In this document: one piece after another, positions 1 through 64,000 of the stretch
Layout of the letters: each line of letters begins with the position of its first letter
How positions within the stretch are numbered: position 1 is the first letter of the stretch
From: Mobula hypostoma
Lineage: Eukaryota
Direction of reading: 5' to 3'
DNA: 64,000 bases
Assembly (NCBI RefSeq): GCF_963921235.1
Contig: NC_086107.1
Span: 106,208,001 to 106,272,000, forward strand
Made by a program: the position numbers and the translations under genes
Notes under the pieces: generated by a model
The model's database searches: none
Seen by the model: only the letters and a program-made list of their open reading frames with translations
What the model was told of the DNA's origin: nothing

Positions 1-3000
1 AGTGAGGTGTGGGTCTGACAGTGAGTTGTGTGTCTGACAGTGGATTGTGTGTCTGACAGTGAGGTGTGTGTCTGACAGAGGATTGTGTGTCTGACAGTGA
101 GGTGTGTGTCTGACAGTGAGTTTTGTGTCTGACAGTGAGGTGTGTGTCTGACAGAGGATTGTGTGTCTGACAGTGAGGTGTGTGTCTGACATTGGGTTGT
201 GTGTCTGACAGTGAGGTGTGTGTCTGACAGTGGATTGTGTGTCTGACAGTGGGGTGTGTGTCTGACAGTGGATTGTGTGTCTGACAGTGGGGTGTGTGCC
301 TGACAGTGGATTGTGTGTCTGACATTGGATTGTGTGTCTGACAGTGAGGTGTGTGTCTGACAGTGGATTGTGTGTCTGACAGTGGGCTGTGTGTCTGACA
401 GTGGGGTGTGTGTCTGACATTGGATTGTGTGTCTGACAGTGAGGTGTGTGTCTGACAGTGAGGTGTGTGTCTGACAGTGGATTGTGTGTCTGACAGTGAG
501 GTGTGTGTCTGACAGTGGATTGTGTGTCTGACAGTGAGGTGTGTGTGTGACAGAGGATTGTGTGTCTGACAGTGAGGTGTGTGTCTGACAGTGAGTTGTG
601 TGTCTGACAGTGAGGTGTGTGTCTGACAGTGAGTTGTGTGTCTGACAGTGAGGTGTGTGTCTGACAGAGGATTGTGTGTCTGACAGTGAGGTGTGTGTCT
701 GACAGTGAGTTGTGTGTCTGACAGTGAGGTGTGTGTCTGACAGAGGATTGTGTGTCTGACAGTGGGGTGTGTGTCTGACAGTGAGGTGTGTGTCTGACAG
801 TGGATTGTGTGTCTGACAGTGAGTTGTGTGTCTGACAGTGGATTGTGTGTCTGACAGTGAGGTGTGTGTCTGACAGTGGGGTGTGTGTCTGACAGTGGAT
901 TGTGTGTCTGACAGTGAGGTGTGTGTCTGACAGTGGATTGTGTGTCTGACAGTGAGGTGTGTGTCTGACAGTGGATTGTGTGTCTGACAGTGGGGTGTGT
1001 GTCTGACAGTGGATTGTGTGTCTGACAGTGAGGTGTGTGTCTGACAGTGGATTGTGTGTCTGACAGTGAGGTGTGTGTCTGACAGTGGATTGTGTGTCTG
1101 ACAGTGGGGTGTGTGTCTGACAGTGAGTTGTGTGTCTGACAGTGGATTGTGTGTCTGACAGTGGGGTGTGTGTCTGACAGTGAGGTGTGTGTCTGACATT
1201 GGATTGTGTGTCTGACAGTGAGGTGTGTGTCTGACAGTGAGTTGTGTGTCTGACAGTGGATTGTGTGTCTGACAGTGGGGTGTGTGTCTGACAGTGAGGT
1301 GTGTGTCTGACAGTGGATTGTGTGTCTGACAGTGAGGTGTGTGTCTGACAGTGGATTGTGTGTCTGACAGTGAGTTGTGTGTCTGACAGTGGATTGTGTG
1401 TCTGACAGTGGGGTGTGTGTCTGACAGTGAGGTGTGTGTCTGACAGTGGGGTGTGTGTCTGACAGTGAGGTGTGTGTCTGACAGTGGATTGTGTGTCTGA
1501 CAGTGAGGTGTGTGTCTGACAGTGGATTGTGTGTCTGACAGTGAGGTGTGTGTCTGACAGTGAGGTGTGTGTCTGACAGTGGATTGTGTGTCTGACAGTG
1601 AGGTGTGTGTCTGACAGTGGATTGTGTGTCTGACAGTGAGGTGTGTGTCTGACAGTGGATTGTGTGTCTGACAGTGAGGTGTGTGTCTGACAGTGGATTG
1701 TGTGTCTGACAGTGGATTGTGTGTCTGACAGTGAGGTGTGTGTCTGACAGTGGATTGTGTGTCTGACAGTGGGGTGTGTGTCTGACAGTGGATTGTGTGT
1801 CTGACAGTGGATTGTGTGTCTGACAGTGAGGTGTGTGTCTGACAGTGGATTGTGTGTCTGACAGTGCGTTGTGTGTCTGACAGTGGATTGTGTGTCTGAC
1901 AGTGAGGTGTGTGTCTGACAGTGAGGTGTGTGTCTGACAGTGGATTGTGTGTCTGACAGTGAGGTGTGTGTCTGACAGTGAGGTGTGTGTCTGACAGTGG
2001 ATTGTGTGTCTGACAGTGGGGTGTGTGTCTGACAGTGAGGTGTGTGTCTGACAGTGGATTGTGTGTCTGACAGTGGGGTGTGTGTCTGACAGTGGATTGT
2101 GTGTCTGACAGTGAGGTGTGTGTCTGACAGTGGATTGTGTGTCTGACAGTGAGGTGTGTGTCTGACAGTGGATTGTGTGTCTGACAGTGAGGTGTGTGTC
2201 TGACAGTGGATTGTGTGTCTGACAGTGAGGTGTGTGTCTGACAGTGGATTGTGTGTCTGACAGTGAGGTGTGTGTCTGACAGTGAGTTGTGTGTCTGACA
2301 GTGAGGTGTGTGTCTGACAGAGGATTGTGTGTCTGACAGTGAGGTGTGTGTCTGACAGTGAGGTGTGTGTCTGACAGTGGATTGTGTGTCTGACAGTGAG
2401 TTGTGTGTCTGACAGTGGATTGTGTGTCTGACAGTGAGGTGTGTGTCTGACAGTGAGGTGTGTGTCTGACACTGGATTGTGTGTCTGACAGTGGGGTGTG
2501 TGTCTGACAGTGAGGTGTGTGTCTGACAGTGAGGTGTGTGTCTGACAGTGGATTGTGTGTCTGACAGTGAGGTGTGTGTCTGACAGTGGATTGTGTGTCT
2601 GACAGTGAGGTGTGTGTCTGACAGTGAGGTGTGTGTCTGACAGTGGATTGTGTGTCTGACAGTGAGGTGTGTGTCTGACAGTGGATTGTGTGTCTGACAG
2701 TGGATTGTGTGTCTGACAGTGAGTTGTGTGTCTGACAGTGGATTGTGTGTCTGACAGTGAGGTGTGTGTCTGACAGTGGATTGTGTGTCTGACAGTGAGG
2801 TGTGTGTCTGACAGTGGATTGTGTGTCTGACAGTGAGGTGTGTGTCTGACAGTGGATTGTGTGTCTGACAGTGGATTGTGTGTCTGACAGTGAGGTGTGT
2901 GTCTGACAGTGGATTGTGTGTCTGACAGTGAGGTGTGTGTCTGACAGTGGGTTGTGTGTCTGACAGTGAGGTGTGTGTCTGACAGTGGATTGTGTGTCTG

Positions 3001-6000
3001 ACAGTGAGGTGTGTGTCTGACAGTGGATTGTGTGTCTGACAGTGGGGTGTGTGTCTGACAGTGAGGTGTGTGTCTGACAGTGGATTGTGTGTCTGACAGT
3101 GAGTTGTGTGTCTGACAGTGGATTGTGTGTCTGACAGTGAGGTGTGTGTCTGACAGTGAGGTGTGTGTCTGACAGTGGATTGTGTGTCTGACAGTGAGGA
3201 TTGTGTGTCTGACAGTGGATTGTGTGTCTGACAGTGGATTGTGTGTCTGACAGTGAGGTGTGTGTCTGACAGTGGATTGTGTGTCTGACAGTGAGGTGTG
3301 TGTCTGACAGTGGATTGTGTGTCTGACAGTGAGGTGTGTGTCTGACAGTGGATTGTGTGTCTGACAGTGGATTGTGTGTCTGACAGTGAGGTGTGTGTCT
3401 GACAGTGGATTGTGTGTCTGACAGTGAGGTGTGTGTCTGACAGTGAGGTGTGTGTCTGACAGTGGGGTGTGTGTCTGACAGTGGATTGTGTGTCTGACAG
3501 TGAGGTGTGTGTCTGACAGTGGATTGTGTGTCTGACAGTGAGGTGTGTGTCTGACAGTGGATTGTGTGTCTGACAGTGGATTGTGTGTCTGACAGTGAGG
3601 TGTGTGTCTGACAGTGGATTGTGTGTCTGACAGTGAGGTGTGTGTCTGACAGTGGATTGTGTGTCTGACAGTGGGGTGTGTGTCTGACAGTGGATTGTGT
3701 GTCTGACAGTGAGGTGTGTGTCTGACAGTGAGGTGTGTGTCTGACAGTGGATTGTGTGTCTGACAGTGAGGTGTGTGTCTGACAGTGGATTGTGTGTCTG
3801 ACAGTGAGGTGTGTGTCTGACAGAGGATTGTGTGTCTGACAGTGAGGTGTGTGTCTGACAGAGGATTGTGTGTCTGACAGTGAGGTGTGTGTCTGACAGT
3901 GAGTTGTGTGTCTGACAGTGAGGTGTGTGTCTGACAGTGGATTGTGTGTCTGACAGTGAGGTGTGTGTCTGACAGTGGATTGTGTGTCTGACAGTGAGGT
4001 GTGTGTCTGACAGTGGATTGTGTGTCTGACAGTGAGGTGTGTGTCTGACAGTGGATTGTGTGTCTGACAGTGGTGTGTGCTGACAGTGAGTTGTGTGTCT
4101 GACAGTGGATTGTGTGTCTGACAGTGGGTGTGTGTCTACAGTGGTGTGTGTCTGACAGTGAGGTGTGTGTCTGACAGTGGATTGTGTGTCTGACAGTGAG
4201 GTGTGTGTCTGACAGAGGATTGTGTGTCTGACAGTGAGGTGTGTGTCTGACAGTGAGGTGTGTGTCTGACAGTGGATTGTGTGTCTGACAGTGAGGTGTG
4301 TGTCTGACAGTGGATTGTGTGTCTGACAGTGAGGTGTGTGTCTGACAGTGGATTGTGTGTCTGACAGTGAGGTGTGTGTCTGACAGTGGATTGTGTGTCT
4401 GACAGTGAGGTGTGTGTCTGACAGTGGGGTGTGTGTCTGACAGTGGATTGTGTGTCTGACAGTGAGGTGTGTGTCTGACAGTGAGGTGTGTGTCTGACAG
4501 TGGATTGTGTGTCTGACAGTGGGGTGTGTGTCTGACAGTGGATTGTGTGTCTGACAGTGGATTGTGTGTCTGACAGTGAGGTGTGTGTCTGACAGTGGAT
4601 TGTGTGTCTGACAGTGAGGTGTGTGTCTGACAGTGGATTGTGTGTCTGACAGTGAGGTGTGTGTCTGACAGAGGATTGTGTGTCTGACAGTGAGGTGTGT
4701 GTCTGACAGTGAGTTGTGTGTCTGACAGTGAGGTGTGTGTCTGACAGAGGATTGTGTGTCTGACAGTGAGGTGTGTGTCTGACATTGGGTTGTGTGTCTG
4801 ACAGTGAGGTGTGTGTCTGACAGTGGATTGTGTGTCTGACAGTGAGGTGTGTGTCTGACAGTGGATTGTGTGTCTGACAGTGGGGTGTGTGTCTGACAGT
4901 GAGGTGTGTGTCTGACAGTGGATTGTGTGTCTGACAGTGAGGTGTGTGTCTGACAGTGGATTGTGTGTCTGACAGTGAGGTGTGTGTCTGACAGTGGATT
5001 GTGTGTCTGACAGTGAGGTGTGTGTCTGACAGTGGGGTGTGTGTCTGACAGTGGATTGTGTGTCTGACAGTGAGGTGTGTGTCTGACAGTGGATTGTGTG
5101 TCTGACAGTGGGGTGTGTGTCTGACAGTGAGGTGTGTGTCTGACAGTGGATTGTGTGTCTGACAGTGAGGTGTGTGTCTGACAGTGGATTGTGTGTCTGA
5201 CAGTGAGGTGTGTGTCTGACAGTGGATTGTGTGTCTGACAGTGAGGTGTGTGTCTGACAGTGGATTGTGTGTCTGACAGTGGGGTGTGTGTCTGACAGTG
5301 GATTGTGTGTCTGACAGTGAGGTGTGTGTCTGACAGTGGATTGTGTGTCTGACAGTAAGGTGTGTGTCTGACAGTCGATTGTGTGTCACAGTGAGATGTG
5401 TGTCTGACAGTGAGGTGTGTGTCTGACAGTGGATTGTGTGTCTGACAGTGAGTTGTGTGTCTGACAGTGGATTGTGTGTCTGACAGTGAGGTGTGTGTCT
5501 GACAGTGGATTGTGTGTCTGACAGTGAGGTGTGTGTCTGACAGTGAGGTGTGTGTCTGACAGTGGATTGTGTGTCTGACAGTGAGGTGTGTGTCTGACAG
5601 TGGATTGTGTGTCTGACAGTGAGGTGTGTGTCTGACAGTGGATTGTGTGTCTGACAGTGAGGTGTGTGTCTGACAGTGGATTGTGTGTCTGACAGTGAGG
5701 TGTGTGTCTGACAGTGGATTGTGTGTCTGACAGTGGGGTGTGTGTCTGACAGTGAGGTGTGTGTCTGACAGTGGATTGTGTGTCTGACAGTGGGGTGTGT
5801 GTCTGACAGTGGATTGTGTGTCTGACATTGGATTGTGTGTCTGACAGTGAGGTGTGTGTCTGACAGAGGATTGTGTGTCTGACAGTGAGGTGTGTGTCTG
5901 ACAGTGAGTTTTGTGTCTGACAGTGAGGTGTGTGTCTGACAGAGGATTGTGTGTCTGACAGTGAGGTGTGTGTCTGACATTGGGTTGTGTGTCTGACAGT

Positions 6001-9000
6001 GAGGTGTGTGTCTGACAGTGGATTGTGTGTCTGACAGTGGGGTGTGTGTCTGACAGTGGATTGTGTGTCTGACAGTGGGGTGTGTGCCTGACAGTGGATT
6101 GTGTGTCTGACATTGGATTGTGTGTCTGACAGTGAGGTGTGTGTCTGACAGTGGATTGTGTGTCTGACAGTGGGCTGTGTGTCTGACAGTGGGGTGTGTG
6201 TCTGACATTGAATTCTGTGTCTGACAGTGAGGTGTGGGTCTGACAGTGAGGTGTGTGTCTGACAGTGGATTGTGTGTCTGACAGTGAGGTGTGTGTCTGA
6301 CAGAGGATTGTGTGTCTGACAGTGAGGTGTGTGTCTGACAGTGGATTGTGTGTCTGACAGTGAGGTGTGTGTCTGACAGTGGATTGTGTGTCTGACAGTG
6401 AGGTGTGTGTCTGACAGTGGATTGTGTGTCTGACAGTGGGGTGTGTGTCTGACAGTGAGGTGTGTGTCTGACAGTGGATTGTGTGTCTGACAGTGAGTTG
6501 TGTGTCTGACAGTGGATTGTGTGTCTGACAGTGAGGTGTGTGTCTGACAGTGGGGTGTGTGTCTGACATTGGATTGTGTGTCTGACAGTGAGGTGTGTGT
6601 CTGACAGTGAGGTGTGTGTCTGACAGTGGATAGTCTGTCTGACAGTGGGGTGTGTGTCTGACAGCGGATTGTGTGTCTGACAGTGCGGTGTGTGTCTGAC
6701 AGTGGATTGTGTGTCTGACAGTAGGGTGTCTGTCTGACAGTGAGTTGTGTGTCTGACAGTGGATTGTGTGTCTGACAGTGAGGTGTGTGTCTGACATTGG
6801 ATTGTGTGTCTGACAGTGAGGTGTGTGTCTGACAGTGGATTGTGTGTCTGACAGTGGGGTGTGTGTCTGACAGTGAGTTGTGTGTCTGACAGTGGATTGT
6901 GTGTCTGACAGTGGGGTGTGTGTCTGACAGTGAGGTGTGTGTCTGACAGTGGATTGTGTGTCTGACAGTGAGGTGTGTGTCTGACAGTGAGTTGTGTGTC
7001 TGACAGTGGATTGTGTGTCTGACAGTGGGGTGTGTGTCTGACAGTGAGGTGTGTGTCTGACAGTGGATTGTGTGTCTGACAGTGAGGTGTGTGTCTGACA
7101 GTGGATTGTGTGTCTGACAGTGAGGTGTGTGTCTGACAGTGGATTGTGTGTCTGACAGTGGGGTGTGTGTCTGACAGTGAGGTGTGTGTCTGACAGTGGG
7201 GTGTGTGTCTGACAGTGATGTGTGTGTCTGACAGTGGATTGTGTGTCTGACAGTGAGTTGTGTGTCTGACAGTGGATTGTGTGTCTGACAGTGAGGTGTG
7301 TGTCTGACAGTGGGGTGTGTGTCTGACATTGGATTGTATGTCTGACAGTGGGGTGTGTGTCTGACAGTGGATTGTGTGTCTGACAGTGAGGTGTGTGTCT
7401 GACAGTGGATTGTGTGTCTGACAGTGGGGTGTGTGTCTGACAGTGAGTTGTGTGTCTGACAGTGGATTGTGTGTCTGACAGTGGGGTGTGTGTCTGACAG
7501 TGAGGTGTGTGTCTGACATTGGATTGTGTGTCTGACAGTGAGGTGTGTGTCTGACAGTGAGTTGTGTGTCTGACAGTGGATTGTGTGTCTGACAGTGGGG
7601 TGTGTGTCTGACAGTGAGGTGTGTGTCTGACAGTGGATTGTGTGTCTGACAGTGGGGTGTGTGTCTGACAGTGGATTGTGTGTCTGACAGTGAGTTGTGT
7701 GTCTGACAGTGGATTGTGTGTCTGACAGTGAGTTGTGTGTCTGACAGTGGATTGTGTGTCTGACAGTGAGGTGTGTGTCTGACAGAGGATTGTGTGTCTG
7801 ACAGTGAGGTGTGTGTCTGACAGAGGATTGTGTGTCTGACAGTGAGGTGTGTGTCTGACAGTGAGTTGTGTGTCTGACAGTGAGGTGTGTGTCTGACAGA
7901 GGATTGTGTGTCTGACAGTGGGGTGTGTGTCTGACAGTGAGGTGTGTGTCTGACAGTGGATTGTGTGTCTGACAGTGAGTTGTGTGTCTGACAGTGGATT
8001 GTGTGTCTGACAGTGAGGTGTGTGTCTGACGGTGGGGTGTGTGTCTGACATTGGATTGTGTGTCTGACAGTGAGGTGTGTGTCTGACAGTGAGGTGTATG
8101 TCTGACAGTGGGGTGTGTGTCTGACAGTGGATTGTGTGTCTGACAGTGCGGTGTGTGTCTGACAGTGGATTGTGTGTCTGACAGTAGGGTGTCTGTCTGA
8201 CAGTGAGTTGTGTGTCTGACAGTGGATTGTGTGTCTGACAGTGAGGTGTGTGTCTGACAGTGGATTGTGTGTCTGACAGTGGGGTGTGTGTCTGACAGTG
8301 AGTTGTGTGTCTGACAGTGGATTGTGTGTCTGACAGTGGGGTGTGTGTCTGACAGTGAGTTGTGTGTCTGACAGTGGATTGTGTGTCTGACAGTGAGGTG
8401 TGTGTTTGACATTGGATTGTGTGTCTGACAGTGAGTTGTGTGTCTGACAGTGGATTGTGTGTCTGACAGTGGGGTGTGTGTCTGACAGTGAGTTGTGTGT
8501 CTGACAGTGGATTGTGTGTCTGACAGTGAGGTGTGTGTCTGACAGTGGATTGTTTGTCTGACAGTGAGTTGTGTGTCTTACAGTGAGGTGTGTGTCTGAC
8601 AGTGGATTGTGTGTCTGACAGTGAGTTGTGTGTCTGACAGTGGATTGTGTGTCTGACAGTGAGGTGTGTGTCTGACATTGGGTTGTGTGTCTGACAGTGA
8701 GGTGTGTGTCTGACAGTGGATTGTGTGTCTGACAGTGGGGTGTGTGTCTGACAGTGAGGTGTGTGTCTGACAGTGGGGTGTGTGTCTGACAGTGAGGTGT
8801 GTGTCTGACAGTGGATTGTGTGTCTGACAGTGAGTTGTGTGTCTGACAGTGGATTGTGTGTCTGACAGTGGGGTGTGTGTCTGACAGAGGATTGTGTGTC
8901 TGACAGTGAGGTGTGTGTCTGACAGTGGATTGTGTGTCTGACAGTGAGGTGTGTGTCTGACAGTGGATTGTGTGTCTGACAGTGAGGTGTGTGTCTGACA

Positions 9001-9340
9001 GTGGGGTGTGTGTCTGACAGTGAGGTGTGTGTCTGACAGTGGATTGTGTGTCTGACAGTGAGTTGTGTGTCTGACAGTGGATTGTGTGTCTGACAGTGGG
9101 GTGTGTGTCTGACAGTGGGGTGTGTGTCTGACAGTGGATTGTGTGTCTGACAGTGGGGTGTGTGTCTGACAGTGAGGTGTGTGTCTGACAGTGGGGTGTG
9201 TGTCTGACAGTGGATTGTGTGTCTGACAGTGGGGTGTTTGTCTGACAGTAAGGTGTGTGTCTGACAGTGGATTGTGTGTCTGACAGTGGATTGTGTGTCT
9301 GACAGTGGGGTGTGTGTCTGACAGTGAGTTGTGTGTGACA
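1..9340. repeat. 19-bp tandem satellite/minisatellite, about 490 units, open at the left window edge
   Basis: Constant 13-mer TGTGTGTCTGACA plus a variable 6-mer (GTGAGG, GTGGAT, GTGGGG, GTGAGT, rarer GAGGAT, TTGGAT). The array ends abruptly near 9340. Confidence 0.98.
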
Positions 9341-10349
9341 GCGGTTTCAGTGACACTGGAGAATGTATCTTGATGTGCGATACCAAGTTCTGCGTCTGCT
9401 AGTGAGGAATGTGAGTGAAAACTGTGGGGAAAATTAGCCGTACGATGCTGTATTTTACGGCTCTTTATTGACTCCATTAAGTTATTCTATGCTGCATTGT
9501 AAATCGTGATTTCAAAGGCTGTTGGAGAGTTTTGTGTGTGAGCATGAGCCACACCGTCCTTTTGCTTTTGATGGTCTGGCACAGATCCGCACCAGCCTCA
9601 TCCCAGGCAGCAACACGATTCACAATCGAACGTGGCAGATGGGCCCCCTGGCATCTCAGAGCTGAGTCACGTCTCACTGACTGAGGCTCCATCTGCCTTC
9701 CACTTCACTGGTGCAGCACATCACAGGAACTGAACGTGAAGCCATTCTCCAACGGCCCCCGCTTCTCCTGAAGAATCTTACACCCGGTGAGGTGTCCTTT
9801 GAAATGTCACTGCAACGCTGGGGGGATGAAGGAGGCCATAAAAAATAGAAATGGTGGTTTTTTTTCCTCACTTTTCCTTGCTTAGTAGGGTTTTTTTCCT
9901 CTTTTTTTGTCACCAACAATTTTTCAACCTTTAAAACAATATTTTGTTTTGAGACATTGTAAGTGTTGCCTACTTCGATGTACTCGTGATAATTTTGGAT
10001 AATAACAATAAAAAGATTTGAAAAGAAAAGAAAACTAGAAATGGGATAGACGTTTTACTCCACCCTGCAGTACCTCCTACACAATTCAGTAAGGTCTGTG
10101 TTGATATTACTTAGAAGATAGAATACAGTACAGGCCCTTCAGCCCACATTGTTGTGCCACCTGCTAACCTACTCTAAGATCAATCCAAGCCTACCCTCCT
10201 ACATTGCCCTCCATTTCTCTCTCATCTATCTGCCTATGCAAGAGTTTCTTAAATACTATGTCCCTCAGAATTTTATGAACTTCTATCGGGTTCTATCAAC
10301 CCCTCAGCCAGTACCACTCCTATTATGATCAGCCTCTCCTCGTACTATG

Positions 10350-10930
10350 TCATAGAACATATTGTAGCCCAGGAACAGGCTATTCGGCCCACAATGCTGA
10401 ACCAGTTAACAAGCAAATCATTAACACCCAAACACCAATCCCTCCTACCTACACCACATCCATATCCCTCCATCTTCCTCACATCCATGTGCCTATCCAA
10501 ACATCCCTTAAAAGCCTCTAATGTATTTGCCTCTACCATCATAGCAGGCATCCACCACTCTCTGAGTAAAAAACTTACCACTCACATCCTCTTCGAACCG
10601 ACCCCCTCTCACCTTCAATCCATGCCCTCTGGTGTTTAGATACTTCAACCTTAGGAAGCAGATACACCCTGTCCACTCTATCTATGCCTCTCATAAGCTT
10701 ATAAACCTCTTTCAGATCTCCCCTCAGCCTCCGACACTCCAGAGAAAACAACCCAACTTTATCCAGCCTCTCGTGCCCTCTAAACCAGGAAGCATCCTGA
10801 TAAACCTCTTCTGCATCCTCTTCAAAGCCTTAACACCTTTGTTATAGTGAATTGCACCGAGCTGTAACATCAATGAATTTCTTCCGCACTCTGCTTTCAC
10901 ATCTTTTCTAAAGTGTGGTGCCCAGAACTG
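10350..10930 (-). mobile_element. CR1-type LINE 3' fragment
   Basis: Minus-strand translation resembles the CR1 ORF2 C-terminus (VEANTLEAFKGCLDRHMD). CATAGAA-type tail near 10350. Confidence 0.8.
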
Positions 10931-10949
10931 GGCTTTTTTAAAAATTTAT

Positions 10950-11430
10950 TCATTTCCGGGATGTGGGCGTCATTTATTGCCCGTCCCTAGTTGCTCACCC
11001 TTGAGAAGGTGGTGATGAGCTGCCTTTTCGAACCGCTGCAGTCCCTGAGGTGTAGGTACACCCGCCGTGCTGTTAGGGAGGGAATTCCATGATTTTGACC
11101 CAGCGACAATGAAGGAACGGCGATATGTTTTCCAAGTCGGGATGGTGAGTGACTTGGAGGCGGATTTCTAAGTGGTGGTGTTCCCAGGTATCTGCTGTTT
11201 TCGATGGTAGTGGTCATGGATCTGGGAGGTGCTGCCTTAGGAACGTTGGTGTGTTGTTGCAGTGCGTCTTGTAGATAGCACACACTGTTGAAACTGTTCA
11301 TCGATGGTGGAGGGATTGGATGTTTGTGGAAGGGGTACCGATCCAGTGGGCTGCCTTGTACTGGGTGGTGTCCAGCTCCTTGAGTGTTGATGGAGCTGTA
11401 CTCACCCAGGCGAGTGGCGAGTATTCCAGT
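10950..11430 (-). mobile_element. Old CR1/L2-group LINE 3' fragment
   Basis: Frameshifted remnants of a ...RRSF.VAGSKSWNSLP-type ORF2 end, with a GGGCAATAAATG tail on the minus strand. Confidence 0.6.
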
Positions 11431-12179
11431 ACACTCTTCTCCAGTCTTACCTGCGTTAGTGCTTCATGTGTTTGCTTTGCTCTTGTAAACTCTGTCTCTA
11501 TTTATATAAATTCCAGGAACCCATGTTTGGTTAAACTTTGAGAGGCAAGAGGTTGCAGGGGTTGGAATCAAGAGCAGCAGACAATCGTGGGATGGATGTA
11601 AGATTTAAATAAATTCTAAATCTGCCGGAGGAATGCAGTAAGTCGAACAGAATCTGCGGGGGGAAAAGGAATTGTCAGTATTTTTGGTTGAAACCCTACC
11701 CGACCTTCTGCGATCCTCCAGCAGAGTGGTTGTCACGTTTTATTTTTAATCTGTCCTGCCACTTTCAGTGAACTTTGCACACAGTCTTGATTCTTGCACC
11801 CGTTCTAAGGCTTCTCATTCCTCCTAATTAGATGCATTACTTTACACGGATCAGCCTTAACATGCATCTGCCAACTCTCCGCCCGTTCCCACCACCCTCT
11901 CCTTCTCCAAGTCTATTATTATCCTCCTCACAACTCAATCTGCTTACTAGTTTTGTGTCATCTGCAAAATTTGCAAATTATGCCCTCTACACCCACGTCC
12001 AACTCATGAGTCTATATTAAGAAATGTATTGGTCGTAGTACCAGCCACTGGGAAACTGCACTCTACACTTCCTTCCAATACCAGAACCAGATTGTACGAG
12101 AATTATCTGCTTCTTGTAATGGAGTCAATTTTCTAACTACATTGCAATATCCCCCTTTATTTCAGGACTTGAACACAAA

Positions 12180-12580
12180 CCTCTTTGCTCTCTTCTCCCT
12201 GCTGCTATCAGGTAGAAGGTACAGGAGCCTCAGGACCCACTCCACCAGCTTCAGGAACAGTTACTACCCCTCAACCATCGGGCCCTTGAACAAAAGGGGA
12301 TAAACACACTCACTTGCCCATCCATTGAGATGCTTCCACATCCAGTGATCTCACTTTAAGGACTCTTTATCTCATTATCTCATGTTCCCGTTATTTATTG
12401 CTAATTATTTATATTTGCATTTGCATAGTTTGTTGTCTTCTGCACTCTGATTCATTTTTTATTGACCCTGTTATCGTTACTATTCTGTAGATTTGCTGAG
12501 GATGCCCACAGGAAAATAAATCTCAGGGCTGGATATGGAGACGTATATGTACTTTGATAATAAAATTTACTTTGAACATT
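12180..12580 (+). mobile_element. Rex1/Babar-type LINE 3' fragment
   Basis: Encodes LFSLLLSGRRYRSLRTHSTSFRNSYYP, the same C-terminal motif as the 63471 ORF, followed by a 3' UTR and an ACTTTGA tail. Confidence 0.7.
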
Positions 12581-12798
12581 AAACACAAAATACTCTGTAG
12601 ATGCTGGGGTCAAAGCAACACGCACAACACGCTGGAGGAACTCAACAGGTCGGGCAGCATCAGTGGAAACGAACGGTCAACGTTTCGGGCTGAGACGTTG
12701 ATTGTCAGTCCTGACGAAGGGTCTCGGCCCAAAACGTTGACTATTCGTTTCCACGGATGCTGCCCGACCTGCTGAGTTCCTCCAGCGTGTTGTGTGTG
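12581..12798. mobile_element. Palindromic Penelope-derived non-autonomous element with a hammerhead motif
   Basis: Near-perfect inverted arms of about 85 bp. Flanked by the direct repeat TTACTTTGAACATT (12567-12580 and 12799-12812). Confidence 0.75.
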
Positions 12799-12849
12799 TT
12801 ACTTTGAACATTGAATCTCGTACCATCTTATCAAAAAATCTCAATGGAT

Positions 12850-13300
12850 AAAAGCATGCAGGCATGGTCAAGAGGCTCAGTTGTTCAGACCAAACATCAG
12901 AATGAGGAAGAAATGTGATCTAACTGTGGAATGATTGTTGGTGCCAGATGGGGTGGTTTGTGTATCTCAAAAACTGCCGATCTCCTGGGATATTCATGCA
13001 CAACAGTCTCGAGGGTTTACAGAGAAAAACAAAAAACATCCAGTGAGTGGCAGCTCTGTGGGTGAAAATGCCTTGTTAAAGGGAGAGGTCAGAGGAGAAT
13101 GGCCAGACTGGTTGAAGCTGACAGGAAGGCGACAGTAACTCAAATAACCACGTGTTACAACAGTGGCGTGCAAAAGAGCATCTTTAAATGCACAACACTT
13201 AGAATTTTGAAGTGGACAGGCTACAGCAGCAGAATACCAAAAGCATACACTCAGGGTCCTCTTTGTTAGATAAGGAAGGAACCCAATAAAGTGGCTACTG
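12850..13300 (+). mobile_element. Tc1-family non-autonomous deletion derivative
   Basis: Decayed transposase N-terminus (MGKKCDL...GMIVGAR..G.SISETADLLGFS) and TIR remnant AATAAAGTGGC.ACTGA. Confidence 0.8.
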
Positions 13301-14251
13301 ATTGTTTGACTGCTATTTCTGATAGTTGCCCCATTTGACTTGGCTCATTGTTCAGCAAAGCCGTCATTCCCACTGAGACAGAAATGCACAGATTAAGAAA
13401 GCTCTGTTCAACATGCTTCTCTTTGCCTCTATGTAATATAGACTTGCTAACCAGGTCTAAATTATCATCACTGCTTTTACACATCTTGGCAAACTTCCCA
13501 GCAAACCTGCTCTTTGACTTCCTTCTCACTGGCTGGAAGCCTACAGAAAAGTTTCCAGTATTGTAACGAAGCTTCTCTTGAGCTTGAAATCTAGACAGAC
13601 TCTGTCCTTGATCTCCCTCACTCTCCAGCCCTGTATTAATTCAATAGTTCCATTTCATATCAGAGAATGTGTCCAATATACAGTATGAAATTCTTGTTCT
13701 TCTCAGACATCCAGGGAAACAGAAGGGTTCCCCAAAGAATGAGTGACAGTAAAAATGTTCGAACCCCAAAGTCCCCTCACTCCCCCTCCCACGCACAAGC
13801 AGCAGCAAAGCATTGACCCCCCCGACACCTACTACAGCAAAAGCACCAGTACCCTCCACCCACCAAGCAAGCAATAGCAAAGCCCCCAAGAAAGACCACG
13901 ATAGGCAGTACGACAAAAACTAATCGTTCACCCGACAATTTGACATACCGCAGGCGCTCTCTCTCTCTCTCTCCCTAAATACTGAGCAGAGAGGTATCAC
14001 CCAGCGAGGGGGGAGACATATTTATCGTAATCAACCCTTCCCTTCCACCCCTTATTTCTTGAACACCTTCAGTCTAGGAATACTTAGAACCCACTCCTAT
14101 CCCTTTCTTGAGACAAGTCTCCACCTTTCCAACAACTTCTTTATTATTTCTTAGCCTTTCTAATTTTTCTAAATCTTTTATTTTAGTGATTGAACTTGAC
14201 ACAGACCCTTCTGGCCCAACAAGCCCCCACTGTCCAATTAACCTACTATCG

Positions 14252-14760
14252 ACAGTTCTGTGCAAAAGTTTTAGACACATATGTACAGCTAGGGTGTCTA
14301 AAACTTTTGCACAGTACTGTAGTAACTTTATGTATTGCACTGTACTGTTGCTTCAAAAGAAATAATTTCATGATATATGTGAGTGACGATAAGCCTGATT
14401 CCGATATGGGTCTCTATTGTGGACTGAGAGCGGGAAGGGGGCAGGGAGAGGGGAATCATTGTTGGGAAAAAGGGAAGGGAGAGGGGAGGTAGTGGGAAGC
14501 GCCAGAGAGACATTCTGTAATGATCAATAAACCAATCATTTGGAATCAAATGACCTTGCCTGGAGTCTCAGGGCTGGGTGCGTCTACACCCATGCCACCC
14601 CCCTGCCCCAGCAGTCCTCTGCCACCTACCCCACACCCCTCCCTCGACGCACCACCCTCGCCATTCCCAACATCCTGTGCTCCCGCTAGAATTACAAACT
14701 CGCTCTACGCTCCATGTTGACAAATACAATACTGCGCAGAAGTCTTCGGCATCCTTGCTA
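14252..14760. mobile_element. Repeat carrying a Tc1-like terminal palindrome; related copies at about 15685-16230 and 16406-16478
   Basis: CAGT(A/T)CTGTGCAAAAGTTTTAGACAC ... GTGTCTAAAACTTTTGCACAGTACTG hairpin. The body recurs in inverted form near 15690-16210. Confidence 0.6.
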
Positions 14761-16479
14761 TGCACATGTAAAAGTTCTGAGCATGCTACATTGGCACTGG
14801 AAGCATTGTGGCACGCGTGGGCAGCCCCCAGCACGTACTCAGATTATTAAGGCAAACAACGCATTTCGCGGTATGTTTCAATGTACATCTGATGAATATA
14901 ACTCATTTCTTTCTTAACCTATACATCTTTGGACTGTGGGAGGAAACCAGAGCACCCGGAGGAAACCCACGTGGTCACAGGGAGAACGTACAAACTCCTT
15001 ACAGGCAGCAGCAGAACTGAATCTGCGTCACCGTGACCGTAATATCATTACATTATTCGCCACGTTACCATGACAGCCTTGTTTGAAGACTTGCTATTTC
15101 TCATACAGAGAGTCATTGAATCATACGTTCCTTTGGCCCACAACGTCTGCCCCCTGCCATCGAAAACCCATTGAAATGAGCAAGAAATGATCTGCCGGAG
15201 GAACTCAGCAGGTTGAGCAGAGAACAACAGGAATTCTGCAGATGCTGGAAATTCAAGCAACATACATCAAAGTTGCTGGTGAACGCAGCAGGCCAAGCAG
15301 CATCTATAGGAAGAGGTGCAGTCGACGAACTTTGCAGGGGTTGGACTCAAAGCACCAACAATCTCTTCCCTCTCGAGATGCTGCTCGACCCACGAGTCCC
15401 TCCGGCAGATTGCTTGCTGTTCCAGTTCTGAGCCGCGACGGTCTCCTGTGTCCCTGTTTTACATGAACCCCATTTTACGATCCCCATGTTCCCATCAGCT
15501 CCCCAGATTCTATCCCTCACCTACACCATAGGAGCAATGTACAGTGGCCAATTAACCTCCCAGCCGCAGTCTTTGGAATCTGGGAGGAAACCAGAGCATA
15601 CAGAGGAGGCCGTGCAGTCACAGGGAAAATCCCACACAATCAGAGATCAGGAGAGAAATTGGGCCACTGTGGTGACTTGAAAGAGGTGCACAAAAGTCTC
15701 AGGCCCATACAGTATATATAGCCAGGGTGCTTCAGATTTGCACAGTACTGTATTTCTCAACGTGCAGCGGAGAGCGAGTTTGTAATTCTGGAGGGAGCAC
15801 AGGATGTTGGGAGTGCCAGGGTGGAGTGCTGTGGGAGGGGTGTAGGCCAGGTGGCACAGAAGGAGTGCCAGGGCTGGGGTGACACAAGTGCAGACACACC
15901 CAGCCCTGAGACACCGGGCAAGGTCACTTGATTCCAAACAATTGCTTATTTGTTCGGCCCGATACGTCGACTGTTTACTCTTTTCCATAGATGCTGCCTG
16001 GCCTGCTGAGTTCCTCCAGCATTTTCTGTGCGTTGCTTGGATTTCCAGCATCTGCAGATTTTCTCCTGTTTGTGATTGGATTAAAGAATGTCTCCCTGCT
16101 TCCCACTCCCTCCTTCTCCCTTCCCCTTTTCCCAACCATGATTCCCTTCTCCCTGCCCCTTTCCCACTCTCAGTCTACAAAAGAGACACTTATCAGAATC
16201 AGCTTTATCATCACTCACATGCGTCATAAAATGTGCTTACTTTTGCAGCCACAGTTAAGCAGAGTCTGTGGGAGGGAAATAATGGTTCACATTGGGTTGA
16301 AGCCCAGCATGAGAACTCTTCAAGGGTTGGACTCAAAACATCAACAATCTCTTCCCTCTCTAGATGCTGCTCGACCTATGTGCAGAGCAATACATAAAAT
16401 TACTCCAGTCCTGTGCAAAAGCCTTAGGCTCCCTAGCTATATACTGTATATGTTCCTAAGACATTTGCACAGTTCTGTA

Positions 16480-17225
16480 TATGTTTAAGAGAGGCATAGA
16501 GAGTGGACAGGCAGCAGCCTTTCCCAGGGCAGCAATGGCCAATATCATAGGACATGCATTTAGCATGAGAGGAGGAAAGTTTAGCTGAGATGTATTCAAC
16601 ACAGAAAGCGGTGGGTAGCTGGAATGCACTGCCGGTGTTGATGATAGAGCCTAATACAATAGGGACATTTAAAAAACTCTTTGGCACAGGGATGAAAGAA
16701 AAATGGAGGGTTATGGGCAGTGTAGGAGAGAGGGTTGGATTGATTGTGGAGTATGTTTATATGGGTCGGCAGAACGTTGTGGGCCGAAGGGCCTGTACTG
16801 TGCTGGTGCTGTCCTATGTTCAATAGAATATAGAATGTTACAGCACAGTACAGGCCCTTCAGTCCACAATGTGGTACTGAGATTTTAGTCCAATCTAAGA
16901 TCAATCTACCCATCCCTCCTGCATAGCCCTCCATCTTTCTACCACCCATGGGCCTGTTTAAGAGTTTCTTAAATGCCCCAATGTATCTGCTCCTACCACC
17001 ACCCTTGGCAGAGGTTTCCAAGCACCCACCAGTCTCTGCATCAAAAGTGTACCACTGACGTTCCCCCCTAAACTTCATGCCCCCTCGTATTAGTCATTTC
17101 CACCCTGGGAAAAAGTCTCCAGACATTCACCTGATCCATGCCTCTTATCATCTTGTAGACCTCTATCAAGTCACCTCTCATCCTCCTTCACTCCAAAGAG
17201 AAACGCCCTAGTTTGCTCAACCTAA
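16480..17225. mobile_element. Two CR1 3' fragments, tail-to-tail (plus 16480-16820, minus 16830-17225)
   Basis: WNALP/FKKL motifs and GGGCCGAAGGGCCTGTACTGTGCTG 3' ends on opposite strands. Confidence 0.75.
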
Positions 17226-18544
17226 CCTATCTATATCCCAGATTTTTTTCTTGCACCGCTGACCTCCTTTTTAATATTATCTTCCTGTGCCCAAACCCCA
17301 GTATTAGTTGGGACCACACCACAGCATAACAAAAACTCACGCTTTGCCAAGATGCAAACCATCCGGTGTGTATAGATCCCTGAACTGATCCCGATATCCC
17401 TGGAGTCTGAATCTCACCGGGACCACCTTGCCAGCCAGGGATTTATTTGTGCCATCTCCTGTTCCTATATTCTCCAGGGCGCAATCCTCTGATTACTCCC
17501 TTTCATGCCCTGTCACCTTAATCTCTTTCTTAACTCCTTCTAATCTATCTGCGGTACATCGTCCTTCTTCCAACTTATCTCATTGCTACTGATATGGACA
17601 GTCACCTCTGGAGAACAAGAGACCGCAGATGCCGGAACCTGAAGCAAGGAAAAACAAATTCCTGGAGGAAGTCAACGAGCCAGGGAGTATCTGTGGAGGG
17701 CAATGGGCTGCCGAAGTGTAGGATCGAGACCCTTCATCAGGTCTCAGCCCAGGGCGTCGATTGCCTGTTCTCTCCTCCGTAGATGCTGCCTGACTCGCTG
17801 ATTTCCTACAGCCTTTGGTGTGTGTTGCTCAAGATCTGCAGAATCCAGTGTCTTTGACGTTTCATCCATCATCTGGACTGGCTTCATCTCAGTCCAGGTG
17901 AGGGGTCGCGACCCGAAGCATCAAGTGCCCACTTCCCCACACAGATGCTGCCTGGCCTGCTGAGAGACAGAGGGGATAGAGCTACTCTAAAGAGGGGTGG
18001 GGAAATAGCTCGCAAGAGACCGGTGGATCCAGGAGGGGTTAGGGGACGGAAAGAAGGAGAACAGAAAAAAAACGACCGAGGTTGGGAGGTGATGGGTGGA
18101 CATGACAAAGGGCTGAAGATAGTGAAATCCAATAGGAAAGGAAGATGGAGCATGAACCAAATAAGGGGAGTGAGGAGGGCAGATGGGAACAGTGGGGTGA
18201 GGGGTCCTAGTCCTACTGGGAGGATGGTGTGGCTAATGAGCAAGTGGGTAGAGGACAGTAAGTAAACAGAGAGATGGGGGTCTGAGGGTGGGGTCAGTGT
18301 CAGATGCTGGGTAGATTATGAGGTGAGAGAAAGGGGATTGGGGAAACAAGTAATGTCACTATGTACTGGATTAAATCACAGAAAAAATATACTTTAAACA
18401 CTATTATTATTGGATTACTTGCTGTCTATAATGCCGCAGTTTAAACCAAAGCTTGTTTGTACTTTTCAGGGATCTGTTTCTCATGTCCCGCAAACACCTA
18501 TAATTTCTGACTGAAGGTAAAACTTGTAGCAATGATTACCAGAG

Positions 18545-18816
18545 ACAGAGTGTACCTGTCTCGGTGTGTACCTGTCCCAGAGTGCACCTGTGCCAGTCAG
18601 CACCTAAGTGTCATCCCAGCAAGTACCTGTGACAGCATTCACCTGCCCTAGTCAGTATCTGCATCAATGTATACCTGTCCAGTATGCACCTGTGCCAGGG
18701 TGTGCCTGTCTTGGTGTGCACCTGTCCGAATGCGTACCTGTCCCGGTGCGCACCTGTCCGAATGCGTACCTGTCCCGGTGCGCACCTGTCCGAATGCGTA
18801 CCTGTCCCGGTGTGTA
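18545..18816. repeat. 16-bp-based minisatellite ending in perfect 32-bp dimers
   Basis: ACCTGTCC-core units. CACCTGTCCGAATGCGTACCTGTCCCGGTGCG is repeated about 3 times at 18719-18812. Confidence 0.85.
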
Positions 18817-18929
18817 CGATAAGTGACAATATCACGTTTGTTTTTCTCTTTCCAGATTGCGTGCGGCATGCTGCGTTGAATGTTTCCCCGGAGTAATGAC
18901 ATCATCTGTTGTTAAATCAGCAAACAACA

Positions 18930-19260
18930 GTGGGAGAGAAAGGTCTGAAGGAAAATAGGGACTGGGATAAGAGTGTGCTGAGAGAGAGAATGAGGGGGGT
19001 GGAGAGAGAAAGTGAAAGAAAGAAAGGGTGAAAGAAAGAGAGAGGGGGAGAGAGAGAAAGAGAGAGGGGAAGATAGAGAGAGAAAGATCAAGATGGGGTG
19101 AGAGAGAGAGGAAGGTCAAAAGAAGGATAAAGAGAGAAGGAAAATGGAAAGGGAGAGGGGTAGAGATGGGGGAATGGGGAGGGAGAGAGAGGGGGGAGAA
19201 AGATAGGAGAGAGAGAGGTGGGATGAGGGAGAGAGAATAAGAGTTGGAGAGAGAAGGACT
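18930..19260. repeat. GA-rich low-complexity tract
   Basis: Polypurine GAGA/GGAA runs. Confidence 0.9.
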
Positions 19261-20928
19261 CCATCTTAATTCAGTCTCTTACAGTGAACCCACCCCAGAC
19301 CTACTTCATCCTCTCCCAGCCCCCTGCCTCAGCTGTACACTCCCACTCCACCCGAGCTGAGATTTGTTCTCTCTCCGTTTCTGTGCAGATGTCTCTAGAT
19401 ACTGAAGACCAAAATGATCCCACCATGGAATCTCCCGGGAACTGTGTCCCTCTGGTTCTCTTATGTAGCCATCAGAGCCAGTGTATCAGTCAGAACTTCA
19501 ATCAAAGATATGACTTAACTTCAAATTACATCAGTCTAACAGATGTTTTAAAAACAGTGCCTCTCTGATGCAGACTAGATGCTCAATGCAGAGTGGAAAA
19601 GATTCAGTGTTGAGCTGTAGCCAAGTCTGGAGAGGAGTCCATTACAGAATGAGTGATCTGTGAGTTCAAATCCCATCAATCCAGTTGGGAAATGCAAGCA
19701 AGCTGAATTTTAGAAAACTTCTTTCCAAATAGAGCTGGTTTTAGTAACATGTACTTGGAGATCAGCAGTCTCTTGTTAAAAACTTATTTCTTGTATCTTC
19801 TAACATCTCCACCACCCATCAGCCTCACACCTCAAACCTCATAGAATCATAGAACACTACAGCACAAAGACAGGCCCTTCAGCCCATCTAGTCTGTACAG
19901 AATTATATTCTGCCTAGTCTCATCAGCCTGCACCTGGACCTTAGCCCTTCATACCCCTGCCATCCATGTATCTATCCAAATTTCTCATAAATGTAGGAAA
20001 AGCCTGTTTGTCTTTACCCTATCTATACTTCACTATAATTCTGTAACCCACGAATCTCCCCCTCATTTTCCTATACTCCAGAGAATAAAGTCCTAACCTT
20101 TTCAAACTTCCTCTACAACTTAATTCCTGACCACATCCTCGTAAGTTTTCTCTGCACTCTTTCAACCTTATCGATATCTTTCCTGTAGGTGGATAACCAG
20201 AGCTGCACACAAGACTCCAAATTTGGCTTCACCAAAGTCTTCCCCCAGCACTGGATGCAGGCCTCTGGATCTGAGCAGCTGCACCTCTGTGTAGCTCATG
20301 GAATATTGGCTGAAGGAAACCTGCCCTCCTCTCTCTGGCAGGGCTATTTATTTTAATTTTAATTAGCGATACAGCACGGAGAAGGCCCTTCTGGCCCTTC
20401 AAGTCACGTCACCCCAGCAACCCCCCAATTAACCCTAAACTAATCACGGGACAATTTACAATGACCAATTAACCTACCCGGTATGTCTAAGGAAAAGGGT
20501 ACCCTCCCCCCTCCCCATCTTCTTACTCTGACACCTCATCTTTTTTTCTCCAGTCCTGCTGAAGGGTCTCGGCCCGAAATGTCAGCTGTTCACTCTTTTC
20601 CCTAGATGTTGCCCGGCCTGCTGAGTTCCTCCAGCATTTTGTGTGTGTTACTTGAATATTGAAAGGCCTATTGAAAGTGCATGTGGAGAGGATGGTTCTA
20701 TTAGTGGGAGAGTCTTGGACCAGAGGCACAGCCTCAGAATACGAGCTCTCCTTTAAAACGGAGATACAGCGGAAATTCTTTAGCCACAGGGTGATGATTC
20801 TGTGGAATTCATTGCCATAGATGGCTGTGGAGGCCAAATCATTGGGTATATTTAAAGTGGAGGTTGACGGATTCTTAATTAGTAAGGACATCAAAGGTTA
20901 TGGGGAGAAGGCAGGAGAATGGGGTTGA

Positions 20929-21274
20929 CTTACTTACTTCCTGCTTGTTGTGCTGCTGGCATTTAGGACAGCAATAAAGGTTTCCATCTCTGTCTGTCCG
21001 TACTGTCACACGCAGATGTAGAACGATTCTTCATTGCTGTTTCTGCAACAAGTTTTTTTAAACCGGTCGTGGCTGTTAACCCTGAGCTGAACCGCCCCCC
21101 CCCCAAACCTGGTGGACCACTCTTAGTCTGGTCTCTCCACCCTTTGACCTGTTTGGCATGGGTGACCCTACCAAGAGCCAAAGCACTAGGACCTGACTCC
21201 AGCCAGCCCAGCTCGCTGGGTCGTTGAGGCACACACCACCTCCAAACTTTACAACAAGGATGTGGTCCTCTTGG
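20929..21274 (-). mobile_element. Short RTE-like non-autonomous retroelement inserted in a CR1 3' end (CR1 about 20655-21380, plus strand)
   Basis: TSD AGGAGAATRGGGTTGA (20913-20928 and 21275-21290), an (AAGT)n tail, and homology to 49960-50383. Confidence 0.65.
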
Positions 21275-21977
21275 AGGAGAATAGGGTTGAGAGGGATATT
21301 AAATCAGCTATGATCCAACGGCAGTGCAGACTGACTGGGCTAAGTGGCCAAATTCTGCCCTGTATCTTGTGGACTATGTGTCAGTAATGAATGGGGAGAC
21401 TTATTGGATTTTATAAGTTGAGAATTAATGAGGAAAGATGATCCTCTGGATTCGAGAAACTGGGGGAATTTGATCCATTGGATTCTATATTGGTGATAAA
21501 TAAGGAATTATACCGCTGAGATTCTATAAGCTGATGGTTAGTGGGGAAAGATGACTCACTAGATCCTATAAATTGCGACAGTTGAAGTGAGCTGTTACAG
21601 TAATATATACTTCCTGGGATTCACACAGATCCATCTATTAATCAACGTGTTTCATGAGACTAGTTTCTATCTGCTGCAATATATCTTTCCCTTTCCTTTG
21701 CATTGCACCATTTCATCTTGGTGACAATGTCTTTTAAGAGCCTCATAGGAGACAGAAAGTTATTAACCAATGTCCAAGGATATAAATTTATAATGTTAGT
21801 CTTTCTTGTACAGGAAGGTTTTCAATTCACCGGTTACGAATATAGAACATTGGATGGAATGATGAGGTCATTAGTTATGCGCTCACTCCATCAAAATCTG
21901 ACAAGCTTCTCTTTCCTCCTTTATTTACACGCATTTCTGTCCATTTCCCTTCGGCCAAGGTGTATTTATAGGTTACA

Positions 21978-22788
21978 TTCAGTGGCCACTTTATTAGCGA
22001 CCTCCTGTACCTAATAAAATGATCTCAGCATGTATATTCATGATCTTCTGCTGCTGTAGCCCATCCACTTCAAGGTTCGAGGTATTGTGCTCCAAGTTTC
22101 ACCAATTGCCTGGTGTTCCTCTCTCCCCTCCTCCCCCCCACCTTTCTAATCTATGCCTCAGCCTTTTTTCTCCAGTCCTGCCGAAGGGTTTCAGCCCGAA
22201 ATGTCAACTGTACTTTCTTCCTGAGATGCTGCCTGGCCTGCTGAGTTCCTTCAGTATTTTGTGTGTGTGTGTGTGTGTTGTGCATTCAGGGATGGTTTTC
22301 TGCACACCACTGTTGTAACGTGAGGTTGTTTGAGTTACTGTCGCCTTCCTGTCAGCCTGAACCAGTCTGGTCGTTCTCCTCTGACCTCTCCCATGAACAA
22401 GGTCTTTTCACCCACAGAACTGTCACTTACCAGAGTCTTTTTTTCTGCACCAGTCTCTGTAAACTCCAGAGACTGTTGTGCATGAAAAGCCCAGGAGATC
22501 AACAGTTTCTGAGATACGCAAACCACCCCGTCTGGCACCGGACATGAAAATCCCAGGAGACCAGCAGTTTCTGAGATACTCAAATCATCCCATCAGGCAC
22601 CAACAATCATTCCACAGTCAAAATCATTTAGATCACATTCCTTCCCCATGCTGATGTTTGGTCTGAAGAACAGCTGAACCTCGTGACCATGTCTGCATGC
22701 TTTTATGCATGGAGTTGCTGCCACGTGATTGGCTGATTAGATATTTTCATTAACGAGCAGGTGTATTTAATAAAGAGGCCACTAAGTC
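21978..22788 (-). mobile_element. Tc1-family deletion derivative with an internal Penelope fragment (about 22090-22270)
   Basis: TIR CAGTGGCCACTTTATTA and a SISETAGLLGFS remnant on the minus strand. Confidence 0.8.
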
Positions 22789-23119
22789 TGTTTTTGATGG
22801 TGGAGGCATCACAGATTCTCTGTGGGCTTGGTCTGAGCAGATAGTCAGAGGGTGGGTATACCTGGAAGTGACATTGCTGGCAGGACTTCTCATTCAACAG
22901 GCTATGATTAATTCAAAATGATCATGGTAAGTACCTTCCCAGCTCTCGGGATTTGCCCATGCTACCAGTCGATTGTCACTGGACTTGGGATCCCTCTGCA
23001 CAGGCAGAATACTTTAGGTCATTAACAATCTAACGTAATTGTCAAAGGTAGTAAGAATACTGCTCTTCTAGTTAAAACGATAAGAATATAGCTCGTGTTT
23101 AAATAAGTATATTCCCAAA

Positions 23120-24160
23120 TGATCCCGGAATGAAAGGGTTAATATAAAGAGCGTTTGATGGCTCTGGGCCTGTACTCACTGGAACTCAGAAGAATGTGGG
23201 GGATCTCATTGAAACCTATTGAATATTGAAAGGCCTAGATAGAGTAGACGCGAAGGGGATATTTCCTATAGTGGGAGAGTCTAGGACCAGAGGGCACAGC
23301 TTCTGAATAGAAGGACACCCCTTTAGAACAGAGATGAGTAGGAACTTCTTTAGCCAGAAGCTGGTGAATCTGTGCAATTCATTGCCACAGTCGACTGCAG
23401 AAGCCAAATCATTGGTTACATTTAAAGTGGAGGGTGGTTGGTTCTTGGTTAGTCAGGGCTTTAATGGTTACAGGGAGATGGCAGGAGAGTGGGGATGAGA
23501 GGGAAAATAAATCAGCCGTGATGGAATGGCAGAGTAATTGAGATGGGCCAAATGGCCTAATTTTGCTCCTGTGTCTTATGATCTTAATTAACTAAATAAT
23601 TAGAAGCACAGAGTACAAGAGCGAGGAAACTGTCATAAATCTTCATTAAGCACTAACTTGGCCACAACTGGAGAAGCATCCAGTTCTGGGCACCATACTT
23701 TAGGAAAGATGTGATAGCAGGAGGAAGGGAGAGCTGGCGTAATTCATCGGTGTGTTACAAAGGAGAGTTTGGACAGACCGGGGTTGCTTTGTCTGGAGTG
23801 ACAGAGGCCTAGGGGAAGTGTGATCGAACTTTATAAAATTATGAGTGGCTTCTATCATATAGAGACAGCCAGTATCCCTTTCCCAGGTTCAAAATGTCTA
23901 ATACTAGAAGACACGCATTTAAGAAAAGGGACTGAAAGCTCAGGGGAGAGGTACAGGAAAAGTTTTTAACACAGAGAGTGGAGAGTGCCAGGAATGTGCT
24001 ACCTGGGCTGCTGGCGGAGGCAAATGTGATAGAGGCTCTTGGATGTGCACACGAATATGTAGGGAAAGAGGGGATATGGACCATGTGTAGACAGTCGGGA
24101 TTAGATGCCATTAGCTTAAGTTGTTCCTCCAAAGGGCCTATTCCTGTGCTGTACTATATT
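23120..24160 (+). mobile_element. Two adjacent CR1 3' fragments
   Basis: GLYSLE.RR..GDLIETY and SRTRGHS motifs. Confidence 0.75.
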
Positions 24161-24782
24161 ATAACATTGAAGGAGGCCCCCTTCAGCCCCTCTAGGCTAT
24201 ACTAACTCAACCTCCAATCACACCACAGTTGCTCTTCTGGTTTTGACAATAATGGGAGAGTGAGCATCGTGCTGGCAGGAGAGCTAGGAAACAGAGAATG
24301 CTGGAAAACCTCAGCAGGTCAGGTAGCATCGGTGGAAACAGAAACTATTAATATTTCTGCAACGTTACCTGCTTCTCTTTCCACGGATGCTGACTGACCT
24401 GCTGAGTGTTTCCAGCAGTCACCATTTTCTGTTTTTACATCAGATTGGCTCAGTTTACTTGTATACGTTTCTGAGACAGGTACGGCCAGCAAACATTAAG
24501 AGCTCATTACAACAGACCGAGAAGCTGAATGTGATGGTAACTGCCACCATGCACCACTTCAACTCATCCTATCACAGACATTCCTTTTATTCTAGCTATC
24601 CCCCTGATTTGCTAAAGACTAATTTGCACCTCTCTCTTTCCAAGTTCTGATAACGGATCACAGACCTGATATTTTAACTGTTCCTCTTTCTACAGATGCT
24701 GTCCAACCTGCTGAGTATTTCCAGCATTTTCTGTATTTTTTTCAGGTTTCCAACATCTGCAGGATGCTCTATTTTCATTTAC

Positions 24783-25165
24783 TGGTGGCGGGGTGGAAAT
24801 ATGTCTCTGCCAAAGGAGGTGTAGGGCGTTCCTTCCCTCCACTAGCCTGCAGATCACCCTTGGGCAGGGTGTAGCGCCTGATTCGCCCTTCCCAATCAGG
24901 GTCACGTGAAGCCATTGGAGGAGGTGGTGGATGGTCGTCTGAGTAGCTGGTGCAAATAACAAGTCCTGTTTATGCAACCACTATTGCCAAGCAGACAATC
25001 TCTGAAGAGTATTGATAATGGCTAGGACCACTCATCTTATAAAGACACTGCCCAGAAGAAGGAAATGACAAACCAGTTCTGTACATTATTTGCCAAGAAC
25101 AAACATGGTCATGAAAAGACCATGATCGTCCATGTCATACGACATGGCGTATAATGATGATGACT
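24783..25165 (+). mobile_element. Short retroposon with an RTE/BovB-like 3' tail; other copies at about 36110-36480, 46555-47160 and 51505-51885 (all minus)
   Basis: Four homologous copies of about 380 bp. GAAGAAGGCAATGGCAAACCACTTCTG resembles the BovB-type 3' end. (ATG)n tail. Confidence 0.65.
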
Positions 25166-25659
25166 GTTATAACAGAGCCTACATTACCTATTGATGTTCA
25201 ACAGCCTCTCGTTGACGTCTAGTTTTATCCATCTGGTTTCATGCTTACACCCTGATGTCCTACAGCTTCTCAGAACCAAGTATAGACTCTTGTTGCAAGG
25301 TCAAGGCAAAATAGGGCAAGAGAGCTCCCCCAGCTCAGGTTTAAAGTGGAGAATAGTAGTTGTAGGGTGCCAGGAGATCCCTGAATTAAGTCGAAACATA
25401 CAGTGAAATGTGTTGTTTCCATGATGTGCTGGAGGCAGCCCAAAAGTGCTGCCGCAGGTTCCAGCTCCAACATTTCATGCCCACAAGGTTCAGCAGGACA
25501 AGACAGGCAGCAACAAGAACAACAATATCAAAACAGACCCCAGGACTTGCCGATCATGGCCTTTAGGGCTCGGCTTCTAGACTCGCATGGACGTCCAAAC
25601 AGTTTGAACAAAAGAACGCCAAGCCCCTTCACTCCATCCACGACACGCGGAATTTCCCA

Positions 25660-26245
25660 GTGCCCGCCCATCTTAATTCCAGCCCGATTCCCACTCAGAC
25701 ATGTCAGTCCATGGCCTCTTCTGCTTCCATGATGGGGCCACTCTCAGGTTGGGGAAGAAGCCGGAATTCCGTCTGCATTGCTTCCAACCTTTTGGCGTCA
25801 GCACCGATTTCTCCAACTTCCAGTAATTTCTCCACTTCCCCTTTCACTCTTTCTCCATTCCCCTTTCTGGCTTCCCTCTTACCCCTTCTCTTCTCCTCAC
25901 CTTCCTTCCACTTCTCCTTAGTGCCCCTCCTCCTTCCTTTTCTCCCATGGTCCACTTTCCTCTTCGATCCGATTCCTCCTTCTTCAGCCCTTTACCCTTT
26001 CCACCTATTGCCTCCCAGCTTCTCACTTCATCCTCCCTCCCCTAACCACCTACCTTCCCCCTCACCTGGCTTCACCGATCACTTCCACCTTCCCCACACA
26101 TCCCCTCCCCACCTGCTTATTCTGGCTTCTTCCCCCTTCCGCTCCAGCCCCGATGAGGGGTCTCAGCCCAAAATGTTGGCTCTTTATTCCTTTCCATTGA
26201 TGCTGCCTGACCTGTCGAGTTCCTCCAGTGTTCTGTGTGTGTTAC
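25660..26245 (+). mobile_element. Penelope-like element 3' fragment
   Basis: HLNSSPI...DMSVHGL GIY-YIG C-terminal remnant, a pyrimidine-rich UTR, and a degenerate hammerhead near 26144. Confidence 0.7.
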
Positions 26246-26806
26246 CAAGGAGGACAAGTTCTTTTGTTCAGGCCAATGGACTGGTCACTGTCACTCGTGG
26301 AAGGCTTAACCAGAATGCACGCAGATTGAAATGATTAACAGGATGTGTTCGCCCAGTCAGCGCTGTATGATTCATGGAGCTGTGATTAACTCTGACAAAC
26401 CAGCGGCTGATGGTGCTCTTTTGGCTGCGATCCCTTTCTGTTAGAAATTTCAATCACCATTACACACCCAGAGTGGGTTGAAAGGCCAAACGAACAGCAG
26501 GTCCCAGTGGCCTTCTGAGCAAACTAATTCCATCAAGCCATACGCTCTCCGCTGCCTGCTTTACTGAATGGGTTTGTTGTGTGACTGCCTGTCTCCAGCT
26601 AACCAACAACCGCCCTCTGCCTGTTTCTGTTGTGCTGCTTAGACGGTCAGGGACCACTTCACTAGCTACACCTGCTCGCCAATGTAAGTGTCTAATCAGC
26701 CAATCATGTGACAACAACTCAATGCATAAAAGCATGCAGGCACAGTCAAGAGGTTCAGTTGTTGTTCTGATCAAACATCAGAATGGGGAAGAAATGTGAT
26801 CTAAGT

Positions 26807-27557
26807 CAGGGGTCCCCAACCTTTTTTGCACTGTGGACCAGTTTAATATTGACAATATTCTTGCGGACCGGCCGACCAGGGGGGTGGGTGTTCAAGTAGG
26901 GTTAAACTCACCCCAACATGTCTTTTACAGTTAGGGTTGCCAACTTTCTCACTCCCAAATAAGGGACAAAAGTAGCAGTCAAATCCCAAGACACTTGTGT
27001 TTACCCCAGGAAAGGCTACCATGACCATGAAGCCTTGCGCGGGCACCTGTGTGCGCATGCGCGTACGTGCCAATTTTTTTCCCACAAATCAGTTTTGCCT
27101 TAATCTTCCTGACTACACTGTACATACATTATTTCTACATTATATAGGCTGTGTATTTATCTATCATTCCTGCTTTCACTATATGTTAGTGTTATTTTAG
27201 GTTTTATGTGTTATTTGGTATGATTTGGTAGGTTATTTTTTGGGTCTGGGAACGCTCAAAAATTTTTCCCATATAAATTAATGGTAATTGCTTCTTCGCT
27301 TTACGCCATTTCAGCACAAAAGGTTTCATAGGAATGTTCTACCTTAGCTGGAGAAATACGGGACAAGGGCGGTCCCGTATGGGACAAACCAATATAGCCC
27401 AATATACGAGATATCCCGGCAAATACGGGACAGTTGGCAACCCTATGTTCAAGTTCAACAGTGCGTGACAGGGAATGAGGAAAGATGCAGCTGACTCATA
27501 TCGTTTCCTCACGGACCGGTAGCACATGCTTTGCGGCCCGGTGGTTGGGGACTGCTG
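26807..27557. mobile_element. hAT (Charlie-like) non-autonomous element
   Basis: TIRs CAGGGGTCCCCAACC / GGTTGGGGACTGCTG and a perfect 8-bp TSD ATCTAAGT (26799-26806, 27558-27565). Confidence 0.9.
26897..27445. mobile_element. Nested hAT (Blackjack-like TAGGGTTGCCA termini)
   Basis: Perfect 8-bp TSD TGTTCAAG (26889-26896, 27446-27453). 14-bp inverted repeat TAGGGTTGCCAACT at 26932-26945 and 27432-27445. Confidence 0.85.
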
Positions 27558-28299
27558 ATCTAAGTGACCTTGACCATGGAAACTGTTGATTGACTTGAAT
27601 TTTCATGCACAACAGCCTCTAGAGTTACAGAGAATAGCATGAAAAACAAAACCAAAAAAAAACAACATTTTTTGGTGCCAGATAGGGTGGAACAATTGTT
27701 GGTGCCAGACGGGGTGGTTTGAGTATTTCAGAAACTGCTGACCTTTTGAGACTTTCACACACAACAGAATCTACAGAGAATGGTGAGAAAACAAAAAAAA
27801 CATCCAGTGAGCGGCAGTTCTGTGGGCGAAAACACCTTGTTAGTGAGAGAGGTCAGAGGAGAATGGCCAGACCTATTCAAGCTGACAGGAAGGCGACAGT
27901 AACTCAGATAACCTCACGATACAACAGTGGTGTGCAGGAGAGCATCTCTGAATGTACAACATATTGAACATTGAAGTGGATGGGCTACAGCAGCAGACGA
28001 CCACACTGGGCTCCACTCCTGGACCTAATAAAATGGCCACTGAGTGCACATTCAGTTACTGAGGTCCATGCCCATAGATCCCCCCAAAGTTCTCGTGCAC
28101 GTTGATAGGGTTGTTGATAAGGCACATGGTGTGTTGGCCTTCATTAGAGGATGGGGGCAGAGTTCAAAAGCCACAGAGTAATGTTATAGCTCTATAAAAC
28201 GCAAACACGAGGACATCTGCAGAATCTGGAATTTCAAGCAACACACATAAAAGTTGCCGGTGAACACAGCAGGCCAGGCAGCATCTCTAGGAAGAAGTA

Positions 28300-28336
28300 C
28301 AGTCAACGTTTCAGGCTGAGACCCTTCATCAGGACT
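28300..28336 (-). ncRNA. Minimal type I hammerhead ribozyme (Penelope-associated)
   Basis: Minus strand reads AGUC-CUGAUGA-A-GGGUCUCAGCCU-GAAAC-GUU-GACUG: core boxes, stem II and stem I AGUC/GACU. Confidence 0.75.
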
Positions 28337-29019
28337 AACTGAAAGAAGAGCTAGTAAGGGATTTGAAAGTGGGAGGGGGAGGGGGAGATCCGAAATGATA
28401 GGAGAAGACAGGAGGGGGAGGGATGGAGCCAAGAGCTGGACAGTTGATTGGCAAAGGGGATATGAGAGGATCATGGGACGCGAGGCCGAGGGAGAAAGAA
28501 AGGGGGAGGGGGAAAGCCCAGAGGATGGGCAATAACGATGGGGTACGAGGGGGAGGTGGGGCATTAACGGAAGTTAGAGAAGTCAATGTTCATGCCATCA
28601 GGTTGGAGGCTACCCAGACAGAACATAAGGTGTTGTCTATAGGAAGAAGTACAGTCAACGTTTCGGGCCGAGACCCTTCTATAGGAAGAGGTACAGTCGA
28701 CATTTCGGGCCGAGACCCTTATAACACCTTATATTCCATCTGGGTAGCCTCCAACCTGCTGGCATGAACACTGACTTCTCTAACTTCTGTTAATGCCCCA
28801 CCTCCCCCTTGTACCCCATCCATTATTGCCCATCCTCTGGATTCCCCCCACCACTTTCTTTCTCCCTCAGCCTCCCGTCCCATGATCCTCTCATATCCCT
28901 TTTGCCAATCAACTGTCCAGCTCTTGGCTCCATCCCTCCCCCTCCTGTCTTCTCCTATCATTTCGGATCTCCCCCTCCCCCTCCCACTTTCAAATCTCTC
29001 ACTAGCTCTTCTTTCAGTT

Positions 29020-29056
29020 ACTCCTGACGAAGGGTCTCAGCCCGAAACGTCGACTG
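29020..29056 (+). ncRNA. Minimal type I hammerhead ribozyme (Penelope-associated)
   Basis: ACUC-CUGACGA-A-GGGUCUCAGCCC-GAAAC-GUC-GACUG. Core intact with a GUC triplet; one mismatch in stem I. Confidence 0.75.
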
Positions 29057-30712
29057 TACCTCTTCCTAGAGATGCTGCCTGGCCTGCTGCGTTCACCAGC
29101 AAATTTTATGTGTGTAGCTCTATAAAACCCTGGTTAGACCACACTTGAAATATTGTGTTCAGTTCTGTTCACCTCATTGTAGGAAGGATTCAGAAGCTTT
29201 AGGGAGGCTGCAGAGGAGACTTACCAGGATTCTACCTGGATTAAAGAGCACGTCTTAGGATAATAGGGTGAGTGAGCTAAAACTTTTCTCTCTAAAGTGA
29301 AGGAGGATGAGAGGTGACTTGATTGAGATGTACCAAATATTAGTAAATATAGATCAAGTGGGCAGACAAATATTTTTTCTCTCCCAGGGTGCAAATGACT
29401 AATATGAAAGAGCATAATTTTAAGGTGATTTGAGGAAATTACAGGGAGGATTGACAGAGATAAGGTTTTTACACAGAGGTGTGTGGAGAGTACTGCCAGT
29501 GGTGATGGTAGAGGCAGATGCATTAGGGACATTTTCGAGCCTGTTAGATGGGCAGCTGGATGATAGAAAAATGGGGAAGGGAAGGGTCCTGCCGAAGGGT
29601 TTTGCCCTGAAACGTTGACTGTACTTTGTCCGTAGATGCTGCCTGGCCTGCTGAGTTCCTCCAGCACTTTGTGTGTGTCGCTTTGGATTTCCGGCATCTG
29701 CGGATTTTCTCTTGTTGGTGAGGGAAGGGTTAGATTGATCTCAGAGTAGGTTAAAGATCGGCACAACATCCTGGGCCAAAGGGCCTGTACTGCGCTTACT
29801 GTACTGTGTGCCATGTTGCCATGGCATTGGTACATTTGATTTCAGGAGTGAGTTCCGTCTTTAAAGTTCAAGCCTCTCTTAAATAATACATGACAGGATG
29901 CCAAATAAAGATTTTAAATCACCTGTAGAGATCATTTCCTCTTTCAACCCAGTGCTACAATCCTGGACACCTTTGGTGGCTGGCTCTGAGCTTCAATAAC
30001 CCAATGCACATTCACCCTGTGGATGCCTTGTGATTCTGTCCAGCCTGCCGTGAGGGACTCGTGTCCTGAGTCACCAGAGCTTTTCCCCCACTGATGAGGG
30101 GCACAAGTCAGGGGTATAATGGAACATGCTCCCTCTCCTTGTGTACAGCTGCCGCAGGAAACTCAGTATGGCCTGGACAGAGAGTCCACCTGGCTTGCAC
30201 CCATCCTCAGATGTGACAGCATCCCTCCTGAAGGATGATCTCAGCTCAGCCTCAGGGCCTGAAACGACAGGGTCCTCGGAGACTGTGGTTGTTCATGATG
30301 GCTCCCCCATGTTTTGACGGTCAAAACGAGCATAGGAGACATTGATGTCATTTGGAAGTGAAGCCTTGTTGCCACCTATGTCGCTTGGTTTCACTTTGTA
30401 AGGGGTGATAGCATTCAAGCCCTGTCAAGCATCCTTCATTCATTCAAGGTTAGTTTGGAATTGCCCGTGAGATAGCTCTGGTTTCTTCCCACATCCCAAG
30501 TACATGCGGGTTGGTAGATTAATTGGTTAGGGTAAAACACCTCTAGTGTGGGTAGATGGTGGGAGATGTGTGGGAAAATAGGCTGTAAAAAAATAGGTGG
30601 GGGTGGAATTTGGTTTTTCATTGATTAAACTGTAATTCTTTGTTCTACTGTGAATGCCTGCTAGAAAATATATCTCAGAGTTGCATATGGTAACATATAG
30701 GTACTTTGAGAA

Positions 30713-31505
30713 CACTGGACAGCAAAGATTTTTCTTCCTGATTATTTTTGGGTGTATATTATGGATTTTGGGCTGCTGATCATGAAAATCACCATGAAAT
30801 TTTCTTACCATGCACAATTTTTCTGAAACCATCTACATTTGTTATTTCAATTCATAAATCAGGTCAGAATAATTGATGCCAAGATTAAGGAAGATGATTT
30901 GGTTGGTCCACAAGTCTAACAGGTCATCAATGACAGGCAATTCAAAGAACTTCTAATGGGACTGGAGAAAATCGCATGGAAGGCATTCAAAGATGTGTTG
31001 AAAAGTTTCTTGGCACCAGTCTACATGCAGCTGGTTGGCAACACGCTTCAAGCATACAAAACCATGAAGTGCAACATGCCACTAAAAATTCACTTTCTGT
31101 ATTTCCATTTAGACTTCTTCCCTGCAAATCTGGCGCTGTCAGTGACGAGCATGGTGAAAGGTTTCACCATGACATCCTGGTCATGGAGAAACGACATCAG
31201 GGCAACTGGAATCCATCAATACTGGCTGATTATTGTTGGACACTTAAGCGAGAAGCCTCGGGCACTGAGCACAAATGAAAATCATCAACAAAACATTTTT
31301 AGCTTAGTTGAACTATTGCAAAACATCAACACCATTATGCAATTAAACATATCATATTCAATAAAAAGCTAATTTCTTGTTTCTCCAAATCCCTATGTGA
31401 TACAAGTAATCTGAAATTATATTTGTGTTTGGCTTCAAGCAGTCTATCATAAACATTAAACATTTCTGAGGAAGCAACACTTTTGGAAAAATTTGGTGTC
31501 CAATA
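30713..31505 (+). mobile_element. Chapaev3-like (CMC) DNA transposon, internally deleted
   Basis: Frameshifted transposase C-terminus IAWKAFKDV...CNMPLKIHFLYFHLDFFPANL / GAVSDEHGERFHHDILVMEKRHQGNWNPSILADYCWTLKRE. Imperfect TIRs CACTGGACAGCAAA / TTTGGTGTCCAATA. Confidence 0.75.
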
Positions 31506-31529
31506 TTATCAGCAAAAGCTTCCTCCCCT

Positions 31530-31790
31530 ACAGCAGGAGGTACGGTGGCCCAGCAAGAGCATCTGGTTCGATCCTGACCTCCAGTACTGTCCGTGTGGAG
31601 TCTGCATGTTCTCCCTGTGACTGGGTGGGCTTACTCCAGGCGCTCCAGTTTCCTGCCACATCCCAAAGGCGTGCAGGTCGGCAGCTTAATTGGCTGCTGT
31701 GATTTGCCCCTAGTGTGTAGCTGAATAACATAATCTGGGGGAGATGATGGGAATGTGGGGAGGATTTTAAATGGGACTGTAGAATTATAG
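31530..31790 (+). mobile_element. tRNA-derived SINE, HE1/V-SINE-like
   Basis: B-box-like GGTTCGATCC followed by the V-domain-like GTGTGGAGTCTGCATGTTCTCCCTGTGACT...CCACATCCCAAAG. Further fragments near 14920, 15480, 30470, 37740 and 48860. Confidence 0.75.
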
Positions 31791-31829
31791 AATCATAGAA
31801 ATCTACAGCACATTGCAGGCCCTTCAACT

Positions 31830-32295
31830 CGAGGTGTTGCCTGGATTAGAAAGCATGTCTTATGAGAATAGGTTGAGTGAACTTGGACTTTTCTCCTTGG
31901 AGTGACAGAGGATGAGAGGTGACCTGATAGAGGTGTATAAGAAGAGGAGAGGCATTGATAGTGTGGATAGCCAGAGGCTTTTTCCCCAGGACTGAAATGG
32001 CTAACACGAGGGGACATAGTTTTAAGGTGCTTGGAAGTAGGTACAGAGGGGATGCCAGAGGTAAGTGTTTCACACAGAGAGTGGTGGGTCATGGAATACA
32101 CTGCCGGCGATGGTGGTGGAGGGGGATACAATAGAGTCTTTTCAGAGACTCTTAGATAGGTACATGGAGTTTAGAAAAATAGAGGGCTATGCGGTAGGGA
32201 AATTCTAGGCAGTTTCTAGAGTAGGATACATGGTCAGCACAACATTGTGGGCCGAAGGGCCTGTAATGTGCTGTAGGTTTCTATGTTCTATGTTA
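31830..32295 (+). mobile_element. CR1 3' fragment
   Basis: LPGLESMSYENRLSELGLFSLE..RMRGDLIEVYK and a TTCTATG tail. Confidence 0.85.
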
Positions 32296-32569
32296 ACTCT
32301 ATGTCGGTGACAGTTCAAGATGGCAGCTCAGCCCCATCAACCCAAGGAAAGTTAGGCAAGGATATAAAATGCCAATCTAGCAAGAGACTCCCATGTCTGT
32401 TTGGATGAGGGCAAAAATATATCATGTTATAAACTCTGAGATAGATGTTATGGGTTCTTTTATAAGAGCTGGAACAGGGTTAACAGGAAAGCTGTTATGG
32501 GACCGGGCACTGGTCTCAGCTAGCTCGTTGCTGCTTGGGACGTCTTACTGTAAGAAAATGGCTGATATG

Positions 32570-33121
32570 CACTCAGTGGCTGCTTCATCGGGTTCACCTG
32601 TACACCATCTCGTTAATGTAAATATCTTAATCAGCTAATCACGTGGCAGCAACTCAATGCATAAAAGCATGCAGACATGGTCAAGAGGTTCAGCTGTTGT
32701 TCAGCCCAAACATCAGAATGAGAAAGAAATGTGATCTAAGGGACTTTGACCGTGGAATGATTGTCGATGCCAGACTGGATGATCTGAGTATCTCAGAAAC
32801 TGCTGATCCCCTGGGAGTTTTAAGCACAACAGTCCCTACAGTTTACAGAGACCGGTGAAAAAAAATGAAAAAAAAACATCCAGTGAATGGCAGTTCTGTG
32901 GATGAAAACATTTTTTTTTAATGAGAGAGGTCAGAGGAGAATGACAAGAGTGGTTCAAGATACCAGGAAAGTGACAGTAACTCAAATAACCATGGGTTAC
33001 AACAGTGGTGAACAGAAGATCTCTGAATGCACAACACATCCAACCGTGACGTGGATGGGCCACAGCAGCAGAAGATCACACCAAGTTCCACTCCTGCACC
33101 TAATAAAGTGGTCACTGGGTG
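32570..33121 (+). mobile_element. Tc1-family deletion derivative
   Basis: MRKKCDLRDFDRGMIVDAR..LSISETAD, with both termini CACTCAGTGGC / AATAAAGTGGTCACTGGGTG. Confidence 0.88.
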
Positions 33122-34864
33122 TAGATCGTATTTTATTCTGATAACAATATACCATTAGCTGGGAATTGCTTTAGAGTTGTTGAATCCCAACAGTAGTTTT
33201 CCGGCCAGTGCCCTGAATACAGGATTAGAGAATGTCAGCGGCCATTGTAAATCAACAAAATTCCACAGGCACATTTAATCCAAAGGTTCAAAGATTCAAA
33301 GTACATTTATTACTAAAGTGTGTATGGAGTATACCACCCTGAAATCCATCCTCCCCACGGATAGTCACAAGACAAAGAAGAACAGTGGAACCAACCCACC
33401 CAAAGAGAAACATCACACATCAAATGCACAAAGGACAACATAAAAAGAGCAAAAACACAGAATATAAAACACAAAATCAAAAGGCATATTTCAGTTCAGT
33501 TCAGCTCAGTGTCCACGGTGAGATCTGAATTTTATGCAAATTCAAAGCTGAAGGGAAATGTTTCTGTGCGCCACAAATTCAGCAAATTGCTATCTTGTTA
33601 ACATACCTTGATTTAAATATTACACTCTGACACCATCGTAAATTCTACCAGTGTATTCCTCAATGGTGCTTTCAGTTCATTATCTGCCTTTGCTGCAGCT
33701 CAGGTACTAAAGCCCATCTCCTTTTAACTTCATGCTTGTCGCTCCTAAAGCCTTTGCACTCCACTTTGCAGCCCCCAAAGCCTCCACTTTGTTCAAACTG
33801 ATCCACCTTGGCAAACGTTGGAGACAACCACATTCCTTTGGGGTAAGAGTCAAATATACAGATGGAACTATATTAGGGCTGGTATGTGTGGCGACACTTG
33901 CGATGTACTCCATCACATTCGGATGTGTTGGTTGTTGAAGCAAATGACGCCGTTTACTGTATGATTTGCTCCATGGGTGATAAATAATCTTGTATCTTGT
34001 AACATAGATTACTTTTCACCCTCGTAATCACGTCTTCCAGCCTCATTTTTCACGTAGGCTTTAAGACCATAGGCAAAGGAACAGAATCAGGCCACTCAGC
34101 CTGTCAAGTCTAGCCGTGCTTCTAACTATGATGTCCATTTCTTTGACTCTTTGCCATTGAGGGTTCTGGATTCCTCCCCCTTCCAAAGCTCTCTAACTTG
34201 ACCTTTCTCCCCTGTCAGAAACTGGCTACAAAACCACTCCTTGTGGGAACGTTGACAACTGCAACACCAGAAGGTTGAAGAGATGCATCCTCCATAGACG
34301 CTGCCTGACCTGCTGAATTACTCCAGTATTGTGTGTGTGTTGAAATACCAGTACCTTGAGGTCCTGAGGTTCCCAAAGATTTGGGGATGTAATCTAAAAT
34401 CCCTCCATGACATGAGGTGCATTACTTATGCTAAACTTCCTTACTAAAATACACAAGACCATTCAGCCCATTGAGTCCATACTGGCTCTCAAAAGAGTAA
34501 TCCTGTCAATAATATTTCCCCCTCTTACTTCCCTGCAGATCTATAACCTATTCTTCCTCACATTCCCATTAGCACCCCACACCTCCCCCCCCCCATTTCT
34601 TTTACCAATGACTGTGTTGTTGTTTTCACACCAAACATCAGAATGGGGAAGAATTGGTCATGTCTGTATGCGTTCATGCTTTAAGTTGCTGTTATATGCT
34701 TGGCTGATTCGATATTTGCATTAATGAGCAGGTGTGCAGGTAGTACCTAATAAAATGGCCACTGACTCCATACCCAAATGAATGTGGTTGACTCTTAACT
34801 GCCTCCTGATATGACCTAGCAAGTTATTCTGAAGGTCAACCATTTTATTAAAGCCATAGAAAGA

Positions 34865-35703
34865 CTAAACATAGATAAAAACATAGAAAATAGGTGCAGG
34901 AGTAGGCCATTCGGCCCTTCGAGCCTGCCACCGCCATTCAGTATGATCATGGCTGATCATCCAACTCAGAACTCTGTACCAGCCTTCCCCCCATACCCCC
35001 GATCCCTTTAGCCACAAGGGCGACATCTAACTCCCTCTTAAATATAGCCAGTGAACTGGCCTCAACTGTTTCCTGTGGCAGAGAATTCCACAGATTCACC
35101 ACTCTCTGTGTGAAGAAGTTTTTCCTAATCTTGGTCCTAAAAGGCTTCCCCTTTATCCTCAAACTGTGACCCCTCGTTCTGGACTTCCCCAACATCGGGA
35201 ACCTTCCTGCATCTAGGCTGTCCAATCCCTTTAGGATTTTATACGTTTCAATAAGATCCTCCCTCAATCTTCTAAATTCCAACCAGTATAAGCCTAGTTG
35301 ATCCAGTCTTTCATCATATGAAAGTCCTGCCATCCCAGGAATCAATCTGGTGAACCTTCTTTGTACTCCCTCTATGGCAAGGATGTCTTTCCTCAGATTA
35401 GGGGACCAAAACTGCACACAATACTCCAGGTGTGGTCTCACCAAGGCCTTGTACAACTGCAGTAGTACCTCCCTGCTCCTGTACCCGAATCCTCTTGCTA
35501 TGAGTGCCAGCATACCATTCGCCTTTTTCACCGCCTGCTGTACCTGCATGCCCACTTTCAATGACAGGTGTATAATGACACCCAGGTCTCGTTGCACCTC
35601 CCCTTTTCCTAATCGGCCACCATTCAGATAATAATCTGTTTTCCTGTCCTTGCCACCAAAGTGGATAACCTTACATTTATTCACATTAAATTGCATCTGT
35701 CAT
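34865..35703 (-). mobile_element. Relatively young CR1 LINE 3' fragment
   Basis: 249-aa ORF MQFNVNKCKVIHFG...LYKALVRPHLEYCVQFWSP...WNSLP. Its 3' end is nearly identical to 62890-63203. Confidence 0.95.
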
Positions 35704-36774
35704 GAATGACTATGTAGGCCATTTTACATTGACATCAGCACAGACTCGGGCACTGGAAACTTTCTCCAGCTGGCTCTATCTCTCAAAGTTCTCCCCACAA
35801 ACATCGGGGGTTTGTTCTTCAAACACTCTCACAGACTCTTAACCCTGTCAGAGTCTCACCTTCAAGGTCTCAGAACTCTTTAATGTATTCTACTGATAGG
35901 ACAGACCAACCAGAGAGCCATGTTGGCAAACAATTGAAAGTAATGGCCTTGGACTCGTAATGTTGTCTCAAGACCCAATGGATCAAAAGTAGAAACAGAC
36001 AAAGAAGTCTTCCACAGGTCACCATTTACCGTCCTCCCTGAGCTGAGGAATCATTATCCAACCTGTTCAGAGTTCAGAGTAATTTTGTTATCGAAGTTTG
36101 TTCATTCTTTACCGAGTCGTACGATGTGGGCAATCATGGCTTTTCCACGACCATGATTGTTCTTGGCAAATTTTTCGACAGAAGTGGTTTTGCCATCGCC
36201 TTCTTCTGGGCAGTGTCTTTACAAGATGGGTGACCCCAGCCATTATCAATACTCTACAGAGATTGTCTGCCTGGCGTCAGTCGTCGCATAACCAGGACTT
36301 GTGATCTGCACCGGCTGCTCATACGACCATCCATCACCTAGTTCCATGGCTTCACGTGACCCTGATCGAGTTGGGGGGGTAGGGTGGGGCTAAGCAGGTG
36401 TACCCTCTTGCCCAAGGGTGACCTGCAGGCTTGTGGAGGGAAGGAGTGCCTTGCACCTCCTTTGGTAGAGGCAGAGTAGAGACATATTTCAAAACTGCCA
36501 CCCCATTATTAAGCTACATACCATATACTACCCTGTGATTTATTTTCTTGTGGGCATTCACAGTAAATACAAAGAAACACAATTAAATCATTGAAAAATT
36601 ACACACAAAGTCGTTGGACACACTCTACACAGAGACTGATATCTATCACCAAAGGTGGTGTGGTTTCAGCACCATGGATGTCTTAAACGATGTGGCTGTC
36701 ATGGTGCCTTTTCAGCAGGAGTACGAGATTCAATGCAAAGACTAAACCCAGCTGACATCATTTTGATCATTCTC

Positions 36775-37350
36775 ATAAACACAACGAGATTCTGCAGATG
36801 CCTGAAATCTTCAGCAACACTCACAGAATGCTGGAGGAACCCTGCAGCTCAGGCAGCACCTACAAAGGGGAGTAAACAGTAGGTGTTTCAGGCTGAGACG
36901 GTTCATCGGGACTGAAAAGAAAGGGGAGCCGAAGCCAGAAAAATAAGGTGACGGGAGGAGAAGGAGTACAAGCTGGCGGGTGATAGGTGACACCAGGTGG
37001 GTGGGTGGGGGACGGACCTGAAATAAGAAGGTAGGAGGGGATAGCTGGAGGAAGTAAAGCGCTGAACGAGAAGGAATCTAAGAGGAGAGGCCAGTTGATA
37101 ACAGAAGAAAGGGAAGGAGGAGGGGCACCAGAGAGAGGTAACAGGCAGGTGAGGAGAGAAGGGGTGAGAGGGTAAACAGAATGGGGAGTGAAGAAGGAGA
37201 GAATGAGGGAGGGAGGAGAAATGACCAGAAACTAGAGGAATTAACATTCATGTAATCAGGTTGGAGGCTACCCAGACAGAATATACGGTGCTGCTCCTCT
37301 AACTTAAATTTGGCCTTATAGTGGCAGTAGAGGAGGCAATGGATGGACAT
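36775..37350 (-). mobile_element. Penelope-like element 3' fragment
   Basis: KLEEQHRIFCLGSLQPDYMNVNSS and a degenerate hammerhead at about 36877-36913. Confidence 0.8.
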
Positions 37351-38559
37351 TCACCAGTCTACCAGCTACAAAGACATTTGTATTAGCTGAAGTCACCCTA
37401 TACAGTCTTAAAGGTGTAACTCCCCTATTCAAACTGAGGACAGTCTCCACGTTATGTAGTACCACTATCACACTGAGTTGAATGAATTCAGCAGCTCAAA
37501 ACTGGGCGTCCATGAGGTACTGTGTAGTTTCTGCAGCACCACAATACATGTAGCCTGAGACCTCTATTAGTAAGACTAAAGATTAGCTTTATTTGTCACA
37601 TATACTTTGAAAAATCAAAACTTACCGTGAAATGTATCGTTTGTGTTAACAACCGATATAGTCCGATAACGTGCTGGGGGCAGCCCGCAGGCATCGGCAT
37701 GCTTCCAATGCCAACGTGGCATGCCCACAACTTCCTAACCCTAACCCGTATGTCTTAGCAATGTGGAAACCAGAGAGCCCATAAGAAACCATGTAGTCAC
37801 TGGGAGATCAGGCAAACTCTTTACAGACAGTGGCAGCAATTTACCTCGAGCTCAACTGCTGGCACTGCAAAGTGTTGAGCTAATTGTTCCAACCCCGTAT
37901 ATCTCTGATACTATCAATATAATCAGGCCAAGATTCCAACCCTGGTTTAATAAAGAATGTTGAAGAACTTGCAGTGAGTAAAGCCAGGCCCTACCTAATA
38001 ATGGAGCCCCTAACCAATGAGGGTACAACACACGGGGTATTGACAAAGTAACCAAGAAAAGTAAACATGCAATAGACAAAGCTAAGAGATCCTATAGTCA
38101 ACAGATCAGGAAAAAAAAGATCAATAGCTGTCCACTCAACCTATGCCTTTGTCATCTTCTACATTTCTATTGAGTCATCTGTCATCCTCCTTCACTCCAA
38201 CGGGAAAAGCCAAAGATCTCTCAACCTATCCTCGTAAGACATGCTACCCAATCGGGGCAGTGACCTAGTGAATCTCCTCTACACCCTCTCTAAAGCTTCC
38301 ACATCCTTCCCGTAATGATGTGACCACAACAGAACACGATATTCTAATCAGGGTTTTATTGAACTGCAGTGTAATCTCTCTGCTTCACTTCATAAAACCC
38401 TAGATCCACTCATGAATTCCAGAAGTGTTATCAGGACCGTGGTATTAAGGAGCCCAGAGGATCTGAAGTCCACAATAATCAGGAGCACTAATTCTACAAT
38501 GGGTGAAATCATACCAAGAATTGAAGATGAGGCAACACTTAACCTCTGAATCTGCTGGA

Positions 38560-39190
38560 GTTGTCCATTGTGTCCAGACCTCCTGATGCATCCCCCTCTA
38601 CATTGGTGAGACCCATCGTAAATTGGAGGGCTGCTTTGTCGAGCAACTCTGCACCATCCACCACAAGTGGGACTTCCCATTGGCCAAACATTTTAATTCT
38701 GATTCCTATTCCTGTTCTGACATGTCAATCCATGACTTCCTCTTGTGCCAGGTTAAAGCCACCCTCAGGGGGGAGGAGCAACACCTTATATTCTGTCTGG
38801 GTACCCTCCAAAGTGATGGCATGAATATCGATTTCTCCTTCCAGTAAACAAATTTCCCCGCCCCTCCTCTATTCCCCAGTCTGAACTTTCACTGTATCTC
38901 ACCTGCCTATTACTTCCTCTTCATCCTTCCTTTTCTCCTATTGTCCACTCTCCTTTCCTATCAGATTCCTTCCTCTCCAGTCCTTGATCTTTCCCACCCA
39001 CCTGGCTTCACCTATCACCTATCACCTTCCAGCTAGCCTCTTTCTCCTCCCCCCTCACCTTTTTATTCAAGCATCTTCCGACTTCCTTCTCAGTCCCAGT
39101 GAGGGGCCTCAACCCGAAACATTGACTGCTTACTCTTTTCCATAGATGCTGCCTAACCTGCTGAGTTCCTCCAGCTTTTTTGTGTGGTGC
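38560..39190 (+). mobile_element. Penelope-like element, GIY-YIG endonuclease end plus 3' UTR
   Basis: C...LYIGETHRK...AKHFNS...EEQHLIFCLGTLQSDGMNIDFS. Confidence 0.85.
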
Positions 39191-40310
39191 TAGCTAGAAG
39201 GTGATAGGTGAAGCCAAATGGGAGGGAAAGGTAAAAGCTGGAGAAGAAAGAATCTGATTGGGGAGGAGAATGGACCATAGGAGAAGGGGAAGAAGGGGAC
39301 CCGGTGATAGGTAGGTGAGGAGAGGTAAAAGGTCAGAGTGGGGAACAGAAGAAGAGGGGAGGGATAAAAGATTTTCCTGAAGGAGAAATTAATATTTATG
39401 CCATCAGGTAGGAGCTTTCCCAGATGGAATATAAGGTGTTGCCTCTCCACCCTGAAGGTAGTCTCAGCTTGGCACAAGAGCAGGTCATGGGCCAACATCT
39501 CAGAATGGGAATGGGAATTGGAATTAAAATGTTTGGCCATCGGGAAGTTCTGCATTTGATGGATGGAGCGGAGTTGTTTGATGAAGCGGTCCCCCAATTT
39601 ACGACAGGTCTCACCAATGTAGAGAAGGCTGCATCGGGGGCACCAGACACATTAGATGACCCCAGCAGGTTCACAGGTGAAGTGTTCCCTCACCTGGAAG
39701 GACTATTTGGGGGTCCTGAATGCAGGTGAGGGAGGAGATGAACGGGCAGGTGTGGTACTTGGGCCACTTGCAGGGGTAAGTGCTGGGAGGGAGGTTAGTG
39801 GGGTGGGTCAAACGGATAAGGGAATTGCAGAGGGAGCAACCCCTGTGAAAAGCAGAGGGTGGGGTGGGGGGGGGAGGTAAAATACGTTTAGTGGTAGTAT
39901 CCTTTTGGAGATTCCAAATGTTGCAGAAGATGATGTGTTGGATGTAGAGGCTCATGGGGTAAGGACAAGAGGAACTCAATCCCTGTTACGGTGGCAGGAA
40001 GATGGATGAGCACAGATGTTTGAGAAATGGAGAAGAAGATGAGAAGCGGGTCAGAACAGCATCAATAGTGGAGGAAGGGAAACCCCATTCTTTGAAGAAG
40101 GAAGACATCTCTGATATCCTGGAAAGGAAGGCAGCATTCTGGGGACAGATGCAGTGGAGGCAAAGGAAATGAGAAATAGGAATAGCATTTTTGTAGTAGG
40201 CATGCTGGGAAGAGGTATCGTCAAGATAACCTTGGGAATCGGTGGGTTTATAAAAGATGTCGGTTGTCAGTTTGTCTCCAGAGATGGAGTCAGATTGAGA
40301 AAGGGAAGCT
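39190..40310 (-). mobile_element. Penelope-like element fragment (RT-thumb end, Cys linker, GIY-YIG), tail-to-tail with the previous copy
   Basis: LQKDTTTKRILP...TYPCKWPKYHTCPFISS and GDRFIKQLRSI...AKHFNS...QHLIFHLGKLLPDGINI. Confidence 0.85.
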
Positions 40311-40829
40311 GCCAGTGGTTTTGATCTTTAGAGCATATTTCCTGCTTGAAAAAGGAATCTCCCTTTTATTCTGAATGCAGTGATCAAAGGAAGGCATTCA
40401 GACCTGGGTACTGATTAGCTTACTGAGGTTCTGCTCCCTGTGATTGTCAGGGGATCGTTCCAATATGTATGGGATTGTTCTGTCCAGCCATCTGTCCTTT
40501 AGCATTCGCCCATTGTCCTTTCACCTATATATCAAGAGCAATACTCACAAAATGCTGGAGGAACTCAACAGGTCCCCGATGAAGGGTCTCAACCCAAAAC
40601 ACCGACTGCTAATTCCCCTCCGTAAATGCTGTCTGAACTGCTGAGTTCCTCCAGCATTTTGTGTGTGTTGCTCAGGATTTCCAGCATCTGCAGGATCTCT
40701 TCAAAATTCACAGTAAATTAATTACCCAAGTACGTATGTCAACATGCAGAAAACAAAGAAATATAACAGAGTCAAAGGGAAAAATGCACACAGACTGACA
40801 AACCACCAATGTACAAAAGTCAAACTGTG

Positions 40830-41050
40830 TAAATAAAAATAGATAGATAGATGCATTGATTAATTGGTCGGTAGATAGCTAGATATATAAATAAATAATA
40901 AATACATAAACACAAAGATAGATAGATAAATATATTTAAATAAATACACTATAACCAAACAGGTAAATAATTTTAAATAAATGAACAGACGAATAAATAA
41001 ATGAACAGACGAATAAATAAATCAATGCAAATAAATAAATCGATGCATTG
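40830..41050. repeat. AAAT/AGAT-rich microsatellite tract
   Basis: Runs of ATAG and AAAT, and a duplicated 20-mer ATGAACAGACGAATAAATAA. Confidence 0.85.
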
Positions 41051-41754
41051 GTTAACTTAAAAAAAACGAGTGGTTTGTGATTACCTACATATCAAGCAGG
41101 TCATCATTTGAACCTGGGAGTGAGTGTGTAAACGAGTCTAATTCTTTACAGAGCTTACACAGAAAGATGGGCCGAATGCTAGAGACTGTAACACTGGATG
41201 ATTCCCGTTCCCTAATCCAGGGTAATTGAGACGACTGCCTTCAGGACTACTAACCGATCAATTTCCCAACATTCACCCCACGATCTCTATCCGCAGCTTG
41301 TTAATTAAATTGGACTGCGACGGGAGGGCGGCGGTGGTGGTCTGGGTTCGATTATATTTGTAATCTGCTGTCAAACGTCAGGGGTTGAGAACGGGGCAGG
41401 TGACCGGGAGACAAACTGAAGAAGAGTGAGCGATAGATTTCAAGGGACGCTGTCGCTTCCGCCCTGTTACTGTGCGAGTGCCAGCGATCGTCATTTATTG
41501 AGCTTAATAACATCCACTAACGCTGTAAGAACTGGAGCGCACCGCATATCAGCCCCGGCTCCAGCAGTTTCAACAGGTCCCTGATGAACTGCACGCAGCC
41601 TGGAAGAAAGGGACGGCTGGCGAATCATCTAGAATACAGCATAGAACTGTGGACTTCCAATTCTGGTTGTTTTGCAATGCACCGGCATCTGTTGAGATTG
41701 CAACGTGTACAACCGTGCATTGTAAGCCTTTCCGAATATAAACTGTTGCTGCAC

Positions 41755-42008
41755 TCACACGCGTGTTTGTGTGTCTGTCTGTCTGTCCGTCTGTGCGCGT
41801 ATCGGCGTGCGTTTCTGTCTGTGCTTACTGCGTACGCATGTGTATGTGAGAGTATTTATGTGTTAATGTGTGAGAACGTGAGAGTGTGCGTTTACGTGTG
41901 AGATATTGGACATGGTGTGAGTGTTTCTGTGTGTATAAAGAAGAGAGTGCATGTTTGAGCATGCGTGTGTCCGTGTGTATGTGTGTGTCCGTGTCCGTGT
42001 GTATGTGG
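41755..42008. repeat. Degenerate (GT)n tract just inside NPTXR intron 1
   Basis: Alternating purine-pyrimidine sequence adjacent to the splice donor. Confidence 0.8.
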
Positions 42009-42029
42009 CTACACGGTAACACCACTCAC

Positions 42030-42665
42030 CTCCAGATTTTCAATGCTGTCCTTCAGGGAGTGGATGGTCTGCTCCAGATCTAACACTGTCCAGTCAGATT
42101 CCTCGGTCCCATCTTCCAAACTGTTTCTCCCAAGGTCCCATGCGTATTCCTCGGGATTATTTTGAAAGAAGCTCAGTTCCTGGCCATTCTCACATTGGCT
42201 GAGTTTGCTGGTCAGTTCCCTGATGGTCTGCTGGTCGCTGGCGATCTGTTTCTCCTGCTGGATGACCATCTGGCGGAGGTGGTCAGCCGTACTCCTCAGC
42301 AGCAGCAGATCCTCCCGGATCGAAGGGGAAGGGCAATCCTGAGCCAAAGGCAGACAGAGGAAGCGACTGGCAGTGCCAATAAATGAATCCGAACCATATC
42401 CAAGCCTAGAGCTCACAGAAGCTTTGCCAGCACCAGGATCAATGGCAGTGCCTTGGCTTGGGGTAGGTGCGGGAATGCCGGCTCTCCCTGTATCAGCACC
42501 GCGGGCAGCTCCAGCGCCGCTCTGGGTTGCAAGCAATGCTCCGGCTTCATTTTCAGCACCAGGGACAGATCCCGGAGAACCAGGGGCGATGCTTGCAATG
42601 ATGCAGATCACTGCACCTAGAAATGCAAGCATCCCTGCCCCTAGCAGGATGGTTAGATACTTCAG
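42030..42665 (-). CDS. NPTXR: Neuronal pentraxin receptor, coding exon 1 (212 codons, CUG start, phase-0 donor)
   Basis: (CTG)KYLTILLGAGMLAFLGAVICIIAS...SRFLCLPLAQDCP...REDLLLLRSTADHLRQ..QQEKQIASDQQTIRELTSKLSQCE...LEQTIHSLKDSIENLE matches the mammalian NPTXR N-terminus (MKFLAVLLAAGMLAFLGAVICIIAS...SRFLCTPL...DQDTIRELTGKLGRCE). Donor GAG/GTGAGT at 42030/42029. Confidence 0.95.
42492..42512 (+). promoter_or_regulatory. RE1/NRSE (REST site), exonic
   Basis: ATCAGCACC-GC-GGGCAG-CTCC versus consensus TTCAGCACCnnGGACAGCGCC. Confidence 0.7.
42552..42572 (+). promoter_or_regulatory. RE1/NRSE (REST site), exonic
   Basis: TTCAGCACC-AG-GGACAG-ATCC: both half-site cores are perfect, with the canonical 2-bp spacer. 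Confidence 0.85.
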
Positions 42666-42795
42666 GGTGACGGAGTTTGTGCAACAAGAACCCGAGAAAG
42701 AATCAAGTTAAAATTAAAAACAGAAATCCGCAGCTTCGGAGACCGAGGTGGGATCCTGCCGGATAGCAAGTGCAGTGGCAATCCCTTACAATCAT

Positions 42796-42824
42796 CTGTC
42801 AATCACAGCCCCTCGAAGACGTCA
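42796..42824 (-). promoter_or_regulatory. Candidate NPTXR proximal motifs: PBX-MEIS/PREP decamer and a CRE-like site
   Basis: TGATTGACAG at 42805-42796 and TGACGTCT at 42824-42817, within a CpG-rich repeat-free region. Confidence 0.5.
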
Positions 42825-44174
42825 TTGATTCCCGGAGGAGCGACCCACATTCTTAAAAGGGAATTCTTTTCGGTTAACAATAATCCTTAAACGGGCAACG
42901 CATCTCGGGTCCAATTGTCTGGGGAAAAAAATGCGTGAGTGTATAGCATTTCGGCAACATGTTTCAAAATGAAATTTGCATTGGAAACAGGCTCCAGGAG
43001 GAATTGGAGGGAAACGGCCTGCGGCTGAAAGGGTGGTTAGGAAGACGAGGGGCGGTAGGAAGCTCGTTAGGAGCATAAACACCCTGCTCGCAGTTGTCAT
43101 GCATAATAAATCTGACACCGTGCTGAAAACTCTATAATTCTGTGAATGATAACCTCTCTGTTTCTGTTGTTTACTGAAAAAAAACCAAAAGGTCCGCGAC
43201 TTCTGTCTGCTGGGAAATCACGAACAGGACCGTGTACTATTTATCTCCAAATAATTATTTGAATTTCCACAATACACCACCTCAGGGATATTTTGTAACA
43301 ACATACAGTGTGTTATTTTATTTCTAAAACGGAACATGAACTCCCCAAACATTATTCCATTCATTACAGATTTAATATTTATGATGGAAGTGTTTTGCTG
43401 TGGGATTTAATTTTCTTTCAGAAAAGGCTCATGTAGCATAGAGAAACAGAGAATCCTGGAGAACATTAGCAAGGCAGGCAGGAACAAGAAGAGTGAATCT
43501 AGATTAGTGTTTCATGTCAGCCCGCACAGATCAAAGGTCATTGACCGGAAACTTCTGGCCTCATTCTCTCTCCACAGGAGCCGCCTGGCTTGATGAGTGT
43601 CACGGCCGTTTTCTGCTCCATTTCCAAAGTCCAATACTTGTAGCATGGAGATTTTGATCGGGAAATAGACAAGAGGTTATGGTAAAACTCAGCTCAGTTC
43701 CCCATCTGAGGTGAATAGAGCGAGGGATAGCACTCAAAATGAGTGGAATAAGGAGACACCTATGTCCCAAGCAAAGCCAGCTACCACTGGGAGGAATTAA
43801 ATTAAAAAAAACCCGAATACCCATGGTGGAAGACAGTGTAGTGAAGAGGTTTCTAGGGATTCTTTTAAGGCAGAAAATACAGGGGGTTTCGAGAGGCTGT
43901 TCAACTCTTTTCCCTCATTGGCGGACAAATCTTCCAGTCGGAATGTGGAGATCCATCCTGCTTTCAGGTGGGGCGCTATAGTTTGCCTGTTACTTCCTGA
44001 GACAAGCATGGGAGAGTACTGCTCTACTTAATGTGTGTCCTTATAAGCACTAGAGTGCACATGAGTGTGTGTGTTGATTAATCAGTGCAATGAATGGATT
44101 AGCATGCCTACCAGCTGCAATGCCTGTGGATGAGTTTGCCGCCTAAGCATGAGTGTGAGCAATGCGTATGATTA

Positions 44175-44480
44175 TGGACACAAGAGATCCTGCAGATGCT
44201 GGAAATCTGGAGCAATGGGCACAAAACGCTGGTGGAGCTCCGCAGCCAGACTGCATCTATGGAAAGGAATAAACAGTCAATGTTTTGGGCCAAGACCTTT
44301 CATCAGGACTGGAAAGAAAGGGGGAGGTGCCCAAATATGCAAGCATAGGAGGACAAGCTAGAAGGTGAAAGGCAAAGCAAGATGGGTGGGGGAGGGGTGA
44401 AGTGTGAAGCTGGGAGGTGATAAGTGGAAAATTCAAAGGGCTGGAGAAGAAGGAATCTGATAGGAGAGGAGAGAGTGAGA
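44175..44480 (-). mobile_element. Penelope-like 3' fragment
   Basis: Same terminal sequence as the other copies. Hammerhead at about 44274-44311 with GAAA decayed to AAAA. Confidence 0.75.
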
Positions 44481-44489
44481 GTGAAGTGT

Positions 44490-44970
44490 ATGGATCAAGG
44501 ATCAACTCTATTTGCCATATATATTTGCATGTATTAGGAATTTGTTGTGGTGTACTGGTGTGACATGCAACAGAAAACAACAACCTTCAACAATTACACA
44601 GAATAAAGAATTACTAGAATAAAGCTAAAAGCACAGATATAGAATAAAATATCCATAAATACATAAATACCAGCATTTATTTACAATGTAAACAGCATCA
44701 TAAAAAGTGGTTTAAAGTATTTACAGTGCAGTGATTGAGGTAATAGACAGGGGGGTGGGGGTAACTAGAATGGTTGATTAGTTTAACTGCATAGGGGGTA
44801 GAAACTTTTAAGATGGCATGAAGTGTTTGTTTTAATAGACCTACAGTGCTTTCCAGAAAGCTTTTGAAAATGTAGTTTGCTTTGTAGGTAATATTTACAA
44901 TGATTTTTTTTCCTGCCCACTTCTTTGTCCTGGACACGTACAAGTCCTGCAGTGATGGGAGACTGCAGAC
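44490..44970 (-). mobile_element. Rex1/Babar-like LINE 3' fragment
   Basis: HCRSIKTNTSCHLKSFYP motif and a CTTGATC tail. Confidence 0.6.
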
Positions 44971-44989
44971 AATTACCTTTTCTGCTGGT

Positions 44990-45510
44990 GCAGGAGGTAC
45001 CTAATAAGGTGGCCACTCAGAGTATGTTCGTGGTCCTCTGTTCCTGTAGCCCATCCAATTCAAGGTTTGATGTGTTGTGCATTCAGAGGTGCTCTTCTGC
45101 ACACCACTGTTGTTATTAGAGTTACCATCGCCTTCCTGTCAGCTTGAAACAGTCTGGTCATTCTCCTCTGACCTATCTCATTAACAAAGTGTTCTTCCCC
45201 ACAGAACTGTTGCTCGCTGGATGTTGCACACCATTCTCTGTAAACTCAAGCGACTGTTGTACGTGAAAATCCCGGGAGATCAGCGTCTGGAATACTCAAA
45301 TCACCCCAGCTGGCACCAGCAATCATTCCAGGGTCAAAGTCACTTAGATCGCATTTCTTCCCCATTCTGATATTTGGTCTGAACAAACAATTGAACCTCT
45401 TGACTATGTCTGCATGTTTTTATGAATTGAGTTGTTCTACGATTGGCTGATTAGATATTGGTATTAATAAACAAATGTATAGATGTATCTAATAAAGTGG
45501 CCACTAAGTG
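44990..45510 (-). mobile_element. Tc1-family deletion derivative
   Basis: Homologous to the other Tc1 copies; TIR CTAATAAAGTGGCCACTAAGTG. Confidence 0.85.
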
Positions 45511-47506
45511 TATATGTGTATACTTCAGTACCTATAAGTGTATATGAGTGCTTCTGGGTCTTTCAAGAGAGGTCAACAGTGGTCGAATAGGCTGCCAATA
45601 CTTGCTAACCACACCTCTAAGTGAAAGGTGGCTACTTGGGGTCAACAACTCTGGAATTGTGCAACAATTCATTCTAGGAAACACAAAAGGGCCAAGGTGT
45701 GTGAGGGGAAATTAGCATTTGGCGCTCCTCCCAAACACTAGAGAGGCTTCCCCTTAGCTTTTGATGCTGGCGAACTTTATAATTACCATCATGTACCCAT
45801 TGAAAGTCAGTGACAAACTGCAGCGCCAGGAGAGACAGCTCAGGTTCTTCTAACAATATAGTATTTGACAGCCTTGCAATCTTGTTCAATAAAGCCAGGC
45901 GGCCACACAAATCCATTAAATCGAATTGTATTCCTATCACATGTTTAACTGCACAAGCAGTGAAAGACTGTGTCTCCTACAGCACAGTCAGGATGGATCA
46001 TCTGGGGAAATATACAAACAGGTTACTGGTGATACGCCTGTCAGAAAGTACTAGCAGAGTAAATGTGGTTGTCATAGCCAATCAGTTTCCCAAGGGGTCT
46101 TACATGGACTTCTGTAGATGCCCTGGACGGCGTTCCCCTCTACCCACATCATTAAAGCAGACAATGTGACACTGTCACTTTGCTGTTCGTGACAGAAGTG
46201 TGCAAATTTGCCCTGACGTTTCCCACACAGGTTGAACTTCCAAACTTGTGCCCATGGAAGGGGCTATAGATAAGCAGGTGTTCTTTCTTCTGTAGCCTGT
46301 GGAAGCTGACTGTACACACACTGACCGTTGCATTTACCTGAACATCAACAGTCAGTGGTACAGAGGAAACTAACTGGGTGGACCATATTGACATTATTTG
46401 TCAACATGACCACTTACTTAAAGCTCAGATGATTAATTGGCTTGGTGATGTTGAGGCTGGCAGATTTTCCAGACTGTTAGATGTTACTCTTATTAATATA
46501 CTAACATATTTTAATTTCATTTAGCTTTACATGTTCCACACTGTTTGGTCATTCATTACGTGCTGTGTTGTATGACGTGGGCGATCATGGGCTTTCCACG
46601 ACCATGATTGTTCTTGGCAAAATTTTTCTACAGAAGTGGTTTGCCATTGCCTTCTTCTGGGCAGTGTCTTTACAAGGTGGGTGACCCCAGCCATTACCAA
46701 TACTCTTCAGAGATTCTCTGCCTGGCATCAGTGGTTGCATAACCAGAATTTGTGATATAGAAACATAGAAAACATACAGCACAATACAGGCCCTTTGGCC
46801 CACAAAGCTGTGCCGAACATGTCCCTACCTTAGCCATAAATGAGCTCTTAGCTTAACCTAATTCCCAGTTTTGGTCCATTATTTTGTTAGTTTTTAACAT
46901 GTCAGTGCATACCCAGCTACTTTTCAACCACTACAAGCTAGTTAAAACTGTAACACTACATCCTGCCTTCAATTATGCACCAGCTGCTCATACGACCATC
47001 CACCACCTGCTCCCACGGCTTCACGTGACCCTGGTCATTGGGTGGGGAGGTGTGCTAAGCAGTGTGCTAAGCACCTTGCCCAAGGGTGACCTGCAGGCTA
47101 GTGGAGGGAGGGAGAACCTTTCACCTCCTTTGGTAGAGACGTATCTCCACCTCGCCACCCATACATGTCCCACCATAGTTCAATAAATCTTCTGATGAGC
47201 TTAAAGGGAGGCAGAAAGAAAAATACAAAGACACCAGCTGCCAGCACCAGGGAGCGGTATATTCACCTGCTTTCCCGACCCCAGATGCTCTGAGCCCAAC
47301 CCCACCTGCAGACACATACCCCAGCACACAGTGCAGACTCCAAACCCAGCCCTGGCTGGACTTCAGACCCCTATCTATGGTTGAACAGCCTATTTCACTC
47401 TGGACAACCCCCCCCCCCACCCCCCAGTTCCCATTCCACACTAATGAGTGAGATATCTCTACAGTGAGTTGCCTGAATCTTGGAATTTTACCGCTGGGAT
47501 ATACAC

Positions 47507-48410
47507 ACACTGGCCGTACTATTAGATATCCCCTGTACTTGATAAAGTGGCCACTGAGTGTATGCTCACGACCTTCTGCTGTTGTAGCCTATCCACTTCA
47601 AGGTTTGAAATGTCCATTCAGAGGTGCTCTTCTGCACACCACTGTTGTAATGGGTGACTATCTGAGTAACTGTCACCTTCCTGTCAGCTTGAACCAGTCT
47701 GGCCATTCTCCTCTGACCTCTCTCATCAGCAAGGCAATTTCACCCACAGATCTGCCACTCACTGGATTTTTTTTTTGTTTTTCACACCATTCTCGATAAA
47801 CTCCAAAGACTCTTGTGCATGAAAATTCCAGGATACCAGCAGTGTCTGAGATACTCAAACTGCTCCATCTGGCACCAACAGTCATTCCACGGTCAAAGTT
47901 ACTTAGATCACATTTCTTCCCCATCCTGATGTTTGGTCTGAGCAACAACTGAACCTCTTGACCATGTTTGCATGCTTTTATGCATTCAGTAGCTGCCACA
48001 TGATTGGCTGATTAGATATTTGCATTAACGAGCAGGTGTACAGGTGTACTGAGCAGCGTTCCCTCCAAGGTGTGTGAGCCCAGACATCTTTTGCTATTGG
48101 CACACAAAGGAATTAAAACTGCGCACAAAAGATTGTCACCCTCTACCTCGTTGGCATGTTAAGTATATTTCACAATCACATTTCCTTTCACGGTTTCCGG
48201 TGCAGACGGTGTTGACGAGGTGGAGTTTGCAAACGCTTTGTCGGCAGGTTTTAGAACCGGCAGATTTTATACTGCTTTTATTGAAGAAATTATTCAGTGC
48301 GTACATGTTGTTGTCACCAGCCAAAAGATTGTAGAGGGCAAGATTTTTGCGAATACTGGCCATTACAATTTAGGGGGAAAAGTGGTACTTCATAAAGTGG
48401 GCACAGAGTG
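47507..48410 (-). mobile_element. Tc1-family deletion derivative with a hAT-like insert in its terminus
   Basis: ORF 47673..47999 MGKKCDLSNFDRGMTVGARWSSLSISDTAGILEFS. Confidence 0.88.
48054..48384. mobile_element. hAT-like MITE
   Basis: Imperfect TIRs CAGCGTTCCCTCCAA / TTAGGGGGAAAAGTG. Degenerate 8-bp TSD GTACTGAG / GTACTTCA. It interrupts the Tc1 end. Confidence 0.6.
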
Positions 48411-49959
48411 TATAGTAGAGAGGCTGTCGTTGCAAGGGCTGGGAGAGGAGCGACTCGACCCAATGACTAATGCAAGGAACAAAATCAGCCCTCCCCTTGA
48501 CTAATCCTTGTGCTGAATGCTTCTTGCTTTCTCCATATGGGCTGCATAATAATGTGTGTGTGTGTGTGTGTGTGTGAGAACAGCTCTGATTCATTAGCTG
48601 TGACTGTACTCATTACTTGGCAGGGCATGTTGCGGTGCCCTTTAATAATTGCCTTGAGAAGGCAGTTGTGAGCCAGCAATGATGAAGACAGAGTGATACA
48701 CTGTGTGATTCATGGTGGGGTGTTTTCCATCTGCTCTTCCTAATCGCCAGAGGGTTGCTGAACTAGAAGCAATCACTGAAAGTGCCCTTTTGTCCGCGTC
48801 TTCCACCATCAACCCCATCAGTCCAGTCATCCTGCAATTTCCCAGGGGGGCAATTTCCTTCACAAACGCTCACAGCGGGCACAGCTAGGAGAGCTGCCTC
48901 ACCACTCCGCTGCAATGGGTTTAGGGGCTGTCTGTGTGGAGTTTGCCAGTCATTCCCTTAGCCTAGTCACAGGAGAATTCACCAATTAACCTACTAACCA
49001 GTACATCTTTGGACTGTGGGACGAAACCAGAGCGCTCAGAGGAACCCATGCAAAGAATGTACAGTACAAACTTTCTTACAGAAGACGCTGAAATTGAACT
49101 CTGAACCCCAGCACTCTGAGCGGTAATAGCATCACGCTAACCATAGCGTAGGGAGAATAAAAGAAATTGGATTTGTCTCGGAAAAGTGGAACTGGGCTGT
49201 TGATAGCTGGCAGGAATTCAACGGGCTGAAGGGCCTGTATCTTCACTGTATCTCCCTATTGTCCTTTCATCTGTCTCCAAGTTAAAATGGTAACCATGAC
49301 AACATAAGGTGAACAATTACCACAATGACCTTTTGACAGATAGAGCATTCATTGTGAAAACCCCCTGTTGAATTAATATCAGGGCTGACCCATTACCTTT
49401 TGTTGATTCAATACGTGTATTTCTGCTGTGAGGGTGACATTTTTCCTGCCTTTAAAGCCACCAGGTTACGTTACTGTAATTAAACAGCTCCCTATCTCCC
49501 TCTGCTCAGTAGCAGTTACTTCCTGAGTGTAAAAATGAAATAATTTATTTCTATCTCTCTTTATTAATAGCTCCTAATGTCAGGAAAGAAATTTGTAGAG
49601 CACTTGTCGCAACTTTAGGACGTCCCAAAGCAACTCACACCAGAAGAAGCTCTTTCTGAACCAACTACTCTGCTCAAATTAAATAAACCTCAGTGGGTCA
49701 GTAATGGGATTTAGCGGTGTCAAATGTAAAAGTCAGGGAAATTGTGGCCCATTCAGGTCTGGGTGCAGAGAAGGGATCTTGAGATGGTAGTGAGGCAGTC
49801 CATAAGACATAGGAGCAGAAGGTGGCCATTCAGCCCATCAAGTCTATGCTACCATGGCTGATTTATTATCCCTCTCAACCCCATTCTCCTGCCTTCTCCC
49901 TATAAACCTTGACCCTTACTAATCAAGAATATGTGAACCTACATATCAACCTACACTTT

Positions 49960-50383
49960 CTTTCTTCTGCCTGTTATATCACTGGAGTTTAGGGCAGCAA
50001 TGAAGGTCCTCCATCTCTGGTGGTGTTCAGAGCTTCCTTCATCATGCCTGTAGCTTCCTCTCGGTTTTCGCTGCTGTCAGTCATGCAAGTCCTGGGTGAA
50101 GACTCAGGAATACCGTTGCACTCAGATGTAGAAGGATTCTTCATTGCTGTTTCTGTAACAATTCTGTTTGACCAGTCAGAGTTGTTAGCCCTGAGCTGAA
50201 CCCCTGAACCGAACCCCTGAACCTGGAGGACCGGTGAACTGCTCTTACCCTCTACCCTTTGACTCATTTGGCATGACCCAAGAGCCAAAGCATAAAGTCC
50301 CGACTCCAGCTAACATAGTTCTCCAGGTCATTGAGGCTCGCAAGCCTCCAAACCCAATGACAAGGAAGTGGTCCTCTTAGAGA
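49960..50383 (-). mobile_element. Short RTE-like non-autonomous retroelement inserted in a CR1 3' end (CR1 about 49800-50480, minus strand)
   Basis: 12-bp TSD AACCTACACTTT (49948-49959, 50384-50395) and homology to 20929-21274. Confidence 0.7.
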
Positions 50384-50989
50384 AACCTACACTTTAAATA
50401 TACTAAATAATCTGGCCACCACAGCCATCTGTGGCAATGAATTCCCCAGATTCAACACCTTCTGGCTAAAGAAATTCCTTTAGGTCTTTTGAAGGATACT
50501 GTAGTCAATTTACTACCAAGACAGCACACGGCAAGGAATGGGAGTGGAGGAGGGATTGGAGATCTCAGGAGAGGGTGATCCAGGGATGAGAAAGAAGGTT
50601 ATTGCAACCAATTCTGTTGGTTGCAATATCAGTAATTATCAGAGGATGATATGAGACATGACAAGCCCCATTCAAGGAAGAACTCAGGGGAGAAAGATTA
50701 GTCAGTTTGACCCAAAAGCTGCAGTGAAGAAGGGTAAGTATAAGGGTAAGGGTATTACTTGTGACCTTGCTAAGGGCTGCTATAAAATTGTCATTAATAA
50801 TTTGCCTGCAGTGACTGTCTTCCTGTAAGATCTTCACATATTGTTAAACAGTTCTCTTCTAAGCTTATTTATCACTTTAAGTGTCTGGATAGTGTTTGAG
50901 CAGCACAGTTGCGTACTTCAAAACTTCGAAAAGTTATCAAAAGGAATAGCTATTGAAATAACTATAATAGATATTATGGGGAATATTAT

Positions 50990-51500
50990 TATTAGGTACA
51001 CTCCCCTGTACACCTGCTTGTTGATGTAAACATCTAATGAACCAATCATGGGGCAGCAACTCAATGCATAAAAGCATGCAGACATGGTCAAGAGGTTCAG
51101 CTGTTGCTCAGACCAAATATCAGAATGGGAAAAGAAATGTGATCTAAATGACTTTGAGTGTGGAATGGTGGTTTGAGCATCTCAGAAACTGCAGATCTCC
51201 TGGGACTTTCACGCCCAACAGTCTATAGAATTTACAGAGAATGGTGCGAGAAATAAAGAAACATCCAGTTCTGTGGTTCTGTTGGCAAAAACACCTTGTT
51301 AATGAGGGAGGTCAGCAGAGAATGGCCAGCATAGTTCAAGCTGAGAGGTAGACGACAGTAACTCAAATAATCATGCAATAGCCACACGTTACAACAGTGG
51401 TCTGCAGAAGAACACCTCTGAAAGCACAGCACATCAAACCTTGAAGTGGAAGCAAAAGACCACAGCAGATTCCATTCCTGTTCCCATTAAAGTGGCCATC
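50990..51500 (+). mobile_element. Tc1-family deletion derivative
   Basis: Homologous to the other Tc1 copies. Confidence 0.85.
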
Positions 51501-52254
51501 AACACATCATCATCGTTATGTGCCATGACATATGACGTGGGCGATCATGGTCTTGTGACCATAAGTATTCTTGGCAAATATTTCTACAGAAGTAGTTTGC
51601 CCTTGCCTGTCTTCTGAGCAGTGTTTTTACAAGACGGGTGACCCCAGCCATTATCAATACCCTTTAGAGATTGTCTGCCTGGAGTCAGTTGTGGCATAAC
51701 CAGGGCTTGTGATATGCACCAGCTGCTCATACAACCATCCACCACCTGCTCCCATGGCTTCACGTGACCCTGATCGAGGGGCTAAGCAGGTGCTACACCT
51801 TGTCCAAGGGTGACCTGCAGGCTAGTGGAGGGAAGGAGCACCTTACACCTCCTTTCATAGGGACATATCTCCACCCTGCCACCCAGAAAGTGACCACTGT
51901 GTGTAAGTCACAGTGTGTCAAGCAGGCTTGAATAATTCAATAGAACAAACAAGTGAGAGCAAATGAACAATGGAAAATTAAGTGTGCTGCTCAAGTTAAA
52001 GCCTATTGGAGTAAAGAAAGGCTTGTATTTATGGAAGTTCTGGAAGACCTAAAGCACTTTGCAGTCAAGGACATCAATTTGAAATGTGGTCACTGTTGCA
52101 ACATAATGAAATTCAGCAATGAAACTATTTCAAGGTCCCAAAAATGTAACAATAACCCGTTAACGTATGTAAAATGGAAATACTCAGTTGGTCAGGCAGC
52201 ATCTGTGGAGAGAGAATAAGCAGTAATGATTCAGGTTCATGATCCTTTTTCATA

Positions 52255-53180
52255 ACTAGAACATAAAACATTACTGCACAGGAACCGGCCATTCGGCCCA
52301 CAATGTTGTGCTGAACCAGCTAAAAGGCAAATCAAAAACACCCAAACACTAATCCCTCCTGTATACACAATGTCCCTATCCCTCCATCTTCCTCATGACC
52401 ATGTGCCTACCTAAATGTCTTTTAAAAGCCTCTAATGTATTTACCTCTACCACCATACCAACCAGCACATTTCAGGCATCCACCACTCTCAGATTAAAAA
52501 ACTTACCTCTCACATTCCCTTTGAACCTACCCCCTCTCACCTTCAATGCATGCCCTCTTGTATTAGATATGTCAACACTGGAAAACAAATACTCCCTGTC
52601 TACTCTGTCTCTGCCTCTCATAATCTTATAAACCTCTATCATATCTCCCCTCAGCCTCTGACGCTCCAGAGAAAGCTGCCCAAATTTAACCAGCCTCTCA
52701 TGATAGCACATGCCCTCTAAACCAGGCAGCATCTTGGTAAACCTCTTCTGCACCCTCTCCAAAACCTCAACATCCTTCCTATAGCAGGGCAAGCAGAACT
52801 GTATGCATACTCCAGGTGTGGCCTAACCGAAGTTTTATAAAGTTGCAACATAAAGTTCCACTCAAAGCCTCGACTAGTAAAAGCAAGCATTCCATAAGCC
52901 TTCTTAACCATCCTATCAACCCGTGTGGCCACTTTCAAGGAGCTATGAACTTGGATCTCAAGATCTCTCTGCTGAACAACACTGTTAAGGATCTTGCCCT
53001 TAACAGTGTACTGTCTCCTTGCATCTGCCCTACCAAGGTGCAGTACCTCACATTTATCTGGGTTAAACTCCATCTGCCACTTCTCTGCCCATATCTGCAA
53101 CTGATCTATATTGCGCAGTATTCTTTGCCCGTCTCCTACATTATCCACAACTCCACCAATCTTGGTATCACCTGCAAACT
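52255..53180 (-). mobile_element. CR1 LINE fragment
   Basis: WAEKWQMEFNPDKCEVLHLG...LYKTSVRPHLEY and LERVQKRFTKMLPGL. Confidence 0.93.
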
Positions 53181-53569
53181 TAGTTTTTTCCTTTTTTGCT
53201 TAGCCACAGTTCTGCCCCCAACCAGAGTTGACAAAACATCTAACCTATCCCAAACTTCAAAGTTCAAAGTAAATTTATTATCAACATACAACAACAACAA
53301 CATATACGTCACCATATATTACCTTGAGATTCATGTTCTTGCAGGCATTCAGAGTAGACAAAGAAATACAGGAGAGTCATAAAAAACTAGTCACAAAGAC
53401 TCTCCAAGTGGCATACTGGGGAAAGCTCTGCAGATATGCAGGGCAGGTGGGAAATAAAATAACACCTGCGAACCAAATCAGAAACAAATCCAGGCATGCC
53501 TGTACCCAGATTGGGCAGCTGACACCAAAACCTGGCTGTAGGTATAAAAAGCTATTCCCTTTCACTTTA

Positions 53570-55440
53570 GAAATGGAGAGAAGTCTGCAGAATAGAGCAA
53601 TATGGCCACTGACTAGGGGTCGCTAGGCAAGGTCAGAGCTAGCGCTGGGTGGGTCAGTAAGCAAACCACTAGTGGCACACTGTTGAATAGGCCGGCAGGC
53701 ACCAGGAAACCAGAGAGAGCATTCAAAGTCACCCTATGACACTAAAAGGCTGCGACTTGCTCAGAGGAGTAGTCCACTTACAAATGAGACCACTCAAGCA
53801 GTTAAGGGAAGAAAGACACGCATGAAGTGATTGCTAGAAACAAACACATTCCTAACACATGTACTATCGAGTAATGGAACTGAAAAGACAGCATACAGGG
53901 ACAAACTTCAACAGTTTATAGTACAACATCTCTCCATAAAAGTAAGTGCACAACAAATAGCAGATTAATGTAGAGTGATAATAAAAAATAGCTTAATCCC
54001 TGTCGACAAGTTAAACCAAGTAAAACGTGAAGTTGCACAAGAGCTAGAAGGAAATCAACCTAAATATAACAAAAATGCTATACGAGGAAATAATGAAGAT
54101 GTCAACCACCACCCCTGATGAAAATAGAACTACTTTAGCAACTGCTCCACAACATGACAGTAATATCAACACAGATGTGGACTTCTGCAGAAACATGATG
54201 ACAAAGCTGAGCTTGTCAACAAAATTATCCCTACATTTAACACCACACTAACAGAATACATGGGCACTTACCCAACAAAAACGCCCTACATACCAAGCCA
54301 AAACACATCACCAAAATCTGCAAAAATTGTTCATACTGTCAACAATATTATATTACTACAATATTTGGGAAAACTTGAAACATCTGAAGAACTACGCACA
54401 ATAACATACTGTAGCATTAGCAGCTAATAACTCCAAAATAGAGACACTCAATAATGGAAACACAAACCAGAGTAATGAAATGAGAACACTGAAATGGCAG
54501 GAGAGATTAAGAAACAAAACTGAAACCTTCTGAGCAGAAATAGTCTGTCTAATGGAGTATAAAATCGATAACATGAACAAGAAAGTTAAGAGTAAAGCTA
54601 AGGAAATATTAGGCAAATATAAAGTCCATACAAGACATGATCTACTTAACAAACTAATTGCAGACTTCATAGATACAGAAACAGAAGTTTGGTGCATACA
54701 AAGCTAGACAAAATAGATACATGAAATGTATCAGACAAAGAAAACAGAATTATCAGTTTAGGAACAATGATACAGGTTTATACAGGGCATTGAAACTAAA
54801 TCCAACACATCAAAATGTCACCAACCCTAGCACAGAATTACCAACAAACACAGAGACGATGAACTTTTAGTCTAATATCTGGTCAAACAGGGCAATGTAC
54901 AATCAAGAAGCAAGCTGGATTATGGAGGAAGAAGAATACACTCACACAATTGAACAAATGCAAACACCAATGGATATGTTAAAAGCAGTTATAAAAAATA
55001 CCCATAGCCGGAAAATACTATCACTGCCGGCAGTGATAATATTCATAATTATTGGCATAAAAATTGAACTTACCTTCATTCGTACGTATCGACAATTTTC
55101 TTCAAAATACTGAAAAAGTGTCTAAATTTTTGACAGAAAGTAGAACATCTTCCCTAAAGGAGAAATCAGAAATGACCCATCAAAATATCATTCTATTGTT
55201 TGTTAAAAACTATGTAGAAAATTGTAACATCATGCATCTCACAACTAATCACCACTCACTTTGATAACCACAACATACTCACAGAAGAGTAGAAGAGTAT
55301 GAAAGAATATAAAAAACAACTAGTAATAGATTCTTTCTAAATAAAGCCCAGTGGAAAACCAGAATTCTTTTGTGTTGCTACATTGACTACCAAAAAGTAT
55401 TTGATTCTGTCCCACACTCATGGTTAACAGAAGTTTTCTT
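53570..55440 (+). mobile_element. Decayed Dong/R4-clade non-LTR retrotransposon, 5' half
   Basis: Interrupted reading RMK*..ETNTFL..YYRV...QQIAD*CRVIIKNSLIP...F*SNIWSN..YNQEASWIMEEE...FLTESRTS...NNILTEE. A-rich sense strand. Confidence 0.6.
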
Positions 55441-55453
55441 AAAATATATACAC

Positions 55454-57665
55454 AGAAACATATAGAACATAGAATAGTACAGCACAGTACAGGCCCTTCG
55501 GCCCACAATGTTGTGCCGACCCTCAGACCCTGCCTCCCATATAACCCCCCACCTTAAATTCCTCCATATACCTGTCTAGTAGTCTCTTAAACTTCACTAG
55601 TGTATCTGCCTCCACCACTGACTCAGGCAGTGCATTCCACGCACCAAACACTCTCTGAGTAAAAAACCTTCCTCTAATATCCCCCTTGAACTTCCCACCC
55701 CTTACCTTAAAGCCATGTCCTCTTGTATTGAGCAGTGGTGCCCTGGGGAAGAGGTGCTGGCTATCCACTCTATCTATTCCTCTTATTATCTTGTACACCT
55801 CTATCATGTCTCCTCTCATCCTCCTTCTCTCCAGAGAGTAAAGCCCTAGCTCCCTTAATCTCTGATCATAATCCATACTCTCTAAACCAGGCAGCACCCT
55901 GGTAAATCTCCTCTGTACCTTTTCCAATGCTTCCACATCCTTCCTATAGTGAAGCGACCAGAACTGGACACAGTACTCCAAGTGTGGCCTAACCAGAGTT
56001 TTATAGAGCTGCATCATTACATCACAACTCTTAAACTCCATCCCTTGACTTATGAAAGCAAACACCCCATAAGCTTTCTTAACTACCCTATCTACCTGTG
56101 AGGCAACTTTCAGGGATCTGTGGACACGTACCCCAAGATCCCTCTGCTCCTCCACACTACCAAGTATCCTGCCATTTACTTTGTACTCTGCCTTGGAGTT
56201 TGTCCTTCCAAAGTGTACCACCTCACACTTCTCTGCGTTGAACTCCATCTGCCACTTCTCAGCCCACTTCTGCATCCTATCAATGTCTCTCTGCAATCTT
56301 TGACAATCCTCTACACTATCTACAACACCACCAACCTTTGTGTCATCTGCAAACTTGCCAACCCACCCTTCTACCCGCACATCCAGGTCGTTAATAAAAA
56401 TCACGAAAAGTAGAGGTCCCAGAACAGATCCTTGTGGGACACCACTAGTCACAATCCTCCAATCTGAATGTAGTCCCTCCACCACGACCCTCTGCTTTCT
56501 GCAGGCAAGCCAATTCTGAATCCACCTGGCCAAACTTCCCTGGATCCCATGCCTTCTGACTTTCTAAATAAGCGTACCGTGTGGTACCTTGTCAAATGCC
56601 TTACTAAAATCCATGTAGATCACATCCACTGCACTACCCTCATCTATATGCCTGGTCACTTCCTCAAAGAACTCTATCAGGCTTGTTAGACACGATCTGC
56701 CCTTCACAAAGCCACGTTGACTGTCCCTGATCAGACCATGATTCTCTAAATGCCCATAGATCCTATCTCTAAGAATCTTTTCCAACAGCTTTCCCACCAC
56801 AGACATAAGGCTCACTGGCCTTATAATTACCCAGACTATCCCTACTATCTTTTTTGAACAAGGGGACAACATTCGCCTCCCTCCAATCCTCTGGTACCAT
56901 TCCCATGGACAATGAGGACATAAAGATCCTAGCCAACGGCTCAGCAACCTCTTCCTTCGCCTCATGGAGCAGCCTGGGGAATATTCCATCAGGCCCCAGA
57001 GACTTATCCGTCCTAATGTATCTTAACAACTCCAACACCTCCTCTCCTTTAATATCAACATGATCCAGAACATCAACCTCACTCATATTGTCCTCACCAT
57101 CATCAAGTTCCCTCTCATAGGTGAATACCAAAGAGAAGTATTCATTGAAGACCTCGCTCACTTCCACTGCCTCCAGGCACATCTTACCCTTATCTCTAAT
57201 CGGTCCTATTTTCACTCCTGTAATCCTTTTGTTCTTCACATAATTGAAGAATGCCTTGGGGTTTTCCTTTACCCTACTCGCCAAGGCCTTCTCATGCCCC
57301 CTTCCTGCTCTCCTCAGCCCCTTCTTGCTCTTCTCAGCCCCTTCTTAAGCTCCTTTCTTGCTTCCCTATATTCCTCAATAGACTCATCTGACCCTTGCTT
57401 CCTATACCTCAAGTATGCTGCCTTCTTCCACCTGACTAGATTCTCCACCTCACTCGTCACCCATGGTTCCTTCACCCTACCGTTCTTTATCTTCCTCACC
57501 GGGACAAATTTATCCCTAATATCCCGCAAGAGATCTCTAAACATCGACCATATGTCCATAGTACATTTCCCTGCAAAAACATCATCCCAATTCACACCCG
57601 CAAGTTCTAGCCTTATAGGCTCATAATTTGCCTTTCCCCAATTAAAATTTCCCTGTCCTCTCTGA
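55454..57665 (-). mobile_element. CR1 LINE, 2.2-kb ORF2 fragment with reverse transcriptase, frameshifted and 5'-truncated
   Basis: KSLGPDGIFPR, QRGFVKGRSCLTSL, YMDFSKAFDKVPH, GVPQGSVLGPLLF and FADD motifs across four ORFs. CATAGAA tail. Confidence 0.97.
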
Positions 57666-57762
57666 TTCTATCCTTTAAAGATTAGTAAGGGCATCAACGA
57701 TTACAGGGAGAAGCTAGAAGAACGGGTTTAAGAGAGATAACAAAATCAGCCATGATCAAGTT

Positions 57763-58275
57763 ACACTGCTCGTTAATCAGCCAATCACCTAGCAGCAACT
57801 CAATGCATAAAAGCATGCAGGCATGGTCAGGAGGTTCAGCTGTTGTTCAGACCAAACATTAGAGTGGGGAAGAAATGCAATCTAAGTGGAGTGATTGTTG
57901 GTGCCAGACGGGGTGGTTTGAGTCTCAGAAACTGCCGATCTCCTGGGACTTTCATGCACAATAATCTCTAGGGTTTACAGAGAGTGGTGTGAGAAACAAA
58001 AAAAAAAGCATCCAGTGAGTGGCAGTTCTGTGGGAAAAAACACCTTGTTAATGAGAGAATTCAGAGGAGAATGGCCAGGCTGGTTCAAGCTGACAGGAAG
58101 GTGACAGTAACTCAAATAACCACGCGTTACAACAGTGGTGTGCAGGAGAGCAACTCTGAACGCACAACACATCGAATCTTGAAGTGACTGGTCCACAGCG
58201 GCAGAAGACCACGAACATACGCTCGGAGGCCACTTTGTTCGGTACAGGAGGTCCTTAATAAAGTGGCCATTGAGT
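57763..58275 (+). mobile_element. Tc1-family deletion derivative
   Basis: Homologous to the other Tc1 copies; ends in TAATAAAGTGGCCATTGAGTA. Confidence 0.85.
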
Positions 58276-58661
58276 ATTTATCCACCATCATAATATTAAT
58301 GGAGAGTGAAGACTTTCCAGGCGCAGATCCATGGTCTCGCAAGACTAACGGATACCTTTAATATTAATGTGTCTTGACCTTCCCACGACAAAAAACTTCT
58401 CCATAATCAGAATGAAACTAGTGTTTGTTGGAAGCTGGTTCTCGAATTGGCGAGAAACTATGACATCAACATAAGCGTTTGCCAGCACCCCTCCCCCAGC
58501 TGGTCCAGCAAGGAAGTTTTGTGAGAAATGCAACGTTTACGGATGTGGTGCAGAATGTTTCAGACTCCGTGTCGGCTGAGAACCCAGCTGCCCCGGAGAT
58601 AAAAGTGCCGACTGAATAATCGGGTGGTCTGCGCTTTGAGTGCTGCCCGGGCCCGGTCAGC

Positions 58662-61559
58662 ATGGCGCCTTTCTCCGGAGCAGAGCTGCTCGGGAGCTTT
58701 CTGGCTCTTTTAGCTTGGAGGGAAATGCCAGCGGTGAGTTGTCTGGCTTTCAGAAACTGTGTAAGTTTATATCTTCGGACGAACTCTCTAAACTGCGTAA
58801 ACCGGGGTATCCAAAAGCTGGCCCACGCTGTTTCGGACATCCCCTCCAACACCACGGTTCTGAACATTTCCGGCAACATGATCAGCGATTTGCCTAAGAG
58901 AGGACTGGAAAATTTGGTGTTTTTGGAGTATCTAAGGCTTGACCGCAACAACCTGAGCAGAATCGCACCGCAAGCCTTTTGGAAACTCCATTCCCTGCGG
59001 GAACTCAATCTGTCCCACAACTTTCTGGAGTCTCTGCAGCAAGACGCCTTCATATCCCTGTCCAATCTCACCAGCCTCAGCCTACAGCACAACAAGTTGG
59101 GGCATCTCTCCGGAGCCGCCGTCTTCCCCCTGAAAAGACTCCAAATTCTGGATATCTCCTTCAATGATTTCAGGAACGCCTCGTCTGTAATTGCAGCTCT
59201 GAGACGAGTTCATGCTTTGAGAACATTGTATCTTCAGAGCTGCAGAATAAGATATTTGGAAATTTCGACCAGTTTCCCCCCGCAGCTGAGCAGTTTACTT
59301 CTCGCCGACAACCCCCTCTCCAGATTCTGGGCTCCCGCCGATTTTTTTGCCGGCATTAACTACCTGAACATGTCCAACTGCAGCTTGTCGCGAGCCGAGA
59401 ACCTCACCTCCATCAATTTATCCGGTGTGCACTCCCTGAGCATCGGGGCCAACCCGCTGGAACCGGCCGAGGTGATCGAAACTGTGCGGAACATAAATGC
59501 GCCCCTGAGAAACATCACCCTCAGCTACTTGAAGCTGAAAAACACCGACACGCTGAGAGTTCTGTGCGGGATCTTTCAGAAGCGGGGGATTCGGTCAGTC
59601 AACCTGGAGGGCAATCGTTTCCGGGAAGTGAAGGGGGCCTTCAGCCGGTGCAATTCAATTTTATTTCTGGACATGTCCCACAACAGGATTAAAACGCCGC
59701 ACATGTTTACCTGTGGAGGCGCTCCCAACGATCTACAAACTTTAATACTGGATCATAATTTAATTCGAGATGTCTCTCTGTGCGCCGTGGGCCCCGACGG
59801 AAGGCAATGTAGCTCGACCACCCCTTGCCTGGGGAAACTGCGTTACCTCTCGTTAAGGTACAACCGCATCTCGGCCATTGGGTCTCATGCATTCCGACAG
59901 GTTCCCGACCTGGAGACTCTCACTTTGGCGTTGAACGAAATTAATTTCATCAACACCTCTGCCTTTGCTGGTCTAAGTAAACTGAAGTTTCTATCCCTCA
60001 CTAACAACGCAATCGGAGAAATCTTTCCCAAGACCTACATGCATCTTGGGAACCTGGAACACTTAAAGCTACGAAATAACAGGATTCCCATTATCTACAA
60101 TCGATATTACTCCAACCTTTCCAAGCTAATCACGCTGGATTTGGGCGGAAATCACATTGAGAAGATTGAAGACGGAGGTTTTGAAGGACTCCGATCTTTG
60201 TTAAGGCTCTACTTGGATGGGAACTGGTTGTCGGATCTTTCGAAGGATATGTTTAAAGATTTGCGGTCGTTGCAAGTGTTAGATTTGGCCCAAAACAAGT
60301 TGACCTTCGCGAAAGCGCCCGACCACTCGTCCCCGTTCGATGCGCTGCGCAATCTCCGCATGCTGAAGTTGCAAAGACAGTATACTTCCGAGAGCATGTC
60401 GCTACCTGGAAACCTGTTTGATGGCCTCCAGAGGCTCCAGATTCTGGACATCTCCAACAACAACTTCATGACTCTGGACACACTGCCCTTTCATCAGCTC
60501 GGCCGACTGCAAGTCTTGCGGATGAACGACATTCACTTGGACTTCGGAACCATGCACAACAAGACTTTCGCCAACCTGGTCAACCTCCGGCTGCTGAGCC
60601 TGGAGAGAGCCGGCCTGGAGTCCATCCGACAGGCCCTCTTCGAAAACCTGGCCAGCCTCACCACCCTGCTGCTCGGGAGCAATGGTATCCGCGTCGTCGG
60701 AAAGAACGATATCCTTCAACTGGGCAACCTCAGCTACCTGGACCTCCAGAAGAACCGGTTAGGCTGCGTGTGCGAGAACCTGTGGTTTCTGTGGTGGGCG
60801 GTGAAAAGTAAGGTAGAGGTGCCTCTGTTCTACAACTACTCGTGTGAGGGCCAAGGAGGGAAAAAACCCTTGGCACAGTTCGACAGATTGATTTGCAACG
60901 ACGGTTTTGAGGCGTTTTGCCTCAGTGCGCTGACGATCTTCGCCTTTGTGGTGACGACTCTGTTGTACCACAAAGGGAAGTGGAACTTTTATTACAGTTA
61001 CTACCTGCTCCGTGCGTGGATTCGCGAGAAACAGTTGCGGAGGTCGCATACTCGGGGCCACCAGTACGACGCCTTCGTGTCCTACAACTCCAACGACGAG
61101 GACTGGGTGTTTGACCAGCTGATGCCGCACTTGGAGACTGAGGGTCCTCCGTTTCACCGACTTTGCTTCCACCACAGGGACTTTGCGGTCGGCAAACCCA
61201 TCGTGGAGAACATCGTCGACGCCATATACAACAGCAAGAAGACGCTTTGCGTCATCTCCAAGAGTTACCTGCAAAGCGAGTGGTGCTCGATGGAGATGCA
61301 GGTAGCCCTGTACAGGCTCTTCGATGAATACAGCGATGTCCTTATCCTGGTCTTTCTCGATGAGATCCCTGGCCACGTGTGGTCTCCTTACCACCACCTG
61401 CGGAAGCTGCTGTGGAAGAAGACTTACATCAGTTGGCCCACTGATGACGCAGGCCAGAGGCTGTTTTGGGCCAAGTTGCGGGACGCTCTCAAAGCAGACT
61501 GCTCAACTTCTAGGAAACCGGCGTATTCGCTCATCCAGCACAAGAGCTTACTGTACTAA
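58662..61559 (+). CDS. Toll-like receptor, TLR11/13/21 family (TLR21-like), single coding exon, 965 aa
   Basis: Signal peptide; LRRNT AFRNC...C..R.....AVSDIP; more than 20 LxxLxLxxN repeats; LRRCT LGCVCENLWF..C..C; TM FEAFCLSALTIFAFVVTTLLY; TIR with YDAFVSY, LCFHHRDF, SEWC and FW boxes. No exact symbol given because TLR21 cannot be separated from close paralogues by eye. Confidence 0.97.
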   Translation: MAPFSGAELLGSFLALLAWREMPAVSCLAFRNCVSLYLRTNSLNCVNRGIQKLAHAVSDIPSNTTVLNISGNMISDLPKRGLENLVFLEYLRLDRNNLSRIAPQAFWKLHSLRELNLSHNFLESLQQDAFISLSNLTSLSLQHNKLGHLSGAAVFPLKRLQILDISFNDFRNASSVIAALRRVHALRTLYLQSCRIRYLEISTSFPPQLSSLLLADNPLSRFWAPADFFAGINYLNMSNCSLSRAENLTSINLSGVHSLSIGANPLEPAEVIETVRNINAPLRNITLSYLKLKNTDTLRVLCGIFQKRGIRSVNLEGNRFREVKGAFSRCNSILFLDMSHNRIKTPHMFTCGGAPNDLQTLILDHNLIRDVSLCAVGPDGRQCSSTTPCLGKLRYLSLRYNRISAIGSHAFRQVPDLETLTLALNEINFINTSAFAGLSKLKFLSLTNNAIGEIFPKTYMHLGNLEHLKLRNNRIPIIYNRYYSNLSKLITLDLGGNHIEKIEDGGFEGLRSLLRLYLDGNWLSDLSKDMFKDLRSLQVLDLAQNKLTFAKAPDHSSPFDALRNLRMLKLQRQYTSESMSLPGNLFDGLQRLQILDISNNNFMTLDTLPFHQLGRLQVLRMNDIHLDFGTMHNKTFANLVNLRLLSLERAGLESIRQALFENLASLTTLLLGSNGIRVVGKNDILQLGNLSYLDLQKNRLGCVCENLWFLWWAVKSKVEVPLFYNYSCEGQGGKKPLAQFDRLICNDGFEAFCLSALTIFAFVVTTLLYHKGKWNFYYSYYLLRAWIREKQLRRSHTRGHQYDAFVSYNSNDEDWVFDQLMPHLETEGPPFHRLCFHHRDFAVGKPIVENIVDAIYNSKKTLCVISKSYLQSEWCSMEMQVALYRLFDEYSDVLILVFLDEIPGHVWSPYHHLRKLLWKKTYISWPTDDAGQRLFWAKLRDALKADCSTSRKPAYSLIQHKSLLY

Positions 61560-62399
61560 ACTCTCAGCCCAGGTGCGTTACACTGACCGGGACGCGAGCC
61601 CGAAGACTTAGTCATTGGCCTTTCACCTCCAGATGTGTTCGGGTGGGCGGGGAAAGTAGACCAAGAGGATGCCCCACCATTTCATACTCTTGTTCCTTAA
61701 CATACTTCAGATGTGTAGAAGTAAGACCAAACGACACAGGAGAGGAGGAAGACCATTCGACCCGTCAAGCCTGATCTGCCATTCCATCATGGCTGATTTA
61801 TTACCCCTCTCAACCCCTATTCCCCTGCCTTCTCTCCGTAACCTTTGAAGCCATTGCTAGTCAAGAACCTGTCAACTTCCACTTTAAATACCATTGGCTG
61901 TTCTCATTATCTCGGTTTAGGATAATTCCCCTCCTGTTTTAGAATCCCAACTTATCAAGTTGCTAATTAATGTAAACAGAACCCCAAACCCCACCCCCCT
62001 TAAGTCGCCACCTCAAACTTTCTTCCCAAAGAAATGGAACCCAGGTTCACGCAACTTTAACCACAAATCAACCCTTTAGAATGTAGAACTCGGACCAGGA
62101 CGAAACAGGGAAAGGCCCTTCCCCCCATGATGATGTGCCAATCTAATTTAATTGGTATTCAAATGCCTAACTAATCCACTCATATCTGCTTACGCAATGT
62201 TCATATCTTCTCATTTCCTGCACATACTGTACCTAAGAGCCTCTTGAACACCTCTATGATACTGACACCCTAGGCAGCATATTCTAGGCACTAACTGCTC
62301 ACAGTATAACACAACCTCCCCCACAGATCTCCTGTGAACTGGACCCCATTCACCTTCAATGCATGCTGTCTGGTTTTAGACATTTAGAACATAGTGTAG

Positions 62400-63203
62400 C
62401 CTGAGTTATAAAGGGAAAAAATAGTATGACTTTATTCCTTAGAACATTGAAGATTGAGGGGAGATTTGATACAGGAAATCAAAATGATGAGCGGTATAGA
62501 CAGGGTAAATGGAAGTAGGCTTTTTCCACTGAGGTTGGGTGGGACTACAAACAGAGGTCATGGGTTTTAAGGGTGAAAGGTGAGAAGTTTAAGGGGAACA
62601 TGAGGGAAAACTTCTTCACATGTGGTTGTGAAAGTGTGGAACGAACTGCCAGCACAATTGGTGCACGCGAGCTCGATTTCGATGTTTAAGAGAAGTTTGG
62701 ATAGGTACACGGATGGTAGGGGTATGGAGGGCTGTGTTGATGGGAATAGGCAGTTTAAGAGGTTTTGGCATGGACTAGATGGGCCAAAGAACCTGTTTCT
62801 GTGTACTTCTCTTTGACAAAGGAACAGTCCATTTTGGCCCACAATATTGTGGATAAATAATTGAACTAGTTATTAAATGGATTAGTTATCCAAAATGAGG
62901 GGCCACAGTTTGAGGATAGAGGGGAAGCCTTTTAGGACCAAGATTAGGAAAAACTTCTTCACACAGAGAGTGGTGAATCTGTGGAATTCTCTGCCACAGG
63001 AAACAGTTGAGGTCAGTTCATTGGCTATATTTAAGAGGGAGTTAGATATGGCCCTTGTGGCTACGGGGGTCAGGGGGTATGGAGGGAAGGCTGGGGCGGG
63101 GTTCTGAGTTGGATGATCAGCCATGATCATAATAAATGGCGGTGCAGGCTCGAAGGGCCGAATGGCCTACTCCTGCACCTATTTTCTATGTTTCTATGTT
63201 TCT
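62400..63203 (+). mobile_element. Two CR1 3' fragments (62400-62815, 62890-63203)
   Basis: VKVWNELP and RGHSLRIEGKPFRTKIRKNFFTQRVVNLWNSLP; (TTTCTATG)n tail. Confidence 0.9.
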
Positions 63204-63244
63204 AAATGCCAAACTAAACTACACCCTTCTGCCCAGTCAGAGTC

Positions 63245-63800
63245 CAAATTCAAAGATTCAAAGATTCAAAAAACTTTATTGTCATTCTAACTGTACATCA
63301 GCTCTGCAGGGCAGAATGAGACAGCATTTCTCAGGAGCAGTGCAATCATAACATAACAAATGCAACACTAAATAATAAACATAACAATAAATAGTAAAAC
63401 ACAACAGCCACATGTCAGTTAAAATCAGTTATAAGTGTCCAGTGCAAGTTAAAAGTGTCCAAAAGCAGAGTCAGGTGGAGCAGCTATTTAGCAGTCTGAC
63501 TGCCTGTGGGAGGAAGCTGTTTAGTAGCCTTGTGGTTTTAGTTTTGATGCTCCTGTAATGTTTGCCTGATGGCAGAAGAACAAACAGTTCATGGAGAGGG
63601 TGTGAGGGGTCTTTAATGATGTACCGTGTCTTCTGGAGGCATCGACTCTGAAAGAGGTCTTGGACAGAAGGTAGGGAGACCCCAGTAACCTTCTCTGCTC
63701 CCCTAACCACCCTCTGCAAGGCTTTTTTGTCGACAGCACTGCAGCTGGAGTACCAGGTTGTGATGCAAAAGGTCAGCACACTCTCAACCACGCCTCCATT
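63245..63800 (-). mobile_element. Rex1/Babar LINE 3' fragment
   Basis: VESVLTFCITTWY...LQRVVRGAEKVTG...IIKDPSHPLHELFVLLPSGKHYRSIKTKTTRLLNSFLPQAVRLLN and a (TTTGAATC)n tail. Confidence 0.9.
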
Positions 63801-63859
63801 CTCTGCCCATCCATGCCCACCCACCCTAAAATGCCTCTATCATATTTACTTACACTATG

Positions 63860-64000
63860 GGATGGAGGGACAGATATTGTTAAGACCTCAGACAAAGCCA
63901 GGAATCAAAAGGTTGAGCATGGTGCCACTAACATCCTAAGCTGCGAGTATTTCAATGCAAGAAGTATTGTAAGAAAGCCAGATGAGCTCAGGGCATGAAT
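63860..64000 (+). mobile_element. Start of a CR1 ORF2 endonuclease region, running off the window
   Basis: LSCEYFNARSIVRKPDELRA matches the CR1 APE N-terminal motif. Confidence 0.7.

Follow-up and report, generated by a model that had tools for sequence, protein, structure and literature searches.

A 64,000-nt stretch of Mobula hypostoma DNA (the window) carries 15 copies of a minimal type I hammerhead motif within ~32 kb. With a probability of roughly 0.9, we assign this motif to a Neptune-type Penelope-like retrotransposon (PLE) that has been highly amplified, and within it to the pseudo-LTR. The copies are 3’ ends of the element, not free-standing ribozymes, and those in the window are inert, decayed relics.

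The motif and its copies

All 12 positions named in the first-pass annotation carry the motif, with starts displaced by only 0-2 nt (12706, 17890, 20551, 22173, 26145, 28300(-), 29019, 29584, 36877(-), 39091, 40571 and 44274(-)). A pattern search allowing ≤3 mismatches returned 6 matches in the 64-kb window, against 0.00 expected and a maximum of 0 in 100 shuffles. A profile built from the window copies gave 26 matches in the window at E<1e-4, while the reversed window, used as a control, gave 2 (best E 1.8). Fifteen profile matches span C3 to H17, a count that leaves out two spanning rows (a 5’-truncated arm that lacks box 1, and at 43511 a weak match that has diverged). Three of the 15 are additions to the earlier list: 17708-17745(-), ~24642-24679(+) and 28652-28689(-). 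Degenerate motif scans gave 0 hits in metagenome contigs and 0 in viral contigs.

The anatomy initially proposed holds for the majority motif, which has a 5-bp stem I, CUGANGA, one extra base, a 4-bp stem II with a tetraloop, GAAA and a palindromic ACGU. Both boxes, A15.1-U16.1 and H17 are all present in the majority motif, and together in 2/15 individual copies. Across 14 of the 15 copies, pairing is kept in 91% of the cells of stem II, which G10.1-C11.1 closes in the majority motif, and in 76% of those of stem I. The extra base between 9 and 10.1 occurs in every copy (15/15; A in 11). The ACGU palindrome (15.1-16.1, no helix III) is the majority state and is exact in 5/15 copies, most others being CpG-decayed. 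A covariance-model check, suggested earlier, found no hammerhead family in an Rfam scan of the whole window at E≤1; the 9 matches were all to microRNA-precursor models and fell on inverted repeats. Since the motif has no helix III, this null result is not evidence against it.

The carrier element

That the motifs are the minimal type I hammerheads of a PLE, as first supposed, is borne out by adjacent RT and GIY-YIG remnants. The 3’ layout of the element consists of these coding remnants, a CT-rich UTR, the hammerhead and a tail of ~100 nt. In tblastn searches, the Mobula PLE protein P0001 matched five motif-bearing copies on the same strand, just upstream of the motif; in these the motif directly follows the GIY-YIG remnant, as expected for a pseudo-LTR position. 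P0001 also matched a 1.1-kb RT-EN remnant (E 3e-81; P0001 residues 59-416). Among eight long P0001 relatives scanned for domains, RVT_1 was found in 7/8 and GIY-YIG in 8/8. A CX2-5CxxC linker between RT and EN is present in P0001 and in 102 of the 111 scorable proteins (P0001 and relatives), and is decayed in the window remnant. The Neptune assignment is based on this linker, which Nematis shares, and on the reported vertebrate distribution.

The copies are 5’-truncated, their 3’ ends lie at two preferred points ~30 nt apart, and some are arranged head-to-head with target duplications (Table 1). Duplications of at least 10 nt flank 3/19 loci, compared with 4/300 random pairs. In the pairs at 12581 and 28201 a single arm carries the tail, a pattern already described for PLEs (PMC8557442). 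No full-length or tandem element occurs in the window. In two DNA sequencing runs, 65,182 and 49,921 contigs fall on one 331-bp stretch.

Table 1. Motif copies, insertions and the host exon in the window.
Coordinates	Strand	Feature	Observations
12581..12799		Head-to-head Penelope-like insertion	Left arm (-) starts inside stem II, has tail; right arm (+) has motif, lacks tail; 13-bp target duplication (12568-12580, 12800-12812)
12706..12743	+	Motif copy	G12A, CpG decay
17708..17745	-	Motif copy, newly listed	G12 and A14 changed; head-to-head with plus arm 17740-17845
17890..17927	+	Motif copy	Three core changes
20551..20588	+	Motif copy	A6C; palindrome lost at 15.2
22173..22210	+	Motif copy	A6C; palindrome lost at 15.2
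24642..24679	+	Motif copy, newly listed	Old, strongly decayed
25617..26257	+	5’-truncated element	GIY-YIG C-terminal remnant 25689-25823; CT-rich UTR; motif 26145-26182 (U4C, G12A)
28201..29115		Single head-to-head insertion	Minus arm 28638-28201 with tail; plus arm 28722-29115 without; between arms, two tandem 42-nt motif halves (28636-28720); arms identical at 367/395; 13-bp target duplication (28188-28200, 29116-29128)
28300..28337	-	Motif copy	All 11 core bases; G.U at 10.1-11.1, U17; sense to NPTXR-like pre-mRNA
28652..28689	-	Motif 3’ half, newly listed	Lacks box 1; in loop of inverted pair
29019..29056	+	Motif copy	All 11 core bases, C17; C.C mismatch in stem I; antisense to NPTXR-like gene
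29588..29720	+	Solo insertion, 133 bp	Begins just before C3; A6C; tail; 10-bp target duplication (29578-29587, 29721-29730)
36770..37427	-	5’-truncated element	GIY-YIG remnant 37350-37228; UTR; motif 36877-36914 (U4C, U16.1C); tail
38515..39194	+	5’-truncated element	GIY-YIG domain remnant 38515-38838; UTR; motif 39091-39128 (three core changes)
39199..40303	-	Longest coding remnant	RT thumb, decayed zinc-finger linker, GIY-YIG; stops and frameshift; ends before its motif
40529..40701		Head-to-head pair	Motif 40571-40608 (+): U4C, G12A, U16.1C
42030..42632	-	First coding exon of host NPTXR-like neuronal pentraxin gene	Donor site ~42029; the gene's only exon in window
44174..44471	-	5’-truncated element	Upstream of NPTXR-like start codon; motif 44274-44311 (G12A)

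Core integrity and decay

A family of working ribozymes in the window, as the first-pass annotation might suggest, is not supported: the core is changed in 13/15 copies, and all 11 core bases are kept only in 28300(-) and 29019(+), which sit on the two arms of the head-to-head insertion at 28201-29115. A strict descriptor picks out the same two copies and no others, with no match in any of 100 Markov controls. The earlier description of both as intact is correct for the two boxes and the 11 core bases, but neither is perfect (Table 1). The main wear on the copies is CpG decay, with 43/120 CpG cells changed (39 by deamination-type changes) versus 58/441 non-CpG cells (p 8e-8).

Excess conservation of the core, an earlier expectation, was found relative to the linker and upstream UTR (non-CpG mismatch of 13% in the motif versus 30% and 36%, respectively), but not relative to the adjoining 50-nt tail (19/150 changes in the core versus 100/670; p 0.52). 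Nor did the stems covary above shuffles: one two-sided change was seen and 393/500 shuffles scored equally high, in a set of 14 decayed paralogues that gives little power.

The core change A6C is common to three copies (20551, 22173 and the 29588 insertion) that look related, and it is probably a subfamily trait. A6C cuts hammerhead activity in Mg2+ and favours Mn2+. U4C, present in 4 copies, was also considered as a subfamily trait and was unsupported (rank 182 of 1001 and 69 of 715); it also creates a CpG.

Amplification and the role of cleavage

None of the 26 5’ ends falls at the cleavage site, whereas 16/26 lie at -13 to +25 relative to C3, just upstream of that site, and 2 lie downstream (16 vs 2, p 5.5e-4). 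This points to insertions having used uncleaved RNA templates. We propose that reverse transcription would initiate downstream of the cleavage site, at ~70 or 100 nt, and may often halt or switch template in the motif hairpin, which would account for the short copies; once inserted, the copies would accumulate changes neutrally, most rapidly at the CpGs that form part of the core. For intact tandem source elements, the most likely behaviour is slow cleavage of motifs dimerised through the ACGU palindrome, perhaps assisted by the element’s protein, a step taken from published elements and not from window data (dimer cleavage: Lunse et al., as cited in PMC6765202). Even for the majority motif, computed nearest-neighbour energies rank the active dimer (-19.9 kcal/mol) as less stable than two monomers (-25.4) or the best dimer (-33.7).

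The motif may simply be carried along, cleavage being dispensable for amplification and the sequence persisting in a structural or protein-binding capacity within the pseudo-LTR; we give this somewhat less than even odds. The 5’-end distribution, the three related-looking A6C copies and a core no better conserved than the tail all fit such a role, as does the reported behaviour of an anole PLE, in which ribozyme mutations left insertion in vitro unaffected and reads ending at the cleavage site were absent (PMC11167929). It is opposed by the majority motif, which retains every core base across subfamilies whose flanks are 30-36% different, and by one sequencing run (X1, biased towards the reference copy) in which seven non-CpG core positions have no change ≥3% while the tail has several subfamily differences. 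Moreover, A6C reduces activity but does not abolish it (PMC3088659, PMC7151607). The run contigs were recruited by their likeness to a copy of another subfamily and are thus uninformative on the A6C subfamily; two contig sets guessed to be RNA carry no end, strand or level information, and depth across the cleavage site was left out. We tentatively suggest, as the less probable case, that an A6C-core subfamily of the ray element amplified and that insertions family-wide begin upstream of, not at, the cleavage site. Multiplication as a non-autonomous retrozyme via small circular RNAs appears improbable. Short solo units do occur (133 bp at 29588), and retrozymes are reported in one chondrichthyan in a preprint (bioRxiv 2026.07.22.740005), but the 5’ ends are ragged, several copies extend into GIY-YIG coding sequence and the window holds no head-to-tail array of complete motif units, its only tandem being two 42-nt halves without box 1.

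Because the window contains only exon 1 of the NPTXR-like gene, with a donor at ~42029, the 28300 copy lies in intron 1, sense to the pre-mRNA as first inferred. With all 11 core bases in this orientation, it might be read as an intronic ribozyme that the host uses to cleave this pre-mRNA, a reading we consider highly improbable. The antisense arm is transcribed first, and in the predicted fold of the pre-mRNA 37/38 bases of the 28300 motif pair with it (29019-29056); in this context the hammerhead stems have a probability of 0.0, and folding as a ribozyme carries a penalty of 64 kcal/mol. Sequestration by the inverted repeat, once a caveat, proves to be the main result: the two full-core copies are predicted to form a duplex together and would not be expected to cut, a role for the 28300 copy in cutting the host intron is not supported, and its regulation of the host is unlikely given the predicted pairing. 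Further, the 28300 copy is without stem III, the window offers it no intact sense partner, and it has U17 and a G.U at 10.1-11.1; that it is intact is consistent with a young age (arms 93% identical), and sense copies make up 4/14 of those in the intron (p 0.18). The relics illustrate two routes to neutralised intronic copies, core CpG decay and pairing with an inverted partner.

Comparison with known systems

Minimal hammerheads on PLEs are already published across animals, including fishes (PMC4209133), and the ray finding is ordinary in kind. Its value is modest and lies in a large natural sample on which to ask whether cutting is required of Penelope hammerheads: the genome is rich enough in copies, with subfamilies that can be dated, core variants and precisely placed junctions, to test the role of cleavage in retrotransposition, an open question in PMC8557442 and PMC11167929. 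If A6C amplification and upstream insertion starts both hold genome-wide, they would constitute a very-high-copy natural experiment in which PLEs retrotranspose from uncleaved RNA and an efficient ribozyme is unnecessary. Among the papers listed by searches of the open literature, none described this family in cartilaginous fish, and shark, skate or ray terms are absent from the two supplementary files of PMC4209133 that were searched.

One close known system is the minimal hammerhead in pseudo-LTRs of metazoan PLEs, including fish Xena, Poseidon and Neptune (Cervera and De la Pena 2014, PMC4209133). Like the ray motif, it is type I, with a short stem I, an extra base between 9 and 10.1, G10.1-C11.1 and a palindromic 15.2-16.2 without helix III, and occurs mostly as dispersed single copies on truncated elements, with nearby opposite-strand pairs. 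The ray motif differs in its stem II (4 bp and a tetraloop, versus 7-8 bp in Schistosoma motifs) and in its very high local density (15 in 32 kb). The 2026 preprint’s non-LTR retrozymes (bioRxiv 10.64898/2026.07.22.740005) likewise have a type I hammerhead from PLE pseudo-LTRs and are reported in one chondrichthyan; its chondrichthyan families could be the same family as the ray element. Neptune-clade PLEs, which are endonuclease-positive (Craig et al. 2021, PMC8557442), share the RT followed by a CX2-5CxxC linker, a GIY-YIG at the C terminus, strong truncation at the 5’ end, truncated copies in inverted orientation and a 30-40-bp tail at a single end. Their published inverted copy lies next to a full element, unlike the ray pairs, in which both arms are truncated. 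The green anole’s Poseidon element PAc (Frangieh et al. 2024, PMC11167929) also has a hammerhead in the pseudo-LTR and, as proposed for the ray element, inserts from uncleaved RNA, with an optional tail set by two RT start sites; it belongs to another clade, without the linker, and its ORF begins within stem II.

Motif copies and their probable Neptune-type carrier element

The first-pass annotation placed the minimal hammerhead motif at 12 coordinates, and it was found at all 12, offset by 0-2 nt. A 25-letter core pattern allowing up to three mismatches had six matches in the window and none in 100 shuffles. With a profile made from the window copies, 26 pieces were recovered at E<1e-4; the reversed window gave only two weak matches to the same profile (E 1.8 and 2.1). 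The motif is complete from C3 to H17 (hammerhead numbering) in 15 pieces, a count that leaves out an arm beginning within the motif and a weak, diverged match. An Rfam scan of the window (E≤1) left the motif unmatched.

The carrier, a Penelope-like element (PLE), is ordered as endonuclease end, CT-rich UTR, motif, 15-nt linker and tail, and PLE pieces occupy 6,163 bases (11% of the window excluding the satellite). P0001, a Mobula PLE protein, was the one longer protein retrieved with the ORF remnant at 39190-39651, and has a weak GIY-YIG match under the Pfam cut-off. It aligned to seven places in the window (E<1e-6), five of them immediately upstream of a motif on the identical strand and two forming a broken remnant. 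Among eight long relatives of P0001 scanned, RVT_1 was present in seven and GIY-YIG in all eight (E≤0.01). The CX2-5CxxC linker, described as a mark of the Neptune and Nematis clades (PMC8557442), occurs in 102 of 111 scorable proteins; of these two, a preprint names only Neptune among the groups reported from vertebrates (bioRxiv 2026.07.22.740005).

Features of the window
Position	Strand	Feature
1-9336		9.3 kb of a 19-bp satellite (roughly 490 units) with strong GC skew; neighbouring repeats match 90-92%; apparently within NPTXR-like intron 1
12581-12799		Head-to-head pair, tail on single arm
14238-14330		MITE-type inverted-repeat element, unrelated to hammerhead family; weak microRNA-model match (Rfam scan)
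16780-16866		MITE-type inverted-repeat element, unrelated to hammerhead family; weak microRNA-model match (Rfam scan)
26808-27555		MITE-type inverted repeat, unrelated to hammerhead family; recognised by eye
28201-29115		Head-to-head pair, tail on single arm; insertion site appears to be a LINE remnant, similar to the CR1-like ones elsewhere in the window
28288, 28396, 28399		T>C sites
28636-28720		Two tandem 42-nt pieces (motif 3' half, stem II to linker) between head-to-head arms
34947-35699	-	Decayed LINE RT remnant, CR1-like by eye
38515-40303		Two element copies tail-to-tail, junction ~39195, 388/505 identical; minus copy without its own motif and tail
39190-39651		ORF remnant
39211-40303		Broken remnant aligned to P0001: RT thumb, linker, endonuclease
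42030-42632	-	ORF of NPTXR-like gene
52717-53199	-	Decayed LINE RT remnant, CR1-like by eye
55523-57667	-	Decayed LINE RT remnant, judged CR1-like by eye, with an RVT_1 match (E 2e-15)
58620-61559	+	Single open frame, 979 aa, many LRRs and a TIR domain; an intact Toll-like receptor gene

Conservation and core variants

All 11 catalytic core bases are kept only in copies 28300 (minus) and 29019 (plus). The motif contains four CpG dinucleotides, three being C11.1-G12, C15.2-G16.2 and C17-G1.1; CpG cells were changed in 43 of 120 cases (39 deamination-type) vs 58 of 441 in the rest of the motif (p 8e-8). Contigs from two DNA runs aligned on the 28300 copy (65,182 and 49,921 records), with recruitment biased to the reference copy and depth not equivalent to copy number, gave nine in-motif differences among those listed, all at CpG columns, C7-G8 included; among the differences counted in run X1, changes at G5, A6, A9, G10.1, A13, A14 and A15.1 stayed below 3%.

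Outside CpGs, mismatch was 13% in the motif vs 30% in the linker (p 5e-7) and 36% upstream (p 5e-11), which suggests constraint acting on source elements. The first-pass annotation called for excess conservation of the core bases. Core mismatch (19/150) was no lower than that of the next 50 nt of tail (100/670, p 0.52), and covariation in the motif stems did not exceed shuffles. The evidence is mixed, with motif and tail conserved together.

Three copies have A6C in common. Their similarity in columns outside box 1 (CUGANGA) and CpGs ranks first of 364 triples, and 14th of 286 after allowing for low divergence; two of them are mutual best matches in upstream sequence, and the tree does not resolve the three as a clade. 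The A6C copies are quite probably a real subfamily. A6C is reported as a natural variant of low activity (PMC3088659) that prefers Mn2+ (PMC7151607). A subfamily of the four U4C copies was unsupported.

Insertion signatures and 5' ends

Counted from C3, the 3' ends fall in two clusters at about +100 and about +131, matching the optional 30-40-bp tail of an anole element, which is reported to mark two reverse transcriptase (RT) start sites (PMC11167929). Target duplications of at least 10 nt flank 3 of 19 loci vs 4 of 300 random pairs. Two of these three are the tabulated head-to-head pairs, for each of which we infer a single insertion primed on both strands. Both arms around the tandem 42-nt pieces begin at an identical point of the endonuclease coding end, as if template switching had recurred at the motif.

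None of the 26 5' ends lies at the cleavage site (+29): 16 fall from -13 to +25, two downstream and eight beyond the model start. The bias upstream of the site (16 vs 2, p 5.5e-4) is subject to approximate alignment edges and poorer detection of short pieces, and flanks of other subfamilies may account for a few starts near -12. The pattern points either to uncleaved templates and RT arrest within the hairpin or to transcription initiating at that position.

Host gene context and predicted folding

Across 201 residues the NPTXR-like ORF is identical to an M. hypostoma protein annotated neuronal pentraxin-2-like, and its other matches are mostly named neuronal pentraxin receptor. This assigns the window to a devil ray or a near relative. 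Since four query proteins found no later exon of this gene in the window, and a splice donor site lies downstream of the exon, intron 1 extends beyond position 1. It holds 14 of the 15 copies, four in sense orientation (p 0.18); the remaining copy, 44274, is upstream of the start codon.

The two intact copies are arms of one insertion (367/395 identical), and the antisense arm is transcribed ahead of the sense motif in the minus-strand pre-mRNA. The predicted fold pairs 37 of 38 motif bases with the antisense arm and leaves the ribozyme stems at probabilities of 0.0, in agreement with the earlier suggestion that the inverted repeat may sequester 28300. Forcing the ribozyme fold in this context costs a predicted 64 kcal/mol, and together these predictions make cleavage of the host intron unlikely. 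By symmetry, the other intact copy would be sequestered likewise in a plus-strand transcript.

Plus-strand T>C changes (A>G in the element's sense orientation) are seen family-wide. In contigs from other individuals, the number of places where they reached at least 3% was 9 and 7 for two presumed-RNA runs vs 3 and 1 for two DNA runs; at the three tabulated sites, one in UAG context, they stood at 3-10% vs 0.3-3%. This weak lead could reflect A-to-I editing within inverted pairs of the element, or simply expression of different copies.

Comparison with known hammerhead systems

Retrozymes are reported in one chondrichthyan by a 2026 preprint (bioRxiv 2026.07.22.740005); within the window, the motif shows neither the tandem complete units of a retrozyme nor the predicted folding in pre-mRNA expected of a host ribozyme. 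Among the papers listed in literature searches, none named the motif in cartilaginous fish. As a monomer, the majority motif is predicted to form a rod with box 1 paired to the cleavage site, and nearest-neighbour energies do not favour its active dimer, consistent with reports that PLE hammerheads have low activity that depends on dimers or on protein assistance (PMC4209133; PMC11167929; PMC6765202). In sequence, stem pairing and position on the element, the window motif agrees with the PLE minimal hammerhead.

Follow-up and report, generated by a model that had tools for sequence, protein, structure and literature searches.

Locus and gene identity

We analyzed a 64,000-nt stretch of the Mobula hypostoma genome (GCF_963921235.1, contig NC_086107.1, positions 106,208,001-106,272,000, forward strand), the whole of which is referred to here as the window and supplies all coordinates given below. 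The minus strand of the window carries the first coding exon of a neuronal pentraxin gene, 212 codons when counted from an in-frame CTG (42665-42030), as delimited by tblastn against P0001, a RefSeq-derived protein that begins at a downstream ATG, not at the CTG; from that ATG on, exon and protein are identical over 201 of 201 residues. The GT splice donor of intron 1 follows directly (42029-42028, minus strand), and contigs from four of four sequencing runs depart from the genome there. The window encodes the N-terminal hydrophobic anchor; the pentaxin domain (PF00354) lies at residues 293-472 of P0001. No further NPTXR exons were found by tblastn in the 42 kb below exon 1 (window 1-42029), and the pentraxin exons fall outside the window; either intron 1 is longer than 42 kb or there is a break in the assembly.

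P0001 is labelled 'neuronal pentraxin-2-like [Mobula hypostoma]'. In a 28-row tree from a quick IQ-TREE search, in which NPTX1 was not identified by name, 15 NPTXR-type rows (five chondrichthyan, ten bony-vertebrate, P0001 included) lie on one side of a branch with SH-aLRT 100, separate from seven NPTX2 rows, one of them from a skate (P0133). A quick 82-row tree with three distant long-branch outgroups did not settle the monophyly of NPTXR; the NPTX2-containing group still excluded the query. By these phylogenies, the ray gene is the NPTXR orthologue, and the label on P0001, a misnomer. The expected neighbours of NPTXR are CBX6 and DNAL4; no chromodomain match was found within the window. Two shark models (P0079 and P0080), however, fuse a CBX chromodomain to exon 2 of NPTXR, which is indirect support for a CBX6 neighbourhood. 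The same join to exon 2, after IILNLK, recurs in two amniote-like models (P0272 and P0287), so that such fusions may represent NPCD-like read-through, possibly old; such chimeric transcripts are described as very rare among ESTs, and as possible prediction errors, in the text of PMC2542381.

The window contains several other features. A single-exon Toll-like receptor ORF of 965 amino acids, with leucine-rich repeats and a TIR domain, lies in a CpG-rich stretch 16 kb upstream of NPTXR (58662-61559, plus strand); of the solved structures, TLR13 gives the longest single match to its ectodomain. A strongly strand-skewed tandem satellite of about 9.3 kb (1-9336), built of units of about 19 nt (periods 38 and 95), contains long spurious ORFs. 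Reverse-transcriptase-like ORF fragments (34947-35699, 52717-53199 and 55523-57344, minus strand) are, presumably, remnants of CR1-type LINEs. Short interspersed repeats (44178-44325 and 43528-43607) show very high contig depth in four of four runs. A CRE-like TGACGTC at 42824-42818 was rejected as a chance-level match (2 found against 4.2 expected).

Candidate start codons of exon 1

The initial annotation had proposed that NPTXR of this cartilaginous fish starts at a CTG 11 codons above the first ATG, in the context GTCACC with A at -3, and that a TAA 15 codons further up leaves no room for an in-frame upstream ATG in the exon. All of these positions hold on the minus strand, to which the coordinates in this section refer. 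The CTG (42665-42663), the putative start of a long, membrane-anchored form of the protein (NPR), is directly preceded by the Kozak-like GTCACC (42671-42666; G at -6, A at -3) and has A at +4; the in-frame TAA occupies 42710-42708, and no ATG is present in any frame at 42794-42633. The downstream ATG (42632-42630, context GCAGGG-ATG-C) is the candidate start of a short NPR and the start chosen by automated annotation. Sequence comparison defines the codons between the two as an N-terminal extension, (L/M)KYLTILLGAG (42665-42633). Two more in-frame near-cognates with A at -3, absent from the initial annotation, lie within it (ATC 42650 and CTG 42647), but conservation across lineages begins at CTG 42665, not at either of these. 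Above the leader, an out-of-frame ORF of 30 codons (42795-42703; ATG 42795, stop 42705) would act as a uORF only where transcripts begin above 42795, and the furthest contig end falls 10 nt short of its ATG.

The context of the CTG is itself constrained. All 62 records from outside the ray-finned fish in which the site is read through as Leu have Thr (an ACN codon) just before it, and this invariant Thr fixes the A at -3. The four codons above the CTG (42677-42666) read NSVT in the ray and three sharks, so the context is conserved to about -12 in elasmobranchs, past the usual Kozak positions.

Transcripts across the start region

Contigs from four runs of four studies (X1-X4) were aligned to 42008-44400; the runs were taken to be RNA by guess, and, since the contigs of all four depart from the genome at the donor, they were handled as spliced transcripts. 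The X1 contig (2,522 nt) matches 42780-42029 with no differences, spanning the TAA, the CTG and the ATG, and then departs at the donor. X3 reaches 42785 without gaps, with 41 differences (29 of them listed), and X2 reaches 42697 with 30 differences; among the 29 listed for X2, which included differences as near as 27-33 nt to a contig end, none falls on the CTG or on -3. X4 starts at 42614, below the CTG, and is uninformative for it. Thus, at the DNA level, the CTG is seen in the window and in X1 (identical) and is kept, by inference from 29 of the 30 differences, in X2 (4.5% diverged); the other elasmobranch lineages were compared as protein models, in which a Leu at the site stands for any CTN or TTR codon. 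The stretch 42808-43447, which lies outside contig cover, was not counted as evidence.

X1, X2 and X3 cross the CTG colinearly without a joint, and none of the joints listed lies inside exon 1. Therefore, the leader (42785-42666, minus strand, about 115-120 nt) is colinear and AUG-free in the main transcript, with the proviso that contigs lose rare splice forms and give no map of transcription starts. The matching ends of X1 (42780) and X3 (42785), from two studies, are a weak hint that transcription starts near 42780-42785.

These contigs bear directly on the outcome that the initial annotation had set against its own proposal, namely, the splicing-in of an upstream exon that carries an ATG. 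Such an exon might join, for instance, at AAG|TAT (42660/42659), or an in-frame ATG further up might be used, and in either case no non-AUG start would be needed. The white-shark model P0003 joins an unrelated N-terminus precisely at AAG|TAT, matching only from 42659, so that AAG (42662-42660, minus strand), below a pyrimidine-rich stretch, is its apparent 3' splice site; the Stegostoma (P0004) and Pristiophorus (P0008) models are extended to upstream Mets. However, the N-termini of these three models are mutually unrelated, a junction at AAG would cost the protein its conserved Leu-Lys, translation from further up would end at the in-frame TAA in the ray, and no such exon is seen in X1-X3, which are unspliced across the site. 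We consider the use of an upstream ATG in the ray very improbable.

Conservation of the extension

The extension aligns without gaps to that of mammals, as the initial annotation had stated: ray LKYLTILLGAG and mammalian LKFLAVLLAAG (P0057) are identical at 7 of 11 positions, with a BLOSUM62 score of 37. Among 65,165 background 11-mers (stop-free, from six frames of the remaining window, with the satellite and the gene region left out), none scored 37 or more, and the best reached 28. The match is beyond chance. Identity over the extension amounts to 10-11 of 11 residues with three sharks, 7 of 11 with tetrapods and 6 of 11 with salmonid nptxra-type records, and it drops to 1-3 per 11-14 residues upstream of the site Leu in tetrapod records from five lineages.

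The comparison across gnathostomes that the initial annotation called for was made on protein models, in 137 rows, 22 of them without the anchor motif (NPTX2-type rows, chromodomain fusions and one odd model) and seven from ray-finned fish, counted apart. Among nine chondrichthyan exon-1 models, three, all from sharks, read through the site as Thr-Leu, five begin at the second Met (that encoded by the ATG), and one, from the white shark, has an odd N-terminus; none has Met at the CUG site. The second Met is present in all nine, five of which begin there and so have it by construction. Among sarcopterygian or unnamed rows, 99 carry the anchor motif: 59 show Thr-Leu read-through, 30 begin at the second Met, seven begin with Met at the site, one begins with Leu there and two differ; the second Met is kept in 99 of 99. 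Altogether, where models read through the site, Leu follows Thr in 3 of 3 sharks and in 59 of the 61 rows that are sarcopterygian or unnamed; the two exceptions look mis-modelled. None of these read-through records has an internal Met at the CUG site. No lamprey or hagfish NPTXR was identified among the representative sequences examined.

As had been anticipated, automated annotation truncates the protein, with P0001 and five of nine chondrichthyan exon-1 models beginning at the ATG. Such models could be taken to mean that the AUG alone is used in the ray, the CTG and its 11 codons being vestigial and NPR secreted or weakly anchored. The +4 base, A rather than G, points the same way, as does the in vitro efficiency of the frog and zebrafish CUG, far below that of mammals in the preprint text of Lee et al. 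(bioRxiv 10.1101/2024.02.16.580719). An untranslated stretch of 33 nt, however, would not be expected to hold 7 of 11 residues, along with conservative changes, since the split from bony vertebrates, nor would identity be expected to fall just above the site Leu. Annotation pipelines, moreover, default to ATG. Use of the AUG alone is thus very unlikely.

Predicted hairpin and N-termini of the two forms

Downstream of the CUG, folding predicts a stem-loop (42650-42569, minus strand) that begins 15-20 nt past the C of the CUG. The AUG lies inside its core helix (42633-42624 with 42597-42588), with a predicted pairing probability of about 1.0. The first 100 nt from the CUG fold at -45.2 kcal/mol (dinucleotide-shuffle z -4.42; 0 of 200 shuffles as stable). 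With two nulls of 500 synonymous recodings each, this energy was reached once and not at all, respectively. The hairpin is the strongest among 23 exon-1 windows; the leader shows no unusual structure (z -0.93). In relatives, synonymous changes break the outer helix, and the 9-bp core and a 7-bp inner helix persist, in part because the amino acids impose this. The three synonymous changes listed for X2 all break hairpin pairs, none of them compensated, and bring the energy to -38.4 kcal/mol; two changes common to X3 and X4 bring it to -43.2 kcal/mol. According to these folding models, the extra stability of the ray hairpin would not be conserved in relatives.

The putative hydrophobic signal anchor (42659-42585, minus strand) comprises 25 uncharged residues in the long form and 16 in the short form, against 24 and 15, respectively, in a bovine record (P0040). 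In the ray short form, the hydrophobic core is followed by a proline-rich region, and a simple (-3,-1) rule allows cleavage at just two sites, after residue 13 or residue 14; in the bovine record it allows five. Secretion of the ray short form is, accordingly, less sure.

These features raise the question of whether the CUG might be used and yet yield essentially one functional form, either because the long form dominates, the hairpin boosting the CUG and burying the AUG, or because the short form, with its proline-rich c-region, remains uncleaved and unsecreted. The full pairing of the AUG and the small number of cleavage candidates fit this alternative, and the ray hairpin at -45.2 kcal/mol exceeds in stability those that Lee et al. 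report in the preprint text for frog (-38.0) and zebrafish (-39.1), although folding settings may differ. Nevertheless, the human and mouse hairpins in the same text are more stable still (-58.3 and -55.5 kcal/mol for the mammals), and both forms are made there; the ray hairpin is weaker in relatives; and the second Met is present in nine of nine chondrichthyan models, even if five begin there by construction. We regard a single functional form as unlikely.

Proposed dual initiation

Orthology, the conserved extension and an unspliced, AUG-free transcript leader fit CUG initiation, and, on this comparative evidence, exon 1 of ray NPTXR is probably translated from both the CUG and the AUG of one mRNA, as in mammals. 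Scanning ribosomes would traverse the AUG-free leader of about 120 nt, and part of them would initiate at the CUG, with its A at -3, aided by the stem-loop 15-20 nt downstream, to give long NPR, held by a type II signal anchor of 25 residues. The remaining ribosomes would leak to the AUG 11 codons on and produce short NPR, the 16-residue hydrophobic head of which is probably a cleavable signal peptide, the product being a secreted pentraxin. We infer initiation at both ray codons, the topology and the secretion by analogy with the system described in the preprint text of Lee et al.

Teleost paralogues and the proposed age of the switch

Ray-finned fish were examined in 123 rows, made up of the best 120 of 470 matches and three earlier rows, with redundant isoforms included and one row shifted by hand for an insertion; the nptxrb clade and the contrast rows include P0071-P0078, P0130 and P0138-P0253. 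In the nptxrb clade (100 rows, FastTree support 100), every row has Met at the CUG site. In at least eight extended models this Met is internal, hence a true ATG. In 97 of the 100 rows the second Met is gone, its place taken by T, S, A, L, V, I or F. Outside this clade, among nptxra-type and early-branching ray-finned rows, three read Leu at the site, 19 begin at the second Met and one was not parsed; the second Met is kept in 22 of the 22 parsed rows, those beginning there keeping it by construction.

Loss of the second Met where the first site is Met, against its retention elsewhere, is expected if the second Met is a start codon. Judged by eye, the nptxrb clade suggests one change at site 1 and several separate losses at site 2, and this pattern supports the view that a weak site 1 goes with retention of the second Met as a start codon. 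By analogy, evolution would have produced in the nptxrb clade an equivalent of the AUG knock-in mouse.

Five NPTX2 records, four of which begin MLA(F/L)LAG, have a start Met that aligns with the second Met of NPTXR. This alignment, in which NPTX1 is absent and short hydrophobic ends align easily, suggests that NPTXR gained the CUG extension in front of an older AUG that began the signal peptide. By parsimony, the last common ancestor of jawed vertebrates, about 450 million years ago, would already have had both the CUG and the AUG. Taken jointly, these observations lead to a broader reading, to which we assign an even chance: the switch is as old as NPTXR, having arisen before the split of sharks and bony vertebrates when 11 CUG-initiated codons came to precede an NPTX2-like signal peptide, with the AUG kept; the hairpin at the AUG is ancestral and did not originate in mammals; and, after the genome duplication of teleosts, nptxrb of one clade exchanged its CUG for AUG, after which the second Met was lost several times and the protein became membrane-only, whereas nptxra keeps both starts. 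Dual initiation in the ray would date a tested switch between anchored and secreted synaptic organisers to the common ancestor of jawed vertebrates. Of more use is a comparative lead: teleost nptxra and nptxrb may separate the two NPR forms genetically, so that the function of each could be tested.

Comparison with known systems

The mechanism proposed here for the ray is already published. According to Lee et al. (bioRxiv 10.1101/2024.02.16.580719), the first to note the CUG of NPTXR were Dodds et al. 1997; the preprint itself describes, in its text, leaky CUG/AUG initiation of mouse NPR that yields anchored and secreted forms: starting at the AUG turns the signal anchor into a signal peptide, and the product is secreted. 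Both forms were obtained in vitro from human, mouse, frog and zebrafish reporters, a stem-loop 10-12 nt past the CUG raises CUG use in mammals, and both codons are called conserved across vertebrates. Hence, the mammalian CUG start on which the initial annotation relied is confirmed, and its leaky switch between the two codons stands as a mechanism, having been demonstrated in mouse, but the novelty that it attached to this switch was overrated. The mechanism being known and extended to fish, a specialist would expect the ray result, which amounts to a modest phylogenetic extension together with an annotation fix. Elasmobranch models of NPTXR are truncated or carry spurious N-termini and are mostly labelled NPTX2-like.

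In the text of the preprint, the figure 1A alignment of which could include cartilaginous fish, no shark or ray is named, and lamprey, teleost and coelacanth yielded no matches. A literature search from which subscription papers were absent turned up nothing that deals with where NPTXR starts in cartilaginous fish or that mentions both 'nptxra' and 'nptxrb'.

Several relatives and analogues differ from ray NPTXR in instructive ways. NPTX2, a secreted neuronal pentraxin, has the same coiled-coil and pentraxin layout but forms a separate clade with its own skate member (P0133), and the five aligned NPTX2 records lack the 11-residue extension. NPCD (neuronal pentraxin with chromo domain; Chen and Bixby 2005, as cited in the texts of PMC2542381 and PMC8866268) uses the pentraxin exons of NPTXR in the layout of P0079 and P0080 but skips exon 1 and, hence, both starts. 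In C1QL1-4, as presented in the text of the Lee et al. preprint, a near-cognate upstream start likewise switches a synaptic organiser between secreted and membrane forms; there, however, the codon is AUU rather than CUG, the protein family is unrelated, and the AUG form is the annotated one. The closest counterpart is mammalian NPR as described in the same preprint text. The gene is orthologous, the CUG and the AUG lie 11 codons apart with A at -3, use of the AUG would likewise shorten the hydrophobic anchor, and a stem-loop is predicted below the CUG. The ray hairpin begins 15-20 nt past the CUG, compared to 10-12 nt in human and mouse, and is predicted to fold at -45.2 kcal/mol, compared to -55 to -58 kcal/mol. 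Lee et al. frame the stable structure as mammalian, whereas the ray is a cartilaginous fish, with a proline-rich c-region.
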